DNA from: a virus
Taxonomy: Duplodnaviria; Caudoviricetes
Virus record (IMG/VR): IMGVR_UViG_3300032138_000007
Coordinates: 29,245-93,244 of that record
DNA length: 64,000 bases
Direction: 5' to 3' (one strand)
The number at the start of each line of letters is the position of its first letter. Position 1 is the first letter of the stretch. The position numbers and the translations under genes were made by a program. The notes under the pieces are model-generated. The model had not been told where the DNA came from. It did no database searches and saw only the letters and a list, made by a program, of their open reading frames with translations. Positions 1 through 64,000 of this stretch are shown here, one piece after another.

Positions 1-2757
1 CATCTTCCAATGTTTGTTCAAGATGATGATGAAAATAACGTATTCTTAAAATTTGTAGATATGATTGGTCATCATTTTGATGATATGTGGATATTCATTA
101 AAAGTATGACAGATGTTCATGATAAACGAGATAAATTAACAGAAGGTATAGCAAAAGATTTATTAAAACCAGTAGCACAATCACTTGGTTGGGAAGTTCA
201 TGATGGAAAAGATTTAATATCACTTCCAAGATATATGTTTGGAATGGAACAAACTGGTTCTGAAACTCCTTGGGAATATTCTGGTACTCCTGAACGAGAT
301 ATATCAAGAGAAATTTGGAGTCGTATTATAAACAATATGCCTTATTTCTTAAAAACTAAAGGAACAGTAAGATCACTTAAAGGATTAATAAGTTGTTATG
401 GTATACCATCGAGTATATTACGAGTTATAGAATATGGGGGACCTAAACTATCTGGACAAACACAAGAATATTTCTTAACACGAAAATTTACAAAGGCCTT
501 AAATTTTAAAGGATCAACAAATAATACTTATGTTCAAAATGATACTTGGGAAGCGGTTACACTTGGAGATGCCCCAACAAGTAGACATCCAGATACAGTA
601 GAATTTAGATTTAGAGCGGCAAGTGGTTCGAATCAAGTATTAGTAAGACGAGGTGATGATTGGGCAATTAGATTAAAAGATAATGATGCATCAGATAATC
701 GTGGTTATGTATCTTTTATGTTGTCTGGTTCTGATGGAGAATATAAGGAAGTATCATCTTCTGAATTTCCTGTATATGATAATGAATTTTGGTCTGTAAT
801 GTTGACAAGAACCATGAGTGGTTCATTAAAAAGTTTTGTATCAAGTGATGCATCTAATTTAGATGTTGATTATACTTTATATACTAAGAAGTATGATGCT
901 GGTAGAAGTAAAATTATATATGAATCTCAAAATACTTTGACAATAAGTGGTTCATTTGCAGCATCAGCTTCATATAATTCATCATATACAGGAAGTTCGG
1001 ATACAATTACATTAGGTGGTCCTGAACATGCAACCTTTGGAGAATCATTAAGTGGTTCTATGATGGAATATAGAAATTGGACAACACCACTCAATGTAAC
1101 TTCATTTGATAATCATGTAGCAGCTCCAATAGCATTTGATGGTAATACACCATCTGCATCTTATTTAGATTTAGTTACTCGATATTCATTTGACGATGAT
1201 AAAGATTTAAGTGTTTCTTATAATCAATGGTTTCGAGATGCGTCAGCAGATCAATCTTTTACATCATCAGCCGTTCCGCACAATTATACAAGTGTAATGG
1301 GTGATCATTTTTCATCCGTAGTAGATGAAACAAAGATGAAAGTTCCAAATTTGGGACCAAGTGGTAGGTCATCAAGAAAAGTAAGAATTGAAGCAGATGA
1401 ACTAATTGACAAAGTTGGTAGTCCAGCATTACAATTTGGAAAAAGTATAACAGTACCTGCCTATGATAAAGCTCCAATAGATTCCAATAAACTTGGTATA
1501 TTTTTCTCACCATCTGCAGCAATAGATGAAGATATTATATTATCAATGCCTAATCTTGATTTTGACCAATTCATTGGTGATCCTCGTGACCAATATAAAG
1601 AACAATATACGGGATTAGTAGAGGCTAGAAATTTATATTGGCAAAAATATTCAGGACCTAATAATTTTTGGGATTATTTGAGATTGATAAAATATTATGA
1701 TAGTTCTTTGTATAGACAATTAAAATCATTAGTTCCTGCACGTGCAAATGCAACTATTGGTATATTAATTGAACCTACTATTCTTGAACGAGATAAGATT
1801 ATAACAGGAAAAGAACCTACTGCTACTCCCCACCATCATTTTTCAGAAATTGATATTCATACTACTTATGTTTCTGAAAGTGCAGAATATCAAGTATATG
1901 AAGATAGGGTGAATTGGTCATCACCATTTGGTATTGATAAACATAAAATGGAAACTGGTTCATATATTTCATCATCTGCACAATTTGATACTTTTGAGGC
2001 AGATTTAACTTTTACTGATCCATTTAGAGTTAATTTTTATACTATGGAGAGTGGCTCGAGTGAACAGTATGGATCGGGTGCACATAAATCTGGAAGTGGA
2101 AAATTTGGTTTTGTATCAGCATCAGCCACCGATATAACTCCGTGGGGACTTGAAACAATGCCTTTAAATTTTTATGATCCACATAGATTGAATAATAGAA
2201 CACAAGATAGTGGTTCTGGTGTAGCTATAACAGCAGCTTTTTCTTCATATGAGGCACCGAGTGATACAATAAGTGCAAATGCATCAGGAACGGGTTCATT
2301 TGTAATTAAACATATTTTAGAAAGACCAGCATTATATAATATTGGTGATATAGATACAAGTGGGTGGTATGGTCAAGATTATTATAATTCAACTATACAA
2401 GCAGGAAGTGTTAAAACTATATTTGAAGAAGTAGTTCAACCACGAATAGAAACAAATATAATGTCACAATTTAATGATGAAATAGAGTATTATTATTCAT
2501 CTTCATTAAGTGCTTCAATGCATAAAGCCTACTCATCAAGTTTTGTTCGTAGTGATTTGGATAGTAGATGGGATGAGGCAATAGGAACAGATAGATTATT
2601 TTATACAGGATGTGTTCAAACTGATAGTTCTACAGTAACAGATCCAGAAGAAAGGTGGTTAGATGATACACCCGCAGTAGATATAACTATAGTATCACCT
2701 ACAAAATTAGTAACAACTGATAAAACCACTACTAAGATGGATGTAAAGAATAAATAA
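1..2757 (+). CDS. Large virion structural protein, baseplate wedge-like with LamG-like region (5'-truncated by window edge)
   Basis: Frame is open from base 1 (HLPMF...). KTKGT..SLKGLISCYGIP resembles baseplate wedge/tail gpI-like segments; TVEFRF...FWSVML...GSMMEYRNW resembles a concanavalin/LamG fold; rich in SGS/SAS motifs. Confidence 0.6.
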   Translation, partial: HLPMFVQDDDENNVFLKFVDMIGHHFDDMWIFIKSMTDVHDKRDKLTEGIAKDLLKPVAQSLGWEVHDGKDLISLPRYMFGMEQTGSETPWEYSGTPERDISREIWSRIINNMPYFLKTKGTVRSLKGLISCYGIPSSILRVIEYGGPKLSGQTQEYFLTRKFTKALNFKGSTNNTYVQNDTWEAVTLGDAPTSRHPDTVEFRFRAASGSNQVLVRRGDDWAIRLKDNDASDNRGYVSFMLSGSDGEYKEVSSSEFPVYDNEFWSVMLTRTMSGSLKSFVSSDASNLDVDYTLYTKKYDAGRSKIIYESQNTLTISGSFAASASYNSSYTGSSDTITLGGPEHATFGESLSGSMMEYRNWTTPLNVTSFDNHVAAPIAFDGNTPSASYLDLVTRYSFDDDKDLSVSYNQWFRDASADQSFTSSAVPHNYTSVMGDHFSSVVDETKMKVPNLGPSGRSSRKVRIEADELIDKVGSPALQFGKSITVPAYDKAPIDSNKLGIFFSPSAAIDEDIILSMPNLDFDQFIGDPRDQYKEQYTGLVEARNLYWQKYSGPNNFWDYLRLIKYYDSSLYRQLKSLVPARANATIGILIEPTILERDKIITGKEPTATPHHHFSEIDIHTTYVSESAEYQVYEDRVNWSSPFGIDKHKMETGSYISSSAQFDTFEADLTFTDPFRVNFYTMESGSSEQYGSGAHKSGSGKFGFVSASATDITPWGLETMPLNFYDPHRLNNRTQDSGSGVAITAAFSSYEAPSDTISANASGTGSFVIKHILERPALYNIGDIDTSGWYGQDYYNSTIQAGSVKTIFEEVVQPRIETNIMSQFNDEIEYYYSSSLSASMHKAYSSSFVRSDLDSRWDEAIGTDRLFYTGCVQTDSSTVTDPEERWLDDTPAVDITIVSPTKLVTTDKTTTKMDVKNK

Positions 2758-2778
2758 TGATAAAAACTTAAAAGGATT

Positions 2779-2786
2779 ATATTTAT
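2779..2786 (+). promoter_or_regulatory. ATATTTAT putative phage promoter motif
   Basis: Same 8-mer recurs in most intergenic gaps upstream of gene blocks. Confidence 0.6.
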
Positions 2787-2857
2787 AAGAGAAGAATAAT
2801 AAGTTATATTATATCGAATCTTATAATTAAATAAATCCGTATATAGGAGAAAAACAA

Positions 2858-3730
2858 ATGGGATATTTAAATAATTCAACCAGAATATTAGACGCTATTT
2901 TGACAAAGAAAGGTCGTGAAATTTTGTCAAGTGGTGGAGATTTTGAAGTCACTAAATTCGCACTTGGTGACGATGAGGTTGATTACGCACTATGGGATAC
3001 AACCCATACACAAGGAACGGATTATTATGGTGCAGTGATTGATAATCTACCAGCACTTGAACCGTTTAATGATCCTTCAGAAATTATGAAGTATAAACTT
3101 GTGACAAGACAAGAAGGAACTTCAGCGATGGTTAAATTAAATAATTATACTAATCCTGGAACTAATACAATAACTTTAAATTGGTATAGTGATATTACTT
3201 CAAATTCTGGAATATCAGTTAATCCAAGTTCACCAGATCCAGATAATCCAAATCCACCAGAAAATCCAACTAATGCAGTTAGTTTACTTGGTGGGGGTGA
3301 TAATGCATCTCAAACTTTACATATTTCACGGGCACAAAATAGTACAGATGATGGATATGGAAATTTAGATTTTGATAGTTTGGAACAGGAACCCTATACT
3401 GTAACGGTATTGGATTCAAGTGTTGCAATTTTAGCACCTGAACCATCTGGTGGTCAAATTGATAGAGAGGGTGATATTCAAGTATTAACTCCACAAGATT
3501 TATTGTGGGTCCCCTTTGTTGATAATGTACAACATATATCACAAACACTTAAAGGATGTAGCCAAAGTGATGCGGAAGTTGGACTTAGATTTCCGTTTTC
3601 GAGTGGTCAAAAAGGATTAAGACTTTATCCTAAAAAAATATCATCTTCCACAGAAACTTCAGTTATAGTAACTGGGGATTTATCAGGAGCAGTATTAGAA
3701 TTTAACGTAACAGTTACATATAATTCATAA
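2858..3730 (+). CDS. Structural protein, paralog family A (tail-collar/fibre-attachment N-terminal-like motif)
   Basis: MGYLN..DAILTKKGRE..VTKFALGDDEVDY shared with 3746, 4447, 5124; AGGAG RBS. Confidence 0.65.
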   Translation: MGYLNNSTRILDAILTKKGREILSSGGDFEVTKFALGDDEVDYALWDTTHTQGTDYYGAVIDNLPALEPFNDPSEIMKYKLVTRQEGTSAMVKLNNYTNPGTNTITLNWYSDITSNSGISVNPSSPDPDNPNPPENPTNAVSLLGGGDNASQTLHISRAQNSTDDGYGNLDFDSLEQEPYTVTVLDSSVAILAPEPSGGQIDREGDIQVLTPQDLLWVPFVDNVQHISQTLKGCSQSDAEVGLRFPFSSGQKGLRLYPKKISSSTETSVIVTGDLSGAVLEFNVTVTYNS

Positions 3731-3745
3731 GTAATAAGGTAAATA

Positions 3746-4435
3746 ATGGGATTTATAAATAATACTTCATATATTTTAAATGCAGTATTAACCAAAAAGG
3801 GTAAACAATATCTTGCAAAAAGTGATGGGAGTTTTAATATAACAAAATTCGCATTATCAGATGATGAGATAGATTATACTTTATGGGATATTGCACATCC
3901 AAAAGGGACTGATTATTATGGTGCTGTATTAGAATCTACACCAATGTTAGAACCATGTGTTGATCCTGAAGTTGTGATGAAATATAAATTAATTAATATG
4001 CCAGTAGGAACTAAGGCATTACCATATATTGGAAATATGACACCAACTTCGTTTCTTGGTTCAAATTCACTTAATTCTTCTCTTGTTGGTAATCCACCAA
4101 ATTGGGCGTTTAATACTGTTGTTCTTTCACCAGAGACACATGGTGCAAGCGAAGCTTTTTTAAATGAAGATTATAGTTTTTTAGTATTAAATAGAAATGT
4201 AGTTGATATAGGAATCGGTGAAGGAAGTACGGTAGATTATGATGTAGGTGCTGTATATAACGAAGAATCTGGTAGATTGAGTAAAAAAGTAGTTTCAAGA
4301 GTAGCAACTTTTAAAACAGGAATTGGTACGGTTGCAACATCAAGAGAAACATCAATTATTATAACTGGTCAAATGTCAGGAGCAATCTATGTTTTACCAA
4401 TAAAAGTTGATTATTTGGATAACACACCACAATAA
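3746..4435 (+). CDS. Structural protein, paralog family A
   Basis: NAVLTKKGK..ITKFALSDDEIDY; C-terminal TSIIITGQMSGA matches TSVIVTGDLSGA of 2858. Confidence 0.65.
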   Translation: MGFINNTSYILNAVLTKKGKQYLAKSDGSFNITKFALSDDEIDYTLWDIAHPKGTDYYGAVLESTPMLEPCVDPEVVMKYKLINMPVGTKALPYIGNMTPTSFLGSNSLNSSLVGNPPNWAFNTVVLSPETHGASEAFLNEDYSFLVLNRNVVDIGIGEGSTVDYDVGAVYNEESGRLSKKVVSRVATFKTGIGTVATSRETSIIITGQMSGAIYVLPIKVDYLDNTPQ

Positions 4436-4446
4436 AGAGATAAATT

Positions 4447-4836
4447 ATGGGATTTATAAATAAAGATACATTAACTATAGATGCGATACTTACAAACAAA
4501 GGTAGAGATTATTTAAGAAAAGCAGTATTTGGTGAAAACCAAAATGGAGAACACGTTATTACAAAATTTGCATTATCGGATGATGAGATAGATTATTCTT
4601 TGTGGGATGTAACACCGAGTGGTTCAAATTTTGTAAAACCATATGGTCAAGTGATTGATAACCAACCACTAACTGAACCCAATGTTAATTGGAAAACTCC
4701 AACTGATAGTGAAATTATGAGACATTTTATATTTAAACATAAAATTGGTGAGACAAATGAGGGTAATACCGATTCTTCTACTCCACCACCACCATCAGGT
4801 CCAATGGGTCCAAATAGTTCAAATGGAGTGATATAA
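4447..4836 (+). CDS. Structural protein, paralog family A (N-domain only, Pro-rich tail)
   Basis: DAILTNKGRD..ITKFALSDDEIDY; lacks the C-terminal domain. Confidence 0.65.
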   Translation: MGFINKDTLTIDAILTNKGRDYLRKAVFGENQNGEHVITKFALSDDEIDYSLWDVTPSGSNFVKPYGQVIDNQPLTEPNVNWKTPTDSEIMRHFIFKHKIGETNEGNTDSSTPPPPSGPMGPNSSNGVI

Positions 4837-5114
4837 TGATATTACAACATACTCAAACAGGACAAGATGGAATAGGACAAAAGAAAGTTTTATCTGGATT
4901 ATATTCAGTTCGATTAAAAGCTAAAAAAGTTTTATCAGTAAAAAATACTACTTTAAAGATTGAAGGAGAATCAAGTGGGGCAAGTTGGACAATTGGAGTA
5001 GTAGTTAATAGTGGAGATACAGTTTTAGAGTATTATCCACCACCAGTAAATCCAAATCCACCAAGTGGACCAGTAGCAGCATTTAGTTGGGTACTTGACG
5101 AATTACAGGCATAA
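4836..5114 (+). CDS. Small protein matching the last strands of the family A C-terminal domain
   Basis: TTLKIEGESSGASWTIGVVV aligns with TSIIITGQMSGAIYVLPIKV; TAATG coupling to the upstream gene. Confidence 0.6.
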   Translation: MILQHTQTGQDGIGQKKVLSGLYSVRLKAKKVLSVKNTTLKIEGESSGASWTIGVVVNSGDTVLEYYPPPVNPNPPSGPVAAFSWVLDELQA

Positions 5115-5123
5115 GATAAATAT

Positions 5124-5696
5124 ATGGGATATTTAGATAAAACGACACAAACTGTAACAGCACATTTTACCAAAAGAGGTAGAGAACTTTTAGCGGACGC
5201 TTTGGCAGGTAATACAAGTGGTGATTATATAATTACACAATTTGCACTTGGAGATGATGAGGTTGATTATTCTTTATACGATGAAAGTTTATCACCTAAT
5301 TTACGAGGTAAAGTTATTGAGAATATGCCACTTCTTGAGTCTTTTATTAACGAAGAAGAACTTATGAATTATTTTTTAAAAGATGCTCCTCCTGTAATGT
5401 TACAAAGTCAGTTATCAAATATACCTGCACAGATTACATTGGAAGGACTTGGAGATGTAATTGATATAAGTCCAATAACAGAAAATTTTACTTTTTTTAA
5501 CGAAGAAACACAAGAGAATCAAGATTGGGAAACATATACTTTTACTCTTGGTCATGATAATATGGTGGAAATGTATGATATAAATAATCCGCCTACAGCA
5601 GAATTTACATATGAAATAGATGTTCAAGGTTCTCCACCAGAAGGTACACCACCAAATGCAAATTTTAATTATCAAAATACAAATTTAATATTTTAA
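5124..5696 (+). CDS. Structural protein, paralog family A, ending in two P-x-A-x-F-x-Y peptides
   Basis: TAHFTKRGRELLA..ITQFALGDDEVDY; PTAEFTY and PNANFNY near the C-terminus. Confidence 0.65.
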   Translation: MGYLDKTTQTVTAHFTKRGRELLADALAGNTSGDYIITQFALGDDEVDYSLYDESLSPNLRGKVIENMPLLESFINEEELMNYFLKDAPPVMLQSQLSNIPAQITLEGLGDVIDISPITENFTFFNEETQENQDWETYTFTLGHDNMVEMYDINNPPTAEFTYEIDVQGSPPEGTPPNANFNYQNTNLIF

Positions 5697-5708
5697 AGGA
5701 GATATAAA

Positions 5709-6086
5709 ATGCCATTACCAACAATGAATTACGCACCATTGACAATCAGTTTTACTGATACATCTGCAGGTGATGGGCTGGCGTATTTGTGGGATTTCGG
5801 AGATGGTTCAACTTCAACGTTACGAAACCCAACACATACATTTCAAGCGGGAGCTTGGAGTGTTACTTTAACTGTAGAAAATGAAAATGGTTCAGACCAA
5901 ACTTCTGCAACAATAGTTGCTATACCACAAGGTGCAGGTGGTGGAAACGGAAAAGGTGGGAATGGTAAAGGTGGAAACGGAAAAGGTGGAAATGGTAAAG
6001 GTGGAAACGGAAAAGGTGGGAATGGTAAAGGTGGAAATGGTAAAGGTGGAAATGGTAAAGGTGGAAACGGAAAAGGGGGATTTTAA
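5709..6086 (+). CDS. PKD-domain protein with (GGNGK)9 tail
   Basis: APLTISFTDTS..YLWDFGDGSTST..NPTHTF..VTLTV is the PKD signature; AGGAG RBS. Confidence 0.85.
   Translation: MPLPTMNYAPLTISFTDTSAGDGLAYLWDFGDGSTSTLRNPTHTFQAGAWSVTLTVENENGSDQTSATIVAIPQGAGGGNGKGGNGKGGNGKGGNGKGGNGKGGNGKGGNGKGGNGKGGNGKGGF
5940..6074 (+). repeat. Nine 15-bp coding tandem repeats encoding GGNGK
   Basis: Units ggtggaaacggaaaa / ggtgggaatggtaaa / ggtggaaatggtaaa; 135 nt, synonymous variation only. Confidence 0.95.
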
Positions 6087-6508
6087 TCGAACCCAAAGCA
6101 AATTTTACTTTTGAACAACCATATAAACCAAATTTATCATCTAATAAGAATATTAAAAATAAGTTATTTAGTAGTGATAAAATAGAAGTTAAAAAATCCA
6201 CTTTGGAAGGATATGGAGTTTTTGCAAAAGAAGATATTAAAAGTGGAGAAGTATTAGAGGAATGTCATTATATAGAAGTTGGTAGTGACGGTGATGTTGA
6301 TAGATATAAATTTAATTGGCCAAGAGGAACAGAAAACCCTGAAAAAGTTGTGTTACCACTTGGATTTGGAAGTATTTACAATACAGTTATTAATGAAGAT
6401 GAAAAGACTGTAGATTGGAAAACTGATTTAAATAATGATATTTTTATATTTTATACTATAAAAAATATAAAAAAAGATGAGGAAATGTTAACGTATTATG
6501 ATTATTGA
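6086..6508 (+). CDS. SET-domain protein (putative lysine methyltransferase); start probably upstream of the listed TTG at 6203
   Basis: KIEVKKSTLEGYGVFAKEDIKSGE...IKNIKKDEEMLTYY is a SET fold; frame open from 6059; ATC at 6086 follows AGGGGGA. Start codon uncertain. Confidence 0.75.
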   Translation: MEPKANFTFEQPYKPNLSSNKNIKNKLFSSDKIEVKKSTLEGYGVFAKEDIKSGEVLEECHYIEVGSDGDVDRYKFNWPRGTENPEKVVLPLGFGSIYNTVINEDEKTVDWKTDLNNDIFIFYTIKNIKKDEEMLTYYDY

Positions 6509-6527
6509 TACAAAATTAAAGGAATGT

Positions 6528-6535
6528 ATATTTAT
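6528..6535 (+). promoter_or_regulatory. ATATTTAT putative phage promoter motif
   Basis: Intergenic copy upstream of the 6554 RBS. Confidence 0.6.
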
Positions 6536-6553
6536 ACATATAGGAGATAAATA

Positions 6554-7606
6554 ATGAGTAGTGAAACAAGTTTTTTCACCACGTTAAGTGGTGAAGATAA
6601 AAGAACTAATATACCGAGTACTATATCTTCTCCAGTATGGACGGGAGGAACAGCAACGCTAACTTCCTTCTATTCTGGATCTACACAAAGTGGTAGTAGT
6701 GGAAATTATTATTATGATGTGTTTGATAAAGTTGGAAGTGATACTACACGGGTTGTTCAATTCGCAGTAGCTTATGGCCATTACGATGGAAGTGGTTCGT
6801 TATCTACTTCTGCGGGAAATAATCCATCTAAGGCAGTATATCGTCAGTTTAGAAATGTATGTATTAGGAATGCTGGAAGTACAGATAAATTTAAATTTCC
6901 TGAAACTAATTCAACTGAATTTAAAGATGTTTATGTAATAAATGTAAACAGAGCACGATATAGAGAAAAGATAGATCCAGGCAATTGGGAACTTCATTTG
7001 AGTGGAAGTTCACCAACCGCACCAAACCATCCAATAAAATTAATTGACGATAGTGGAGCAACTTCAGATTCATCTGTAAAAGCATCACAGAGAGTTTTTA
7101 ATATAGTGAGTGGTTCAATTGGAACAGGGGCAACGGATATAAATACACAAGCTTCAGCAGAACCTATAGCATCTGGTTCATATGGATTGTTTTATCCTGA
7201 GTTAGGACTTATAATATTAAATGCAACTCGATTAGATATAGCATCTGATTTAAATCTTGGTACATCTGAAACTGCTAATACAAATATGAATAACTCATTG
7301 AAGTTATTTCGGGCAATACAAAGTGGTAGTAAATTTCAAGCACGTAGAGAAGAACAGATAAAATCATCTCACTTTTTCTGTAGGGTAAAATCTGATGAAT
7401 ATAATTTTAGTCAGAATCCAACCTACTTTCAAGGTACAAATGCAGAATTAACTAATACTACTTTTATTACTGATCCTAAGGCATATATAACTACAGTTGG
7501 TCTTTATAATGAACAAAATGAGTTATTGGCAGTTGCAAAGTTAAGTCAACCTTTATTGAAATCGAGAGATAGAGAAGCGGTAATTAAAGTACGATTAGAC
7601 TTTTAG
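6554..7606 (+). CDS. Structural protein, paralog family B
   Basis: NRARYREKIDPGNWELHL and C-terminal YITTVGLYNEQNELLAVAKLSQP..IKVRLDF shared with the next two genes. Confidence 0.65.
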   Translation: MSSETSFFTTLSGEDKRTNIPSTISSPVWTGGTATLTSFYSGSTQSGSSGNYYYDVFDKVGSDTTRVVQFAVAYGHYDGSGSLSTSAGNNPSKAVYRQFRNVCIRNAGSTDKFKFPETNSTEFKDVYVINVNRARYREKIDPGNWELHLSGSSPTAPNHPIKLIDDSGATSDSSVKASQRVFNIVSGSIGTGATDINTQASAEPIASGSYGLFYPELGLIILNATRLDIASDLNLGTSETANTNMNNSLKLFRAIQSGSKFQARREEQIKSSHFFCRVKSDEYNFSQNPTYFQGTNAELTNTTFITDPKAYITTVGLYNEQNELLAVAKLSQPLLKSRDREAVIKVRLDF

Positions 7607-7621
7607 GAAAGGAGATAATAA

Positions 7622-8656
7622 ATGTCTTTTAAAGTCTTTAATCCAAAAGAAAAAGTCGAGAATTTATATAGTACCGTTTCTGAACCTATGTGGTCTGATG
7701 ATTCAGGAACTTTGACTACATTTTTTACTGGATCTGTGCAGAACTCTAATAGTGGTAAATACTATAATGATATATATAAAACTACCGACCAAACCTTAGA
7801 TGTTCAGTTTGCAGTAACATATGGTCATATGCTCGGTTCTGGATCTGAAGGTTCAACAGCGACAGGAACAACAAATCCAACCAAAGGAATATATTCTCAA
7901 TTAAGACAGGTTTTATTACCTGCTCAAACTACTCGGTTTAATTTTAATGGTGGTGGAACTGGAAGTTATGCAAGTGATGATGTTTATGCAATAGCTGTAA
8001 ATAGAGCACGATATAGAGAAAAGATGGATCCAGGAAACTGGGAATTACACTTAACAAGTGGAAGTAACACCATTAATTTAATTGATGATAGTGAAGCAAA
8101 TACAAATCCACTACTTGGAAATGCAAAACGAGAGTTTAATGTAGTTAGTGGTTCAGTAGCAAATGGAGTTTATAGAACTGCAACTTCCGAAGCAACAGCT
8201 ACCAGTTCTGGTTCGTTGGGTTTATTTTATCCTGAACAGGGAATGATTATTTTAAATCCAAACGCTTTAGATTCTGGACCAGATTTTTCATCTTTTGGAT
8301 ATATACAAGCAGTTGTAACAAGTTCTGCTACTAACAATTACAATCATAGAAAATTATTTCATTCTATAAAGAGTGGTTCTTATTTTGCAGCACGGAGAGA
8401 AGAACAAAAACGTAGTTCGTTTTATTTTTGTAATATACTTGGTAGAGAGTTTAATCACAGTCAAAATCCTTCATTTTTTACTGGGTCACATGCAGTTTTA
8501 ACTCATAATTCATTTATCACAGAACCTAGCACTTATCTAACAACCGTTGGTCTTTATAATGATAATAATGAATTATTGGCAGTGGCTAAATTATCTAAAC
8601 CATTCAAAAAAGATCCAAATACTGAAGCACTTATCAAAGTAAGACTTGATTATTAA
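7622..8656 (+). CDS. Structural protein, paralog family B
   Basis: Colinear paralog of 6554-7606 (QFAV.YGH..GSGS, NRARYREK.DPGNWELHL, GLFYPE.G). Confidence 0.65.
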   Translation: MSFKVFNPKEKVENLYSTVSEPMWSDDSGTLTTFFTGSVQNSNSGKYYNDIYKTTDQTLDVQFAVTYGHMLGSGSEGSTATGTTNPTKGIYSQLRQVLLPAQTTRFNFNGGGTGSYASDDVYAIAVNRARYREKMDPGNWELHLTSGSNTINLIDDSEANTNPLLGNAKREFNVVSGSVANGVYRTATSEATATSSGSLGLFYPEQGMIILNPNALDSGPDFSSFGYIQAVVTSSATNNYNHRKLFHSIKSGSYFAARREEQKRSSFYFCNILGREFNHSQNPSFFTGSHAVLTHNSFITEPSTYLTTVGLYNDNNELLAVAKLSKPFKKDPNTEALIKVRLDY

Positions 8657-8667
8657 AGGAGATTCCC

Positions 8668-9789
8668 ATGTTTAAGGATATATCTCCAGATGATAGATCA
8701 ATAAAAGAATTTAAAACTTATAAACAATTCACTTTTACAAATTCTGATACTGGAAGTGGTGTTTTTGGTCTTGAAGGTATAAGTGGAAGTGCACATTATT
8801 TCCTAACGGGTTCGGCGGCATCTCAAAGTTTTGGGGTTTTCAACGAAGCTTCTAAAAGTTTCGGACATTCTTGGGATACTTGGTATAGTTGTGGTACTTT
8901 CTTTAAACTTCCTTTATATTTTCAAATAAATAATTCGTATTATGAGTATGATAAAGTTCCTAATAAGAAGTCTAATATAACGAGATTTCCAGTATACACT
9001 CCGAGTAGGTGGGAAAGAAAATGGCCACATGGTAGAGAAGCTTCAGATTGGGGTACTATAGTTCCACGAGAATTACATGATACAGTAAATGTTATAACAA
9101 TTCCACAACAATTTTTTGGTGAAGAAATAAAACCACTTTCAGTTAAAATTCTTGACGATAGCGGGGCAACAACTTTAGATATAAGAGATGATGGACACGG
9201 ACAACTTTATGATTATTTTTATTCTTCAAGTTTTGCAGCAGGAACACCGAGTGGTACACCACGAACAGGAGGTTCTATAGGAAATGTTTTTTATGAACAC
9301 GGAATCATTACAGTTACAGATACAGGTTCAAGATATACGAGTGTTGGACTTGGAACTGGTGGTGATGGTTGGTCAGTAAGATTTCAAGCAACAAAAACTT
9401 CTTATGAATATCAATATCAATGTAACATAGCAGAATATCAATTTACTGGCACTACAAATCCAAGTGCAGTTATTGGTAGAAGTGGTAGTATTGCTGTTCC
9501 AGCAGGTTCCAGATATAATTATAATGGAAAGTTTGAGGCGGACGAGGCACAATATGAAAGTGCTTTTGATTTAGTAATGCCACCAGCAAGTAGATCATAC
9601 GATACGTCATATAGTGGAGATGGTGGATTGTATCATAATTTCACAACACATTCAGAATTTGGGACATACGTCACAAATATAGGTTTATATAACGATACAA
9701 ATGAGTTATTGGCCATCGCAAAACTATCAAATCCAATTAAAAATGATAAAGATTTACCAATTTCATTTTTAGTTCGTTTTGATTCGTAA
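8668..9789 (+). CDS. Structural protein, paralog family B (divergent)
   Basis: GNVFYEHGII; YVTNIGLYNDTNELLAIAKLSNP..VRFD. Confidence 0.6.
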   Translation: MFKDISPDDRSIKEFKTYKQFTFTNSDTGSGVFGLEGISGSAHYFLTGSAASQSFGVFNEASKSFGHSWDTWYSCGTFFKLPLYFQINNSYYEYDKVPNKKSNITRFPVYTPSRWERKWPHGREASDWGTIVPRELHDTVNVITIPQQFFGEEIKPLSVKILDDSGATTLDIRDDGHGQLYDYFYSSSFAAGTPSGTPRTGGSIGNVFYEHGIITVTDTGSRYTSVGLGTGGDGWSVRFQATKTSYEYQYQCNIAEYQFTGTTNPSAVIGRSGSIAVPAGSRYNYNGKFEADEAQYESAFDLVMPPASRSYDTSYSGDGGLYHNFTTHSEFGTYVTNIGLYNDTNELLAIAKLSNPIKNDKDLPISFLVRFDS

Positions 9790-9805
9790 TTAAAGAATAT
9801 ATATT

Positions 9806-9813
9806 ATATTTAT
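9806..9813 (+). promoter_or_regulatory. ATATTTAT putative phage promoter motif
   Basis: Intergenic copy upstream of 9850. Confidence 0.6.
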
Positions 9814-9849
9814 TACTAAACAAAAACAAGATAATATAGGAGAACACAC

Positions 9850-10257
9850 GTGGACAGCCAACAAACGCTTATGGAACAGTTCATAGGTCATTATGGTTGG
9901 ATAGCTGTTACATTTGGATTAGGATTCTTTTTTAAAGAATCTATAATGAATATAATACAAGGGATGCAGATTTTTATGGGTAACGATTTTAATAATGATG
10001 ACGTTATCTATATTAGTGGACGAGAAGCCAGAGTAGTAAGAGTCGGAATGACTAAAACTGTATTTTATATGAAAGATAGGGGTACAAAAATGGTAGTACC
10101 TAACGAAAAGCTAAAAAACTTAACATTAGAAAAAAGATTACCCGCGGGAAAGAGGGGGGTAGAAGATGGTTATTTGCCAAAATCAACAGATGAAATATCT
10201 AAAGGTAAAAAACAAGGACTTCATGCAGTAGAAAGTGAGATTTCTGTGAAAGACTAA
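9850..10257 (+). CDS. Minimal MscS-like membrane protein (TM3 plus beta-domain)
   Basis: FKESIMNIIQGMQIFMGNDFNNDDVIYISGREARVVRVGMTKT....VVPNEKL follows the MscS pattern; GTG start with AGGAG. Confidence 0.65.
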   Translation: MDSQQTLMEQFIGHYGWIAVTFGLGFFFKESIMNIIQGMQIFMGNDFNNDDVIYISGREARVVRVGMTKTVFYMKDRGTKMVVPNEKLKNLTLEKRLPAGKRGVEDGYLPKSTDEISKGKKQGLHAVESEISVKD

Positions 10258-10264
10258 TATTTAT
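10257..10264 (+). promoter_or_regulatory. ATATTTAT putative phage promoter motif
   Basis: Intergenic copy upstream of 10298. Confidence 0.55.
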
Positions 10265-10297
10265 AGTTGTACAGTAACGCTAACATGGAGAAAATAT

Positions 10298-11584
10298 ATG
10301 AAAAAGTTATTGGTTGGGTTGTTGTTATCAACATCCTTTTTATTTGGACAAGGGTTAGAAGGGGCATTTTCAAGCTTTTTTAAGTATTCAACAGTTTATG
10401 CCGGATTTAATCTAAATTCACCAATGCATCAAGATGATAGATATCATCTTTCAATGATAAATCCAGAAACGGGAGAAGAAGATTGGTATGGTGGTGAATT
10501 ATCTGTACAAAAAGAAGAAAGAGATTTAAAACCTGATTATGATATAGCATTTGGTATAAGAAAAATAGCAAGATTCCATTATGAAGCAAAACGAGGTGTA
10601 AAAAACGCTGGTGTTGGTGGAGATTGGTATAAAGGTATGGCAGATGCAAGTCCAAATGAAGCAGCAACAATCGGTAGAGTTAAAGGATTTGAATATTTAG
10701 TCAAGTATATGGAACACCGTCGCTGGGATATGAAACATGCGAGTCAAGAATATCAATTGAGGTATCTTGGTGATTGGTTAATTCTTAAATTAAGATATGC
10801 GGATTTAGGTTTAGAAGAAATTAGATATGGTCAAGGTGATTTAAGATTACGAAAAGAATTTAATGGTGGTAATAGTAGTTTTAATGTTTCATTTGGAGTA
10901 GGTGCACGAACACATCCAGCATACGGATTCGCACCAACTGTTATTGATAGTTCGTGGTATACTTCATCTTGGTGGGAATTCGCATCAGATGAGTTTGGTG
11001 TAGATGATAGATTATATCAAGGTGATACAGATGGAGATGGAATTGGAGATGGTGGAATGGCAGTTTATGACCAACAAACTGGTGAATATATTGGTTATGT
11101 AGGATATGATTGGAGATGGTTTGATGCTGATGGTAATGTAATGGCACATAGTGATAGAGAATTTTATACATATCATTTTCCAGGCATGTTAGATAGTTGG
11201 TTTAATAAACAATTAAAAGGATTGGGAAACCAAAGAGAAATATCTATATCACTTGGAATAGATTGGTATCAATATACAGAGAATTTTTGGTTACACGTTT
11301 GGGGTAGTTTATATCCTTATCACTATGGGTTAGATAAGTATTCTTATCATAACGCAGTAGCGTGGAAAGAACATGATGAAGCAGGAAAAGACCCTGAAAC
11401 TTTTAAATTTTTAGACAAAGGAACAGAGATTTGGATGGATTATGATATAGGTGCAGTAATTGGATTTAAATTACAAGAGAATTTAGGATTCTATGTTGAA
11501 GGAAAATATTTAGATTATTGGAACAGACCAGCTTATGATTTAAAAGTTGGATTAAATTATCAATTTGTAGGATTTGGATTATAA
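10298..11584 (+). CDS. Secreted, probable outer-membrane beta-barrel protein
   Basis: Signal peptide MKKLLVGLLLSTSFLFG|Q; alternating aromatic strands; terminal DLKVGLNYQF; DTDGDGIGD Ca-binding-like loop. Confidence 0.6.
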   Translation: MKKLLVGLLLSTSFLFGQGLEGAFSSFFKYSTVYAGFNLNSPMHQDDRYHLSMINPETGEEDWYGGELSVQKEERDLKPDYDIAFGIRKIARFHYEAKRGVKNAGVGGDWYKGMADASPNEAATIGRVKGFEYLVKYMEHRRWDMKHASQEYQLRYLGDWLILKLRYADLGLEEIRYGQGDLRLRKEFNGGNSSFNVSFGVGARTHPAYGFAPTVIDSSWYTSSWWEFASDEFGVDDRLYQGDTDGDGIGDGGMAVYDQQTGEYIGYVGYDWRWFDADGNVMAHSDREFYTYHFPGMLDSWFNKQLKGLGNQREISISLGIDWYQYTENFWLHVWGSLYPYHYGLDKYSYHNAVAWKEHDEAGKDPETFKFLDKGTEIWMDYDIGAVIGFKLQENLGFYVEGKYLDYWNRPAYDLKVGLNYQFVGFGL

Positions 11585-11594
11585 GGAATGTAAA

Positions 11595-11996
11595 ATGAAA
11601 TATTTACTGATAAGTTTAGTATTACTATTTGGACTATCTGATGTAACTTTTGGTCAAAGTAAATGGGATAAGTTTTTAAAGAAAGTAGAGAAGGCATCAA
11701 AAGAAGCACAGAAAATTGACAAACAAGTACAACAATTAAAGAAACAAGCAGAGAAAAGTGGAAGAAAAAAATCTACAAGTGTTCCACATTTTAAAAGTAT
11801 TTCTAAAGCCGATTTTATAAGTGGTAAACATAAAAAAATTACTATACCATATGACCATAATCTTAGTGTGAAATATGGAGTTGCAGAATACAAAGTTACT
11901 CGTGATGGAAAGAAACAATATCAGATTTCGAGTAAAATTTACATGACAGCTGATGGAGCAACATATGACCGTTGGCGTAAAAGATTAAAACTATAG
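11595..11996 (+). CDS. Secreted basic protein
   Basis: Second ATG gives signal peptide MKYLLISLVLLFGLSDVTFG|Q, with AAGGA upstream. Confidence 0.6.
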   Translation: MKYLLISLVLLFGLSDVTFGQSKWDKFLKKVEKASKEAQKIDKQVQQLKKQAEKSGRKKSTSVPHFKSISKADFISGKHKKITIPYDHNLSVKYGVAEYKVTRDGKKQYQISSKIYMTADGATYDRWRKRLKL

Positions 11997-12006
11997 GAGA
12001 AATATA

Positions 12007-12096
12007 ATGAAAAACGTATGTGACAATCCAAATTGTCAATGTGAAAATTGTCAATGTGAAAATTGTCAATGTGAGAAGGGGAAGCAAAATGATTAA
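12007..12096 (+). CDS. Metallothionein-like 29-aa peptide (not in ORF track)
   Basis: MKNVCDNPNCQCENCQCENCQCEKGKQND; 7 Cys; AGGAGA 6 nt upstream; overlaps the next start. Confidence 0.7.
   Translation: MKNVCDNPNCQCENCQCENCQCEKGKQND
12031..12075 (+). repeat. Three 15-bp tandem repeats (aattgtcaatgtgaa) encoding NCQCE
   Basis: Directly visible. Confidence 0.9.
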
Positions 12097-12703
12097 AAAA
12101 CTATTTTTAGTATTAACTTTATTGTTTACATTTAGTTGTGATGATTTACTTGTGGAAGATGAATATCCAATGAAGTTATGGTTAAATGGTGAAGAAGTAG
12201 ATGTAGAAGCAGAATACCAACGAATTACAACTTTTGCTGAAGAAGTTGAATATGCGGGATATGATAGTTCGATAACATTTATTAAAAAGATATTAGTCAT
12301 TCATTTTCAAAAAGATGCAGGTAGAGTTGAAATAGACAAAGAACACTACGCCGTAGTATTTACTGATTGGGAAGGTGATACATCAAATGGATTACCGATT
12401 GATGAAGGAAGTTATCAATGGCCAAGTGTGTGTTCAGCGTGTCCAAGAGCTTGTATGCATGGAGCACCAAGTAAATGGGTTAGAATGGAAATTCTTGGTG
12501 ATGAAGATTATGGTGTTTCAGGACAAGCACATATAGAAACAATAAGTGAAAGTGGAAATACTTGGGTAATAAGTGGTGATGCTGAAGGTATATTCTATAA
12601 TCCATATTCAGAAGAAAATATGCATGGTGTAATAGAATTTACAAATTTAGAAATTGAAACAGACGAGGATAATACACCATATTTTAATTATGGAGGACGT
12701 TAA
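12089..12703 (+). CDS. Lipoprotein
   Basis: MIKKLFLVLTLLFTFS|CDD lipobox; internal CSACPRAC; true start is the ATG at 12089. Confidence 0.7.
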   Translation: MIKKLFLVLTLLFTFSCDDLLVEDEYPMKLWLNGEEVDVEAEYQRITTFAEEVEYAGYDSSITFIKKILVIHFQKDAGRVEIDKEHYAVVFTDWEGDTSNGLPIDEGSYQWPSVCSACPRACMHGAPSKWVRMEILGDEDYGVSGQAHIETISESGNTWVISGDAEGIFYNPYSEENMHGVIEFTNLEIETDEDNTPYFNYGGR

Positions 12704-13026
12704 TGCCAGGAATGTTTGAAATTATGTTAGTTGGTTTAGTTTGTTTTAATCTTGGAAACACTCTTGGGTATAAACGACATTCTCATGAACATCATAAAAA
12801 ACCAACAAAACAAATGATTATTGAAGATTCTACAAAAGTAGTTAATATTTATATTGATAGACATGGACATTATTGGTCAGACCCACGATTTACTATGAGT
12901 TATAGGTGGGGTATACAACATGGACCAAGAGTAATTGTTTTTCATAAAGGTAGTAAATCCTGGAAAAAAGGATTTAATAAAAAGAGATGGAATAAACATC
13001 TTAGAAAAAAGAGAAAATGGGGATAA
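12703..13026 (+). CDS. Small membrane-anchored basic, His-rich protein
   Basis: Hydrophobic N-terminus, HSHEHH, Lys-rich tail; TAATG coupling. Confidence 0.55.
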   Translation: MPGMFEIMLVGLVCFNLGNTLGYKRHSHEHHKKPTKQMIIEDSTKVVNIYIDRHGHYWSDPRFTMSYRWGIQHGPRVIVFHKGSKSWKKGFNKKRWNKHLRKKRKWG

Positions 13027-13029
13027 GAA

Positions 13030-13629
13030 GTGGCAGAGAATGGACAAAGATTAGGAGAACTGTTATTAGAAGCAGATGTTATAACTAAAAGACAGCTAGC
13101 TAAGGCCTGCCAAAAACAAGTAAAAGGTGATAAAAGAAAATTAGGCGAAATATTAATTGAATTAAATTATATTACTGTTGAGGACTTAACGGATGTAATG
13201 CTAAATACACACCATGTCGATACAGTAGAGCCTGTAATAGAGGAAAAAGTAGTGGCACAACAAAAACCAATAGATATAAGTGAAGATGCTGTAATGAAAA
13301 CAAAGTTTGCATTAGATGTTAAAACATTGATAGCTGCAGCAGTTGGTATTTCATCATTAGTCGGTATGTGGTATGCACTTCAAGCAGACATACAAGAAGC
13401 AAAAGAATTACCTAAGATTGGTAACATATATAATCAAGAATATCCATCAAGACCAGAAGGTTATAACTGGCCAAGGTCGTATGAACAATATAAAGATCAA
13501 GTGGGCAATCTTCAAGAAGATATGGATGAGGTATTTGATAAGTTAGATGAATATGAAGAAAAAATTGAAGATTTGGAAAAAACAGTAACCGACTTGAGAA
13601 TCAAATTAGCAAACAAGAGGGATAAATAG
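13030..13629 (+). CDS. MshEN-type (c-di-GMP-binding motif) protein with TM helix and coiled coil
   Basis: RLGELLLEADVITKRQLAKACQKQ...KLGEILIELNYITVEDL; TM LIAAAVGISSLVGMWY; heptad C-terminus. Confidence 0.7.
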   Translation: MAENGQRLGELLLEADVITKRQLAKACQKQVKGDKRKLGEILIELNYITVEDLTDVMLNTHHVDTVEPVIEEKVVAQQKPIDISEDAVMKTKFALDVKTLIAAAVGISSLVGMWYALQADIQEAKELPKIGNIYNQEYPSRPEGYNWPRSYEQYKDQVGNLQEDMDEVFDKLDEYEEKIEDLEKTVTDLRIKLANKRDK

Positions 13630-13631
13630 TT

Positions 13632-14075
13632 ATGGATAAAGCACAATTAATTAAGTGGGGTTTTAAATTGCTATGTTTAGTCGGAATAGTAGTTGTAATG
13701 TGTGGAAATATTGTTAATGCACAAGATAAACCTAAACCAAAAATAGAAGTTATCAATGACGATAATTTCAAAAAGAAAATAGCAAAAGGATTCGTTCTTA
13801 TTAAATTTACAGCCCCATATCAAATGGCTATGCTTGATGTGAAATTGTTAGATGGTATAAAAGGATTTGAAGGATGTGTTGTTTATGTAGTTGACCATTC
13901 GAGTGTTAAGAAAGTAGTTAAAAAACTTAGAATTAGAAATTATCCATCGTTAGCATTATTTCATAATGGTTCTAAAAAGAAAGTATGGAAAGCAGATATG
14001 GATGGTGTTGTTGATGTAACCAATAAACATATTAAAAAATCAATACAAGATGCATTAGCTGGTGATGTATTCTAA
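13632..14075 (+). CDS. Exported thioredoxin-fold protein lacking CxxC
   Basis: VINDDNF..VLIKFTAPY..KKLRIRNYPSLALFHNG follows Trx; WCxxC is replaced by YQMAM. Confidence 0.7.
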   Translation: MDKAQLIKWGFKLLCLVGIVVVMCGNIVNAQDKPKPKIEVINDDNFKKKIAKGFVLIKFTAPYQMAMLDVKLLDGIKGFEGCVVYVVDHSSVKKVVKKLRIRNYPSLALFHNGSKKKVWKADMDGVVDVTNKHIKKSIQDALAGDVF

Positions 14076-14224
14076 TGCCAAACAGTAAAGCAAAAGATAG
14101 AAAGAAAAAAAGAGCAGCATTAAATAAAAAATGGGCTACTGAAGGTAGAACTGCAGTTCAACACAAAAAGTGGTTAGCTAAAGAAAAAGGTAAAGGTACT
14201 CAATTACCTATATATGGTAGATAA
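14075..14224 (+). CDS. 49-aa basic protein (not in ORF track)
   Basis: MPNSKAKDRKKKRAALNKKWATEGRTAVQHKKWLAKEKGKGTQLPIYGR; TAATG coupling; fills the gap exactly. Confidence 0.65.
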   Translation: MPNSKAKDRKKKRAALNKKWATEGRTAVQHKKWLAKEKGKGTQLPIYGR

Positions 14225-14226
14225 TA

Positions 14227-14619
14227 ATGTTAAAACTCAAAGACTTACTCATAGAAAGAATTGATTATCATGATACTGCAGAATATTTAGTTAAACAATA
14301 TAAACTTCGTTCTAAAGTAAAATTTGGTAAAGTAAAAGGTCAAAATAAAGCAGATTACGATTGGGTTAAAGATGTAATCAATCTAAAAAAAAGTTATCCT
14401 TCAGTTAAAGAATTCATAATAACAGTATTACACGAAATAGACCACGCGAAGATGAGAAAAGAAATGGGTGCTAAAAAGTATGAGTGGGAATATATTAAAG
14501 CTGGGGAAGAAGCTGAACAAAAAGGTCGTGATTTCCACGATGATAACAAATATGAAGAACAAGCTGAAAGATGGGCTCAAAAAGAATACAGTAGAAAATG
14601 GAAGCGAAAATTTAGTTAA
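14227..14619 (+). CDS. HExxH zincin-like protein
   Basis: TVLHEIDH plus a downstream YEEQAE helix. Confidence 0.6.
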   Translation: MLKLKDLLIERIDYHDTAEYLVKQYKLRSKVKFGKVKGQNKADYDWVKDVINLKKSYPSVKEFIITVLHEIDHAKMRKEMGAKKYEWEYIKAGEEAEQKGRDFHDDNKYEEQAERWAQKEYSRKWKRKFS

Positions 14620-14636
14620 TTTGAGAAAACAGAGTT

Positions 14637-14644
14637 ATATTTAT
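14637..14644 (+). promoter_or_regulatory. ATATTTAT putative phage promoter motif
   Basis: Intergenic copy just upstream of 14653. Confidence 0.5.
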
Positions 14645-14652
14645 TAAAGGTT

Positions 14653-15000
14653 ATGAAAACACGCTCAGGTAAGGCCAAAGGCCGTAGATTACAAAACAAA
14701 GTTAGAGATGTTCTATTAGAACATTTTTCAGAGGAATTAGAACCAGATGACATCCGTACAGCAATTATGGGTGAAACTGGTGAAGATATCAAGTTATCCC
14801 CTGCTGCTCGTAAATTAATCCCATATTCATTTGAGTGTAAAAATCAAGAAAAATTAAATATATGGTCATCGTTGGAACAAGCAGAAGAAAATAGTGGAGA
14901 TTACCCACCTGTTTTGATATTTAAAAGAAATAGAAGTAAAACTTATGTTACTATAGAATTAGAAGAATTTATAAAATTAATAGATGATAGATCAAAATAA
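14653..15000 (+). CDS. PD-(D/E)xK nuclease, Holliday junction resolvase-like
   Basis: KAKGRRLQ..VRD.L, GEDI, SFECKN. Confidence 0.7.
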   Translation: MKTRSGKAKGRRLQNKVRDVLLEHFSEELEPDDIRTAIMGETGEDIKLSPAARKLIPYSFECKNQEKLNIWSSLEQAEENSGDYPPVLIFKRNRSKTYVTIELEEFIKLIDDRSK

Positions 15001-15937
15001 ATTAGTATATCTTATAGATAGAACTATTGGTTCTAAAGGTCAAAAACTCAAGAAACGAGATGAGTATATGTATTGGAGTCCATTTATATCTCATCATAAA
15101 CCTAAATTACAAGTCAATATAGTTACAGGTAAATGGCACTGTTGGGTTTCTAATGCAGGTGGCCATAATTTATTTCAATTATTCAAAAAATTAAATGCTA
15201 CACAAGAACAATTTAGTGAACTTCATACCATCATAGGGGATAAACCATTTCGAAAGCGAAATGATGATAGTGCATTAAAAAATAAAGAAGTAGAATTACC
15301 AAAAGAATTTTTGTCTTTGGTATATAAACATCCATCTCCAGTATATAAACACGCAATGTCTTATTTACAGATGAGGGGAATTACATACGAAGATATATTA
15401 AAGTATAATATTGGTTATTGTGATCAAGGACTTTATACAAATAGAGTTATTATTCCAAGTTATGACGAAGATGGAGTATTGAATTTTTTTGTAGGACGAG
15501 ATATATTTGAAAGTAAAATGAAATATAGAAATTCACCTACACAAAAAGACATAATAGGATTTGATTTATTCATTAATTGGGATGAACCTGTCGTGTTATG
15601 TGAAGGTCCATTTGACGCAATTGCAATCAAAAGAAACGCTATTCCATTGTTTGGTAAGACCATTCTACCAAAATTAAAATTAAAAATTATAGAGAAAAAA
15701 GTAAAATCTATATATATATCATTAGACACGGATGCAATAGGTGATTCTATGAAGATGGTAGAAAACTTTATGAATCACAATATTGACGTCTACTTTGTTA
15801 AATTAACAGAAAAGGATCCGTCAGATTTGGGTTTCGAGAAAGTTACAGAACTTCTTAAAGAAACTGATAAGATGAAGTTTTCAGATTTGATGAGAATGAA
15901 GTTGAATGGTAAGACAAAAAGACATATGGAAATTTAA
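14984..15937 (+). CDS. DNA primase (DnaG/gp61-type Toprim)
   Basis: YLQMRGI, NRVIIP, FFVGR, KYRN, LCEGPFDAI, ISLDTDA, KDPSD. Confidence 0.9.
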   Translation: MIDQNKLVYLIDRTIGSKGQKLKKRDEYMYWSPFISHHKPKLQVNIVTGKWHCWVSNAGGHNLFQLFKKLNATQEQFSELHTIIGDKPFRKRNDDSALKNKEVELPKEFLSLVYKHPSPVYKHAMSYLQMRGITYEDILKYNIGYCDQGLYTNRVIIPSYDEDGVLNFFVGRDIFESKMKYRNSPTQKDIIGFDLFINWDEPVVLCEGPFDAIAIKRNAIPLFGKTILPKLKLKIIEKKVKSIYISLDTDAIGDSMKMVENFMNHNIDVYFVKLTEKDPSDLGFEKVTELLKETDKMKFSDLMRMKLNGKTKRHMEI

Positions 15938-16127
15938 TGATGAAGAGTGGAAAATTCACATTTCAGATGAATCATTAAAAGTTAATGTGCAAAAGAAATT
16001 TAATCTTATAGATACAGGTACTATTTATTATGAGAATGGTAATTTTAAAGAAGAAACTTCTTGGGATATAATAGTTCCCAACGATTTAATTAATAAAGTA
16101 AAAAAATACATCAAGGATAATAGTTGA
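15906..16127 (+). CDS. Hypothetical protein
   Basis: 73-aa ORF bridging the primase and nuclease genes. Confidence 0.55.
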   Translation: MVRQKDIWKFNDEEWKIHISDESLKVNVQKKFNLIDTGTIYYENGNFKEETSWDIIVPNDLINKVKKYIKDNS

Positions 16128-19100
16128 TAAAAAATGTTGTAAAAGTTCCATTTCGTAAACTTAAACACATTCACCACATATCGGATATTCAAATCCGAAA
16201 TCTTAAACGACATAGAGAATATGAAGAAGTCTTTAATCGTTTATACGAAAAGGTCAAATTAAACAAAGAGAATGCTGTAGCCTATATCGGCGGTGATATA
16301 GCACACTCAAAAACCGAAATGTCACCTGAGTTGATTGACCAGTTATCAAGGTTATTCAAAAACTTATCTGATATAGTTCCGACAATTATTATTGCAGGAA
16401 ACCATGATTGTAATCTAAACAATCGTTCTCGGATGGATTGTCTTTCCCCAATAGTAGATAATTTAAAACATCCAAACTTACATTATTTAAAGGATACTGG
16501 TGTATATAAATGTGCTGATGTTCAGTTCGTAGTGTGGGATGTTTGGGATACTAAGAAAGATTATATTAAGGCAAAAGATGTAGAGGGAAAGACAAAGATT
16601 GTATTATTTCACGGAACAGTAGATAGGTGTGAAACTGATTTAGGATTCAGATTACCTTCTGATGTGAAGATTACTCAATTCAAAGGTTATGATATGGGAT
16701 TGTTGGGTGATATTCATAAGAGACAGCATTTGAATAAAGAAGAAACTATATCTTATTGTGGTTCATTAGTTCAACAAAATCACGGAGAAGGATTAGACCA
16801 CGGCTATTTACTGTGGGATGTTCCAAAACGAAAATCTACTTATATTCCAGTTCATAATGATTTTGGATATTATACATTAGATGTTGATAATGGTGTAGTT
16901 CCTGAAGTGGATGATATGCCACAAAAGGCCAGGTTAAGAGTGAGGGTATCAAATACCGACTCCGTACAATTAAAGAAGGCCTTGACCATAATACAGACGA
17001 AATACGGTATAAAGGAGATAGCCGTTAATCGTACTGACAGATTGACAGAGAGAGTTCGTGATGGTCAATTAGTAGATGTTGGTGATATTACAAACCCAGA
17101 ATATCAATATGAATTAATTGAAGATTATTTAGGTAGAAACCACATTGTAGATGAGAAAACTCTATTAAAGATAAAAGAGTTAAATGACGATTTAAATGGT
17201 AATTTACCCGCAGAAGAAATATCTCGTAATGTGTTTTGGAAACTTAAACGATTTGAATGGTCAAATATGTTTAGTTATGGTGAAGATAATATTGTGGATT
17301 TTACAAAACTTAATGGTATTATTGGAATGTTTGCACCAAATGCAAGTGGTAAATCAGCATTATTAGATTCCCTTTCATTCTGTTTATTTGATACATCCGC
17401 AAGAGCATTTAAAGCAGACCGAGTATTAAATAATAAGAAGAATAGTTTCAGTTGTAAGATTAATTTTGAGATAAACGAAACAGATTATTATATTGAGAGA
17501 AAAGGTAAAAAATTACGAAATGGTCATGTAAAAGTTAATGTAGAATTTTGGATGATTGATGATAATAATGATAAAGTTTCATTAAATGGTGACCAACGAA
17601 GAACTACAAATGCAAACATTCGTAGAGTAATTGGTTCTTATGATGATTTTGTTTTAACAGCACTTTCTTTACAAAATAATTCTACGGTATTCATAGACAA
17701 GACACAGAAAGAGAGAAAAGATTTATTGGCTCAATTTATGGGTATGGGAGTCTTTGACCAACTTTATACAGCAGCCCACGAGAATGTAGCTGATATATCT
17801 GCAATACTAAGAGATTTTAATAAGACCGATTATGATACAGACCTTGCAGATATAGAAAAAAGTGATACTCAATACAAGGTCGTTCAGAAAGATTTAAGAA
17901 GTCAAAAGAAAACTTTAACTAATAGAAAGAAAGAGTTATCAGATCAAGTATTTGGTTTAACTAAAAAGTTACGACCAGTTGATGAGTCTATTATGGATAT
18001 TGATAAGTTAAAGGGTGATAAAGATGAATTTGAAACTCAACTTGATTCCATAGACACACGATTAGGGTCTGTAGTAGCAATAACAGAAGAAAATAAAACT
18101 AAAATTACTGAACTTAAAAATAGAATACAAGAATATTCTGATAGAAATGTTAATGATAAATACCACGAACTTTCTGAATTAGAAGATAAGAAAAAAGAGA
18201 TAAGAGTTGAAATTGATAAACTGAAAATTGAAGTTCGTAACAAATTAGATAAGATTGAGAAACTTGGTAATTTAACTTGGAATGACGATTGTGATGATTG
18301 TATGACCAATCCATTTACACTTGATGCGATGGAAACAAAAGAGAAATTAAGTGAAGATAAAATTCGTACTGGAAAGATAATAGCGAAGTTAGATGAGATA
18401 GATGAAAAGATTAATCAAATGGGTGATGTTCATAGTGAAAAGATTGATTTTGATAGGTCTATTGAAACTTTAAAAACCGTTGAGATAAATCAGAATAAGT
18501 TAGAATCAGAAGAAATTTTATTATCAGAAAGAAAGAAAAATACACTTCATCAGATTTCACTTACTGTAGAAAAAATAGAAAAATATCATGAAAGTAAAAA
18601 TGATATTGTCTATAATAAACAAATAGAAGAAGAAATAGAAACTTTAAGAAATTCAGTAGATGATTTAGATTACCAAGTAGATATAATAGATAAAAAGATA
18701 CAAACTATTCATGGTGAAATTCAAATCAATAGAACTAATAAGAAAAATATTATAGAAACCATGAACAAGGTTGAGAATTTAGAAACCGAATATGAAGCCT
18801 ACAATTTTTATATGGACGCTGTTAAACGAGATGGTATTCCATATGAACTTATAGAAAAGGCATTACCTACGATTGAGGGTGAGGTCAATGATATTCTTGC
18901 ACAAATGGTAGATTTTGGTATTGTGTTGGAAATGGATGGTAAGAATATCAATACATATTTAGCTTATGATGACGATAATGTGTGGCCGTTAGAATTGTCA
19001 AGTGGTATGGAACGATTTATATCTTCTCTTGCAATGAGAGTTGGTTTAATTAATGTTTGTAATTTACCACGAGCTAATTTCTTAGCTATTGATGAAGGAT

Positions 19101-19285
19101 TTGGTAATATGGATTCAGATAACCTTAATTCTGTTTATATGTTATTTCAATATCTTAAAAATCAATTCCAATTCGCATTTATTGTATCTCATATTGAATC
19201 CATGAGAGATACAGTTGATTCACTTCTTGAAATTACTAAAGAAAAAGGTTTTAGTCAATTAAAATTACCTTCTAAGTTTAGTTAG
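16124..19285 (+). CDS. Fused SbcD/Mre11 nuclease - SbcC/Rad50 ATPase
   Basis: Phosphoesterase motifs SDIQ, GGDIAH, GNHD, FHG, GDIH; Walker A APNASGKS; coiled coil with CDDC hook; LSSGME; FLAIDEGFG; IVSH. Confidence 0.92.
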   Translation: MIKNVVKVPFRKLKHIHHISDIQIRNLKRHREYEEVFNRLYEKVKLNKENAVAYIGGDIAHSKTEMSPELIDQLSRLFKNLSDIVPTIIIAGNHDCNLNNRSRMDCLSPIVDNLKHPNLHYLKDTGVYKCADVQFVVWDVWDTKKDYIKAKDVEGKTKIVLFHGTVDRCETDLGFRLPSDVKITQFKGYDMGLLGDIHKRQHLNKEETISYCGSLVQQNHGEGLDHGYLLWDVPKRKSTYIPVHNDFGYYTLDVDNGVVPEVDDMPQKARLRVRVSNTDSVQLKKALTIIQTKYGIKEIAVNRTDRLTERVRDGQLVDVGDITNPEYQYELIEDYLGRNHIVDEKTLLKIKELNDDLNGNLPAEEISRNVFWKLKRFEWSNMFSYGEDNIVDFTKLNGIIGMFAPNASGKSALLDSLSFCLFDTSARAFKADRVLNNKKNSFSCKINFEINETDYYIERKGKKLRNGHVKVNVEFWMIDDNNDKVSLNGDQRRTTNANIRRVIGSYDDFVLTALSLQNNSTVFIDKTQKERKDLLAQFMGMGVFDQLYTAAHENVADISAILRDFNKTDYDTDLADIEKSDTQYKVVQKDLRSQKKTLTNRKKELSDQVFGLTKKLRPVDESIMDIDKLKGDKDEFETQLDSIDTRLGSVVAITEENKTKITELKNRIQEYSDRNVNDKYHELSELEDKKKEIRVEIDKLKIEVRNKLDKIEKLGNLTWNDDCDDCMTNPFTLDAMETKEKLSEDKIRTGKIIAKLDEIDEKINQMGDVHSEKIDFDRSIETLKTVEINQNKLESEEILLSERKKNTLHQISLTVEKIEKYHESKNDIVYNKQIEEEIETLRNSVDDLDYQVDIIDKKIQTIHGEIQINRTNKKNIIETMNKVENLETEYEAYNFYMDAVKRDGIPYELIEKALPTIEGEVNDILAQMVDFGIVLEMDGKNINTYLAYDDDNVWPLELSSGMERFISSLAMRVGLINVCNLPRANFLAIDEGFGNMDSDNLNSVYMLFQYLKNQFQFAFIVSHIESMRDTVDSLLEITKEKGFSQLKLPSKFS

Positions 19286-19448
19286 AATGTAAAATATTCT
19301 TTGGAGCGGGACGTCCTTCTCGTTCTCTTTTCAAACTTAAAATATGTTGATTAAGTATAGCACTCATAGTTGTGCTCTCTTCTCTAACATAGAGCCTAAA
19401 CCAATCCATCAGTCTATCTTCTATTGTGAATGAATATTTCTTCTTCAT
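19278..19448 (-). CDS. Ribbon-helix-helix DNA-binding protein, 56 aa (not in ORF track)
   Basis: MKKKYSFTIEDRLMDWFRLYVREESTTMSAILNQHILSLK...; strand-helix-turn(S)-helix pattern of CopG/Arc; AAGGA upstream. Confidence 0.7.
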   Translation of the reverse strand: MKKKYSFTIEDRLMDWFRLYVREESTTMSAILNQHILSLKREREGRPAPKNILHSN

Positions 19449-19484
19449 ACCGATATTATCCTTATTTTATACATACTGTTTAAT

Positions 19485-19492
19485 ATAAATAT
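19485..19492 (-). promoter_or_regulatory. ATATTTAT motif on the minus strand, upstream of the RHH gene
   Basis: ataaatat on + strand; orientation flips with gene direction. Confidence 0.6.
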
Positions 19493-19503
19493 TAATCTTT
19501 CTA

Positions 19504-19511
19504 ATATTTAT
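19504..19511 (+). promoter_or_regulatory. ATATTTAT motif upstream of the giant fibre gene
   Basis: Back-to-back with the minus-strand copy. Confidence 0.6.
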
Positions 19512-19541
19512 TAAAGAATAAATCTATTCGGGAGAAATTAC

Positions 19542-22500
19542 TTGGCAGTTCCAAAGCGAGAAGCTGAATTCTTAGGACTTAGAAATCTTGATGTTTTTAA
19601 AGAAGATACTACATTTGATTCAACGTATTTTCGTGTCTTAGAGTGCCCACCCATATTAACACAAGGTAAGAGTAGTTTTTTAATTGGCGGTTCAAATAGA
19701 CTTAAATCTGGTATTGATATTAAAATGGAATTAATTAAAGATGATTCTGATGAAATATTATATCTACAACCAGTTCTTGGACATTTAGAAGGTGACTTAC
19801 GAAGAGTTTCAATAGAAGTTTATGAAGATGTAAAACCTGGACCATATACTTTATATATCGTTGGAGAAATAGATTCTACAGTTGAAAATGTTCCACCAGA
19901 ATGGCAAGGAGCTTATAATGTAAGGTGGTCTAAACAAATTACAGTAAATGGAATGGGAACTAATATTCAGCCCATTTATTTTTATAAACAACCAAGTATA
20001 TCCGTTTCAGAAATATTTACTGGATTTGTAGAAATCCCAAGTAGTTCAGCAACTCCTATTTATTTAACAGGTAGTGGTGAACCACGACAAGGATTATCAT
20101 CTATTCCTCCAGTTGAGAATGTAACCGTAGGTGGATCAGGTGTATCTACTTATCCAACCTTAGATTTTGCTAACAAAGCAAAATTATCTATTATAGAAGA
20201 AAATAAACCTTTAGTTAAACTTAGTGGAAAACATGGACTTATTGGGGCACAAGGTCAACAAGTCCAAACAATGTCGCCAGTTCCGAATGATTTTGTAATA
20301 ACTGTTAGTGGAGACTCTTCAGTAAATAGTTTATATGTCGGACATGACATAACAATTAATAATCCACAAGTAGATACATCAAAATTTACTTTACAATCAT
20401 ATCATTCAGTTCCAACGGTTTATAGTTCATCTGTAATGAAAGTATTGAATAATACTTCTTTTGTTCCAAAGGATGTTTTTTATGTTTATGATAATAGAAC
20501 TTCACCACCTACACTTGAACCTGCACCACTTGATAGTACGTATCCTATTTCTGCAAGTTATTTAACTCTCCCTACACAAACCACATCATCAATAAATTTA
20601 TTATCATTTGGTGATATACAGATATCAGATTTAAAAACATTTAGTGGAGATGTCCATAAGATAAAAATTTATGCAAAAAGTGAAGGTTCTCTTGGAGACT
20701 TTCAATTAATATATGATGCACCAGTAGAAAGTTATCAGGTATTACAGGATAAGAGTGAAGATACTTTATTAAATAATATGGGGTATTTTTTAGATACGAG
20801 TAGATTACAGAATTATTGGGAAATGTATCAGGGGGAAGATGGTGGAGAATCTACTACTTTAAATTATGATGCAACATATATAAATGACTCAATGAAAATC
20901 TCTGGTTCTAATAAAGAATATGGAGATACGTTAAGAGTTCAAAATAAAACAGCAGTAGATTTTATAGCAGGAAATTTATATAGTTTTAAGGCAAAAGTAT
21001 ATGGTATAAGTAAAGCCAAAAAAGATATTGATGGGAATATTATATCTGCCGCTTCACTTGAGGTTTTAGCCAAAGGAGATGCATTTGAAAAGGTAGAAAC
21101 TACTTCAACTAATTGGGGAGATGTAAAACTTAGTGTTCCAGATTTCCCTACTGGAGCAAATCAATATGATTTTGGTATAGTAGAAGGTAGTTTTTTAGCT
21201 GATAATACAGCAACAGGGTATCTTCAATTCAAAGTTGATTCTGGTGAATGGTATGTTTCTGATATATCATTAAAGGCTGCAACTGATACTGCTTTTAATC
21301 CAGATTATGTTAGATTAAAAGCTCCAGTGCCACCACTATTACAACGACCAGATAGAGTAAGATTTTTAGTAGAGTTCTATGATGTAAATAATAATATAGC
21401 AGATTCAGTAGTATTTACTGAACCATTTGACTTTCAAGGGGCCAATATAAATATAGGTGGAACTGATAATATATTAAGTGGTTCTATGTTTATTGGAAAT
21501 GCACTTGCCGCCGGTATTGAAATGGCAGGTGTAAGTTCAGCATTTGTTCGTTCTATGGGATATCACGGATTTTCAAGTGGAAGTGGAAAAGGTAATAATG
21601 CAGGAGATGGAACATATTCTGGATTTTTAATGTGGAGTGGTTCTGTTTTAACAGATAGTGGAGATGATTATAAAGGTGTTGGATTAGAGTTAGTTGGTCA
21701 TAGTGAAAGTTATTTTAGGTTTAGAACTGATCCAAGTGAACTTGATATTAGGGCAGATTCATTCTTTGTTGGAAGTGAAAATTCTCAATATATAAGTGGT
21801 AGTGGTAGTCAGATAGAAATAAGTTCATCTAACTTCCATGTATCGTCAAGTGGTGATGTTTCTATGACAGGAACAATTACTGCAGATGCTGGTAACATTG
21901 GTGATTGGAAAATTATAGATGGTAAGTTAAGTGGTTCTAATGCAACATTGGATGCTGTAGGTGCAGCATTGTATCATACTACATTGGGACCAGGTTCGGA
22001 TACATCAGCAGCATTTGATCAACTTAGGAATGAGTATTATATAGACTTTACACCAAGTGAAGGTGAGACAGCAACTGCCGGAAAATATTATGTTAAATTC
22101 GGCCCAAATTTTTCTGTAAGTGAAAGTGGAGTATTATTTGCAAGTGGGGCAGTGTTTGAGGGAACTATAACTGCTTCTGCAGGTAGTATCGGTGGGGCAA
22201 GTATAGAAAGTAGGTCTTTGGCTTATTCACCATTTTGGAGAATATCTTCTTCAGCAGACCAAACAGATCCAGCATCGTTTATATCATCAAGTGCTTTTAA
22301 AGTTTCTGCTGGTGGTAATATAACTGGTTCGGAGGTATTATTTACTGGTGGAACAATTGGTGGGTTTAGTATTAATGAAACACAACTATATTCAGGAACC
22401 GATATACTTTTAGATAGTAATAATAAAAGATTATCACTTGCAGATGGAAGTGTATTTCTCGATGGTGATTTGAGTGATGGAACAATATATGTTGGACGAA

Positions 22501-25500
22501 GTGTTACTGCAAACCTTTCAACACCAAGTGGTTTTGGTGCAAGATTTAAAGGAAATGGTAATTTTATTCTTGTTAGTGGTTCTGGTCAATATATTAGAAG
22601 TGTTGGTGATGGATTAGAATTTGTATCCCAAAATGTTAATATAAGTGGTAGTTCTGTAAAGATATATACTCCAGAATTTTTCTTAGGTGGTAGTGGACAA
22701 TATATAAGTGGTTCAAATAGTAATATAGAAATAAGTTCTTCGAAGTTTTATGTAGATACAGATGGTAATGTAACTGGTTCAGATGTAAGATTTACTGGTG
22801 GAAGAATTGCTGGGTGGGTTATTAGTGGTAATAAACTTCTAAGTGCCAATAATAGTATGAGAATAAATGGTCATACATCTACACCGAAGATAACAGTACA
22901 TTCTCATACTTTTGAAAATGAAGGAGTACAATTAGGTTATAATAGTAGTGGTAAAATAGGATTTTATGCAGGTGATGGTGCTAATGATTATATACATTAT
23001 CACGAGGATGATGGTTTAGATATAAAAACAGCCGTTTTCAAACTTGATACTGCACAATTTGATATAGACAGTTCAACTGCTAGTGGTAAGTTGTCTATGG
23101 GTTCAACACCACCAAGTGCTTATAATAGTGGAACTGGTATCTATATGGATGGAACTGGTAAACTTTTAATTGGTGCACATAATGGTGATAGAATACAATT
23201 TGATGGAACTAATTTTACAGTTCAAGTTGGTTCATTAGAATTAGATGCAAATAACATTGAGATAAGTTCTACAAATGCAAGTATGTCATTGGGTGAGGGT
23301 AATATTTTACTTGATGGGGCAAATAGTAGAGTTAAAGTTGGTTCATCGGCCACTAAACAGATTACTTTACAAGGTCACGCAGATTATGGATATATAGCAA
23401 CAGGTAAAACATCTGCAACATCAACAACTGCTGGATTTTGGTTAGCAAATAACGATACAGATCCAGAATTTGCAGTTGGTGATGCAACAAATTATATAAA
23501 ATTTGATGGTGGTGATTTAGATATAGCTTCTGAGAAACTTGAAATTTCTGCTTCTACATTCCAAGTATCTACAGCACAAGCATCTATGAGTCTTGGACAC
23601 AATTCTACATATCCATTGGGTAGGTTGATGATGGAAGGACTCGGAACACCTACTTTTAAGATGGGACCTGATGTTGACGTTATCAGTATGACTACTGGTA
23701 GTGGTATTTATATGGATGGAGATGGTAATTTTAAATTTGGTGATAATGATGGACAAGTAAAATTTCAAAATGGCTCATTTAGTATTACTGGTTCAGATGT
23801 AGCTATACAAGTTACTGATATAAATGTTAAAGCTAATGGTTTTGAATTATCTTCACAACAGGCTTCTATGTCATTGGGGACGAATCAACAATGGAAAGCA
23901 TATGGTGGAAGTGCAAATCCATACATGAGTATTGGTATGGGTGGAAGTGGAAGTTACGGTAGTGATGGACTATGGTTAGCGTATAATGATACAATCGGAA
24001 AACCAAGAGTTTCGTTTGTTGGTTCAACTGGACATTTTAAATTTACAGGAACAGATTTAGATGTAAAAACAGGAACATTAGCATTAGCCGCATCTAATAT
24101 ACAACTTTCATCTGCACAAGCATCTATGAGTTTAGGTGGTGTACCAGGAGCGGCCGCTAATATATTATTGGATGGTGGAAATTCTAAGATAGAAGTTGGT
24201 TCGGCGAATAAAGTTACAATACAGGGTGGAACGACAGACAATTATATGGTTATGGGAAGTAAAACTTCTTTTACTCATTTCGACCAGTCTACTCAGGGTA
24301 TCATTATTGGAATGGATTCAACAGTTCCTAAGATTGAAATAACAAAAAATTCTGCTAATTATTTATCATTTGATGGAACTAATTTTGATATAAAACTTTC
24401 TCAGGGATTTGAATTAGATGCAACTAATATAGAAATTTCATCAACTAATGCATCTATGAGTTTGGGTGGTTCAAATGACATTATTCTCGATGGAGCGAAT
24501 AATAAAATTACGGTTGGTTCTGGAAATTCAATAACTATACAAGGTGGAGCCGCCGATAACTATATGGTTATGGGAAGTAAGAGTAGTTTCACACACGAGG
24601 GAAGTGGAACTGCTGGTATTATTATTGGTATGGATGCAACCAATCCACAGGCAGAATTCGTCAAAAGTTCTACTGATTATTTTATTTTTGATGGTGGAAG
24701 TGGTGTAGATATAAAGACTACAAATTTTAATTTAGATGCCAATACAGGAGATTTACAAATATCTTCGACACACAAATCAATGAGTCTTGGAGATGGTAAG
24801 GTTAAGTTACAAGGAGCATCATCTCCATATATGGTATTAAATTCTGGTAGTAATGCGATTACATTAAAAACTGATGGTACGGATTCATTTATGGTTATGG
24901 GAAGTAAAACTGATTTTGATGAATATGATAAATCTACGGTTGGTATTATTCTTGGAATGGACACCGCTGTTCCAAAGTTTGAAATGGCAAAAAGTGGAGA
25001 TGATTATTTAAGGTGGGATAGCACAGATGGTCTTGATTTAAGAACTACAAAAATGGAAGTAAGTGCTTCTAATGTTCAAATATCATCTACACAAGCAAGT
25101 ATGAGTATTGGTGATCCAACTTCAACTGGAGGAGCAATAGTTCTTCAATCTCAAGGAACGGATAAGATGTTGAAGTTTGGTAATAAAGCAACCTTTGACC
25201 AAGATGCAATAGCCGGTTTGATAATGGGTATAAATGGAGATACATCTAACGCTCCTGAATTTGATTATACAGTTGGAACTGGCAACGACCAATATGTTAG
25301 AATGTTAACATCTGGTATTTTTATGAAAGTTCCAAACTTCAAACTTGATACTGCATTATTAGATATAGATTCAGCGACAAGTAGAATTGACATTTATGAT
25401 AATAGTGGTGGAGTTGATGGAAGTGATTTAAGAGTTAGAATTGGTGAAATTGATCCTACTGCTGGAAATCAATATGGTTTAGTTGTTTATGATGGAACTG

Positions 25501-28500
25501 GAAGTGGTTCAGCAGATGAGATAGCTCATTTTGGTAGTGATTATAATAAAATAGCAAGTTGGTCTATAAGTCCTACTCAAATTTCAAGTGAAAATCTTAT
25601 ATTAGATTCGGGTGGAACTATGCAAACATCAGATTTTGCAAGTGGTGTTCAGGGTTGGAGAATAACTTCTGCTAATAATGGTGAAGCAGAATTTGAAAAG
25701 GTTACGATTAGGGGAACATTATCAACTACGGTATTCGAAAAAGAATCTGTAAATGCTGTTGGTGGTCAATTATATGTAGCAAATTCAACTATTTATACTG
25801 GTTCTGCACAAATTTCAGCAACAGAAACAACTATGAGTGTAGCAAATGTAGGTGGATTTGCCGCTGGAGAAATATTATCTGCAAAGAAAGTTTCTGATAC
25901 TGGTTTTCAAACGGAATATCTCTATGTTCAAAGTGCTTCAAGGGATGTTCCATCAAGTGATAAGAACTTTATGGGTAAATTATATGTAGTTCGTGGATAT
26001 AGTGGTTCATTACCAGGAACACATGATACTGGTTCACTTGGAGATTCTGCACAATCTGCACAATCATATGAAAATGGTCAAGTAATTGTATCTACTGGTA
26101 AAGTTGGAACTGGATATGTAAGAATAAATGCAAATCCAAATGATTCCACAACACCTTATATTGATATTGTTGAAAGAACTGGTTCTGCAATTTATGATAT
26201 TTCATTAAAGGCAAGACTTGGTGATTTAAGTGGATTGTCAAGTGGATTACTTTATGGTAATTCAAGTCCTGGTTTTGGATTATTTACAGAGAATGTATTT
26301 TTACAAGGTGGTATAACTGCTACAACTGGTTCATTTACTGGTAAAGTTCATATTAGAACGGATGCCTCAAATCAAATAATAATGGGAACTGATGTTGATG
26401 GTGGAACTAATGATGGATTTTATTTAAACGCTAACAATTATTGGTATACTAATGATAAATTTAGAATTGGTGATACAAATTATTATTTAAAATGGGATAG
26501 TTCTAATATAGAAATTGTTCCACAAAAATTTGAATTAAATGCAGGTAGTGGTGATATACAAATTTCATCAACTCAAAAATCTATGTCGTTAGGTAATGGT
26601 GATATACATTTTCATTCTCCAAATTCAACTACATCTTATATGAGACTTGGTTCGAATACATCCAAGGCAATTTATATTACTGGTTCATCTACTGAGGGTG
26701 TAATTCGAAGTGGTAAAACATCTGTAACTTCAAATACTGCAGGATTTTGGTTAGCAAATACTGATGGTGATCAAGAATTTGTTGTTGGTGATGCAACAGA
26801 TTATATTAGATATAGTGGAAGTGCCGTAGATGTTCAAACACGGGCATTTGAATTAGATGCAAATAATGGAGATTTACAAATTTCTTCTACTCAAAGGTCT
26901 ATGAGTTTAAATGATGGTAAAATTGTTTTATCGGGTTCCACAGCACCGTTTATACAAATTGGAAATAGTGCTAATTATTCTATAAAACTCCAGACAGATG
27001 GTACAGACCAATTTATGACTATGGGAAGTAAAACAAGTTTTACACATGAGGGAAGTGGAACTGGTGGTATTCTTATTGGAATGGATAATGATAATCCACA
27101 AGCAGAATTCGTATCTGATGATTTACAAACTTATTTTATCTTCGATGGAGATTCTGGTTTAGATGTTAAAACAACTGCATTTGAATTAGCAGCCAATACA
27201 GATGACTTACAAATATCTTCTACTCAAAAATCCATGTCGTTGGCAAGTGGTAAGGTTTTACTTGACGGTGGTGGGAATTATGGATATATACGAGTTGGTG
27301 GTAGTGTATCTTTAGCTGGTGCCATTCATATTAGTGGTTCAACAGCTACAAGTATAATAAGAGCGGGTAAAAGTTCATATAGTGATACGACAAATGCTGG
27401 ATTTGTATTAGAAAAAACTGCAACAGATTCAAAATTTTATGTAGGTGATACAAGTGATGGTAGTTTTATAAAATTCGATAGTGATACTGGAATTGAAATA
27501 GGAACACAGAAATTTGAATTGGCAGCTAATACAGATGATTTACAAATTTCTTCTACTCAAAAATCTATGTCGTTAGCGGGTGGTAATGTATTATTAGATG
27601 GTTCACAAACTGCTGGATATATAAGAGTTGGTTCAAATGCAACTACTCGTGATAATATTCAATTAAGTGGTTCTAATACATTAGCAGTAATTAAAGCTGG
27701 TGTTAGTGGTTCATATGCAGATGCAGTGTCGAGTGGAGATAATGGATTTATATTAGAAAGAAATCTAACTTCAACGAAGTTTCATCTTGGTAATGCAACA
27801 GAATACATAAGATTCGATGGAAGTGATATAGATATATCAGCAGATTCATTAAGTATAACTGCTTCTAATGTTAATATTACTGCAGCAGACGGTATGGAAG
27901 TAGATGCACCTGATTTTGAGATAAGTACTGCACATAAGTCAATGAGTTTGGGTTATACTACAAATACTGCATATGGTGTTACTATGGTTGGGGCAGGTAA
28001 TTCTTATATATCTTTTGGACCAAAGACAAGTCCAAATTTCCAATTATATTCTGCTGGAGCAACTGAAAATTATTTAAAAATAGGAAGTCAAACCTTTGGT
28101 GGTACTCAAGGTGGTATTATACTTGGAGAGGCAAGTAGTGGAGTTTATAAATTTGAAATTTATAAAGACGCCGATGAGTATTTTAGATTTGCAACTGATG
28201 GTGGTGGGTTAGATATACGAACTCTTAGTATGAGTTTGGAAACTCCAGGATTAAAAATACATGGATATGAAACATTAGGAGCATCAAATTATATAGCACT
28301 TGGAAGTGCAACATCGGCAACGGCTGGTGAAGGATATTGGGCTGACGGTGGTGGTAGTTTTAGAGTTGGAACAGCAACAAGTGGAGTTGCAAGTCCATCA
28401 TATATGTATTTCAATTCTGGTGATGATAGTTTAACAGTTAAAACTGATACATTAATACTTGATACAGCCAAGATAGATATTGATTCACGACATGGTGGAA

Positions 28501-31325
28501 TAATTGCACTTGGAGCAAGTTCAGCATCATTAGCAGATTTAAGTGGAGCTGGTATATTTCTTAGTGGTAGTGGTGAATTTAATTTTGAATATGATCAAAA
28601 TAATTATTTTAGACGCAAAGATACAAGTGTTGATATAAAATCTGGTCAATTTGGTTTAAAAACAAGTACTTTAATTATTAGTTCTTCTCAAAATAGTGGT
28701 ATGATAACAATGGGTTCAACACCAAACACAAGTGTAGATGGAACAAACTCTGGTACTTATATGGACGGAACTGGTGATTTCTTGTCATATGGAAATGCAG
28801 CAAATTATTTCAGAAAAGACGGAACATCCCTTGATATAAAAGCAGGAACATTTGATTTAGATGCAACTACTCTTATTATGGACAGTGCACTCAATCACGG
28901 TGTTATACGATTAGGAGCGAGTGGAGGACCAGCTAGCGTATCTGCATCTACCGCTGGTATTTATTTAGACGGACATGGTAATTTACAAGCATATGGAAAT
29001 GCAACAAACTATATTAGAAAATCTGGAACTTCTCTTGATATAAAGGCCGATACTTTTGATTTAGACGCAACTACTATCATTATGGATAGTGCTCTTAATC
29101 ATGGAGTTATAAGATTAGGTGCAAGTGGAGGACCGGCTAACGTATCCGCATCTACTGCTGGTATTTATTTTGATGGACATGGTAATTTCCAGGCATATGG
29201 TGGGGCAGCAGATTATATTAGAAAATCTGGAGCATCTTTAGAAGTGAAAGTTCAAAACTTTGCATTAAGTGGTACAAGTGGAACTTTATCACTTGGAACT
29301 TTAGCTAACGCAAGTGATACTGCAGATACTTCAACAGGATTTTATGTAGATTCAAGTGGAAACTTCTTGGCAAAATCAGCTGCAACCAGTGGAACAGGAT
29401 ACATTCAAGCGAGTGGTGGTGATGTTGTTATAAGAGCAGGAAATTTTGGTTTAGGAACAGCAACTATGGTTGTTAGTAGTTCCGTTAATAGTGGAACTAT
29501 AAGAATGGGTTCTAATGGAGGTCCATTAACTGCAACTGCTGCTACTCAAGGTATTTACATGGATGGAACTGGGGCGTTTCAAGTTTATGGTGATTCAAAA
29601 AATTATTTGAGAATTAATGGTGGAACAGTTGATATATTAACAGATGAAATAACAATTGCAACAGCAGGAACTAATAAAGTTAAATTATTAGCAGATGGAA
29701 CAAACACACCAACATTTGCAATGGGAGCAACTTTAAATACAAGTATTAGTGGAACTAATAAAGGTGTTTTCATGAATGGTGAAGGTGATTTCTTACTTTA
29801 TGGAAGTGCCACAAATTATTTTAAATTTGATGCAACTGCAGCGTCCATTGACATAAAATCAGATACATTTGATTTAGACGCAACGGGTGAAGGATCCGGA
29901 ATGATTTTGGAATCTGCTACAAATAAGGGTAAAATAGCACTTGGATCAACACCACCTTCACATGCATCGAGTAGTACAGGGTTTTATGCAGATGGTGCTG
30001 GTACTATGATGGTTGGAAATTCAAGTGGTAATAGAATGCAATACTTAGCTGATGGTACTATTTATATGAAATCTTCTACTTTCAACTTAGATGCAACCAC
30101 ACTAATCCTTGATTCTGCAGCAAACAATGGTAAAGTTCAATTAGGACCAAGTGGTGGTCCTGGTAGTCCAACTGGAACAAGTAATGCCGGTGCATATCTT
30201 GATGGACAAGGTAGATTTAATTTTGTCGGTAATGCAAACAATTATATAAGATTTAATGCAACAGGATTAGAAATAAACACTACTTATTTTGATGTAAATA
30301 CTGCCGGTGAAATTACTGCAACACAAGGTGCAATTGGTGGATGGTATATTACAAGTACTGCAATTCAAACTACTGCACCTGGTGCACCTAAAGCGGCTGC
30401 TGATATGACTCTGAGTAATACTGGTTATATTGCAATGGGAAGTACAACTCCACAAACATTTGGTTCTGGTGGTGTTCAATTAGGGACATATGGTAGCAGT
30501 GCTGCTAAGTTTTTAGTAGCCAATGCAGCGGATACTGCAGGACATATAAAATTTGATTCAGCAGATGGACAGTTACATATAAGTTCTTCAACGGTTTTAA
30601 TTGGAACATCTGGAAGTGCTGTGGGTGGATATCAACCTGCAGGAGCATTTGTAAGTATGTCAGCTGAGGGTCAGATGGAAATAAGTTCATCTGGAGTTCA
30701 TATTAAACCTGGAGGAGATGCAGTTTTTGCTGGTGGAGATATAACTTTTGAACAAGGTGGAGATATTGCAAGTACAAATTATTTAATTGAACGTTCAAGA
30801 TTATTCGGGTCAGGAGGTGATTCCCCAACGGTTCAGGCTAGCGGAACGGCTGATACATTAACAACTGGTACTGGTCAAGCAGCAAAATATTCCGCAGAAG
30901 ATGGAATAGTAATGATAACAAATACTTCAGCGAATATATGGACACTATCACGAGATGTTTATATGCAAGATTTAACCGTTAATAGTGGTGTGTATCTTGA
31001 AACAGCTGGATATAGAATATTTTGTAGAGGAACTTTAACTAATAATGGATGGATACGAAATGATGGCCATGATGGAACTTCTGGAACTGGTAATAGTGCA
31101 GGTGCTGGTGGAGATGGTGGCCACGGTGGTTCACTAGCCGCAGGAACAGACGGTGGAAATGGTGGTCGTGGTGGTTATGAAGCGGGTGGAACTCATGGTG
31201 GAGGCGGAGGCGGAGCTGGTGGTACTGGTGGTGCCATATTAATTTCCGCAAGATACATCGCTGGTGACGGAGGAATCCGTGTTACAGGGGGTGATGGTGG
31301 TAATGGTGGAACATTACAACCATAA
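19542..31325 (+). CDS. Giant (3927 aa) tail fibre/spike-like virion protein
   Basis: G.IGGW/F beta-repeats, about twelve ~100-aa ISS..SMSLG repeats, GEAEFEKVTIRG and PYIDI tail-protein motifs, Gly-rich C-terminus; GGAG RBS with TTG start. Confidence 0.8.
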   Translation: MAVPKREAEFLGLRNLDVFKEDTTFDSTYFRVLECPPILTQGKSSFLIGGSNRLKSGIDIKMELIKDDSDEILYLQPVLGHLEGDLRRVSIEVYEDVKPGPYTLYIVGEIDSTVENVPPEWQGAYNVRWSKQITVNGMGTNIQPIYFYKQPSISVSEIFTGFVEIPSSSATPIYLTGSGEPRQGLSSIPPVENVTVGGSGVSTYPTLDFANKAKLSIIEENKPLVKLSGKHGLIGAQGQQVQTMSPVPNDFVITVSGDSSVNSLYVGHDITINNPQVDTSKFTLQSYHSVPTVYSSSVMKVLNNTSFVPKDVFYVYDNRTSPPTLEPAPLDSTYPISASYLTLPTQTTSSINLLSFGDIQISDLKTFSGDVHKIKIYAKSEGSLGDFQLIYDAPVESYQVLQDKSEDTLLNNMGYFLDTSRLQNYWEMYQGEDGGESTTLNYDATYINDSMKISGSNKEYGDTLRVQNKTAVDFIAGNLYSFKAKVYGISKAKKDIDGNIISAASLEVLAKGDAFEKVETTSTNWGDVKLSVPDFPTGANQYDFGIVEGSFLADNTATGYLQFKVDSGEWYVSDISLKAATDTAFNPDYVRLKAPVPPLLQRPDRVRFLVEFYDVNNNIADSVVFTEPFDFQGANINIGGTDNILSGSMFIGNALAAGIEMAGVSSAFVRSMGYHGFSSGSGKGNNAGDGTYSGFLMWSGSVLTDSGDDYKGVGLELVGHSESYFRFRTDPSELDIRADSFFVGSENSQYISGSGSQIEISSSNFHVSSSGDVSMTGTITADAGNIGDWKIIDGKLSGSNATLDAVGAALYHTTLGPGSDTSAAFDQLRNEYYIDFTPSEGETATAGKYYVKFGPNFSVSESGVLFASGAVFEGTITASAGSIGGASIESRSLAYSPFWRISSSADQTDPASFISSSAFKVSAGGNITGSEVLFTGGTIGGFSINETQLYSGTDILLDSNNKRLSLADGSVFLDGDLSDGTIYVGRSVTANLSTPSGFGARFKGNGNFILVSGSGQYIRSVGDGLEFVSQNVNISGSSVKIYTPEFFLGGSGQYISGSNSNIEISSSKFYVDTDGNVTGSDVRFTGGRIAGWVISGNKLLSANNSMRINGHTSTPKITVHSHTFENEGVQLGYNSSGKIGFYAGDGANDYIHYHEDDGLDIKTAVFKLDTAQFDIDSSTASGKLSMGSTPPSAYNSGTGIYMDGTGKLLIGAHNGDRIQFDGTNFTVQVGSLELDANNIEISSTNASMSLGEGNILLDGANSRVKVGSSATKQITLQGHADYGYIATGKTSATSTTAGFWLANNDTDPEFAVGDATNYIKFDGGDLDIASEKLEISASTFQVSTAQASMSLGHNSTYPLGRLMMEGLGTPTFKMGPDVDVISMTTGSGIYMDGDGNFKFGDNDGQVKFQNGSFSITGSDVAIQVTDINVKANGFELSSQQASMSLGTNQQWKAYGGSANPYMSIGMGGSGSYGSDGLWLAYNDTIGKPRVSFVGSTGHFKFTGTDLDVKTGTLALAASNIQLSSAQASMSLGGVPGAAANILLDGGNSKIEVGSANKVTIQGGTTDNYMVMGSKTSFTHFDQSTQGIIIGMDSTVPKIEITKNSANYLSFDGTNFDIKLSQGFELDATNIEISSTNASMSLGGSNDIILDGANNKITVGSGNSITIQGGAADNYMVMGSKSSFTHEGSGTAGIIIGMDATNPQAEFVKSSTDYFIFDGGSGVDIKTTNFNLDANTGDLQISSTHKSMSLGDGKVKLQGASSPYMVLNSGSNAITLKTDGTDSFMVMGSKTDFDEYDKSTVGIILGMDTAVPKFEMAKSGDDYLRWDSTDGLDLRTTKMEVSASNVQISSTQASMSIGDPTSTGGAIVLQSQGTDKMLKFGNKATFDQDAIAGLIMGINGDTSNAPEFDYTVGTGNDQYVRMLTSGIFMKVPNFKLDTALLDIDSATSRIDIYDNSGGVDGSDLRVRIGEIDPTAGNQYGLVVYDGTGSGSADEIAHFGSDYNKIASWSISPTQISSENLILDSGGTMQTSDFASGVQGWRITSANNGEAEFEKVTIRGTLSTTVFEKESVNAVGGQLYVANSTIYTGSAQISATETTMSVANVGGFAAGEILSAKKVSDTGFQTEYLYVQSASRDVPSSDKNFMGKLYVVRGYSGSLPGTHDTGSLGDSAQSAQSYENGQVIVSTGKVGTGYVRINANPNDSTTPYIDIVERTGSAIYDISLKARLGDLSGLSSGLLYGNSSPGFGLFTENVFLQGGITATTGSFTGKVHIRTDASNQIIMGTDVDGGTNDGFYLNANNYWYTNDKFRIGDTNYYLKWDSSNIEIVPQKFELNAGSGDIQISSTQKSMSLGNGDIHFHSPNSTTSYMRLGSNTSKAIYITGSSTEGVIRSGKTSVTSNTAGFWLANTDGDQEFVVGDATDYIRYSGSAVDVQTRAFELDANNGDLQISSTQRSMSLNDGKIVLSGSTAPFIQIGNSANYSIKLQTDGTDQFMTMGSKTSFTHEGSGTGGILIGMDNDNPQAEFVSDDLQTYFIFDGDSGLDVKTTAFELAANTDDLQISSTQKSMSLASGKVLLDGGGNYGYIRVGGSVSLAGAIHISGSTATSIIRAGKSSYSDTTNAGFVLEKTATDSKFYVGDTSDGSFIKFDSDTGIEIGTQKFELAANTDDLQISSTQKSMSLAGGNVLLDGSQTAGYIRVGSNATTRDNIQLSGSNTLAVIKAGVSGSYADAVSSGDNGFILERNLTSTKFHLGNATEYIRFDGSDIDISADSLSITASNVNITAADGMEVDAPDFEISTAHKSMSLGYTTNTAYGVTMVGAGNSYISFGPKTSPNFQLYSAGATENYLKIGSQTFGGTQGGIILGEASSGVYKFEIYKDADEYFRFATDGGGLDIRTLSMSLETPGLKIHGYETLGASNYIALGSATSATAGEGYWADGGGSFRVGTATSGVASPSYMYFNSGDDSLTVKTDTLILDTAKIDIDSRHGGIIALGASSASLADLSGAGIFLSGSGEFNFEYDQNNYFRRKDTSVDIKSGQFGLKTSTLIISSSQNSGMITMGSTPNTSVDGTNSGTYMDGTGDFLSYGNAANYFRKDGTSLDIKAGTFDLDATTLIMDSALNHGVIRLGASGGPASVSASTAGIYLDGHGNLQAYGNATNYIRKSGTSLDIKADTFDLDATTIIMDSALNHGVIRLGASGGPANVSASTAGIYFDGHGNFQAYGGAADYIRKSGASLEVKVQNFALSGTSGTLSLGTLANASDTADTSTGFYVDSSGNFLAKSAATSGTGYIQASGGDVVIRAGNFGLGTATMVVSSSVNSGTIRMGSNGGPLTATAATQGIYMDGTGAFQVYGDSKNYLRINGGTVDILTDEITIATAGTNKVKLLADGTNTPTFAMGATLNTSISGTNKGVFMNGEGDFLLYGSATNYFKFDATAASIDIKSDTFDLDATGEGSGMILESATNKGKIALGSTPPSHASSSTGFYADGAGTMMVGNSSGNRMQYLADGTIYMKSSTFNLDATTLILDSAANNGKVQLGPSGGPGSPTGTSNAGAYLDGQGRFNFVGNANNYIRFNATGLEINTTYFDVNTAGEITATQGAIGGWYITSTAIQTTAPGAPKAAADMTLSNTGYIAMGSTTPQTFGSGGVQLGTYGSSAAKFLVANAADTAGHIKFDSADGQLHISSSTVLIGTSGSAVGGYQPAGAFVSMSAEGQMEISSSGVHIKPGGDAVFAGGDITFEQGGDIASTNYLIERSRLFGSGGDSPTVQASGTADTLTTGTGQAAKYSAEDGIVMITNTSANIWTLSRDVYMQDLTVNSGVYLETAGYRIFCRGTLTNNGWIRNDGHDGTSGTGNSAGAGGDGGHGGSLAAGTDGGNGGRGGYEAGGTHGGGGGGAGGTGGAILISARYIAGDGGIRVTGGDGGNGGTLQP
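28788..29195 (+). repeat. Tandem 204-bp (68-aa) internal duplication
   Basis: YGNA.NY.RK.GTSLDIKA.TFDLDATT.IMDSALNHGVIRLGASGGPA.VSASTAGIY.DGHGN.QA occurs twice. Confidence 0.9.
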
Positions 31326-31342
31326 TAGTATAGGAGAATAGA

Positions 31343-31939
31343 ATGAATTTATATTATAAAAAAAGAAAAAAACAACAAAGTAAATATAGTGTTGTTTGGA
31401 AATCGACTCGAACCTTTCGAATGGCAGAAGGTGGAGCTGCAGGAGCACTTGGTGGTGGCGGTGGTTCATCTTCCGCAACAACTCGTGTTAATGTTGTTGA
31501 TCCACACATTCTTTTAATGTGGAGAGATGTTATGCATACAACTGAAACCGCACCCAGACTCAAAGTAAGTGGTGGATCAGGAGGAGGCGGAGGCGGTGGC
31601 CAAGGTGCACAAGGTACAACCAATGGTGAACCTGGTACACCTGGCGCAGCTGGTGATGATGTTTCAAATTGTGTAAATTCTACGGCTGGTAAAAATGGTG
31701 GTGCTGGAGGAGCTGGTGGTGGTGGTGGATCCGTTGCCGGTGGAGGCGGAGGCGGTGGAGCTGGTGGTAATGGTGGAATAATAATGATTATTACTACAAC
31801 CGCATCAACTCCTTGGACAACACATAACGTTGAAGGTGGTGCCAGAGGAACTGGTGGAGCCGCGAGTGCCGCGGGAGCCGATACAGGAGGTCAGGGAACA
31901 GCAGGATCAGACGGCAAAGATTATTGGATACGAGTTTAA
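31343..31939 (+). CDS. Glycine-rich fibre-tip-like protein with a basic N-terminal leader
   Basis: Poly-Gly tracts; GGGGGGAGGNGGIIMI repeats the GGGGGGAGGTGGAILI motif of the giant gene; AGGAG RBS. Confidence 0.65.
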   Translation: MNLYYKKRKKQQSKYSVVWKSTRTFRMAEGGAAGALGGGGGSSSATTRVNVVDPHILLMWRDVMHTTETAPRLKVSGGSGGGGGGGQGAQGTTNGEPGTPGAAGDDVSNCVNSTAGKNGGAGGAGGGGGSVAGGGGGGGAGGNGGIIMIITTTASTPWTTHNVEGGARGTGGAASAAGADTGGQGTAGSDGKDYWIRV

Positions 31940-31972
31940 TTAATATATATGTATATATAACAAAGGTAATAA

Positions 31973-32437
31973 ATGGCTAATTATATAACAACAGATACAA
32001 CAGACCCTAATCAAACTAATATTAGGATGACAACCAATCTTATGATTGGGGCAGATTCAGATCCTGCTCAAGAGTTACACGTTACGGGTGATGGAGTATT
32101 TACAGGTAATATTACTGCATATTATTCTTCAGACATAAGTTTGAAAGATAATATCAGACCGATAGAAAGTGCCATTTTTAAAGTTAAACAAATTAGAGGT
32201 GTTACATTTGATTGGAACGAAAAATCAAATAAGTTACAACAAGAAAAAGGTCATGATGTAGGTTTAATAGCACAAGAGGTTGAAAAGGTTTTACCAGAAG
32301 TTATTCAGATTCGTAAAGATGGAATTAAAGCAATATCATATGAAAAAGTAGTTCCATTATTGGTAGAAGCCATTAAAGAACAACAAACCACTATTGAAAG
32401 TTTGGAGAGTAGAATAAAATTGTTAGAGGAAAGATAG
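31973..32437 (+). CDS. Short fibre stub with intramolecular chaperone (peptidase S74/ICA) domain
   Basis: ITAYYSSDISLKDNI..I.GVTFDW..GLIAQEVEKVLPE..Y..VVPLLVEAIKEQQ. Confidence 0.9.
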   Translation: MANYITTDTTDPNQTNIRMTTNLMIGADSDPAQELHVTGDGVFTGNITAYYSSDISLKDNIRPIESAIFKVKQIRGVTFDWNEKSNKLQQEKGHDVGLIAQEVEKVLPEVIQIRKDGIKAISYEKVVPLLVEAIKEQQTTIESLESRIKLLEER

Positions 32438-33568
32438 ATGGCACTTCAAGACGGATTTAAAGTATTAAGTTTGACCATTATAGACGGTGGAGGCGGATGG
32501 GGTGGAGATACAACTGGTAAGTTAGTTATGAGATCACCTGGATCACAATCTATTTATGTTGGTAGTGGTTTTACAGGAACTTGGGAATCAGACCCAGGTG
32601 GAGTAATTGATGGAACTGCAATAACTGCAGCAGGTAAGAATTATTCATCTGGTTCTTGGGCATTTTCAACACATGGACGGGCAATTCCTGGAGAATTTTG
32701 TAGTATTGGAATTATGGGAACAGGATCAGGTTCATTAATAATACCAAAAATAGGACAAGATGCTTCAATCTCATTTAATCAATTAAATACAGAAAGGGGA
32801 GTTGGGGCTACCAGTGAAGCTTCTATTCACCAACTATATGAAGATTTTTCATCAATAGCAGGTTCAGTTCATACGGATGTAACAGGTAAACCTAATTTTG
32901 ATTGGTTTCAAGGTGGTCCCAGGTCGGCTTCTGGTGTAGATCCAGGAGAAGGCGGAATATATCAATCTCATCCAATTAGATTAGATGAATTTTATGGTTC
33001 TAATTATTCACAATATGGTGGTTTGGGTTGTCTTGGAATAGGAACACCTATAACAATGGCAGATGGTTCTACAAAGAACATAGAAGATATTAATATAGGA
33101 GAGTGGGTAAGAGCAGCAACCGTTCCTGGTATGCCATTAGACTTTGATGAAGAAAATACTTGGTCAGTTTGGGAAGGAACACCACACGGAAACCCACCCG
33201 GTTCAGTATGGGCAACTGCATATTATGATATACAGGAAACTAATCGAGTTACACCAGCAAGTGCATCAGTTATGGATATATATTTTGATTGGTATGAAAA
33301 TTATTATTTGATAAATAATTCTTTAAAGGCAACATTTGAACATCCATTTTTTGTGTTAAGAGATGGTAATTATCATTTTAAAACAACAGCTAGTTTGTTA
33401 CCTGGTGATAAATTATTTAAAACAGATAATGAATTTGAACAGATAGAAACGATTGAATTTATAAATGAACCATTAGAAACTGTCAATTTAAATGTAGAAC
33501 CTTTAGATGTTTATTTTGGAGGTGGTTATTTAATGCACAATGTACATGGAAAAGAAGCTGAAAGTTAA
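32438..33568 (+). CDS. Fibre-associated protein with C-terminal Hint (intein-like) domain
   Basis: CLGIGTPITMADGSTKNIEDI..TFEHPF..LMHN at 33029-33541. Confidence 0.85.
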   Translation: MALQDGFKVLSLTIIDGGGGWGGDTTGKLVMRSPGSQSIYVGSGFTGTWESDPGGVIDGTAITAAGKNYSSGSWAFSTHGRAIPGEFCSIGIMGTGSGSLIIPKIGQDASISFNQLNTERGVGATSEASIHQLYEDFSSIAGSVHTDVTGKPNFDWFQGGPRSASGVDPGEGGIYQSHPIRLDEFYGSNYSQYGGLGCLGIGTPITMADGSTKNIEDINIGEWVRAATVPGMPLDFDEENTWSVWEGTPHGNPPGSVWATAYYDIQETNRVTPASASVMDIYFDWYENYYLINNSLKATFEHPFFVLRDGNYHFKTTASLLPGDKLFKTDNEFEQIETIEFINEPLETVNLNVEPLDVYFGGGYLMHNVHGKEAES

Positions 33569-34110
33569 TGTATAAGTATTTAGAGGGTAATGTTAATCCT
33601 ACTTATGAAAGGTTTAATAGTTTTTTAAATGAATACTTTTTAGATAATTTAATTGATGGTTATGAAATTTATTTATTTGGAGCATTCCCTGATACAATAG
33701 AAACTAAAGATGTTGATATTAGATTGATTGGTAAACCATCAGATTACAATGAACTTGGTAATTATATGAAGGAAGTTTCTGAAGTTGGATTAAAAAAATA
33801 TAATATGTATATTGATATTTTTTGTGATGAGGAAGGTAAACTTATAAAATATATTGATGAATTTAATAGAACTCTAAAGGGTCCACGTTTTTTTAGTATA
33901 CAATATGTTCATTATTTAAGATTATATCAAGATGGTGTTTTGTTAAGAGATTCAAGAGAATCTCATACTAATAAAAAAATTGAAAAAGTTGGGGATAATT
34001 TATGGAGAATACAAAGAACAATGCAATTAACAAAATGGGTAAAAAAAGATGGTTTACCAAAACCTTATAAGTTAGAAGAATATTTAAATAGTAATTATTA
34101 TAGAGAGTAA
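33568..34110 (+). CDS. Pol-beta superfamily nucleotidyltransferase-like protein
   Basis: IYLFGAF....TKDVDI plus a third Asp in YIDIF. Confidence 0.6.
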   Translation: MYKYLEGNVNPTYERFNSFLNEYFLDNLIDGYEIYLFGAFPDTIETKDVDIRLIGKPSDYNELGNYMKEVSEVGLKKYNMYIDIFCDEEGKLIKYIDEFNRTLKGPRFFSIQYVHYLRLYQDGVLLRDSRESHTNKKIEKVGDNLWRIQRTMQLTKWVKKDGLPKPYKLEEYLNSNYYRE

Positions 34111-34113
34111 AAT

Positions 34114-35121
34114 ATGAGTTATGATGTTTATTACAGTACAGGAGGTGGTTCTTTAGTTTATGGTGGAAGTGATGTTTGGGTTAATAATTGGTTACGAGAA
34201 GTAGCCCCCAAACTTAATCATCCATCTAAGTTATTGATTCATCGCCGTAATCCAGATAAAAGAGTAAAGTTTGATAGTCCAATAGAAGTTATATGGCAAG
34301 GTGATAACCCAAAAGAATTTGAAAAACTAGCAAAAAATGCTCGTAAGATTCATATTTTACACGGATATTATACACCACATAAGATAATAGAAGATAATCA
34401 AGATAAAATAGATTCGGTATGTATTCATGTATCAGTTCAATTAAGTTTAAATGCTGGTTTTCACTTGGGATTACCTAAATTAATGCATTTTTCAGCAAAT
34501 AGAGCATGGGAACGAAGAATTGCTCAGATATCAAAGAAGGTGATTTGGATTGGGTTAGATAAGATTCCATTACATGACCAAGTAGACATAATTGATATAC
34601 CTAACTATTATGAATTTACACAAAATAAAAAAGTATGTATGAGTAATAGAGTGGGATATGCGGCACGCATGGAAACCCGTAAATCACCACATTTTTTAGA
34701 AGGTGTAGATAGTTACGTATTTACCGATTTAGAGGATTGGAAGTGGTGGAAAGAAAGATGTGGATATAAATTTGATAAGACAAGATTATATCAATTTAAT
34801 TATAAGAACATACATAGATTCTTTAATAGAGAGGATTGGGGGATAAGTCATAGCTGTCATCTACATGAACCATTTGGTTATTCTATATTTCAAGCATTAG
34901 ATTATGGAAAACTACCTATATTACAAAAAGATTGGCTGTTAAACTATGAATATCCATTCAGAGCTTTTGATAAGAAAGAATTTGATGAACAAATACATAA
35001 TATATCAGAATTAAGTGAGAAAGAAAGACAAGATTATTTAGATGGATTGAGAGATTATTGTAGAACATATGATAATAAGGAAGAATGGGTAGAGAAATAC
35101 TTGGAAATTTATAACAGTTGA
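34114..35121 (+). CDS. GT-B (GT4-like) glycosyltransferase
   Basis: YGGSDVW, YAARMETRK, HEPFGYSIFQALDYG. Confidence 0.7.
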   Translation: MSYDVYYSTGGGSLVYGGSDVWVNNWLREVAPKLNHPSKLLIHRRNPDKRVKFDSPIEVIWQGDNPKEFEKLAKNARKIHILHGYYTPHKIIEDNQDKIDSVCIHVSVQLSLNAGFHLGLPKLMHFSANRAWERRIAQISKKVIWIGLDKIPLHDQVDIIDIPNYYEFTQNKKVCMSNRVGYAARMETRKSPHFLEGVDSYVFTDLEDWKWWKERCGYKFDKTRLYQFNYKNIHRFFNREDWGISHSCHLHEPFGYSIFQALDYGKLPILQKDWLLNYEYPFRAFDKKEFDEQIHNISELSEKERQDYLDGLRDYCRTYDNKEEWVEKYLEIYNS

Positions 35122-35128
35122 TATTTAT
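35121..35128 (+). promoter_or_regulatory. ATATTTAT putative phage promoter motif
   Basis: Intergenic copy upstream of 35208. Confidence 0.6.
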
Positions 35129-35152
35129 TAGTGTTAAACACACACAACGGGA

Positions 35153-35194
35153 CGCGTAGTTTACGACAAGTCGTCTTTTTTACGCGAATTTTTT
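35153..35194 (+). promoter_or_regulatory. GC-rich leader hairpin followed by a U-tract (attenuator/terminator-like)
   Basis: CGCGTA(35153-58)/TACGCG(35181-86) outer stem, ACGA-caag-TCGT inner stem, then AATTTTTT and the RBS. Confidence 0.5.
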
Positions 35195-35207
35195 AAGGAG
35201 AATTTTT

Positions 35208-36725
35208 TTGGCAACACCACCCGCAGGAACAGCCTTATCATTAGGAAAATTAGGAAGAGCAACTGCTGTAGACAATTCTGATTATACATCTGCAACGAGT
35301 TTGAATGACTGTGCACGAGATAGTGGGACAGCCGCAACTAATTTGAGTAATTTTTATATAGGTTCGGTTGATAGCACTTTAGATGGTTATCCATATGTGG
35401 ATGAACAAACTAATGAAACATATGAATTAACTTTTACTAATGCAAATTCATTATTTGCATCTCGTATAGCAGCAAGAGCTGATAACTTCACTTGGACTAC
35501 CAGTAATTCATCATTATTTGATATGTCTGGTACTGAAGATGTTACTACTCAATTTAATGCAGGTGCACTTGCTGATACAAGTACACATACTTCAAAATCA
35601 TTTGAAGCTAATTTAGTTACAGACTCCGATTTTAATAATTGGTCAAGTGCTAATTTACTTGGTGATTGGACAGAGAGTGGTGGAACAGTAATTTCAAGAA
35701 AAGATATAACTGGATTTTCAACAAGACCATCTGGTTCAAATGATTATATGGTTCAATTTGATACATTAAATGGATACATAGAACAATCATTTACAGTTAA
35801 AGGAAATTCTACTTATCAGATTAAAGCAATAGCAACTTCTTCTGATGCGGGACAGGGAACAATAGATATGTATGTTAGTGGTGCATATACTCAATTAACT
35901 TGGAACGGAATAACTGGACCGGCAGGTACATATCACCAAACAAGAGATGATTTTTATACAAGTGGTTCGGTAGGAGTAGATCAAACTTTAAAAGTAAGAT
36001 TTACAGCAGTATCTGCTTCTGTTAAACCATTGTTAGATTATGTAACTTTCCAAAGATGGGAAGGTGCACATTTTAGTGATACAAATGTAACTATTACAGG
36101 AAAGTATCACGATGACGGACAGAGTGATGGATTTAACGACCACGCAACAAGATATAATACTGCTATAAGTAAAACTGTTGAGATACAAGATACATATGGT
36201 GGTCTTGCAATTGCTTGTTTTTTACCAGGAACTTTAATACAAATGGCAGATGATACTTCCAAACCAATAGAAGAAATAAATGTTGGGGATGAAGTGTTAT
36301 CATTAGATTTACCTGGATTACCAGATGAAGATTTAGGATATATCGAATGGAAATCTTATACTATGAGGCCAATGGATGAAGAAGATTTGGAAAATTTAAT
36401 ATCAAAAAATAAAAAATCTGCATTTGTAGAGAATTTATTTTATGATTATATGAGTGGATATTATAGTATAAATAATGGTTATTTAAAAGTAACTGCAGAA
36501 CATGACCTTTTTTCATATTCAGACGGAAAATGGAGATGGAATACTGCAAGTGAATTACAAAAAGATATGAAATTATTTGGTTATAATGGAGAGGTAATTA
36601 ATATAGATTCTATAGAATGGGTAAGTGGTGAAGTAGAAGTTATCAATTTTGATGTAGAACCATTAGATGTTTATTACGCGGGTGGATTATTGGTTCATAA
36701 TAAGGGATCAGACTCAGATCCGTGA
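35208..36725 (+). CDS. Fibre-associated protein with CBM-like domain and C-terminal Hint domain
   Basis: NLVTDSDFNNW..YIEQSF..PLLDYV is CBM4/9-like; CFLPGTLIQMAD..TAEH..LVHN at 36216-36701. Confidence 0.85.
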   Translation: MATPPAGTALSLGKLGRATAVDNSDYTSATSLNDCARDSGTAATNLSNFYIGSVDSTLDGYPYVDEQTNETYELTFTNANSLFASRIAARADNFTWTTSNSSLFDMSGTEDVTTQFNAGALADTSTHTSKSFEANLVTDSDFNNWSSANLLGDWTESGGTVISRKDITGFSTRPSGSNDYMVQFDTLNGYIEQSFTVKGNSTYQIKAIATSSDAGQGTIDMYVSGAYTQLTWNGITGPAGTYHQTRDDFYTSGSVGVDQTLKVRFTAVSASVKPLLDYVTFQRWEGAHFSDTNVTITGKYHDDGQSDGFNDHATRYNTAISKTVEIQDTYGGLAIACFLPGTLIQMADDTSKPIEEINVGDEVLSLDLPGLPDEDLGYIEWKSYTMRPMDEEDLENLISKNKKSAFVENLFYDYMSGYYSINNGYLKVTAEHDLFSYSDGKWRWNTASELQKDMKLFGYNGEVINIDSIEWVSGEVEVINFDVEPLDVYYAGGLLVHNKGSDSDP

Positions 36726-36742
36726 TAAAAATTAGATATTAG

Positions 36743-36750
36743 ATATTTAT
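36743..36750 (+). promoter_or_regulatory. ATATTTAT putative phage promoter motif
   Basis: Intergenic copy upstream of 36793. Confidence 0.6.
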
Positions 36751-36792
36751 ATTAGATAATTAACTAATTATTTTTATATAGGAGAAAATAAA

Positions 36793-37353
36793 ATGGCAGA
36801 TGAAGCAAAAGTAAGAGAAATTACTGATGACTCTTACATAAAACCAAATGAATGTAGAACACATTGTGATGACATTCCAGGACCCTGGCATGAAGAATTA
36901 GAAAAAGAATTAAATACCGCCGGTGGCCATGTTAAATATGGTATCGGTAAAGAGGAAGATGAATTCTGCTCTAAAGAAGATGTAATTGCTTGGGTTGAAG
37001 AAAGACGTGATGATGATGAACTGGCAGCATTTCCACCAGAAGCAGATTGTATTGCAGAAGGAGAAATTAGAGAGGGATCAAAAGGATTCACTATTTCAGA
37101 ATGGGGCAAAGTGAGTCAAGAAGATTCACCTTGGGAAACACATTATAAGGCTGAAAGTGAAGAAAAGGATGGTCACGAGGTTTGGAAAGAAAAATATGCA
37201 AAAGTATATGGTCAAGAAGTAGATGATGAAATTGAAAAAGGATTTCCTGATTCAATTGGACAGGATGCTGATAAGCATGAAGCAATTCAAGCAGAATGGG
37301 CAGCCAAAGAAGCACCTGAATCAGAAGAGGATGAAGGGGCTGAAGAAGAATAA
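36793..37353 (+). CDS. Highly acidic hypothetical protein
   Basis: AGGAG RBS; E/D-rich with scattered W and C. Confidence 0.7.
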   Translation: MADEAKVREITDDSYIKPNECRTHCDDIPGPWHEELEKELNTAGGHVKYGIGKEEDEFCSKEDVIAWVEERRDDDELAAFPPEADCIAEGEIREGSKGFTISEWGKVSQEDSPWETHYKAESEEKDGHEVWKEKYAKVYGQEVDDEIEKGFPDSIGQDADKHEAIQAEWAAKEAPESEEDEGAEEE

Positions 37354-37393
37354 TTTTTTGCATATAAAAGTATCATTTAGAAAATTCTTTTTG

Positions 37394-37401
37394 ATATTTA
37401 T
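37394..37401 (+). promoter_or_regulatory. ATATTTAT putative phage promoter motif
   Basis: Intergenic copy at the head of the modification island. Confidence 0.55.
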
Positions 37402-37424
37402 TTAAGGATAATTATAGGTTTTAG

Positions 37425-37928
37425 GTGTTAAAAAATGAAATTATAAGAACCCCACTTCAGGTTTACGAAGTTCCAATTTTAATTGCCCAACATGGTGAAG
37501 GTACGGTATATAGAATATCTGATATTCATTGTGTTAAGGTGCCTTCTGGTGATAATTATTCAATAAAAAAAATGGGCCATGAAATAAAAATAAGTAGATT
37601 GTTATATTCACTTGGAATTTCTGTTCCAGAACCAATAATGTGTGATTATGTTAGAATTAATGGTGCAGTAAAAAAAGGTTTTATTATGGATTATATTGAT
37701 GGTATAACAAATTCTATACATGGTGATAAAACAGATGAGTTTAGTGATTATGAATGGAACTTGGCTACAACTTTAGCATTAGATGAAGTAAAAAGGGCAA
37801 AAAAATTGGGATTTAGTTTGGTGAAGAACAAGGATGGTCACGATATAGATAATCCAGAGTGGATTTTTACTAAAGATAAAAAAATTAAATTAATTGATTT
37901 TACAAAATGGAAATATAAAGGGTTTTAG
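37425..37928 (+). CDS. Small protein-kinase-like phosphotransferase (APH/RIO/Kdo-kinase-like)
   Basis: GEGTVYR, VKV, HE, VPEP, FIMDYIDG, HDI, IKLIDF. Confidence 0.7.
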   Translation: MLKNEIIRTPLQVYEVPILIAQHGEGTVYRISDIHCVKVPSGDNYSIKKMGHEIKISRLLYSLGISVPEPIMCDYVRINGAVKKGFIMDYIDGITNSIHGDKTDEFSDYEWNLATTLALDEVKRAKKLGFSLVKNKDGHDIDNPEWIFTKDKKIKLIDFTKWKYKGF

Positions 37929-38651
37929 ATGTCAATATTAAATCGTGGTTGGATTTACGATTCAATAACAAGAAATCAAGATTCAGGTTCAGTATCATAT
38001 AGATGGACTCACGGAGCTAACGACTCATATATGGGTGCTGGTATATTTTATTATGCCATCCCATATTTCTTAAAGGCACAAGTTAATGTTTGTCTTGGTA
38101 GTGGTGGTGGATATGTACCACGATTGATGGTTGATTGTGTTTATGAATTAAATGAAACTAATATGTATCCTAACGGAAAGTTTGGTGAAGTTTATGTAGT
38201 AGATGCAACCAATAGTGTAAATGGTGAAGTGGATTGGTCAGATGATGACAGTTATTTAAGAAGTAATTTTCAAATAAAATTTCTCAATATGACTACTGAA
38301 GATGCATTCTATAACTTTTTTGTCAAACGAGATATAAAGATAGATTATTTACATATAGATGCAGGTCATACTTATGAGGATTGTAAACAAGATTTTGATT
38401 TGTATTCTACTTTAATGAGTGAGAATGGAATTATATCAATACACGATACGGATGAAAAATACTGGAAAAGTTTTGATGTATATGAAGGTGAGCCCCACGA
38501 TATATGTACAGGTCCAAGTGAAGTTGTAAAAGAAATTAGTTTCCTTAACCGAGAATGGGAAGTATTTAATTTGTTTGATTATAAACAAAAAGATGAAGTA
38601 TTACCTTCATCTGGATTAACATTATTGAGAAAATCTACGTATGGCAAATAA
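37929..38651 (+). CDS. Class I SAM methyltransferase (Methyltransf_24-like)
   Basis: CLGSGGG, IDYLHIDAGHTYE, GIISIHD. Confidence 0.8.
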   Translation: MSILNRGWIYDSITRNQDSGSVSYRWTHGANDSYMGAGIFYYAIPYFLKAQVNVCLGSGGGYVPRLMVDCVYELNETNMYPNGKFGEVYVVDATNSVNGEVDWSDDDSYLRSNFQIKFLNMTTEDAFYNFFVKRDIKIDYLHIDAGHTYEDCKQDFDLYSTLMSENGIISIHDTDEKYWKSFDVYEGEPHDICTGPSEVVKEISFLNREWEVFNLFDYKQKDEVLPSSGLTLLRKSTYGK

Positions 38652-40692
38652 TTCATTTTTATTAACACATAACATAAAAAAATTAACAGATGCAGAAATA
38701 GAAGCCATAAACGAAGAATTTGGTCATTGGGATGATATAGAACATTTACCTTGGGTAACGAAAAAAATAGAAGAAAAATCTGATTCATATACGAATGCTT
38801 ATATGAAACATTTTCAGTTTCTTATTGATCAAGAAGCAAAATTAGGTCAATATGCATCAGAAGAATGGTTGAGAATTCATTTTCAAGAATTCCAAAAGAA
38901 AGAAACTGAGTGGATTAGAGAGAAAATAAAAGATTATATTCCTACTACTATTAGTGAAATGTTAGAAAGTTTAAAATGGTTAGAACAATGTTATGAACAC
39001 CACACTCCATTTATAGAAGAAGGAATAAAATTTTATAAAGGCCGTGGAGTGGAAATAAGTAATCCATACGATGAATGTCAAGAAAGATTATTACTTGAAG
39101 AATGTGAGAAGTTTGATACTGAATATATTACAAGAGAAATTATTAGACTAAAAGATGAATATTTAATTCGTGATCCAAAAGAAGAATTGAAACATAGAAT
39201 GAATCTTAATTTTTTTGAGGATAATGTAAAAGATAAAGAAAAAATAGCAGATAAAGATACATTTTGGGATATGATTTCAGTTCATGGTCTGGAAAATATG
39301 CAACTTCTCAAAGAAGAATTAAATGATGTTGGTAAAGGATTTTGTTTGGCTAAGTGGAATCAAGTTAGTATTCTTTTACAGACGGGTCAAACTCATTCTT
39401 GTCACCATCCGAGACCACACGTAGTTCCATTAGCAGAATTAGAAGATAATCCATCTGCACTTCATAATACATATTTTAAAAAACAACAAAGAAAAACAAT
39501 GTTACAAGGGGGGCGTCCAAAAGAATGTGATTATTGTTGGAATGTAGAAGATGCAAATCCAGGAGCATTTAGTGATAGGATTATGAAAAGTGGTGAAGCG
39601 TGGGCATTTCCTTATTTTGATAGAATCAAAAGGTCTGATCCGATGGAAAATACTAATCCATCATATGTTGAAGTTAGTTTTTCCAACCAATGTAATATGA
39701 GTTGTGGTTACTGTGATGTAAAGAGTAGTTCTAATTGGCAACACGAAATAGCATCAAAAGGACATTATCCAACAAGTGGAATGTATAACAATACGGAGTG
39801 GATGGAACGAGAAGGAATTGTTCCTATTCCATTTACAAAACCAAATCCATATAGAGAAGCATTTTGGAAGTGGTGGCCTGATTTATATCCAACATTACAT
39901 ACTTTTAGAATAACTGGAGGAGAACCACTTTTACATAAAGATACCTTTAAAGTTTTAGATTATATTATAGATAATCCAAAATTAAATCCTATGTTAGAAA
40001 TGTCTGTTAATAGTAATTTATGTGCAACACAAGATTTATTTGAAGAGTTTGTTGATAAGGTTAAGTACATTACAGAGAAAGATTTAGTTTGGAATTTTGC
40101 ATTATTTACGAGTATAGAATCTTGGGGAACTCAAGCAGAATATATGAGAGATGGAATGGATACTGATAGATTTTGGAATAATTTGGATATGTTTTTAACT
40201 AAGTGTCAAAAACCAGAAGCAACTATAATGTCTACCTATAATTTAACGAGTGTTCCAAGTTATCATGAAGTAATTAAAAAAGTATTTGATTTAAAAAAGA
40301 AACATTATAACGGAAAACGATATAGACATTATGCAATTATTTTGGATACTGCCTATTTAAGACATCCAGAGTTTTTACAAGTTCGTTTATTATCTACGTA
40401 TTGGATTGATAAGATACGGGCTGATGTAAAATTAATGACTTCATTGGCAGAGGAAAAATATACTCATGTTTATGGACACGGCCATAGTGGATTTTATGAT
40501 TTTGAAAGAGAAAAATTAAGACGAGTGTTGGATTGGGTGGATGCACCACTTGATGATGTAAAGTGGTTAATAAAAATGAGAAAAGATTTTGTTTTATTTA
40601 TTGATGAGTTTGATAAAAGACGAGGAAAGAACTTTTTAGAAACTTTTCCAGAAATGGAAGATTTTTATAATTCTTGTAAAAAGTTAATATGA
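38641..40692 (+). CDS. Radical SAM protein with twitch-type Cys motifs and helical N-terminal extension
   Basis: CNMSCGYC, ITGGEPL, FCLAKW, SCHHP, ECDYCW. Confidence 0.88.
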   Translation: MANNSFLLTHNIKKLTDAEIEAINEEFGHWDDIEHLPWVTKKIEEKSDSYTNAYMKHFQFLIDQEAKLGQYASEEWLRIHFQEFQKKETEWIREKIKDYIPTTISEMLESLKWLEQCYEHHTPFIEEGIKFYKGRGVEISNPYDECQERLLLEECEKFDTEYITREIIRLKDEYLIRDPKEELKHRMNLNFFEDNVKDKEKIADKDTFWDMISVHGLENMQLLKEELNDVGKGFCLAKWNQVSILLQTGQTHSCHHPRPHVVPLAELEDNPSALHNTYFKKQQRKTMLQGGRPKECDYCWNVEDANPGAFSDRIMKSGEAWAFPYFDRIKRSDPMENTNPSYVEVSFSNQCNMSCGYCDVKSSSNWQHEIASKGHYPTSGMYNNTEWMEREGIVPIPFTKPNPYREAFWKWWPDLYPTLHTFRITGGEPLLHKDTFKVLDYIIDNPKLNPMLEMSVNSNLCATQDLFEEFVDKVKYITEKDLVWNFALFTSIESWGTQAEYMRDGMDTDRFWNNLDMFLTKCQKPEATIMSTYNLTSVPSYHEVIKKVFDLKKKHYNGKRYRHYAIILDTAYLRHPEFLQVRLLSTYWIDKIRADVKLMTSLAEEKYTHVYGHGHSGFYDFEREKLRRVLDWVDAPLDDVKWLIKMRKDFVLFIDEFDKRRGKNFLETFPEMEDFYNSCKKLI

Positions 40693-41537
40693 TTAATTTA
40701 GTTACGGTTTGTGGTCATAATACTACAATGTTAAGACATATGTTAAATCACTATAAAGATATGGTTGATGAAATTTATGTTATAGTATATTTATCTTCGG
40801 ACAAGGATAGGGTTTTATCAGAAGTTAAAGAAATCACGAGTGATTTAAATATTGATATTCATAGAAAAACTTTTGAAGAACCATTTAATTGGGAAAGAGT
40901 TACAGAGTTATATAATGAAACAAAGTTATTAAAACCTAATGATTGGTGGATTGTATCGGATGATGATGAACTTCATGTTTATCCAAAACCAATTAACGAA
41001 CTAATAGAAGATTGTGAGAAGAATGGTTATAAATTTATTACAGGAGCGTTTTTAGATAGAATAGGAGAAGGTGGTAGATTTCCAAAGATAAATGATGATA
41101 GTGATATTTGGAAAGAGTTTCCATTGGCTGGTTCATTTAGATTACCAGTTTCAAATGCCTGTCCAAATAAGACAGTAGTTGTAAAGGGTGATATCCAAAT
41201 TACTAATGGACAACATTATGCGATGATAGATGGTGAAGATACTTATGGAGATAGATGGAATCATCCATTACGATATCCTGTTGATAAGTGTTTTATTCAA
41301 GTTCATCATTTTAAATGGGACATATCTGTAATGGGTAGATTACGAGAAGTTTCTCGTATTAAAAAAGATTATACTTTCCATAAAGAGTATAGAGATATGT
41401 TTGATTACATAATTGATAATTACGGTAGAATAGATATAGAAGATGAAAGGTTTATGATAGAAAAGGGTAGTAAAAATTATGATGGTTATACACATTGGAA
41501 TGAAATAAAAAAACAGGCATTAAAGTATAGATTATGA
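40689..41537 (+). CDS. GT-A (GT2-like) glycosyltransferase
   Basis: MLRHMLNHY, WWIVSDDDE, GQH, VHHFKW. Confidence 0.75.
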   Translation: MINLVTVCGHNTTMLRHMLNHYKDMVDEIYVIVYLSSDKDRVLSEVKEITSDLNIDIHRKTFEEPFNWERVTELYNETKLLKPNDWWIVSDDDELHVYPKPINELIEDCEKNGYKFITGAFLDRIGEGGRFPKINDDSDIWKEFPLAGSFRLPVSNACPNKTVVVKGDIQITNGQHYAMIDGEDTYGDRWNHPLRYPVDKCFIQVHHFKWDISVMGRLREVSRIKKDYTFHKEYRDMFDYIIDNYGRIDIEDERFMIEKGSKNYDGYTHWNEIKKQALKYRL

Positions 41538-43003
41538 AAAGATTAGCGGTTATACTTCCATATGATGAACAACATATAGAAAATTTTGTAAATCATTTTG
41601 ATGCTACAGTAGATGGTGATTATAAATTAGTTTTTATGAAACAAAAATCAAATAGACCATTAAATAAAGGTAAGTTGTTTAATATAGGATATATGCTGCA
41701 TAAGGATAAATATGATTATTTTTGTTTTCATGATTCAGATTTAATACCAATTTCTGATGAGTGTGATTATTCTTTTGAAGGAAAACCGATTTCATTAGTT
41801 GGTATGAGAAATAAAATAGAATTTGGAGATCAATTAGAGGTTCAAAATTTTGACAATTATAGTTTACCTTATGATGAATATTTTGGTGGAGCAATTTTAT
41901 TTTCAAAAGAACATTTCCAAAAAGTAAATGGATATTCAAATGAATATTGGGGTGTTGGTTATGAAGATTATGATCTGTTATTACGTAGTGTTGTAGGAGA
42001 ACTATCTGTAAGAATGGAATTGGAAACTACAGTATCAAAAACTTATGGAAATTTTAATGGACTGAATTCATACATAGAAATTCCAGTAGAAAATGCAAAG
42101 ATTAAAAAAGCAACAAACAAGAGTTTTACAATGTCTGCTTGGTTTTGTCCTGACGGAGAACCATCTTACAGTTCAACCGTAGATACTAATAGATGTGAAT
42201 ATAGTATTTTTATACGACCAGGATATCATATGGGACTTTCATATACTCACGGTGGATTTTTAAAAGGAGTGATTTGGATTAGACCATTTGGAAGTAGTGA
42301 AAGAGAACCAGTAGTAATACAAACACCATTACGAACTAATCAATGGTATCATGTTGGTATGAGTGTAGACGAGATAAATCAGGAAATGATTCTTTATGTA
42401 AATGGTAAAGAAGTTGGTAAACAACAATATGAAGGAGAACTTATTAAGTATCTCAATAAACCATATTATATAGGAGTAGGAGATCCAACTACAACACAAT
42501 GGAGAAATTTTTATGAAGGACAAATAGCAGAAATAGGATTATGGCCAGATACATTAAAAGATTATGAACTGGAATTGATTTTTAATAAAGGGATAGTTAA
42601 CAATAAAGGTGAATATACAATTTCTAAATTACCAGTAGGAGTTTGGGATTTTAAAGGTGGATATGATGATAGAACTTTTGATATAAGTGGAAATGGAAAC
42701 CATGCAAAATTCTATAATGTCGGATTTGCAAATAAATCTTTAAAAAGTAATACAGAAAGATATTTACCTTATAGAAGAAATGGTGCTTATGGTTATTTAT
42801 CATCACGTGAAGATTATTTAAATCTTGAACATTTAAAGAGAAGTGAACATCCTGAAATAATGACCAATTGTAATACTTTTAATAAAAAGGTTAGAAATGA
42901 AATGAAGGATATGGATACAGATGGATTATCATCAACAAGATTTAGGATAGTCAATAGATATGATTATCAAAAAAAACATGAAATAATAGAAGTTGTAATA
43001 TAA
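41534..43003 (+). CDS. GT7 (beta-1,4-galactosyltransferase-like) with inserted LamG domain, paralog 1
   Basis: LNKGKLFNIG, FHDSD, YFGG, NGYSNEYWGVGYEDYD, LamG, DGLSS. Confidence 0.85.
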   Translation: MKRLAVILPYDEQHIENFVNHFDATVDGDYKLVFMKQKSNRPLNKGKLFNIGYMLHKDKYDYFCFHDSDLIPISDECDYSFEGKPISLVGMRNKIEFGDQLEVQNFDNYSLPYDEYFGGAILFSKEHFQKVNGYSNEYWGVGYEDYDLLLRSVVGELSVRMELETTVSKTYGNFNGLNSYIEIPVENAKIKKATNKSFTMSAWFCPDGEPSYSSTVDTNRCEYSIFIRPGYHMGLSYTHGGFLKGVIWIRPFGSSEREPVVIQTPLRTNQWYHVGMSVDEINQEMILYVNGKEVGKQQYEGELIKYLNKPYYIGVGDPTTTQWRNFYEGQIAEIGLWPDTLKDYELELIFNKGIVNNKGEYTISKLPVGVWDFKGGYDDRTFDISGNGNHAKFYNVGFANKSLKSNTERYLPYRRNGAYGYLSSREDYLNLEHLKRSEHPEIMTNCNTFNKKVRNEMKDMDTDGLSSTRFRIVNRYDYQKKHEIIEVVI

Positions 43004-43014
43004 GGAGAAAAGTT

Positions 43015-43407
43015 ATGGCAACTAAAAAAGAAGAAAAACCAGTTGAAGAGATAACAACTGAAACTAAAGAAACTGGAATTAAAGCAGAGGATCAACCTTG
43101 GAATAAGAAAAAAGATGCTCGTGACGAACTTGATTCTAACGAGGGAGTCGAACTTTCTGTAATCGCAGTTAAGGCATTGACTAACGTAGAAGAAAAGTTA
43201 GAGGCAATCGATTGGAAATTGTGGGAAATCTACAATATAGTTAAGAACTATGTAGAGTCTAATCCAGATAGTGGAGTATCAGCCCCATCAGTTACACAAC
43301 CACAAGCATCTGCGGCAGACATTGCAAGTGAAATTGCAAAGGCTTTAGGATCTACAGAAGAACCTAAAGAAAAGAAGTCTGTAGTCGGCAAATTATTCGG
43401 TAAATAA
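43015..43407 (+). CDS. Hypothetical helical protein (LEAIDWKLWE motif)
   Basis: AAGGAG RBS; short coiled-coil core with disordered flanks. Confidence 0.65.
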   Translation: MATKKEEKPVEEITTETKETGIKAEDQPWNKKKDARDELDSNEGVELSVIAVKALTNVEEKLEAIDWKLWEIYNIVKNYVESNPDSGVSAPSVTQPQASAADIASEIAKALGSTEEPKEKKSVVGKLFGK

Positions 43408-44888
43408 TGAGTGAAAAACTTGCAATTATAGTTCCGTATCGGGACAGAGAAGAACATCTTGCAAAATTCGTACCACATATGGAGAAATTTTTATCTGATA
43501 AAGATATAGATTTTAAAATCTTTGTGGTAGAACAAGGGAATGATAGACCTTTTAATCGTGGTTGGCTCATAAACATTGGATATGATATATCATCTCAACA
43601 AGGATATGATTATTTTTGTTTTCATGATGTTGATATGTTACCAGAGGACAAAACTTGTGATTATTCTTGGGTAGATAAACCAACACATCTTGCAGCGAGA
43701 TTGAGTAAATTCAATTATCGTTTAGTCTATCCTGAATATTTTAGTGGAGTTACATTATTCAACAAAGAACACTTTGAGTGGATAAATGGATACTCTAACA
43801 AATATTGGGGATGGGGATTTGAAGATGATGATTTACTTTATCGATGTAGAACTCGTGGAGTTCCATTAGACGAACAATGGGTAGGTTCATCACGAGATAA
43901 GGCACCCAGATACATAAGTACTATGGAGTTTAATGGACGAGATTATCTTGAGATAAAGAATAGTCTTTCATTAAATAAAGTGGTGAACTCATCATTTTCA
44001 GTTGAGGCCTGGGTAGAACCATCAGACGATTTAGAATTGGATGAGAATAAAGAATATGATGAATTTCATGTTTTTACTCGACCAGGACATCACGTAGGAA
44101 TTGCTTATACAAGTGGAATGCAATATAAAGGTGGTATTTGGAATACAGAAAATAAACAGGCAATGGTTGTTTCAGATAGACGAACTAACGAATGGGTTCA
44201 TGTTGTATATACAATCGACCATTTATTAAAACGATTACGGATGTTTGTAAATGGTGTAGAAGTAAATGAATCACCTACTGATTTCTTGGGTAAAATTAAA
44301 GAGTCAAACAATGTTCCATATTATATTGGATGTGCAAATCCACACTCACGTTTTGAAGATAGAGGTTATTTTAAGGGTTCTATTGCACAAATAACTCTTT
44401 GGTCAAGTTGTATAAATCCAGAAGAAGCATCTTATTTATATAATGATGGATTCCCACGAAATGTTACAGATAAGAAAAATTTTGATGGTTGGAAACAAGG
44501 AACAGAAATTTATAAATCTTCAAAAGATGTAGTTGGTTATTGGAATTTTGATAATATAGTTGGTGATGTGGTACTTGATAAAAGTGGAAATGACAATCAT
44601 GCTAAAATACACGGAGCAATTCAAAAGGAAAAAGAATTGAGAATAGGTAGTGTTGCATTAATACCAAACAGAAGAGATGGAAAATTCACTTGTTTAGAAC
44701 ACGAAGAAAATGGTTGGAGTCAAACTAAGTTCACTCATTGGGAAACACGAGAAAATCAATTACGATTTTTTAACAAGGTAAGGCGGGGACTAATAGATCC
44801 AACAAAAGATGGTTTGAATTCTTTAACATATAAAGTTATACATCGAGAAGAATTTTTAGATAAACACGAATTTATATCAGTTACATAA
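43407..44888 (+). CDS. GT7 with inserted LamG domain, paralog 2
   Basis: IVPYRDREEHL, FNRG, FHDVD, WGWGFEDDD, LamG, DGLNSLTY. Confidence 0.9.
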   Translation: MSEKLAIIVPYRDREEHLAKFVPHMEKFLSDKDIDFKIFVVEQGNDRPFNRGWLINIGYDISSQQGYDYFCFHDVDMLPEDKTCDYSWVDKPTHLAARLSKFNYRLVYPEYFSGVTLFNKEHFEWINGYSNKYWGWGFEDDDLLYRCRTRGVPLDEQWVGSSRDKAPRYISTMEFNGRDYLEIKNSLSLNKVVNSSFSVEAWVEPSDDLELDENKEYDEFHVFTRPGHHVGIAYTSGMQYKGGIWNTENKQAMVVSDRRTNEWVHVVYTIDHLLKRLRMFVNGVEVNESPTDFLGKIKESNNVPYYIGCANPHSRFEDRGYFKGSIAQITLWSSCINPEEASYLYNDGFPRNVTDKKNFDGWKQGTEIYKSSKDVVGYWNFDNIVGDVVLDKSGNDNHAKIHGAIQKEKELRIGSVALIPNRRDGKFTCLEHEENGWSQTKFTHWETRENQLRFFNKVRRGLIDPTKDGLNSLTYKVIHREEFLDKHEFISVT

Positions 44889-44889
44889 A

Positions 44890-45873
44890 ATGTATCAACA
44901 AGTAATAGACAAACTTTTACGGATTACTGATTCTATTCCTTGGTTCAAGGCATGTGATAAGACTAATATGTTTTATGATAAAGAACTTGATAAGATTATA
45001 ATTGATTTTAGTTATGAATCTCTTGATGGTAATGGAATAAAACATTTTGACAAATTTAGTGAAGAAAATGATATTCCGATAGATAAGATATTATTTTTAA
45101 ATGGTAATTTGAGACACAAATATAGTTATGTGTATTCAGTTTGGTATTTTGCACATAGATTAAAAAAAATATTTAATAATGAATTACCTTGGGTAACTAA
45201 TCAGGGACAAAAGTTTGGATTAGTAGATTTTAATGTAGAAAAAAGAAAAATTTATAATTGTTTTAATAATTCACAACATTCACATAGAACAACTGTATAT
45301 GATTTATTAGAAGAAAATGATTTATTACAATATGGTTATGTATCATATAGAGATAAGGGTATATTTTTACCTGAAGAAGTTGAGAATGTAACTTCATTAA
45401 AATCTCCTGAAAAAATGACTGTAGATTTTGAAGATTGTGATGTTTCTTATGGAGCATTCAATCCATTGGTTACGAGTAGAACATATTTTAATTTAGTAAC
45501 GGAAACTCATTGTGAAACTGATGATTTATTTATTACGGAAAAGACATTGAAGGCTTTAATTTCTCAACCGTTTATTGTTGTTGGTAATTATGGTATATTA
45601 GAATACTTAAAAGGAAATGGGTTCGAAACTTATTCTGAAATATTTGATGAAAGTTATGATTTAATAGAAGATCATAATGAAAGAGTTACGTTTATAATAA
45701 ATGAAGTTAAGAGATTATGTGAAATGGATACAAATGAATTACAAAAAATATACAAATCTGTATTATGGAAAATAGAACATAATAGAAATGTTATAATGAA
45801 TTGGAAAACGGATGAGTTACTTGAAGATTTAAAAATTAGACACATTGGATTTCCAGACCATCAAAGTTTTTAA
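44890..45873 (+). CDS. GT10-like/GT-B glycosyltransferase-like protein, paralog 1
   Basis: FNLVTET..FITEKTLK..QPF..GFETY..FDESYD. Confidence 0.55.
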   Translation: MYQQVIDKLLRITDSIPWFKACDKTNMFYDKELDKIIIDFSYESLDGNGIKHFDKFSEENDIPIDKILFLNGNLRHKYSYVYSVWYFAHRLKKIFNNELPWVTNQGQKFGLVDFNVEKRKIYNCFNNSQHSHRTTVYDLLEENDLLQYGYVSYRDKGIFLPEEVENVTSLKSPEKMTVDFEDCDVSYGAFNPLVTSRTYFNLVTETHCETDDLFITEKTLKALISQPFIVVGNYGILEYLKGNGFETYSEIFDESYDLIEDHNERVTFIINEVKRLCEMDTNELQKIYKSVLWKIEHNRNVIMNWKTDELLEDLKIRHIGFPDHQSF

Positions 45874-45887
45874 TAGGAAACAGATAA

Positions 45888-47396
45888 ATGAGTAAAAAAT
45901 TAGCAATATGTGTTCCACACTATAAAAGGGAAGAACATCTTAAAAAGTTTATTCCACACATGGATGAGTTTTTTAAGGACAAAGATATAGAATATAAGAT
46001 ATTTGTTGCTAATCAAGTTTATCCAGATAGTGTAAGTGGATTTAATAGAGGAACATCCAAGAATGTGGCCTTTGATATAGCACAAAAAGAAGGTTATGAC
46101 TACTTTTGTTTCCACGATATAGATATGGTTCCTGAAGATGATACTTGTGATTATTCTTATCCAGATAAAGTAGAACATTTAGCAGTCCACGTAAGTCAGT
46201 TTGATTATGGTATTAAGTATATGGAATACTTTGGTGGTGCTATTCTATTCACTAAAGAACATTACGAAAAAATAAATGGTTATTCCAATGGTTATTTTAA
46301 TTGGGGAATGGAAGATGATGATTTGTTTTTCAGAGCAAAGAAAAAAGGATTGGCACATGAAACTTTTATGGAACACGAATCAGATGAATCACGAGATTTT
46401 ATTACGTTCAATGGTCTTTCTGATTATATAAAAATAAATCCAACTGACAGTTTAAGAGAAGTTACAAGTGGTAATTTTACAATGGCAGTTCTTGTTCGTG
46501 CCGAAGATAGATTTGATATTCCAACTTATTTAATTGGGGATGTAGAAAACAGACAGTTTATTCATCAATATATTTTAGGACGCCCAAGTTTTCAAATGGG
46601 ATTAGGTTGGGACAATTCAAATGCATATTCATTCGGATTATTCAATCAAAAGAATAATCATTCTTATATGTGGATAAAAAGACATCCTGATGTTTGGACT
46701 CATTTAATGGTTACGGTAGATGTTGATAATAATGAACTTAGGTTTTATCTAAACGGAGAAGAATCTGATTCACGATTTGGACATGGTTCAGAATCTCCAT
46801 TAAAGTTTGAATCACCATTAAAAAGATATGGTGGAAATCCATTTTATATTGGAGTTGGTGATCCAAGGACAGATAATAATACAGATTTCTTTGCTGGTGA
46901 TATTGCACAAGTTTCTATTTTTAATAGGTCGTTTGGGGAAGATGAAATAAAAGATTATTATGTGAGTGATTATCCTAATAGTTTAAATTATAGTCCTAAG
47001 TTATACTATGATTTTTCTAAATCAAAAGATGGAATTGTGTATGATTTAAGTGGTAATGGCAATCATGGTGTTCGGAGTGGTGGATATATGAGCTCAGAAC
47101 CAATTGACAAAATACCTAATACAACTTTACCACATAGGAATAGACCAGGAAGATATAAATCTTTATCACACCCACGTAATGATATAGTTGGAAATAGATT
47201 TGTTCATCAAAAAGATACAAGTGTAAATGAGAAACGATTTGTAGAGGATGTTCAAGGTGGATTGATAAATACAGACGAAGATGGACTTACAGATTTAAAT
47301 TATAGTGTAGTTAAACGAGAAAAATTGTTTGGAACGGAACATGAAATGATAGATTTTCGTTGTGAACAAGATATTCCAAGTCATGTGGAGTTTTAA
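45888..47396 (+). CDS. GT7 with inserted LamG domain, paralog 3
   Basis: VPHYKREEHL, FNRG, FHDID, WGMEDDD, LamG, DGLTDLNY. Confidence 0.88.
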   Translation: MSKKLAICVPHYKREEHLKKFIPHMDEFFKDKDIEYKIFVANQVYPDSVSGFNRGTSKNVAFDIAQKEGYDYFCFHDIDMVPEDDTCDYSYPDKVEHLAVHVSQFDYGIKYMEYFGGAILFTKEHYEKINGYSNGYFNWGMEDDDLFFRAKKKGLAHETFMEHESDESRDFITFNGLSDYIKINPTDSLREVTSGNFTMAVLVRAEDRFDIPTYLIGDVENRQFIHQYILGRPSFQMGLGWDNSNAYSFGLFNQKNNHSYMWIKRHPDVWTHLMVTVDVDNNELRFYLNGEESDSRFGHGSESPLKFESPLKRYGGNPFYIGVGDPRTDNNTDFFAGDIAQVSIFNRSFGEDEIKDYYVSDYPNSLNYSPKLYYDFSKSKDGIVYDLSGNGNHGVRSGGYMSSEPIDKIPNTTLPHRNRPGRYKSLSHPRNDIVGNRFVHQKDTSVNEKRFVEDVQGGLINTDEDGLTDLNYSVVKREKLFGTEHEMIDFRCEQDIPSHVEF

Positions 47397-48748
47397 TGTT
47401 TAGATTTGGATATGATTTTTATGAAGATGGAAGTATTCAAAAACCAAATGGATTGATTGGCCAAAAGATTACAGAAAAAAATAAAGACACTTCAAATATT
47501 TTTCAATTATATTTACCACCTTATTTAACTGAGATGTTTAAAAAGTTTGAAATTGATTTTGAAATTTATTCCGTTGAGAATATTAAAAAGTTAAATTTAA
47601 AAAATAAATGGATATATGTTCTTGATTGTATAGGGGACCCACGTGGTTGGTTGGGGGTATATAAACGTGAAGGTGAGAATTCAATAAAATCATTGTTTAG
47701 TGGAGTTAGTGAAACAACAATTAATCAAGTTAGAGAAAATAAAGCTGTAATTATGCTTTATCAACCAATGGAAGGTTATCCTACCAACTGGTTAGGTTAT
47801 GATATATATGAAATAATTTATGATGAAATAGTAAAGTTTAAATTAGATCCAAAAAATGTTTTATATGTTACTGGAAATTGGTTATTACGAGAGGATTATA
47901 AAAAATGGAAACCAAAATCAAAGTATTCTGATTTAGAAGATATTGGAATTTATTCTTTTAATAATGAAAGATTTTTAGATTTTAAATCAAAATGGAATTT
48001 TGCAAAACCTGACTTAAAGAAAAAAAGAATTCCAGAAGAAATACAAGGAGAACTTTGGGGGTTGAAACATTTTTTATGTTACAATAGATCACCAAGAGGA
48101 CATAGATTAACTTTATTGGCGTTATTACAAGGTAAGTCATTATTATCAAAGGGATATGTATCATGTTCACCAAACAATCCAACTTACTTGGAAGGATACC
48201 TTAACGATATTTCTATGGGAGTAAATTTAAGAAAACAAGTATTAAGATTAATAGAAGAATTTAATGAAGGAGCGCCGTGGTATGTAGATGTTGGTGAATG
48301 GGAAACAAATCATTTTGATACTTCGCCCGTTTGGCCATACGAACAATCATTTTTTTCCGTTACTACTAATACTATGTTTAATGAAAAGTGTATGTTTTTA
48401 GATGAGAAGGTCTGGAAACCTATATATAACCACCATCCCTTTATTTTTGTTGGGTGTAGTAATTTAGGTAATGGTAGTTTAAAGGAGCTTAGGAGACAGG
48501 GATTTAAAACCTTCCATCCATATATAGATGAAAGTTATGATAAACAGGCACACCCCACTAAAAGAATGTTAATGATTGTTGATGAGATTGAAAGATTGTG
48601 TAGTTATACTTTAAAGGAAATGGAAAATTGGTATGAACAATTAATACCAAGATTAGAACATAATCATAAAAACCTTTTTAATAAGACGAGTTTTAATAAC
48701 TTTATTTATAATTTTATTATACCGAGTATAGAAGAAAATGAAATTTAA
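47396..48748 (+). CDS. GT10-like glycosyltransferase-like protein, paralog 2
   Basis: FLCYNR.PR.HR, FLDEKVWKP, HPF, GFKTF..IDESYD. Confidence 0.55.
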   Translation: MFRFGYDFYEDGSIQKPNGLIGQKITEKNKDTSNIFQLYLPPYLTEMFKKFEIDFEIYSVENIKKLNLKNKWIYVLDCIGDPRGWLGVYKREGENSIKSLFSGVSETTINQVRENKAVIMLYQPMEGYPTNWLGYDIYEIIYDEIVKFKLDPKNVLYVTGNWLLREDYKKWKPKSKYSDLEDIGIYSFNNERFLDFKSKWNFAKPDLKKKRIPEEIQGELWGLKHFLCYNRSPRGHRLTLLALLQGKSLLSKGYVSCSPNNPTYLEGYLNDISMGVNLRKQVLRLIEEFNEGAPWYVDVGEWETNHFDTSPVWPYEQSFFSVTTNTMFNEKCMFLDEKVWKPIYNHHPFIFVGCSNLGNGSLKELRRQGFKTFHPYIDESYDKQAHPTKRMLMIVDEIERLCSYTLKEMENWYEQLIPRLEHNHKNLFNKTSFNNFIYNFIIPSIEENEI

Positions 48749-50183
48749 TTTAGTATATGATAGACGAATAGTTTGGGAACATCATCAAGGTGACGGTCTA
48801 AAGGATTGGTCTGAATTTGAAGATAGGATAATACCAAATGGTGTAAATTGTGCTCCAAATGATTTTGTTAAAGAACAACATCAGGATGCCATGGGTAAAG
48901 TTATAATTCAAAAATTGAATACTCGTGAACGTGATAATGAATTTACATTAGGATTTTTAAAGAAAGAATGTGATTGGGAAGTCAATGAAATTTTTTTAGA
49001 TGAAGTAAGTGATAAAGTTCTTGATAATCAGATTAATCTTTATCCTATATTTCCTACTAATCCTTATACTTGTTTTGTTGATCAACCATTTACAGGTTTT
49101 TTATCTACAAGAGTATTAAATTTAATTCGTAGGGAAAAGTTAAAGTTAGTAATTGTAAATTCATCAGAGGCATTCGAATTTGAATTTTTGAATCCTTTAT
49201 GTCAAAATTTAAAAAGACATAATCTTCATGAAGTTGAAGTTATAGTTACTACTTCTGATTTAAAGGCCCCAAAAAGATATGAAAAATACATATCAGAAGT
49301 TGAAAAAAATACTTCTCATACTGGAGAGTTGATTGATGATTATACAAAGGAATGTAATATTAGATTTATTCCGATTAATTATTATGGAATTGGTTCATTT
49401 ATTGATACCGATTGGATGTTAAGTATGAAAGACGAGGGTGTAATACCAATAAATGATGGTTTTTTAAAAGAATTAAAAAAGAAAAAGAAGTTTAAATATC
49501 TTAATTATAATGGTGTCGGTAAACCACATAGATTTATTTCAATAAGTGAGTTATATAGAAGAAAGTTAGATAAATATGGATTAAATTCATATTTATGCTG
49601 GGATTCAACTCCAGAAGATGATTTTCGAGTGGCCAAAGAACTTAAAACTTCTAAAAATATTAGTAACTATTTTCCTACTTTGACTAAAAAACTTCCTATA
49701 TTGTTAGATTATGATGTTGAGATACACAAGAACGGACATAGATATAGTAATTTAGAACATATGTTGGATAGTTATTTTTCAATTGTAACAGAAAGTTGTT
49801 ATTTTGGGTATGAACACGGTTCGATACCAAAAGGATTACAATATTGTCCTGTTTTTTTGACTGAAAAAACTTATAGAACATTATTATATCATCCGTTTGT
49901 TTTAATGGCAGCACCACATTCATTAAAATATCTACGAGAATTTGGTTATAAAACTTTTCCTAAAATGTTTGATGAAAGTTATGATAATATTGAAAATCAA
50001 CTTGATAGATTATTGTTTATTGTTGATGAGGTAGAACGGGTTTGTAATATGGACAATGATAAATTACATGAACTTTATGTTGATTATGCATTACCAATTA
50101 TTAAATATAATCAACAGAATTTTTTAAAGTATAATTCTAAAGTTTTATATAAAAAATTTTTTAAGGAAATAATAGATGTATAA
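48738..50183 (+). CDS. GT10-like glycosyltransferase-like protein, paralog 3
   Basis: YLNYN..KPHR, FSIVTES, FLTEKTY, GYKTF..FDESYD. Confidence 0.55.
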   Translation: MKFNLVYDRRIVWEHHQGDGLKDWSEFEDRIIPNGVNCAPNDFVKEQHQDAMGKVIIQKLNTRERDNEFTLGFLKKECDWEVNEIFLDEVSDKVLDNQINLYPIFPTNPYTCFVDQPFTGFLSTRVLNLIRREKLKLVIVNSSEAFEFEFLNPLCQNLKRHNLHEVEVIVTTSDLKAPKRYEKYISEVEKNTSHTGELIDDYTKECNIRFIPINYYGIGSFIDTDWMLSMKDEGVIPINDGFLKELKKKKKFKYLNYNGVGKPHRFISISELYRRKLDKYGLNSYLCWDSTPEDDFRVAKELKTSKNISNYFPTLTKKLPILLDYDVEIHKNGHRYSNLEHMLDSYFSIVTESCYFGYEHGSIPKGLQYCPVFLTEKTYRTLLYHPFVLMAAPHSLKYLREFGYKTFPKMFDESYDNIENQLDRLLFIVDEVERVCNMDNDKLHELYVDYALPIIKYNQQNFLKYNSKVLYKKFFKEIIDV

Positions 50184-51351
50184 TTTTATATTTGAGGATA
50201 ATAACGATTACATGGGGCTTTTCCATCAAGTTCAGGAAGCCGGTATACAGATAAATAGAAAAACTATTAATCAATTAGATGTTAAGCCTGAATCTCAAAA
50301 TTTTTATCCATTATGGGGTGGATGTGATAATGTACTTGATAAATCAAAAGTTGAGTTAATTAATCAAGGTAAAATGAAATTACTTTTAGTGTCAGAAGGA
50401 GAAGCGTTACAGCAGATGACATTAGAATGGGTGATGGAATTAATTAAAAAATTTAATGTAGATTCTAAACAAATAATTTTTTTATCTTATGATTTGAGAA
50501 GTAATGAAACATATGAATTGTTATTAGAAGAGTCTACAGTATTTAGAAAAAATCCAATAAAGGTAATTGGAATGGATACTTATTTATTTGAACCTAATTC
50601 GAGATTTGGAGATTTACCCTTACCAACGAAAGAAGTAAAACCATATAGATATATGTGTTATAATGCAAATGCAAAAGAATATAGAATGTTTATGGTTACG
50701 GAGTTGTTTAGACGCGGACTTGATAAACAAGGATTGATTTCTCTATTATTTAGATATGGTTCTTTGGATCAAATGGCTAGTCAGTTTACCAGTGATTTGG
50801 GATTTGATGTTACAGAGGGATATGGAAAATTAGTTGATGATTATGCAAAAAAAGAAATGGTTAAGAGAGTTCCACTCATTCTTGATAAAACTATGGAAGA
50901 AGTAGATAAAAATGATAGACCAGTTGATGTAAATCATGTTAAAAATTCTTATTTTAATATAATAACTGAAAGTTATATGTACAATAAAACACTACCACAA
51001 TCACACAAAACTATTTTTGAAATGAGTGAAAAAACTTATAAGGCCATTAATTGTCAACCATTTATTCATTTAGGTAGTTATGGTGTTTTAAAATATATGA
51101 GGTCAATGGGATATCAGACTTTTCCTGAATTGTTCGATGAGAGTTATGATGATATTATAAATCACACGGATAGATTGTTAGCAGTTGTAGATTCAGTAGA
51201 GAAAGCCTGTAAAATAGATGATAAGGAATTTCATGATATTTATTGTAGAGAAATTATTCCAAAAGTTTATCATAATAGAGAACTTGCAAATTCGAAGAAA
51301 TTGAAACAGACTGTTTGGAAAAAGTTTATATTACAATTATTAGATTTATAA
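50176..51351 (+). CDS. GT10-like glycosyltransferase-like protein, paralog 4
   Basis: YMCYN, FNIITES, MSEKTYK, QPF, GYQTF..FDESYD. Confidence 0.55.
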   Translation: MYNFIFEDNNDYMGLFHQVQEAGIQINRKTINQLDVKPESQNFYPLWGGCDNVLDKSKVELINQGKMKLLLVSEGEALQQMTLEWVMELIKKFNVDSKQIIFLSYDLRSNETYELLLEESTVFRKNPIKVIGMDTYLFEPNSRFGDLPLPTKEVKPYRYMCYNANAKEYRMFMVTELFRRGLDKQGLISLLFRYGSLDQMASQFTSDLGFDVTEGYGKLVDDYAKKEMVKRVPLILDKTMEEVDKNDRPVDVNHVKNSYFNIITESYMYNKTLPQSHKTIFEMSEKTYKAINCQPFIHLGSYGVLKYMRSMGYQTFPELFDESYDDIINHTDRLLAVVDSVEKACKIDDKEFHDIYCREIIPKVYHNRELANSKKLKQTVWKKFILQLLDL

Positions 51352-51356
51352 GATAT

Positions 51357-52643
51357 ATGGAAAAAGTAATCATAGTAAACCCCGACGCTAAAATGGATGC
51401 AAAACAATTTGCATACGCTCCTTTGGGACCATTATATCTCGCTGCTATATTAGAGAGAGATGGTTTTGAATGTGAGTTATGGGATTTAAGAGAAGATTAC
51501 AATTCATATGATAATCCACCGCGGGGTGATATTTACTGTATTACTGCAGTTACACCACAAGTGGATGATATGAAAGAAGTAGCCCGTAATATTAAAAATA
51601 AATATGGTGATAAGGCATATACAATTTTAGGTGGTCCACACGCAACTTGGTTACCTGAAGATTGTGTTGATCACTTTGATTGTGTGGTTCAAGATGAAGC
51701 AGAGGGAATTATAACTAAAATATGTACCGAGAAACCAACAGGAGTTCAAAGAGGTGAAAGAATTGTTGATTTAGATTCAATACCACACCCAGCAAGACAT
51801 TTATTACCTGACCATAGAGCAGCAAGTACAGATTTGTGGGGTGGATACAATTACGATAGTGATGTAATTGGTGCAACATTAATGACAAGTAGAGGTTGTC
51901 CATTCGCGTGTGCGTTTTGTGCAAATCTACAACAGAAAACAAGATTTAGAAGTGCAGAAAATGTTATAGAAGAAATAGAATTGATGATTGATAAATATGA
52001 TTGTAAACATTTTAGATTTTTAGATGATAATGTTATTATTGATAAAGAAAGATTTCAAAAGTTAGCACCCAAATTACACGATTTGGATATTAGATTTAGA
52101 TGTTCCATTAGTTCAGTATTGGTGAGTGATGAGTATATGGAATTATTATATTATGCAGGATGTAGAGAGGTTGGTATAGGATTTGAATCAGCTGATGATG
52201 ACATTTTAGAACTTAATAATAAAGCAGGAAACGCCACTACTGATATGCACAGAAAGGCCGTTAAACTTATTCAGAAATGGGGAATACAGGCAAAAGTTTA
52301 TATTATTACGGGGTTACCAGGAGAAACAGACGAATCTATAGAGGCAGTTAAAAAGTTTATAAAGGATGTAAAACCAGACAAATGGATTTGTTTATTATTC
52401 ACACCGTATCCTGGAACACCTATTTATAGAAATCCTGAAATGTTTGGGGTAGAAATTTTACATAAGAGATTTAGAGAATATGTTCAGACTTATCCATCTA
52501 AATGTCATGTGAATCTTAAAAAGGTAGGTAACGGTGAGATTTTAGCAACCAATAAAGATTTAGAAAGACGATATGAACATTTGTATCATTGGTTAAATAA
52601 ATTAAATCCAGAATCAATGGAGTATAGTTCTTTTAATGGATAG
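51357..52643 (+). CDS. Cobalamin-binding (class B) radical SAM enzyme
   Basis: PLGPLYLAA, LGGPHAT, TSRGCPFACAFC, GFES, GLPGET, TPYPGTP. Confidence 0.9.
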   Translation: MEKVIIVNPDAKMDAKQFAYAPLGPLYLAAILERDGFECELWDLREDYNSYDNPPRGDIYCITAVTPQVDDMKEVARNIKNKYGDKAYTILGGPHATWLPEDCVDHFDCVVQDEAEGIITKICTEKPTGVQRGERIVDLDSIPHPARHLLPDHRAASTDLWGGYNYDSDVIGATLMTSRGCPFACAFCANLQQKTRFRSAENVIEEIELMIDKYDCKHFRFLDDNVIIDKERFQKLAPKLHDLDIRFRCSISSVLVSDEYMELLYYAGCREVGIGFESADDDILELNNKAGNATTDMHRKAVKLIQKWGIQAKVYIITGLPGETDESIEAVKKFIKDVKPDKWICLLFTPYPGTPIYRNPEMFGVEILHKRFREYVQTYPSKCHVNLKKVGNGEILATNKDLERRYEHLYHWLNKLNPESMEYSSFNG

Positions 52644-52658
52644 AAAAGGAGATAGGTT

Positions 52659-53930
52659 ATGAACATAGGATTTATAGGATTAGGTAAACTTGGATTACCT
52701 TGTGCATTAGCAGTTGAATCAAGAGGTCATAAAGTAGTTGGGTATGATCCTTCTGAACAAGTTAAGGATATTATTGATACGAAGAAATTACAATATCAAG
52801 AAATATGGGCACAAGAACATTTAGATAAAAGTAAGATAGAAATAAAATCGGTAGAAGAAGTTGTTGGAGAATCTGAAATAATTTTTGTTCCAATTCAAAC
52901 ACCACATGGTGAGAAGTTTGAAGGAACAACAAGAATACCCGATGAAAGGGAAGATTTTGATTATACTCATCTTAAAAAAGGTATTAAAGATTTATCAGAA
53001 GAAATTTATTATCAACAATCTAAAAAGGTTGTTATTATTATATCTACAGTTTTACCTGGTACAATTCGTAAAGAGATAAAACCACTAATAGAGGATAATC
53101 CATATTTTCAATTATGTTATAATCCATTCTTTATAGCAATGGGAACTACTATGAGGGATTTTTTAAGTCCAGAAATTGTTTTATTTGGAGTGGACGATTC
53201 TTGGGCTGCAAAGAAAGCTAAAAAGTTTTATAGAACTTTACACCATTCACCATTTTATGATACTACTATTGAAAATGCAGAATTAATTAAAGTTATATAT
53301 AATACTTTTATTTCTACGAAGATAGCATTTGTAAATACAGTAATGGAAATGTGTCATCATTTACCAAATACAAACGTTGATGATGTTACGAATGCGTTAA
53401 AAATGTGTGATGATAGAATCATATCATATAAATATCTAAGTGGTGGTATGGGAGATGGTGGTGGTTGTCATCCACGAGATAATATAGCATTGAGTTGGCT
53501 AAGTGATAAGTTAGGGTTAAGTTTTAATTGGTTTGATAATATAATGAAACAGAGAGAAGTTCAAACTGATTGGTTAGCAGATTTGATTGAAGAAACGTCA
53601 TTTAAATATAAAGGATGTGCAGATGGTTATCCAATTTTAATACTTGGTAAATCGTTTAAACCAGAAACTAATATTGTAACTGGTAGTCCATCTATTCTGT
53701 TAAAGAATATTTTAGAAGAAAGAGGTCATAAACAAGTTTCAATGTGGGATCCATATGTAGATACACATAAATTACTTACTGGTGAAGAAGCAATGATTTA
53801 TTTTATTGGAACTAAACATCCTGATTTTACTACTTATTCATATAACCAAGGTTCTATTATTATTGATCCGTGGAGATATATTCCAGAACAAGATAATTGT
53901 GAAGTAATTAGAATAGGAGAGAATACTTGA
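52659..53930 (+). CDS. UDP-glucose/GDP-mannose dehydrogenase family
   Basis: GLGKLG, QTP, STVLPGT, AELIK, GGGCHPRD, FKPET. Confidence 0.92.
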   Translation: MNIGFIGLGKLGLPCALAVESRGHKVVGYDPSEQVKDIIDTKKLQYQEIWAQEHLDKSKIEIKSVEEVVGESEIIFVPIQTPHGEKFEGTTRIPDEREDFDYTHLKKGIKDLSEEIYYQQSKKVVIIISTVLPGTIRKEIKPLIEDNPYFQLCYNPFFIAMGTTMRDFLSPEIVLFGVDDSWAAKKAKKFYRTLHHSPFYDTTIENAELIKVIYNTFISTKIAFVNTVMEMCHHLPNTNVDDVTNALKMCDDRIISYKYLSGGMGDGGGCHPRDNIALSWLSDKLGLSFNWFDNIMKQREVQTDWLADLIEETSFKYKGCADGYPILILGKSFKPETNIVTGSPSILLKNILEERGHKQVSMWDPYVDTHKLLTGEEAMIYFIGTKHPDFTTYSYNQGSIIIDPWRYIPEQDNCEVIRIGENT

Positions 53931-54691
53931 TAGGAGTTGGAGAAAATAAACCATACATTGATATATCTGATATAATAGACATTGATACTTATATGACTTT
54001 AGATAATAAAATTAAGGAAGATATTGTGTATTGTTGTCATAATGATAAAAAATTTAAAGATTATTTTCTTGGAGGTAAGAATGTTCAAACTGTTGAACAA
54101 TTATATAAGGCTCGATTATGTGGTGCATTAGAGTGTGCAGGAGGAGTTGAAGGTTGTCCTGATTGGACTACGGGCTTATTAAGTAGATTGGGTTATCTTC
54201 TTGATTTTTGGAGTAATTATTTTGAAATAGATGAAAATTTTTATTCAAAATTTCATTTAAGGTTTGATTTTTCTACAAACCTAAAGAATAAGAATATGGG
54301 TGATACAGATGCTGGAAGTATTGATAATGATGAGTTACATAATAATATAATGAAAGATTTTCATAATAATGAATCTTGTATTAGAATATGGACAACGACA
54401 AGTGAACAAAAAAAGGGAATATATTTATATGATTGGGAAGAAAAAATACTACATAAGACTAAAGGAAATGCAATAATATTTACACCATCAGATTATCACG
54501 GAAGTTTAGAATGGACAACAGGACTTTCTATTATGATAGATCCATTAATTAATGATCCAGCTAAATGTAAAAATGAACAATTAAATGATTATTTACATAA
54601 AGCTAATGAGTGGAGAAATAAAAGAGAAATAGAGTATAACGATATGGGAATAGATATTACCACAGCATGGGGAGAACATTATGGTGAATAA
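53927..54691 (+). CDS. Hypothetical protein, possible DSBH/2OG-Fe(II) oxygenase-like
   Basis: Two spaced His (DFHN, DYHG); N-terminus resembles that of 60367-61197. Confidence 0.4.
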   Translation: MIGVGENKPYIDISDIIDIDTYMTLDNKIKEDIVYCCHNDKKFKDYFLGGKNVQTVEQLYKARLCGALECAGGVEGCPDWTTGLLSRLGYLLDFWSNYFEIDENFYSKFHLRFDFSTNLKNKNMGDTDAGSIDNDELHNNIMKDFHNNESCIRIWTTTSEQKKGIYLYDWEEKILHKTKGNAIIFTPSDYHGSLEWTTGLSIMIDPLINDPAKCKNEQLNDYLHKANEWRNKREIEYNDMGIDITTAWGEHYGE

Positions 54692-55187
54692 TATTGAACC
54701 ATTTTGGGATGATGAATATAAAAATTTAGACTATCGAAAAGAAGTTTTCAATGATGAGTATGCCATAGAAGAATGGAGAAAACAAGGTTATGATAATGAT
54801 GTTGATTTCTTTTCTGGAAAAATGGCAAATCATTATGATCCATTACCAAGTTGGCATAACAAAATATTGGATTGGGTAGAAGAACAATTTCAGTTAAAAG
54901 ATATTGGATGTTGTTATTATCGTATGGGAACAAATGATATAATACCAAATCATTCAGATGCTTATAGTGTTTATACTAAAAAATTTAATTGTAAAACAGA
55001 AGAAGTTCATAAAATTCTTGTATTTTTAGAAGATTGGAAGAGTGGACATTATTTTGAATATGAAGGTAAACCAATTGTAAAATGGAAAGCCGGCGATTAT
55101 GCAGTTTGGATTGGAGATACTAAACATTTTGCCGCCAACATAGGTGTAGAATATAGATATACTTTACAAATAACAGGTCACAAATAA
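54681..55187 (+). CDS. 2OG-Fe(II)/cupin-fold oxygenase
   Basis: IPNHSD...WKAGD...HFAANIG..RYTLQITG. Confidence 0.7.
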   Translation: MVNNIEPFWDDEYKNLDYRKEVFNDEYAIEEWRKQGYDNDVDFFSGKMANHYDPLPSWHNKILDWVEEQFQLKDIGCCYYRMGTNDIIPNHSDAYSVYTKKFNCKTEEVHKILVFLEDWKSGHYFEYEGKPIVKWKAGDYAVWIGDTKHFAANIGVEYRYTLQITGHK

Positions 55188-55188
55188 T

Positions 55189-56112
55189 ATGAATAAATCA
55201 TTAATGGTTTCAGTAAGTGATTCTTGGGGAATAGGTGCTGAATTAAATAATCCCACAGGTAATATTTATGTAGATCATTTACAAAAAAAATTAGGGTTTG
55301 ATGAAATATTAAATTTAGCTGATTCGGGAATATCTAATGATAGTATTTATGAAAGAGTTGTTACGGGAGTAATAGAGTCAAAGGATAGTTTTTCGTTTGA
55401 TAAAGTATTTGTTTTGGTTGGATGGACATCTCCCGAAAGACGATTATTTAAATTTATAGATAAAGGTACAGGGCACGATATATTAACTGATTTCAATTAT
55501 ATTCCAGGAACTCCTGCACAGTCTGTTACAGGAAAGTTAACAATTCAGGAAGACCTGTTTCTATCAGAAGATATTAAAAGAATTCAGGAATATTTTAAGT
55601 CGTATAATAAATATTTTTGGAGTATTAAAGAATCATTGGATAGGTGGTCTTACCAAATGGTTACACTTCATAGATTTTTAATGTCATATAATATAGAACA
55701 CTTATTTTTTAATAATTTTTATCCATATGATAGTATGTATAATTTTTTTAAAGATTTTAACGATGATAAGGTTACTCAGCGGGATATTGATGACTATTTT
55801 GGGTATGATAATCCTATGGAGTCAGCGGACATTAAGTTGTTTTCTGAACCAATAAAATCTGGAGATAAATTAAAGTTTAATGAAAAACAACAAAAATTAA
55901 TTTCGGTTATTCCTGAAAAATATATTTATCCAAATACTATGTTAAATGTATTGAGAAGTAAATATCAAGATAAAGAACCACCTTCAATGTATTTATCATC
56001 TATTAAGGCAAATAATCCTGCTTTATGTGAAGGTAGTCATCCAAATGAATTTGGACATAAAGTAATAGCAGATATTTTATATGAACATATTAAAAAACAT
56101 GGAATGTGTTAA
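55189..56112 (+). CDS. SGNH-family protein
   Basis: SDSWG.G, G.SN, VGWTSPER, HPNEFGH. Confidence 0.75.
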   Translation: MNKSLMVSVSDSWGIGAELNNPTGNIYVDHLQKKLGFDEILNLADSGISNDSIYERVVTGVIESKDSFSFDKVFVLVGWTSPERRLFKFIDKGTGHDILTDFNYIPGTPAQSVTGKLTIQEDLFLSEDIKRIQEYFKSYNKYFWSIKESLDRWSYQMVTLHRFLMSYNIEHLFFNNFYPYDSMYNFFKDFNDDKVTQRDIDDYFGYDNPMESADIKLFSEPIKSGDKLKFNEKQQKLISVIPEKYIYPNTMLNVLRSKYQDKEPPSMYLSSIKANNPALCEGSHPNEFGHKVIADILYEHIKKHGMC

Positions 56113-56900
56113 TGAAAGTTTTATATAGCAATGGAGATTCTTGGTCTTTTGGAACTGATTTAAGTCCAGACACAAGAGAGAATGATAGATGGAGTGCAAT
56201 ATTATCTGATAAGATGAATATGATTGATTTTAATGTTGCAACTTCTGGAGCATCTAATGATAGAATATTTAGGACAACACTTAGAGATATTTGTTTAATA
56301 AAGGACGGGAAGAATATATGGTCTGAAAAAACTGGAAATATTGGTGTTAAATTAGAAGATTTATTTGTTGTGATTGGTTTTACATCCCCAACTCGTTTTG
56401 AATATTATAATGAAGAATTAAATCAATGGAAACAGATGAGACACGATGTAGAAGATGATTGGGGGTTTAAACCAGGTGATAGAGATTATGATAATCAACT
56501 ATTAAAGGATAGGTTTGGAAGTTTACAGGGAATGTATTCGAAGTGGTTAAGTAACGTAGTATCTTTACATCATATTTTGAGTTCATTTAATATAAGACAT
56601 TTATTTTTTAATGCATTTTATCCTATGAGTGATGAAATAGAAAAAGTGATTAATGAATTACAAGAGATAGATACTATTGCAAGTGAAAGAACTGAATGGG
56701 ATGATTATGATAACCACAATAGTTATTTCGGATTGGTTTCACTTTGGAATAATTGTCCACAGTCGTTTAGGACGTTTAATGCATACCATTTTATTTCTAA
56801 GTTGGAATATCCATCTTATGATGATTTGATAACAAAATATAAACATCCTACGGAACTTGGTCATGAATATATTGCAAAACATTTATGGAAATTAATTTAA
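56106..56900 (+). CDS. SGNH-family protein
   Basis: NGDSWSFG, GASNDRIFR, GFTSPTR, HPTELGH. Confidence 0.8.
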   Translation: MLMKVLYSNGDSWSFGTDLSPDTRENDRWSAILSDKMNMIDFNVATSGASNDRIFRTTLRDICLIKDGKNIWSEKTGNIGVKLEDLFVVIGFTSPTRFEYYNEELNQWKQMRHDVEDDWGFKPGDRDYDNQLLKDRFGSLQGMYSKWLSNVVSLHHILSSFNIRHLFFNAFYPMSDEIEKVINELQEIDTIASERTEWDDYDNHNSYFGLVSLWNNCPQSFRTFNAYHFISKLEYPSYDDLITKYKHPTELGHEYIAKHLWKLI

Positions 56901-56927
56901 ACTAATAGTTATTATTAGGAGAACAAT

Positions 56928-57032
56928 ATGTTTAAAAAAATAAAACAAATTTTTTATCGTATTAAAACATGGTTTTTATATAGAAAAAAAATAAAAGAGA
57001 TTAGAAAAAGGGATCCATTTATTTATAAGTAA
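56928..57032 (+). CDS. 34-aa basic micropeptide ending DPFIYK (not in ORF track)
   Basis: MFKKIKQIFYRIKTWFLYRKKIKEIRKRDPFIYK; AGGAGA RBS; ATAGTTAT promoter variant at 56905-56912. Confidence 0.8.
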   Translation: MFKKIKQIFYRIKTWFLYRKKIKEIRKRDPFIYK

Positions 57033-57049
57033 TAATATAAGAGGTTATA

Positions 57050-58018
57050 TTGAAAATAGAAACAAAAATTCCAGATAAGCACATTATAACAGGTGGTTGT
57101 AGTTTTACAAATTGTGGTAATTCGTGGCCATATCGTATAAATCAAGAAAAACATGGTTGGGTACATAATATAGCAAGTCCAGGTGCCGGAAATTCTTATA
57201 TTTCACGAAGTGTTATCTATGAGGTAGATAGAATGTTAAATGAAGGAATTCAACCCAATGATATAACGGTTTTAGTTATGTGGAGTGGTATAGATAGATA
57301 TGAAGTGTTATCTACAAAAAAAGAAACACCAATGCATAAACTTTATATAGATGGAAATGATATGAATTGGTTAGAGAATTTTATAGGTAGACCAAATGAA
57401 TATAAAATTCCATTTGAAGAATCGTGTTGGTTAAAGAGTTCTACACGAGGTATGGAATGGGAAAATAAACCAGTAGTTAAATTATTTGATAATTACTTTA
57501 AAAATTTCTATACTGAAGAAGAAAGTTTTATTAGAAGTCTTGAGAATATGTTAAGATTACAATGGTATCTTGAAGGTAAGGATATTAAATTTAAATTTAT
57601 GACATGGCAAAATATATTTAATAAATATCGTTGTAAAATTCCTAAAGGTTATCCACTTGGTGGCCAAGATTTAATTGGACATGATATTTGGTGTATGGGG
57701 TGGTTTGATAATGAACCTTGGAGTCCGAATCGTATTTGGCCAGCAGAACATACAGCTAAAATATCAAAAGATTCATTATTATTAAAAGATATATATCAAA
57801 ATTCAACACATTTGTGGGATATGGTAGATTGGGATAAATGGTGGTTTTATGAAGATGAACAAGTGGAATACGGAGGATTATCAGAATGGATAGTTTTAGG
57901 TGAACGTCATGCATGGGGTAATGGAGTAGAAGATCCAGGACACCCATCAGAATTTTCACACAAAGAATTTACTAACAAAGTTATAAATGTGTTATTAGAT
58001 AGGATAGAGTATGTATAA
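57050..58018 (+). CDS. SGNH-family protein
   Basis: GGCSFT, GAGN, VMWSGIDR, GHPSEFSH. Confidence 0.78.
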   Translation: MKIETKIPDKHIITGGCSFTNCGNSWPYRINQEKHGWVHNIASPGAGNSYISRSVIYEVDRMLNEGIQPNDITVLVMWSGIDRYEVLSTKKETPMHKLYIDGNDMNWLENFIGRPNEYKIPFEESCWLKSSTRGMEWENKPVVKLFDNYFKNFYTEEESFIRSLENMLRLQWYLEGKDIKFKFMTWQNIFNKYRCKIPKGYPLGGQDLIGHDIWCMGWFDNEPWSPNRIWPAEHTAKISKDSLLLKDIYQNSTHLWDMVDWDKWWFYEDEQVEYGGLSEWIVLGERHAWGNGVEDPGHPSEFSHKEFTNKVINVLLDRIEYV

Positions 58019-58877
58019 TCTTGATATACCAGGATGGGCAACAGAAGCAGATTTAAAAGTTCTTGAATATTTTGCAAGTGAAGTTTCCAAGGACGGATTA
58101 ATAATAGAAATTGGAAGTTTTTGCGGAAGAACATCCTATGCTTTAGCAAAAAGTTGTGATCCTTCTACGAGAGTTGTCTGTATTGATTTATGGAGAGAAG
58201 GTACACTTTCTATTGCAACTGAAGAAATTTATAATGAAATAGAACCAACACTTGATATTGCATTTAACGACTTAAATGGTGATATGTCTAAGAATCCAGA
58301 TTCTGCATGGCATACAACGAAAAATTGGGAAAAAATATTTTCATTTAAAGATATGGGTCCAGATTATTGGGATCCAATGGAAGAACATAAAAAATGGACT
58401 CAAGATTGTGTTAATATTGAAAGAATAAAAGGACAATCACCAAATGGTAGGACAATGTTTAACGATTATTATTACGAAACTACTGGTCTGAAGAAAGAAG
58501 AATATGAAATTGATTGGTATTTGAGAGGAGAAAACCAAAAAATAGATTTATTATTTATTGATGATGAACATTGTTATGATATAGCTGCACAGATTAGATA
58601 TTGGTTGCCACATATGAGTAAAAATGGTAAAATGTGTGGACATGATTTATATATGGATAATGTTGATCCAGAAAAATTAAAAAAAGATCATTGGTTACCA
58701 GACGAAGGAAGTAAACCAGGTAGAACTAATATAAATCCTGAATATTTTTGGGGGATAAGACAGGCATCAAGGATAACAAAAAAACCCATAAAATTTGGGG
58801 GAGCAAGTTCAATTTGGTGGATAGATTTGGGAGATAATAATGGTAATATGAAAGAGGAGCCTTATTTAGTTTTATGA
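58011..58877 (+). CDS. Class I SAM methyltransferase (Methyltransf_24-like)
   Basis: IEIGSFCGRT, CIDLW, IDLLFIDDEH, MCGHD. Confidence 0.82.
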   Translation: MYNLDIPGWATEADLKVLEYFASEVSKDGLIIEIGSFCGRTSYALAKSCDPSTRVVCIDLWREGTLSIATEEIYNEIEPTLDIAFNDLNGDMSKNPDSAWHTTKNWEKIFSFKDMGPDYWDPMEEHKKWTQDCVNIERIKGQSPNGRTMFNDYYYETTGLKKEEYEIDWYLRGENQKIDLLFIDDEHCYDIAAQIRYWLPHMSKNGKMCGHDLYMDNVDPEKLKKDHWLPDEGSKPGRTNINPEYFWGIRQASRITKKPIKFGGASSIWWIDLGDNNGNMKEEPYLVL

Positions 58878-60364
58878 AGATATTAGGAATAAACGCATTA
58901 AATCATGACGCTGCTATAACTATGATACAAGATGGTGAGATTTTATTTGCTGGTCATAGTGAGAGGTATAGTGGGGTTAAAAACGATTCTGAGTTAAATA
59001 GTGCACTATTTGCCGATTGTTATAGACTTGGTGGTAAACCAGACAAGGTAGTATATTTTGAAAGACCATACTTAAAAAAGTTAAGACAACTAAGAGCAGG
59101 TCAATATGGAGAAGTATTTGCTCGTAAAAATTTACCATCTTATTATTTAAGAGATTTTGTTGGTAATTCAAAAATAGAATATGTTCAACATCATCAATCT
59201 CACGCTGCAGCAGGTTACTACACGAGTCCATATGAAGAATCGGCAATCGTAGTAATAGATGCAATAGGAGAGTTTGAGACTTGTAGTATTTGGTACGCGT
59301 GGGGAAGTCATTTTGAGAAACGATATAGTTTAAAATATCCAAAATCACTTGGTCTTTGGTATAGTGCAATGACTCAACGACTTGGATTAAAACCACAAGA
59401 AGATGAATACATCCTTATGGGAATGGCAGGTTGGGGAACGAAAGATAAAAAACTTAAAGAGAATATTCGTAAGGATTTTTTCAATGATTCAGATAAACTG
59501 ATTGACTTAAAGGACAATTTACATAGAGGTTGTTTAGGTTGGAATCCAGAATACTACCCAGATGATGATAGTGAACAATGGAAATTTGATATAGCGGCAA
59601 ATGTTCAATGGATATGTGAAGAAGAAATCCGTAAAGTATTCAGTTTAACAAAACGATTAGTTCCTGAGACTGATAATTGTGTTTATATGGGGGGAGTTGC
59701 ACTAAATTGTGTTGCTAACTCTATTATAGCCCAAAGATACTATCCAAAGTTATGGATACTACCAAACCCAGGTGATGCAGGTTCATCACTCGGTTGTGCA
59801 GCATATGTTTATGGGGAACACGTGAATTGGACATCACCATTTACTGGTTATGAGATTACAGGTCGTTATCCAAGAAAGAAAGTATTAAATGAGTTACTTG
59901 AAGGAAATATCGTTGGTGTGGCAAGCGGAAGGGCGGAGTTCGGTCCTCGAGCATTAGGAAACCGTTCTCTACTGGCAGACCCCCGTGGCGATGATATAAA
60001 GGATAGGGTGAATGCGATAAAACATAGACAAAAGTTTCGTCCATTCGCCCCATCTGTCCTTGAAGAACACGCACACGAAATTTTTGATATGCCAGTTAAG
60101 AAGTCTCAGTTTATGCAATTCGTGGCACCATGTAAGTATCCAAAGAAATATCCAGCAATCTGTCACGTAGACAATACATCAAGAGTTCAAACTGTTAGTA
60201 AAGATGATAATCCAGGTTATTATAAACTTATTAAGGAGTTTTATGAGAAAACAGGTTGTCCGATGGTATTAAATACAAGTTTAAATGTAAAAGGTAAACC
60301 AATAGTGAATAGTTATCTTGGTGGAGTTGGATTTAGTAAGAAATATGGTGTTAAGGTTTTTTAG
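58874..60364 (+). CDS. O-carbamoyltransferase (NodU/CmcH/TobZ family)
   Basis: HDAA, HHQSHAA, IDAIGE, GGVALNC, PGDAG, EFGPRALGNRS, FRPFAP, LNTS.N. Confidence 0.95.
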   Translation: MKILGINALNHDAAITMIQDGEILFAGHSERYSGVKNDSELNSALFADCYRLGGKPDKVVYFERPYLKKLRQLRAGQYGEVFARKNLPSYYLRDFVGNSKIEYVQHHQSHAAAGYYTSPYEESAIVVIDAIGEFETCSIWYAWGSHFEKRYSLKYPKSLGLWYSAMTQRLGLKPQEDEYILMGMAGWGTKDKKLKENIRKDFFNDSDKLIDLKDNLHRGCLGWNPEYYPDDDSEQWKFDIAANVQWICEEEIRKVFSLTKRLVPETDNCVYMGGVALNCVANSIIAQRYYPKLWILPNPGDAGSSLGCAAYVYGEHVNWTSPFTGYEITGRYPRKKVLNELLEGNIVGVASGRAEFGPRALGNRSLLADPRGDDIKDRVNAIKHRQKFRPFAPSVLEEHAHEIFDMPVKKSQFMQFVAPCKYPKKYPAICHVDNTSRVQTVSKDDNPGYYKLIKEFYEKTGCPMVLNTSLNVKGKPIVNSYLGGVGFSKKYGVKVF

Positions 60365-60366
60365 AT

Positions 60367-61197
60367 ATGGATTACGGAATGGAAATTATTAATAAAGAAA
60401 CAAATCAAAGATGTGATTATGTTTCATTGGATAATATTTTAGATACTAACCTTTTAGAAAGTAGTTATGATGAAATAAATAATTTTATATTAGATAAACT
60501 GAGTACAACTGAAGATTGGCAAAAATATTTGGTGAGTAGAGAGTTTCCAGATAACCAAAAATTTTCAGAACTACATGATCAGAGATTTATAATATTCTTA
60601 TCTCCAGATAACTATGATGAATTTTATCCTATAAAAAAAATAGTAACTGAATTATTGGGTTCATTGTCAGGTATTAAAGAAGTTCAAGTATTTTTTGACG
60701 GTGATGAGATGTCCAATAAAAAACCAATTGCATCAGCTGATTGTCATGTTGATAATGATAATTTTATTTGGGTAAAACTTAATACTGATAGAACTTTGAC
60801 TGTATTAGAGAGAGATGAAAGTATGTCATTTGATTATAGGTTAGTAATCGGAGATAAATTTTCTTATTTCAGTCCAGTTGGATACTTTCATGCACCGCCC
60901 GCAGGGGGAAAAGGTATTGCAATGAGACTTTCTTTAGAAAATGAATGGTTTACTTCTAATAATAAGCCAAAAATTTGTAATGATATAGTTAAATATATAA
61001 AAGAGTTTAGTTATAAAGTAAAAATTACTACGGGAAGTAGCAAAGATGAAAGATTATCATTTATAGATTACTCTGAATGTGAAGGGCATGATAACGCACA
61101 AGCAAGATTTGTTGAAAACAAAGGTTTTATGTTTGATTTTAATCAGGAAGGTAGAAAGTTATATTTAAAAGATAATATAGAGGAGTTTTATACATGA
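60367..61197 (+). CDS. Hypothetical protein, possible DSBH/2OG-Fe(II) oxygenase-like
   Basis: HVD...YFH....R spacing. Confidence 0.45.
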   Translation: MDYGMEIINKETNQRCDYVSLDNILDTNLLESSYDEINNFILDKLSTTEDWQKYLVSREFPDNQKFSELHDQRFIIFLSPDNYDEFYPIKKIVTELLGSLSGIKEVQVFFDGDEMSNKKPIASADCHVDNDNFIWVKLNTDRTLTVLERDESMSFDYRLVIGDKFSYFSPVGYFHAPPAGGKGIAMRLSLENEWFTSNNKPKICNDIVKYIKEFSYKVKITTGSSKDERLSFIDYSECEGHDNAQARFVENKGFMFDFNQEGRKLYLKDNIEEFYT

Positions 61198-62138
61198 AAA
61201 AAATATTAATTACGGGTGGGGCAGGATATTTAGGTTCTATTTTATCAAGAAAGTTACTTGATTTAGGATATAGTGTTACAGTTTATGATAACCTTATGTA
61301 TAAACAATTATCATTAGTAGATATTTGTCACTATCCTAATTTTGAATTTATTATGGGTGATGTTAGAGATGAAGAAAGTCTTTTACCTTATCTTAAAGAA
61401 ACTGATGTTATATTTCCGTTAGCAGCAATAGTAGGATTCCCAGCATGTGATAAGGATAAAAAGTTAGCTACTGAGGTTAATTATGAACAAGTAAAATTTA
61501 TAGTAGAGAATATGACTACGGAACAAAAAATAATATATCCAAATTCAAATAGTGGATATGGTGTTGGTGAGGATGGAATTTATTGTACGGAAGAATCACC
61601 ATTGAATCCTGTTAGTCATTATGGTAAAACAAAAGTTGATGCAGAATCTATTATAATGGAAAGTGGAAATGGGATAGCTTTAAGATTGGCAACAGTATTC
61701 GGAACATCACCGAGAATGAGATTAGATTTGTTAGTAAATGAGTTTGTATACAAGGCAATAACAGATACGTATATTACGGTTTTTGAAAAGGATTTTAAGA
61801 GAAATTATATACACATACAAGATGTAATTTCTGCATTTGTTTTTATGTTAGAAAATTACGATAAATATAACGGTGAAATGTTTAATGTTGGACTATCAGA
61901 TTCAAATTTGAATAAAGAAGAATTGGTTTATAAAATTAAAGGATTTATACCACACTTTGATATAAATTTTTCAGACTTTTATAGTGATCCAGACAAAAGA
62001 GATTATATTGTTTCTAATGATAAAATAGAATCAACTGGTTGGTTTCCAAAATTTTCACTTGATGATGGAATACGTGAATTAATCCAGGCATATAAAATAA
62101 TAATTAATAATGATTATAGTAGATTTAGGAATACATAG
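61194..62138 (+). CDS. NAD-dependent nucleotide-sugar epimerase/dehydratase (extended SDR)
   Basis: ITGGAGYLG, LAAIVG, YGKTK, RLATVFG, RNYIHIQD. Confidence 0.92.
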   Translation: MKKILITGGAGYLGSILSRKLLDLGYSVTVYDNLMYKQLSLVDICHYPNFEFIMGDVRDEESLLPYLKETDVIFPLAAIVGFPACDKDKKLATEVNYEQVKFIVENMTTEQKIIYPNSNSGYGVGEDGIYCTEESPLNPVSHYGKTKVDAESIIMESGNGIALRLATVFGTSPRMRLDLLVNEFVYKAITDTYITVFEKDFKRNYIHIQDVISAFVFMLENYDKYNGEMFNVGLSDSNLNKEELVYKIKGFIPHFDINFSDFYSDPDKRDYIVSNDKIESTGWFPKFSLDDGIRELIQAYKIIINNDYSRFRNT

Positions 62139-62140
62139 TT

Positions 62141-63250
62141 TTGAAACGAATATTAGTATTTGGTGATTCTTGGGTAAATGGGGGATCATTAACTTCAGAA
62201 ATGAATAAAGTTTATTATGATAATAGACATAAATATAAGATACCATATGATGAAAAACATGATTGTCAACATATTACTGGGGATATACCAGAGGGAAGAT
62301 TAAATAAATCTGGAAAGTATTGTGACAAGTATGAATTTAAATATAGCTGGCCTGGATATTTGGATAGATTACTTGAACCAAAACGAGATGGTTGGGCCGA
62401 TGATAGAGAACGATTAATTAAAAGTGAAGATTGGTCTGAGGTTGAGAGAAAGGTTGTAAAACTCTATGGGGGGAAAATCCAAAAGGGTGTATTAAATTTT
62501 GGGGAAGGTGGATTGTCAAATCAACAGATTATTAATAAAGTAGTGAAACTATTATCGAGTATGTTTAGTGATCCGGTATTCCAATTACGCTCACTTCTTT
62601 GGGGTCCCCACCACAGGCAATGGCCAAATCTCGCAGATAATCCTGATGAGGTTTTTGTTATAGTTAGTTGGACATCATTTTATAGATCTGAAATGTTTAA
62701 TTTTGCGAAAGATGGGAAATATACAACATTTGGTATTCAATCTATTTACGAGAATCATAATGGAAATTTTAGTAATACAGAATTGGAATCATTTTTAGAT
62801 ACTGTAACAAATACTCCGTATATCATTGAAAAGTATTTACAACAATGTATATATTTACATTCTTTTTTGAAATCTATTGGAGTTAAACATTTATTTTTTA
62901 ATTCTTTTAATGAAACAACTGATGTTATAAAATCAGTTCACGATCACAAATTAATTGGTGAAGTTGAATTCGAAAGAGAAGTATTTAAAAATGACCATCT
63001 TACAATGTTATATAAGATTATACCAGAAGATATTTTTTATGGTGGATCATTATTTGGTAATTCTCAACTGGCCTTTTTATTGAGACAGTTAGATAATTAT
63101 CCAGTGGATGAGAAAGAATATAAAGATGTGGCCCGCCCGGCAGGTTATAGTAGATTATTTCTTGATGATATGCATCCAAGTGAACAAGGAAATGAACTTT
63201 GGTCAAACGAATTATATAATACTGAACAAATACAAGATTTTTTAAAATGA
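62141..63250 (+). CDS. SGNH-family protein
   Basis: FGDSWVNG, GLSN, SWTSFYR, DMHPSEQG. Confidence 0.78.
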   Translation: MKRILVFGDSWVNGGSLTSEMNKVYYDNRHKYKIPYDEKHDCQHITGDIPEGRLNKSGKYCDKYEFKYSWPGYLDRLLEPKRDGWADDRERLIKSEDWSEVERKVVKLYGGKIQKGVLNFGEGGLSNQQIINKVVKLLSSMFSDPVFQLRSLLWGPHHRQWPNLADNPDEVFVIVSWTSFYRSEMFNFAKDGKYTTFGIQSIYENHNGNFSNTELESFLDTVTNTPYIIEKYLQQCIYLHSFLKSIGVKHLFFNSFNETTDVIKSVHDHKLIGEVEFEREVFKNDHLTMLYKIIPEDIFYGGSLFGNSQLAFLLRQLDNYPVDEKEYKDVARPAGYSRLFLDDMHPSEQGNELWSNELYNTEQIQDFLK

Positions 63251-63900
63251 AAAAAGAATATGAAAAAAATGGATTTGTTGTAATAGAAGATTTTTTACCC
63301 TTAGAGGTCTATAAAGAAACAATTAAAATATTTAATAACGGTGAATTTGTAGAAATTAATCAAATACGGAAAGAAAGATATAAACTTTGGGAAAATTTAG
63401 AAGATAAACATTTCCCATCAGATAATGAAGAGTATAGGGCAAATTTTTGGTCAAGTTTTGATGTGGTCAATAATCCTAAAATAATTAGAATATATGATAA
63501 ATATATTAAACCTTTACTTGAAGAGATATTAGGTGAAAAGAATCAAAAAGTTAGACATCAAGCAACTAAATATAAAAATAATGGTAAAAATTTTACAAGA
63601 ATTCACTATGATGATTATATGGGTTCAATTGGATATATATTATATTTAACAGAATTAGATTGGAAATATGATTGGGGTGGACAATTACAAATTATTAAGG
63701 AAGGTAAAATTTTATCACACCTTCCAAGTCCAAATAAATTAATTATAATTAATCATACATTAAAAAATTCACATTGGGTAACACCAGTTAGTGAGTGGTC
63801 AAAAGAGGATAGAAATACACTTACTGGATTTTGTATTAATAAAAACTTGGACTTACCCGACACGTGGAAAAACAGAAAAGATATTTCGGTGATAGAATGA
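63247..63900 (+). CDS. 2OG-Fe(II) oxygenase (prolyl-hydroxylase-like)
   Basis: VIEDFLP, HYD, WKYDWGGQL, HWVTPV, R..LTGF. Confidence 0.85.
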   Translation: MKKEYEKNGFVVIEDFLPLEVYKETIKIFNNGEFVEINQIRKERYKLWENLEDKHFPSDNEEYRANFWSSFDVVNNPKIIRIYDKYIKPLLEEILGEKNQKVRHQATKYKNNGKNFTRIHYDDYMGSIGYILYLTELDWKYDWGGQLQIIKEGKILSHLPSPNKLIIINHTLKNSHWVTPVSEWSKEDRNTLTGFCINKNLDLPDTWKNRKDISVIE

Positions 63901-64000
63901 AAGAAAGAAAAATAGTTACTTTTGGGTGTTCTTGGACAGCAGGAGACGAATTAGAGAGAAATGAGGAAGGTGATTATGTTTATGATTCATCAGTTCGTGA
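63897..64000 (+). CDS. SGNH-family protein (3'-truncated by window edge)
   Basis: MKERKIVTFGCSWTAGDEL; ATGA overlap with the upstream stop. Confidence 0.7.
   Translation, partial: MKERKIVTFGCSWTAGDELERNEEGDYVYDSSVR

What the first reader, a model, noticed from the sequence alone, without database searches (positions are those of the whole stretch)
1..36725. [S/T]-[G/A/S]-S motif saturates virion proteins but not enzymes: candidate glycosylation sequon
Seen: ISGS, LSGS, VSGS, FTGS, ISAS, ISSS and similar recur densely in 1-2757, 6554-9789, the giant fibre and both Hint proteins, yet are nearly absent from primase, SbcCD and the island enzymes. Known: animal proteoglycans are primed on Ser-Gly and extended by a GT7 enzyme using sugars downstream of UDP-glucose dehydrogenase. 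Inference: the phage glycosylates these sites with its own island, producing a proteoglycan-like coat.
Basis: partly seen in the sequence, partly recalled or inferred. Interest (0 to 1): 0.8.

Follow-up and report, generated by a model that had tools for sequence, protein, structure and literature searches.

The report
Ser-Gly-Ser excess in phage tail proteins
The outer tail, baseplate and fibre proteins of this uncultured ocean phage carry the ordered tripeptide Ser-Gly-Ser about five times too often, at fixed tight turns that are older than the phage's sugar-enzyme island, so it is more likely a structural turn than a sugar-attachment code, though no chemistry settles this.

Summary
The enrichment is real, but it is narrower than described. 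The core motif is Ser-Gly-Ser, with TGS and SGT weaker. In eight tail-module proteins I count 58 against 12.5 expected. The order matters: SSG occurs 16 times and GSS 12. The excess acts at protein level and survives local shuffling. Enzymes sit at their compositional expectation (5 against 5.1), so they are not depleted.

The trait belongs to the lineage. It is present in Flavobacterium phage immuto, Microcystis phage Mel-JY01 and 80 IMG/VR loci (1099 against 200). It is absent in T4, PA5oct and RM378.

In the 344-aa paralogue family the order-specific excess lies in seven fixed windows at strand ends, hairpins and a helix cap. One site persists even in RM378.

The motif does not track this GT7-LamG island. 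Relatives carry different glycan clusters. A GT4 gene conserved in them was not found here or in 12 other GT7-LamG contigs.

The proteoglycan analogy fails on the features I could test: flanks are hydrophobic, no GT14 was recognised, and the SDR is not UXS-like.

Best reading is an inherited structural turn idiom (about 0.5). A glycosylation sequon remains possible (about 0.3). This scan has reported the same motif on other phage DNA at least 27 times.

The parts
1..2757 (+). C-terminal 918 aa of a 2316-aa baseplate/tail protein (genome 25051-32001). It has 8 SGS and 21 wide-motif hits in the window part.
   Evidence: It is syntenic with the large proteins that follow the baseplate wedge in immuto, Mel-JY01 and G002.
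448..1260 (+). LamG/ConA-like jelly-roll domain inside that protein. It carries five SGS plus one TGS, placed directly after strands or in the hallmark bulge (LSGSMMEYRNW).
   Evidence: AF2 model with pLDDT 80 and pTM 0.83. Foldseek gives probability 1.0 to CBA120 TSP2, PAPP-A, agrin and neurexin LG domains. In the alignment A2 the [ST]-G-S has an invariant G and an invariant final S.
6554..7606 (+). Tail-module paralogue 1 (350 aa), with 7 SGS against 0.4 expected.
7622..8656 (+). Tail-module paralogue 2 (344 aa), with 5 SGS plus 3 TGS. This is the family representative that I modelled.
   Evidence: AF2 pLDDT is 87.5. A small N+C-terminal beta-sandwich weakly resembles phage baseplate, neck and tail-tip parts (Z<=5.7).
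8668..9789 (+). Tail-module paralogue 3 (373 aa), divergent, with 2 SGS.
19542..31325 (+). Giant fibre (3927 aa). It has 21 SGS against 7.4 expected, mostly in the context h-x-h-SGS-x-x-x-h-x-h within repeated units.
32438..33568 (+). Hint-domain fibre-associated protein 1. SGS is 2 against 0.4 (marginal).
35208..36725 (+). Hint-domain fibre-associated protein 2. SGS is 2 against 0.4 (marginal).
36793..64000 (+). Soluble glycan-synthesis island that runs to the contig end. It holds a GT2, three GT7-LamG enzymes, a nucleotide-sugar dehydrogenase, an SDR, a carbamoyltransferase, radical-SAM enzymes, methyltransferases, DUF6071 proteins and a 2OG oxygenase. SGS is at expectation here.
   Evidence: No segment has a 19-residue Kyte-Doolittle mean above 1.6.
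41534..47396 (+). Three GT7-LamG paralogues (41534-43003, 43407-44888, 45888-47396), with a 130-aa ORF (43015-43407) and a 327-aa ORF (44890-45873) of unknown family lying between them. The LamG domains of the three GT7 enzymes contain no [ST]G[ST].

Best explanation
SGS is an inherited structural idiom of the Ser-rich, beta-rich outer tail proteins of this phage lineage. It forms a three-residue connection: hydrophobic strand residue, then Ser-Gly-Ser, then hydrophobic residue. This terminates a strand, makes a tight hairpin or caps a helix.

The Gly supplies the backbone freedom. I infer that the flanking Ser hydroxyls cap the turn in the manner of ST-turns. The excess arises because a limited number of such fixed positions are conserved, and are multiplied in paralogues and internal repeats of the fibre proteins. 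It does not arise because the motif is being scattered over surfaces.

Shown: the statistics, the positional conservation and the secondary-structure context. Inferred: the hydrogen-bond role of the Ser residues.
For: Seven fixed windows in the 344-aa family hold 200 SGS against 36 expected. Outside them SGS, SSG and GSS are 30, 21 and 25, so there is no order-specific excess.

The central Gly is at least 90% conserved at the main sites, G74 and G177.

At sites 287 and 146 the first position interchanges among S, T, D and N, as expected of Asx/ST-turn positions. Asp cannot accept a sugar.

DSSP on two confident models puts the motif at strand ends, in a two-residue hairpin (146-148), at a helix C-cap (251-253) and in the LamG bulge.

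Flanking residues are hydrophobic on both sides.

Site 176, V-S-G-S, is kept in RM378 at 26% identity, although that phage has no overall excess.

The excess persists across lineages with different glycosyltransferase sets. A GT4 gene that is 44-62% identical among relatives is undetected in this contig and in 12 GT7-LamG contigs.
Against: The fold itself does not demand Ser flanks. The LamG domains of the phage's own GT7 enzymes use E-G-Q, K-G-S and A-G-D at the equivalent bulge and have no [ST]G[ST] at all.

T4 and PA5oct tail proteins show no excess, so a purely generic beta-turn preference is not enough.

Ser is preferred over Thr very strongly at sites 73 and 176. That would also fit a Ser-specific transferase.

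Every complete relative that has the excess also carries a cluster of glycosyltransferase genes; they were not checked for membrane or export genes.

I could not export model coordinates to verify the hydrogen bonds or the solvent exposure.
Confidence: 0.5

Rival explanations
1. SGS, with its final or first Ser, is an O-glycosylation acceptor at hairpin tips. It would be modified in the cytoplasm by phage-encoded soluble glycosyltransferases. In this lineage those are the GT7-LamG island; in relatives they are a cluster built around GT4 and GT2-like enzymes. The result would be sugar-coated tail fibres.
For: The motif is ordered and cooperative, and it is confined to outward-facing tail proteins. 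The island is soluble, lacks export genes and lies next to the fibre genes. All four complete relatives with the excess carry clusters of glycosyltransferase genes. The sites lie in strand-loop-strand contexts. Ser is much more frequent than Thr. This parallels TibC/Aah, which heptosylate Ser but not Thr at S-G and S-A in beta-helix loops (PMC4358343). Virion glycosylation by phage enzymes is known in mycobacteriophages (Freeman 2023, as cited in PMC12619734).
Against: There is no chemical evidence. No single transferase is shared by all phages with the excess. The GT2-like enzyme is missing from the complete genome G001. GT4a is undetected in the GT7-LamG lineage. There is no order-specific gain of the motif outside fixed structural positions. 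D and N substitute at some sites. One site is conserved in RM378, which has no excess.
Confidence: 0.3
2. The conserved SGS and GSGS loops are functional sites of another kind. They could be receptor- or ligand-binding loops, for example anion- or sugar-binding 'nests' such as YGHxxGSGS. They could also be contact or recognition points for fibre assembly and chaperones.
For: Conservation of G-S-G-S at site 73 (78, 65, 79 and 69 of 83) and of V-S-G-S at site 176 is stronger than that of the surrounding sequence, in a family only 35-50% identical. The proteins lie in the receptor-binding end of the tail module. An intramolecular chaperone domain is present nearby, at 31973-32437.
Against: The same tripeptide recurs in unrelated folds: a LamG domain, the novel central domain of the paralogues and the fibre repeats. 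That is hard to reconcile with one specific binding function.
Confidence: 0.12
3. The excess is a by-product of composition or mutation. Candidate causes are Ser/Gly-rich low-complexity stretches, AGT<->GGT transitions, or a DNA-level motif.
For: Tail proteins are Ser-rich, 11.5% against 5.9%. AGT (Ser) and GGT (Gly) differ by one transition, and both are preferred codons.
Against: Whole-protein and 12- or 30-residue block shuffles are exceeded. Same-composition permutations SSG and GSS are 4-5 times rarer. The DNA words occur only in frame 0. A Ser/Gly-rich 1236-aa protein of G002 has 18 GSS but only 4 SGS.
Confidence: 0.03

Closest known systems
Bacterial autotransporter heptosyltransferases (BAHT: TibC/TibA, Aah/AIDA-I; PMC4358343)
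   Same: Soluble enzymes there hyper-glycosylate many serines, not threonines, in short loops between strands of a beta-rich surface adhesin. The mapped sites read N-S-G-G and T-S-A-A. Here the motif is Ser-rich rather than Thr-rich, sits in strand-loop-strand contexts of surface fibre proteins, and is accompanied by soluble sugar enzymes.
   Different: I did not look for a BAHT homologue, and none was recognised. The enzymes here are GT7-LamG, a GT2 and unclassified proteins. No modification has been shown. The substrate is a phage tail, not an autotransporter.
Virion glycosylation of mycobacteriophages (Freeman et al. 2023, as summarised in PMC12619734)
   Same: Phage-encoded glycosyltransferases modify the phage's own structural proteins.
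   Different: There the glycans sit at the C-termini of capsid and tail-tube subunits. Here the candidate sites are internal turns of baseplate and fibre proteins. Capsid and sheath of a relative are not significantly enriched.
Proteoglycan linkage region (Ser-Gly xylosylation, then GT7 beta4GalT7); from general knowledge
   Same: Both involve a Ser-Gly dipeptide. GT7-family enzymes and a UDP-sugar dehydrogenase are encoded here.
   Different: Flanks are hydrophobic, not acidic. No GT14 xylosyltransferase was recognised. The SDR is far closer to PDB 6vo6 (3e-109) than to UDP-glucuronate decarboxylase (1e-15).
ST-turn / Asx-turn and Gly-containing two-residue beta-hairpins (general protein-structure knowledge)
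   Same: A Ser or Thr (or Asp/Asn) is followed by Gly at the end of a strand. The Gly is conserved. S, T, D and N interchange at some sites.
   Different: Such turns are not normally five-fold over-represented as one exact tripeptide across a whole set of proteins. They do not normally show so little Thr either.

Membership tests
Proteoglycan-type Ser-Gly xylosylation site | Acidic residues flanking Ser-Gly | tested here: not met
   Positions -1 and -3 are mostly I, L, V, T, G and Y. D and E are rare on both sides.
Proteoglycan-type Ser-Gly xylosylation site | GT14 xylosyltransferase and a UDP-xylose synthase encoded | tested here: inconclusive
   No GT14 hit appeared in Pfam scans of the island, but four island proteins have no family at all. 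The SDR's best solved relative is 6vo6 (3e-109); UXS enzymes score only about 1e-15.
Mycobacteriophage-type virion glycosylation | Phage-encoded glycosyltransferases | tested here: met
   Three GT7-LamG enzymes and a GT2.
Mycobacteriophage-type virion glycosylation | Glycans on C-terminal extensions of capsid and tail-tube subunits | not testable with these tools
   Capsid and tube genes are not on this 47%-complete contig. The motif here is internal, not C-terminal.
Any protein glycosylation system | Sugar chemically attached to the proposed residues | not testable with these tools
   This needs mass spectrometry or glycan staining of virions.
BAHT-like hyper-glycosylation of beta-rich surface proteins | Ser-specific acceptors in strand-loop-strand contexts | tested here: met
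   At site 73, Ser:Thr is 65:0 and 69:4. At site 176 it is 70:2 and 57:17. The motif lies at strand ends and hairpins.
BAHT-like hyper-glycosylation of beta-rich surface proteins | A BAHT-family (TibC/Aah-like) heptosyltransferase gene | not tested
   I ran no dedicated search. Pfam scans of the island gave no such hit.
Structural ST-turn / Gly hairpin | Conserved Gly, position at a strand or helix end, and S/T/D/N interchange at position i | tested here: met
   G74 and G177 are at least 90% conserved. The DSSP context is given. Site 287 has T34, S17, D17 and N4; the site-146 hairpin, whose alignment register varies, has S38, T8, D7 and N4 at the residue before reference position 146.
Structural ST-turn / Gly hairpin | Side-chain to main-chain hydrogen bond of the Ser | not testable with these tools

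The most novel reading that the evidence does not exclude
SGS is a Ser-specific O-glycosylation sequon at hairpin tips, read by soluble phage glycosyltransferases. Abundant aquatic myoviruses would then coat their baseplates and fibres with self-made glycans. In this lineage a GT7-LamG island would have replaced the GT4-based cluster of its relatives.
Probability: 0.3. Interest if true: 0.8.

Novelty: new variant of a known kind. Interest (0 to 1): 0.5.

Why it matters
If the motif is only structural, it is a clean and unusually strong example of a lineage-specific turn idiom. It could then serve as a marker for outer tail proteins in a very abundant group of aquatic phages; the 344-aa family alone has 2122 clusters at 50% identity.

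If it is a sequon, virion glycosylation would extend from mycobacteriophages to widespread marine and freshwater myoviruses. The large export-less sugar islands in these genomes would then have a defined target.

This genome adds one useful constraint. The excess is fully retained in a lineage in which the GT4 gene conserved in its relatives was not detected. That weakens the idea that this gene reads the motif.

Tried and rejected
- **Composition alone.** Rejected by whole-protein and block shuffles and by same-composition permutations.
- **DNA-level motif.** Rejected. The codons vary, and the DNA words occur only in frame 0.
- **Generic property of myovirus fibres.** Rejected by T4, PA5oct and RM378.
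- **'The motif tracks the GT7 island'.** Rejected. It occurs in relatives without GT7-LamG.
- **'G002 has no glycan genes'.** This was my own early reading, corrected after and checked. G002 has a GT4 pair, a GT2-like enzyme and UGDH- and SDR-like genes at about 72-87 kb.
- **One GT-A enzyme shared by all phages with the excess.** Not found. The GT2-like gene is absent from the complete genome G001.
- **Scanning 26 more IMG/VR records for GT7C.** Uninformative, because all are fragments.
- **Fold of the 344-aa protein.** Foldseek against the PDB gave nothing. VIA-align gave only Z<=5.7 for a small beta-sandwich.
- **PHROGs and Pfam.** Both gave nothing for most tail proteins.
- **Literature.** A search for Mel-JY01 and for 6VO6 gave nothing usable, and the Freeman 2023 paper is not held.
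Full report
**What the window is**

The window is bases 29245-93244 of a 93,244-bp IMG/VR virus record that CheckV estimates as 47% complete. All genes lie on one strand, and GC is about 0.29-0.36.

The upstream part holds a T4-gp6-like baseplate wedge, a 508-aa protein and a 2316-aa protein. The last 918 residues of the 2316-aa protein are window 1-2757.

The nearest cultured relatives are Flavobacterium phage immuto and Microcystis phage Mel-JY01. Rhodothermus phage RM378 is more distant. Gene order is the same in these phages: baseplate wedge, large protein, two or three about-350-aa paralogues, then fibres.

The motif-rich proteins are therefore outer baseplate and fibre proteins of a myovirus.

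Yes, but it is sharper and narrower than written.

- The degenerate motif occurs 134 times against 59 expected in eight tail proteins.
- An unbiased scan of all tripeptides puts SGS first by a wide margin: 58 against 12.5, or 37 against 5.1 without the giant fibre.
- Same-composition permutations are not enriched: SSG 16 and GSS 12. In all other proteins the three are equal, at 5, 7 and 8.
- TGS (24) and SGT (23) are about two-fold above their permutations. GSG (31) exceeds GGS and SGG. SAS (18) is no commoner than SSA (16), so it is not clearly order-specific; SSS has no permutation to compare.
- The excess survives shuffling inside 12- or 30-residue blocks.
- It is twice what independent SG and GS preferences would give, 58 against 31.
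- Codons vary, and the encoding DNA words occur almost only in frame 0, so selection acts on the protein.
- Enzymes are not depleted. They sit at their lower compositional expectation, 5 against 5.1.
- The two Hint proteins are marginal.

**How far does it extend?**

The same excess is seen in the tail modules of immuto and Mel-JY01. It is also seen across 80 IMG/VR loci that carry the paralogue family. Those loci hold 1099 SGS against 200 expected, with SSG 235 and GSS 221. The per-locus ratio ranges from 2 to 10 with a median of 5.8. At 4.6-fold, this phage is ordinary for its lineage.

Controls show the trait is lineage-specific, not a general property of fibres:

| Phage | SGS observed | SGS expected |
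|---|---|---|
| T4 baseplate and fibres | 5 | 4.4 |
| PA5oct (MS-verified virion proteins) | 3 | 3.6 |
| RM378 | no excess | – |
| LR756508 (484-kb uncultured phage) | 8 (weak) | 3.3 |

In the 97%-complete relative G002 the significant proteins are a few large Ser-rich tail proteins. Portal and terminase have none. Capsid and sheath have 2 each, which is not significant.

**Where do the motifs sit?**

The 344-aa paralogue belongs to a large unnamed family. It has 5496 hits among the scored candidates and 2122 clusters at 50% identity.

In 83 diverse members there are 2.9 SGS per protein against 0.38 expected. Nearly all lie at seven recurrent positions:

- Site 73 reads G-S-G-S, conserved in 78, 65, 79 and 69 of 83 sequences.
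- Site 176 reads V-S-G-S, with 70, 77 and 57 (plus 17 Thr) of 83.
- Site 287 shows S, T, D and N interchanging at the first position. So does the residue before reference position 146, in a hairpin whose alignment register varies.

Inside these seven windows there are 200 SGS against 36 expected. Outside them SGS, SSG and GSS are 30, 21 and 25, so there is no order-specific excess.

An AlphaFold model (pLDDT 87.5) places the motifs at the last residue of a strand plus a two-residue hairpin (146-148), at strand ends (36, 73, 176), before a strand (196) and at a helix C-cap (251-253).

Site 176 is conserved in RM378, and sites 73 and 176 in LR756508.

**A second protein gives the same picture**

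Window residues 150-420 of the first ORF fold as a LamG/ConA jelly roll (pLDDT 80; Foldseek probability 1.0). Five SGS and one TGS lie there. Three SGS and the TGS lie immediately after a strand or helix, one spans a strand end, and one lies in the LamG hallmark bulge. In that bulge the [ST]-G-S is essentially invariant among 27 homologues.

The LamG domains fused to the phage's own GT7 enzymes use E-G-Q, K-G-S and A-G-D at that bulge. They contain no [ST]G[ST] at all. The fold therefore tolerates other residues, and the Ser flanks are a property of the tail proteins.

**The island and the glycosylation idea**

Window 36.8-64 kb encodes a GT2, three GT7-LamG enzymes, a nucleotide-sugar dehydrogenase, an SDR, a carbamoyltransferase, two radical-SAM proteins, methyltransferases, DUF6071 proteins and a 2OG oxygenase. 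No protein there has a hydrophobic segment of transmembrane strength. A cytoplasmic target, possibly virion proteins, is therefore plausible.

The motif, however, does not follow this island:

- GT7-LamG matches only 23 IMG/VR loci, while the tail family matches at least 600 stretches.
- G002 lacks GT7-LamG, the carbamoyltransferase and the rest of the island.

Relatives are not sugar-free, though. G002, immuto, Mel-JY01 and the complete genome G001 each carry a cluster with an adjacent pair of GT4 genes. GT4a is 44-62% identical among them. All except G001 also have a GT2-like enzyme, and G002 also has UGDH- and SDR-like genes nearby.

Earlier notes of this scan led me to that pair. I could confirm it in the relatives. 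I found no trace of it in this contig or in 12 other GT7-LamG contigs that together amount to about 4.6 genome equivalents. The positive control rang strongly.

So the excess is retained in a lineage where that pair was not detected. Either a different enzyme reads the motif here, or no enzyme does.

**The proteoglycan analogy**

- Flanks are hydrophobic rather than acidic.
- No GT14 was recognised.
- The SDR is 3e-109 to PDB 6vo6 ('putative sugar-nucleotide epimerase/dehydratase') and only about 1e-15 to UDP-glucuronate decarboxylases.

From memory only, 6vo6 is a Campylobacter heptose-pathway dehydrogenase. I could not verify this.

The closer mechanistic analogue for a sequon reading is the autotransporter heptosyltransferase family. 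It modifies Ser, not Thr, at S-G and S-A in beta-helix loops (PMC4358343).

**Verdict**

The motif is real, ordered, acts at protein level and is specific to the lineage.

Three lines of evidence favour an inherited structural turn idiom (about 0.5):
- the excess is concentrated at fixed, Gly-conserved strand-end positions that predate the island;
- there is no diffuse order-specific gain;
- it is independent of which transferases are present.

Several facts keep a Ser-specific glycosylation sequon alive (about 0.3):
- the excess is restricted to outward-facing proteins;
- Ser is strongly preferred over Thr;
- equivalent cytoplasmic LamG domains lack the motif;
- every complete relative carries a cluster of glycosyltransferase genes.

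Only chemistry on virions of a cultured relative can decide between them.

Noticed in passing
window 2858-5696: Four consecutive proteins (290, 229, 129 and 190 aa) all match the same about-90-residue N-terminal segment of one G002 gene at 46-56% identity. Their C-termini differ. This looks like a cassette of alternative fibre or tip proteins sharing one attachment domain.
   Followed up: no
window 61194-62138: The SDR is extremely close (3e-109 over its full length) to the solved bacterial protein 6vo6/6vo8, 'putative sugar-nucleotide epimerase/dehydratase'. It is far from UDP-xylose synthases. This suggests a recent bacterial origin and a sugar route other than UDP-xylose.
   Followed up: partly
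window 5709-6086, 31343-31939 and 31973-32437: There are two very Gly-rich small proteins (30% and 28% Gly, collagen-like). A Peptidase_S74 intramolecular-chaperone domain protein lies just after the giant fibre. GC rises to 0.42 at 30-32 kb.
   Followed up: no
G002:72429-73613 (L126), immuto about 59 kb (L006), Mel-JY01 about 89 kb (L007): A soluble GT2-like enzyme with a long C-terminal extension is conserved: 45% identity between immuto and G002, 23-25% to Mel-JY01. It gives weak Glyco_transf_7C hits. It is absent from the complete genome G001 and from this contig.
   Followed up: partly
G001:195272-196708; Mel-JY01 83429-84929: The conserved GT4a gene carries an in-frame TGA in G001. In Mel-JY01 it is split into two ORFs (198 + 313 aa). 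This may be decay, a frameshift or recoding of an otherwise highly conserved gene.
   Followed up: no
G002:137449-141159: This 1236-aa Ser/Gly-rich protein has 18 GSS but only 4 SGS. It is an internal control showing that Ser/Gly richness alone does not produce SGS.
   Followed up: no
window 47396-50183: Two adjacent soluble proteins of 450 and 481 aa have no Pfam match. A PDB sequence search on the 450-aa protein also found nothing. Their sizes resemble the GT4 pair of relatives, but phmmer and tblastn detect no similarity.
   Followed up: partly

What the first reader, a model, noticed from the sequence alone, without database searches (positions are those of the whole stretch)
5709..6508. 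SET methyltransferase gene coupled to a (GGNGK)9 lysine-repeat tail
Seen: a SET gene overlaps the stop of a protein whose tail presents nine evenly spaced Lys in a flexible Gly context; the repeat varies only synonymously, so the peptide is under selection. Inference: an enzyme-substrate pair giving a histone-tail-like methylated virion appendage (protease shielding or surface binding). Caveat seen: the usual NHS motif reads YNT and there are no post-SET cysteines.
Basis: partly seen in the sequence, partly recalled or inferred. Interest (0 to 1): 0.75.

Follow-up and report, generated by a model that had tools for sequence, protein, structure and literature searches.

The report
Phage SET methyltransferase beside lysine-tailed PKD protein
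An uncultured marine phage encodes, in its tail-fibre gene block, a small Ig-like (PKD) protein ending in nine GGNGK repeats followed by a tiny histone-methyltransferase-type (SET) enzyme; the two genes are real and coupled, but related phages show they are not an obligatory enzyme-substrate pair.

Summary
ORF 5709-6086 is a PKD-domain protein whose only lysines are nine GGNGK units. The next frame (open 6059-6508) is a vSET-like minimal SET methyltransferase with its SAM and catalytic residues kept.

- GGNGK tails occur with no SET in the same slot (L038, L040, L042).
- SET sits behind a PKD protein with no lysine at all (L131/L133).
- SET relatives occur in many other contexts.
- The tail is a hypervariable, slippage-made low-complexity region (GK, Q-rich, GGPPP, GGGS in relatives).
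- SET is a roughly 450-nt mobile cassette.

Two results partly revive a link. The clade-specific N-terminal extension of this SET (PKANFTF) resembles the PKD first-strand tags on neighbouring tail proteins, and the PKD gene lacks that strand. All tagged SETs, at four separate places in a backbone tree, sit behind lysine-bearing tails.

The gene has no ATG/GTG/TTG start. The likely start is ATC at 6086, with a Shine-Dalgarno tract 6 nt upstream and a TAATC stop-start overlap.

The scan has noted SET genes beside lysine-rich tails on other DNA before. Nothing here shows methylation.

The parts
5124..5696 (+). Upstream tail-module protein (190 aa, paralog family beginning MGYLDK...). It has two C-terminal PKD first-strand-like tags: PTAEFTY at 5592-5612 and PNANFNY at 5652-5672.
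   Evidence: ORF list. Motif hits. The tags are conserved at this position in 14 related loci. An AlphaFold model of the read-through places the first tag as a strand completing the PKD fold.
5070..5090 (+). A third first-strand-like tag (PVAAFSW), at the C-terminus of the 92-aa protein 4836-5114.
   Evidence: Ranks 3rd of 20,394 windows with a scoring matrix built from the upstream-protein tags.
5709..6086 (+). PKD 'socket' protein, 125 aa. The PKD domain (residues 9-70, nt 5733-5918) lacks its first beta-strand and is followed by a disordered tail.
   Evidence: Pfam PKD_4 7e-17, matching profile positions 20-81 of 85. A contiguous, unsplit version of the domain exists in L053.
5940..6080 (+). 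(GGNGK)9 repeat: 15-nt unit x 9.4 copies, or 30-nt unit x 4.7. It holds all 9 lysines of the protein; tail pI 10.9.
   Evidence: The same 15-mers occur in L128, L038, L040 and L042.
6071..6088 (+). Junction AAAAGGGGGATTTTAATC. It contains a purine-rich Shine-Dalgarno-like tract (6071-6079), the PKD stop TAA (6084-6086) and an overlapping ATC (6086-6088), the proposed near-cognate SET start.
   Evidence: The genome uses Shine-Dalgarno motifs with a modal spacing of 7 nt and has five TAATG stop-start overlaps. L128 keeps ...GGGGGGACTTTAATCGAA.
6086..6508 (+). SET-domain protein-lysine methyltransferase gene, about 140 aa from the ATC (frame open from 6059). The core is acidic (pI 4.5). The mechanical ORF start, TTG 6203, lies inside the domain.
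   Evidence: Pfam SET 32 bits. vSET 2e-7. AlphaFold pLDDT 84, with Foldseek top hit vSET 3kma at TM 0.82. Conserved G42, G44, Y98, N99, E133, Y138.
6092..6112 (+). PKANFTF: a PKD first-strand-like tag inside the clade-specific, disordered N-terminal extension of SET.
   Evidence: One of only 4 matches to the tag pattern in 20,811 residues of window proteins. Ranks 6th of 20,394 windows with the scoring matrix. Residues 1-18 have pLDDT below 50 in the SET-only model. Related forms occur in L128, L002, L003, L146 and L148.
6074..6524 (+). Extent of the SET cassette. It is present in the window and absent from the syntenic site of L038. It is 84-99% identical to L128, against about 70-78% in the flanks.
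   Evidence: blastn breakpoints. Sliding identity profile. dS 0.13 for SET against 0.63 for the PKD domain.
6554..7606 (+). Downstream conserved tail-module protein (350 aa). It is the right-hand anchor of the synteny.
   Evidence: It has homologs in Flavobacterium phage immuto next to annotated tail fibre and tail spike genes.

Best explanation
These are two separate late genes in the tail-fibre module of a large uncultured marine phage.

Gene 1 is a small PKD (Ig-like) 'socket' protein that lacks its first beta-strand. It ends in a slippage-generated, fast-evolving disordered tail, which in this lineage is (GGNGK)9.

Gene 2 is a mobile cassette of about 450 nt encoding a minimal, vSET-like protein-lysine methyltransferase.
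- It is translated at a low level from a near-cognate ATC start. That start sits 6 nt after a Shine-Dalgarno-like tract and overlaps the PKD stop codon (TAATC).
- Its clade-specific N-terminal extension imitates the PKD first-strand tags on neighbouring tail proteins. It probably docks the enzyme on the PKD socket during tail assembly.
- That would put the nine Gly-flanked lysines of the tail, and other Lys-rich tails of the module, within reach as facultative substrates.

The pairing is not obligatory, and the general target of the SET family is unknown.

Shown: gene identities, fold, conserved catalytic residues, cassette mobility, absence of a canonical start, and the presence/absence pattern in relatives.

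Inferred, with my odds: an active enzyme (about 0.7), ATC initiation (about 0.55), docking through the tag (about 0.4), methylation of the tail lysines (about 0.3).
For: SET identity and fold. Family-conserved GxG, Tyr, Asn and C-terminal Tyr are all present.

Cassette behaviour:
- A clean 450-nt presence/absence difference against L038.
- A block of 84-99% identity to L128 confined to SET.
- dS 0.13 for SET against 0.63 for PKD.

Start codon:
- No canonical start lies upstream of the conserved N-terminus.
- The Shine-Dalgarno tract is 6 nt from the ATC, and the TAATC geometry matches five TAATG junctions in this genome.
- The ATC and the purine tract are kept in L128.
- L148/L150 have AAGGAGG + 6 nt + ATA, L131/L133 have GAGGA + 7 nt + ATT, and L138/L139 have GGTGGAG + 6 nt + ATT at the expected start.
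- The start-less 101-aa gene call recurs on 30 or more contigs, as several haplotypes.

Docking:
- The PKD gene lacks strand A (profile match starts at position 20 of 85).
- L053 has the same domain unsplit.
- The read-through AlphaFold model puts an upstream tag in the strand-A position (pLDDT about 82), and the model then aligns to whole PKD domains (Z 11-12.6, rmsd 1.8-2.3).
- The SET tag matches the tag motif.

Association: all tagged SETs (window, L002, L128, L003, L146, L148) follow Lys-bearing tails, at four separate positions in the backbone tree. The untagged SET of L131 follows a Lys-free tail.

The acidic SET core (pI 4.5) is electrostatically complementary to the basic tail (pI 10.9).
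Against: - GGNGK tails exist without SET in the slot (L038, L040, L042), and no SET was found elsewhere on those fragmentary contigs.
- SET persists behind a lysine-free PKD protein (L131/L133).
- Tail composition is not conserved: Q-rich, GGPPP, GGGS and K/R/E-rich versions occur.
- The tag is only moderately conserved among SET orthologs. The Pro is lost in L128 and L002, and the scoring-matrix ranks of L003 and P0005 are unremarkable.
- The SET-tail association can be explained without function. The cassette's left recombination arm is the GK repeat itself, and GK codons supply Shine-Dalgarno and start sequences for SET in the overlapping frame.
- dN/dS of SET within the clade is 0.56-0.68, which is weak constraint, based on only 7-8 synonymous changes.
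- No complex prediction of SET with PKD could be run.
Confidence: 0.42

Rival explanations
1. Unlinked accessory gene ('moron'). The SET cassette merely sits at a recombination-permissive gene boundary in the tail module. It methylates a host protein (for example a nucleoid or translation protein) or some other phage protein. The PKD tail is an unrelated disordered spacer or brush, and the tag resemblance is coincidental.
For: - SET relatives lie in many contexts: after large unannotated structural-looking proteins, beside a tail fibre with an S74 chaperone domain, beside lysozyme, and beside SbcCD-type nuclease genes.
- Presence and absence are independent of the tail in both directions.
- The cassette is mobile.
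- Conservation of the tag is imperfect.
Against: - The N-terminal extension is found only in SETs behind split-PKD genes, and it keeps F, a hydrophobic residue at +2, and PY in 6 of 6 lineages.
- The six best scoring-matrix hits in the 64-kb window all lie in the tail-fibre module at about 3746-6130, one of them the SET tag.
- Tagged SETs co-occur with Lys-bearing tails in 4 of 4 independent backbone positions, against 3 of 10 for the other groups (Fisher about 0.035).
Confidence: 0.33
2. The (GGNGK)9 tail evolved as the dedicated substrate of the adjacent SET, giving a histone-tail-like methylated virion appendage whose function needs the modification.
For: - Adjacency and translational coupling.
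- All Lys of the protein are in the tail, in a Gly context like the histone H4 tail (the H4 comparison is from general knowledge).
- Charge complementarity.
- The association with tagged SETs.
- Precedents for multi-lysine methylation of surface fibres tuning adhesion or shielding from ubiquitylation: AtaA/KmtA (PMC11784438) and OmpB/PKMT (PMC8232902). Tail-protein methylation is required for adsorption in a mycobacteriophage (PMC13445384).
Against: - GGNGK tails of the same 15-mers persist without SET (L038, L040, L042).
- Tails switch to Lys-free compositions in close relatives.
- SET is kept with a Lys-free PKD protein in L131, which belongs to the same backbone clade as the window.
- The weak start codon and relaxed dN/dS are not what an essential partner would show.
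Confidence: 0.12
3. In this particular lineage the SET gene is silenced or decaying. A 14-nt indel cut it off from the ATG/GTG starts used in relatives, so little or no protein is made.
For: - The window is the only one of 63 distinct SET frames with no canonical start upstream of the first strand.
- A 14-nt difference from L128 changes the frame relation to the repeat that carries the starts.
- dN/dS is 0.56-0.68.
Against: - The 48-codon upstream extension stays open in 32% GC DNA.
- The N-extension is nearly identical to that of L128 (1 change in 96 nt).
- The start-less form occurs as several haplotypes on 30 or more contigs with the reading frame intact.
- A Shine-Dalgarno tract and an ATC sit at the right spacing.
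Confidence: 0.08
4. Programmed -1 frameshift (or transcriptional slippage) at GGA_AAA_GGG_GGA fuses PKD-(GGNGK)9 to SET, making the repeat a linker within one protein.
For: The SET frame is -1 relative to the PKD frame. A4 and G5 runs lie at the junction, and no canonical start exists.
Against: - The frame relation is not conserved: -1 in the window, +1 in L128, L002, L003 and L146, -1 in L131, and the same frame separated by stops in L133.
- Relatives have their own starts, so no conserved frameshift signal exists.
- The near-length homolog search (77-245 aa) found none, but it cannot detect a fused form of about 270 aa, and the 'longer' length option was not run.
Confidence: 0.05

Closest known systems
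PBCV-1 vSET (A612L; PDB 1n3j, 3kma), the minimal viral SET-domain histone H3K27 methyltransferase
   Same: Best sequence match among solved structures (2e-7) and best structural match (TM 0.82 normalised to vSET, 30% identity). It shares the single-domain size and the lack of pre- and post-SET Cys clusters. It also keeps the GxG, Asn and C-terminal Tyr motifs.
   Different: - This one is encoded by a phage of a prokaryote, which has no histone H3.
- The NHS motif reads NT.
- The C-terminus ends two residues after the catalytic-motif Tyr.
- It carries a disordered N-terminal extension of about 30 residues with a PKD-strand-like tag.
- It has no canonical start codon.
Prokaryotic SET enzymes acting on Lys-rich DNA-binding proteins: Chlamydia cpnSET on Hc1/Hc2, and Methanosarcina Go1-SET on MC1-alpha (from general knowledge, not tested here)
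   Same: A small SET enzyme paired with a lysine-rich non-histone target in an organism without eukaryotic chromatin.
   Different: Those targets are nucleoid proteins. Here the candidate is the tail of an Ig-like tail-module protein, and the gene pairing is not conserved.
Multi-lysine methylation of surface fibres: Acinetobacter KmtA on AtaA (PMC11784438) and Rickettsia PKMT1/2 on OmpB (PMC8232902). Also host MepM-dependent methylation of mycobacteriophage tail protein Gp34 (PMC13445384).
   Same: Methylation of exposed residues on fibrous or adhesive surface proteins changes adhesion, shields lysines from ubiquitin-type conjugation, or is needed for adsorption. That is the kind of role proposed for a methylated tail appendage.
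   Different: The KmtA and PKMT1/2 enzymes are outer-membrane protein lysine methyltransferases, non-SET from general knowledge; MepM's enzyme class was not checked. All are encoded by the cell, not the phage. The Gp34 sites lie in an ELS motif, not at lysines. No methylation has been shown here.
Donor-strand complementation (chaperone-usher pili), and the split-PKD 'plug-and-socket' noted earlier in this scan on other marine phage contigs (e1-5976848)
   Same: An Ig-like domain lacking one edge strand, with short peptide tags on partner proteins supplying it. The SET N-terminus carries such a tag.
   Different: Here the tagged partner would be an enzyme rather than a structural subunit. The complementation is predicted only for an upstream structural tag, not for SET.
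Ig-like decoration domains of tailed phages (for example T4 Hoc; from general knowledge)
   Same: A small accessory Ig-like or PKD module encoded among the structural genes.
   Different: A single strand-deficient domain with a hypervariable low-complexity tail, rather than tandem complete domains.

Membership tests
SET domain protein-lysine methyltransferases (Pfam PF00856) | Match to the family profile above the curated cut-off | tested here: met
   32 bits against a cut-off of 22.4, covering profile positions 1-104 of 105. Also 30.9 bits in the six-frame genome search.
SET domain protein-lysine methyltransferases (Pfam PF00856) | SET beta-fold | tested here: met
   AlphaFold pLDDT 84, pTM 0.77. 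The top 40 or more Foldseek hits are all SET or PR domains, with vSET first at TM 0.82. The pseudoknot itself was not inspected.
SET domain protein-lysine methyltransferases (Pfam PF00856) | N-terminal GxG SAM-binding motif | tested here: met
   G42-Y-G44 is invariant in 19 relatives and aligns to GGYG of vSET.
SET domain protein-lysine methyltransferases (Pfam PF00856) | Asn of the (R)xxNH(S) motif | tested here: met
   N99 is at least 90% conserved. Y98-N99 aligns to F-N of vSET's FNHS.
SET domain protein-lysine methyltransferases (Pfam PF00856) | His of the NH(S) motif | tested here: not met
   It reads Thr. The position is H, S, T, A or C across the phage relatives. From general knowledge, this residue contacts SAM mainly through its backbone, so the change need not abolish activity.
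SET domain protein-lysine methyltransferases (Pfam PF00856) | C-terminal catalytic Tyr in the E-E-x-x-x-Y motif | tested here: met
   E133 is invariant and Y138 is at least 90% conserved.
SET domain protein-lysine methyltransferases (Pfam PF00856) | SAM binding and methyl transfer to lysine | not testable with these tools
   Needs a biochemical assay.
PKD domain (Pfam PF18911 / PF00801) | Profile match above the cut-off | tested here: met
   61.7 bits (cut-off 27) and 49.1 bits (cut-off 23.5).
PKD domain (Pfam PF18911 / PF00801) | Complete seven-strand domain in one chain | tested here: not met
   The match starts at profile position 20 of 85, so the first strand is missing from the gene. That strand is present as tags on neighbouring proteins and is contiguous with the domain in L053.
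Dedicated enzyme-substrate gene pair (SET plus Lys-repeat tail) | Co-occurrence of both partners in relatives | tested here: not met
   GGNGK tail without SET: L038, L040, L042. SET with a Lys-free PKD protein: L131/L133. SET alone in many contexts. Caveat: the contigs are fragments.
Programmed ribosomal frameshift fusion | Conserved frame relation and slippery site across relatives | tested here: not met
   The frame relation is -1, +1 or 0 in different relatives.
Donor-strand (first-strand tag) docking partners of the split PKD domain | Tag motif P-x-[AS]-[NDE]-F-x-aromatic/hydrophobic in a disordered terminal segment | tested here: met
   PKANFTF at residues 3-9 of SET. It is one of 4 pattern hits in 20,811 residues and ranks 6th of 20,394 windows with the scoring matrix. 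The segment has pLDDT below 50.
Donor-strand (first-strand tag) docking partners of the split PKD domain | Physical complementation of the PKD domain by the tag | tested here: inconclusive
   Predicted for the upstream protein's tag only.

The most novel reading that the evidence does not exclude
A phage-encoded 'writer on a socket'. A minimal SET lysine methyltransferase carries a PKD first-strand tag and plugs by strand complementation into the strand-deficient PKD module of the tail-fibre apparatus. There it methylates that module's own Gly-Lys brush and the neighbouring Lys-rich tails. The result would tune adhesion, or mask lysines from host lysine-directed attack such as the Bil ubiquitin-like conjugation of tail fibres (10.1101/2023.09.04.556158). 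Expression would be throttled by an AUC/AUU/AUA start codon.
Probability: 0.22. Interest if true: 0.8.

Novelty: new variant of a known kind. Interest (0 to 1): 0.5.

Why it matters
No phage-encoded SET enzyme has a known substrate. The literature searches made here found none. Among 50,697 deposited phage records, only two uncultured megaphage records carry a relative.

This locus offers a concrete, cheap test system:
- a 140-aa enzyme;
- a 125-aa neighbour with nine identical candidate sites;
- a putative docking tag that can be mutated;
- natural controls, namely relatives with a tail but no SET, and with SET but no lysine.

If the link holds, it would be the first case of a virus writing lysine methylation on its own tail apparatus. 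It would connect with recent findings that tail-protein methylation and lysine-directed host defences decide infectivity. If it fails, the locus still documents two things: a mobile SET cassette that spreads between phage backbones, and repeated use of AUH near-cognate start codons to throttle an enzyme encoded among highly expressed structural genes.

Tried and rejected
- **TTG 6203 as the start:** rejected. It removes the first SET strand, and the conserved upstream region is coding in all relatives.
- **Frameshift fusion:** rejected as a conserved mechanism, because the frame relations differ among relatives.
- **Homopolymer or assembly error as the cause of the missing start:** unlikely. 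The start-less gene call recurs on 30 or more contigs as several haplotypes. The difference from L128 is a 14-nt indel, not a change in G-run length.
- **A conserved C-terminal Gly-Phe anchor on the tails:** considered and dropped, because tail ends vary.
- **'Upstream proteins of other SETs are Ig-like':** not supported. Pfam found nothing in eight of them, and an S74 chaperone domain in L004's neighbour only.
- **Short G-K endings on unrelated upstream proteins (L005, L129-L139):** these are explained by the Shine-Dalgarno sequence of the SET gene lying in the end of the upstream gene, not by a substrate motif.
- **Pfam profile on the read-through sequence:** the match did not extend over the tag.
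- **Nucleotide searches:** the search of deposited phages and the exact-pattern scan of viral contigs for the junction found nothing.
- **PHROGs:** no function was returned for either gene.
- **The look-up of encoding contigs:** The DNA of the closest relatives (P0002, P0004, P0019, P0026) could therefore not be inspected.
Full report
**What the window is.** The window is part of a 93-kb IMG/VR virus contig, estimated about 47% complete. All genes lie on one strand. Shine-Dalgarno motifs precede 32 of 54 starts, with a modal spacing of 7 nt, and five gene junctions are TAATG overlaps. GC content is 32%. Proteins flanking the finding have homologs in Flavobacterium phage immuto, Microcystis phage Mel-JY01 and Rhodothermus phage RM378. 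In immuto they lie beside genes annotated tail fibre and tail spike. The finding therefore sits in the tail-fibre module of a large tailed phage.

**Observation.**
- ORF 5709-6086 encodes 125 aa. Residues 9-70 are a PKD domain (PKD_4 7e-17).
- The rest is a tail made of nine exact GGNGK units, encoded by a 15-nt repeat at 5940-6080 (9.4 copies; as a 30-nt unit, 4.7 copies at 91%).
- The PKD domain has no lysine. All nine Lys are in the tail (tail pI 10.9).
- Three 15-mer variants differ at three sites, all third codon positions. This supports the reading frame. It amounts to about three events inherited through the 30-nt unit, and the codons used are the genome's preferred ones.
- The next frame is open from 6059 to 6508. 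It matches Pfam SET above the cut-off and PBCV-1 vSET among solved structures (2e-7).
- An AlphaFold model built on 19 relatives has pLDDT 84. Its best Foldseek hits are vSET (TM 0.82), a Plasmodium SET and S. pombe Set7, followed by MLL, EZH2 and G9a SET domains.
- The residues conserved across the phage relatives are all present: G42, G44, Y98, N99, E133, Y138.
- The NHS motif reads NT here. That position varies (H, S, T, A, C) in the family. There is no post-SET region, as in vSET.

**The start problem.**
- The mechanical ORF starts at TTG 6203. The first SET strand (KIEVKKS) and a conserved extension lie upstream of it, and no ATG/GTG/TTG exists between the stop at 6056 and 6203. Among 63 distinct SET frames in the fetched loci, this is the only one without a canonical candidate.
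- The PKD stop TAA (6084-6086) overlaps an in-frame ATC (6086), 6 nt after the purine tract AAAAGGGGG. This is the geometry of the genome's own TAATG junctions.
- L128 (87% identical SET) keeps ...GGGGGGACTTTAATCGAA. It differs from the window by a 14-nt indel that changes the frame relation to the repeat.
- Other relatives show a strong Shine-Dalgarno motif followed at 6-7 nt by ATA (L148/L150), ATT (L131/L133) or ATT (L138/L139) where the start is expected. Others use ATG, GTG or TTG.
- The start-less 101-aa call occurs on 30 or more contigs as several haplotypes, so it is not an assembly slip.
- A conserved frameshift fusion is excluded, because the PKD-to-SET frame relation is -1, +1 or 0 in different relatives.
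- I read this as near-cognate (AUC) initiation that keeps an enzyme scarce among abundant structural proteins (odds about 0.55). The same problem had been flagged on this window by another first-stage note (e1-5945584). The comparative support is new.

**Comparative test of the pair.** Using the SET, the PKD protein and the upstream protein as probes, I collected about 200 loci.

| Loci | SET in the slot | Tail of the PKD protein |
|---|---|---|
| Window, L128, L002, L003, L146, L148/L150 | Present, with N-terminal tag | GK-bearing |
| L131/L133 | Present, no tag | (GGPPP)n; the whole PKD protein has no lysine |
| L038, L040, L042 | Absent | GGNGK tails built from the same 15-mers; the next gene follows directly |
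| L036, L037, L039 | Absent | Q-rich |
| L052 | Absent | GGGS |
| L053-L056 | Absent | Short |
| L057-L060 | Absent | Long K/R/E-rich |

- The window differs from L038 by a clean insertion of about 450 nt, at 6074-6524.
- SET relatives also occur after large unannotated proteins, beside a tail fibre with an S74 chaperone domain, beside lysozyme, and beside SbcCD-type genes.
- One caveat: the SET-less contigs are 5-17% fragments, on which no SET was found elsewhere.

**SET is a mobile cassette.**
- Between the window and L128, identity is 84-99% across 6069-6473, against about 70-78% in the PKD and downstream genes.
- dS is 0.13 for SET against 0.63 for the PKD domain.
- The left edge of the block is the end of the GK repeat.
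- dN/dS of the SET core within the clade is 0.56-0.68, based on few changes.

- The PKD gene lacks its first beta-strand: the profile match starts at position 20 of 85.
- The upstream protein ends in two copies of the canonical first-strand motif (PTAEFTY, PNANFNY), and the 92-aa protein ends in one (PVAAFSW). These tags are conserved across related loci.
- L053 has the same domain unsplit.
- An AlphaFold model of the natural read-through (stop read as Gln) places the first tag as a strand (pLDDT about 82). The model then superposes on complete PKD domains from residue 8 to 122 (Z 11-12.6, rmsd 1.8-2.3).
- The SET N-terminal extension is disordered in the SET-only model. It is present only in SETs that follow split-PKD genes, and it contains PKANFTF.
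- The tag pattern occurs four times in 20,811 residues of window proteins, all within 1.1 kb of the PKD gene.
- A scoring matrix built only from the upstream-protein tags ranks the SET tag 6th of 20,394 windows. All six top hits lie in the tail-fibre module, at about 3746-6130.
- Conservation among orthologs is partial. F, the hydrophobic residue at +2 and a following PY are kept in 6 of 6 lineages; Pro is kept in 4 of 6.
- On a backbone tree, tagged SETs occupy four separate positions, all with Lys-bearing tails. Three of ten other groups have GK tails (Fisher about 0.035). The untagged, Lys-free L131 lies in the same clade as the window.

**Weighing.**
- The association could be functional: a docked enzyme with a proximal substrate.
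- It could also be mechanical. The cassette recombines through the GK repeat. In relatives the SET start and Shine-Dalgarno motif are written in the +1 frame of the GK codons, so that GGNGK reads VETEK.
- My odds: SET is an active methyltransferase 0.7; it docks on the PKD socket 0.4; the tail lysines are methylated 0.3.
- The strict 'dedicated pair' reading gets 0.12. An unlinked accessory gene gets 0.33. Decay in this lineage gets 0.08. A fusion gets 0.05.

**Comparison with what is known.**
- The enzyme is a new phage member of the vSET-like minimal SET group.
- Lysine methylation of surface fibres is known for AtaA/KmtA (PMC11784438) and OmpB/PKMT, where it blocks ubiquitylation (PMC8232902). 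Host-dependent methylation of a mycobacteriophage tail protein is needed for adsorption (PMC13445384).
- Bacterial Bil systems conjugate a ubiquitin-like protein to phage central tail fibres (10.1101/2023.09.04.556158; 10.1101/2023.09.26.559546). A lysine-masking role is therefore conceivable, but it is untested.
- No paper on a phage SET substrate was found. Only two deposited phage records, both uncultured megaphages, carry a relative.
- The scan has noted SET genes next to Lys-rich tails in other genomes (e1-3005155, e1-4635434, e1-5365432, e1-5829601) and phage cupin-SET fusions (e1-3447711). Those are leads, not evidence.

**Limits.**
- Nothing here demonstrates methylation.

Noticed in passing
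window 5124-5936; loci L002, L003, L052, L128, L131, L133, L038, L039: The upstream protein and the PKD gene are in the same reading frame in 10 of 15 related loci, in several (window, L002, L003, L052, L128) separated by a single TAA. Together they read as one complete PKD domain split at the loop after the first strand. L053 has the unsplit form.
   Followed up: partly
L128:2339-2932, L002:3830-4423, L146:2375-2923; proteins P0026-P0028, P0034: Overprinting. In relatives the SET frame runs through the GK repeat in the +1 frame, so GGNGK is also read as VETEK/MVKVE. Gene callers start SET there, giving 155-169-aa proteins with a Lys/Glu-rich repeat N-terminus.
   Followed up: partly
L148:2480-2500, L131:2495-2515, L133:768-790, L138:925-945: Several SET genes of this family have ATA or ATT, 6-7 nt after a strong Shine-Dalgarno motif, where relatives have ATG. 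This suggests repeated use of near-cognate starts.
   Followed up: partly
IMG/VR contig 3300025096_002712 (L004 and L148): One 106-kb phage contig carries two different SET genes. One is tagged and follows a PKD gene. The other is untagged and sits beside a tail fibre with an S74 chaperone domain.
   Followed up: no
L012, L015-L028: A longer SET subfamily (225-270 aa) has a C-terminal GCGCG motif and a FRSMVVP motif. It always lies between an Mre11/SbcD-like and an SbcC-like gene.
   Followed up: no
L003:4474-4764, L040:4418-4765, L042:4493-4858, L146:2940-3344: The 92-aa-family proteins of the related backbones also carry hypervariable charged low-complexity tails (KEKKK, REEER, GGPPP). Such tails are therefore a general trait of the small proteins in this module.
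   Followed up: no
window 41534-47396: Three tandem paralogs combine a galactosyltransferase-type domain (Glyco_transf_7N/7C) with a Laminin_G_3 lectin-like domain. A radical-SAM-like protein lies at 38641-40692.
   Followed up: no
window 32438-33568 and 35208-36725: Two proteins have weak Hint-domain matches at their C-termini, below the Pfam cut-off.
   Followed up: no
proteins P0004, P0017 (near-identical contigs): Public gene calls read the SET stop TGA as Trp and run on for 14 residues. These look like calls made with genetic code 4 rather than real extensions.
   Followed up: no
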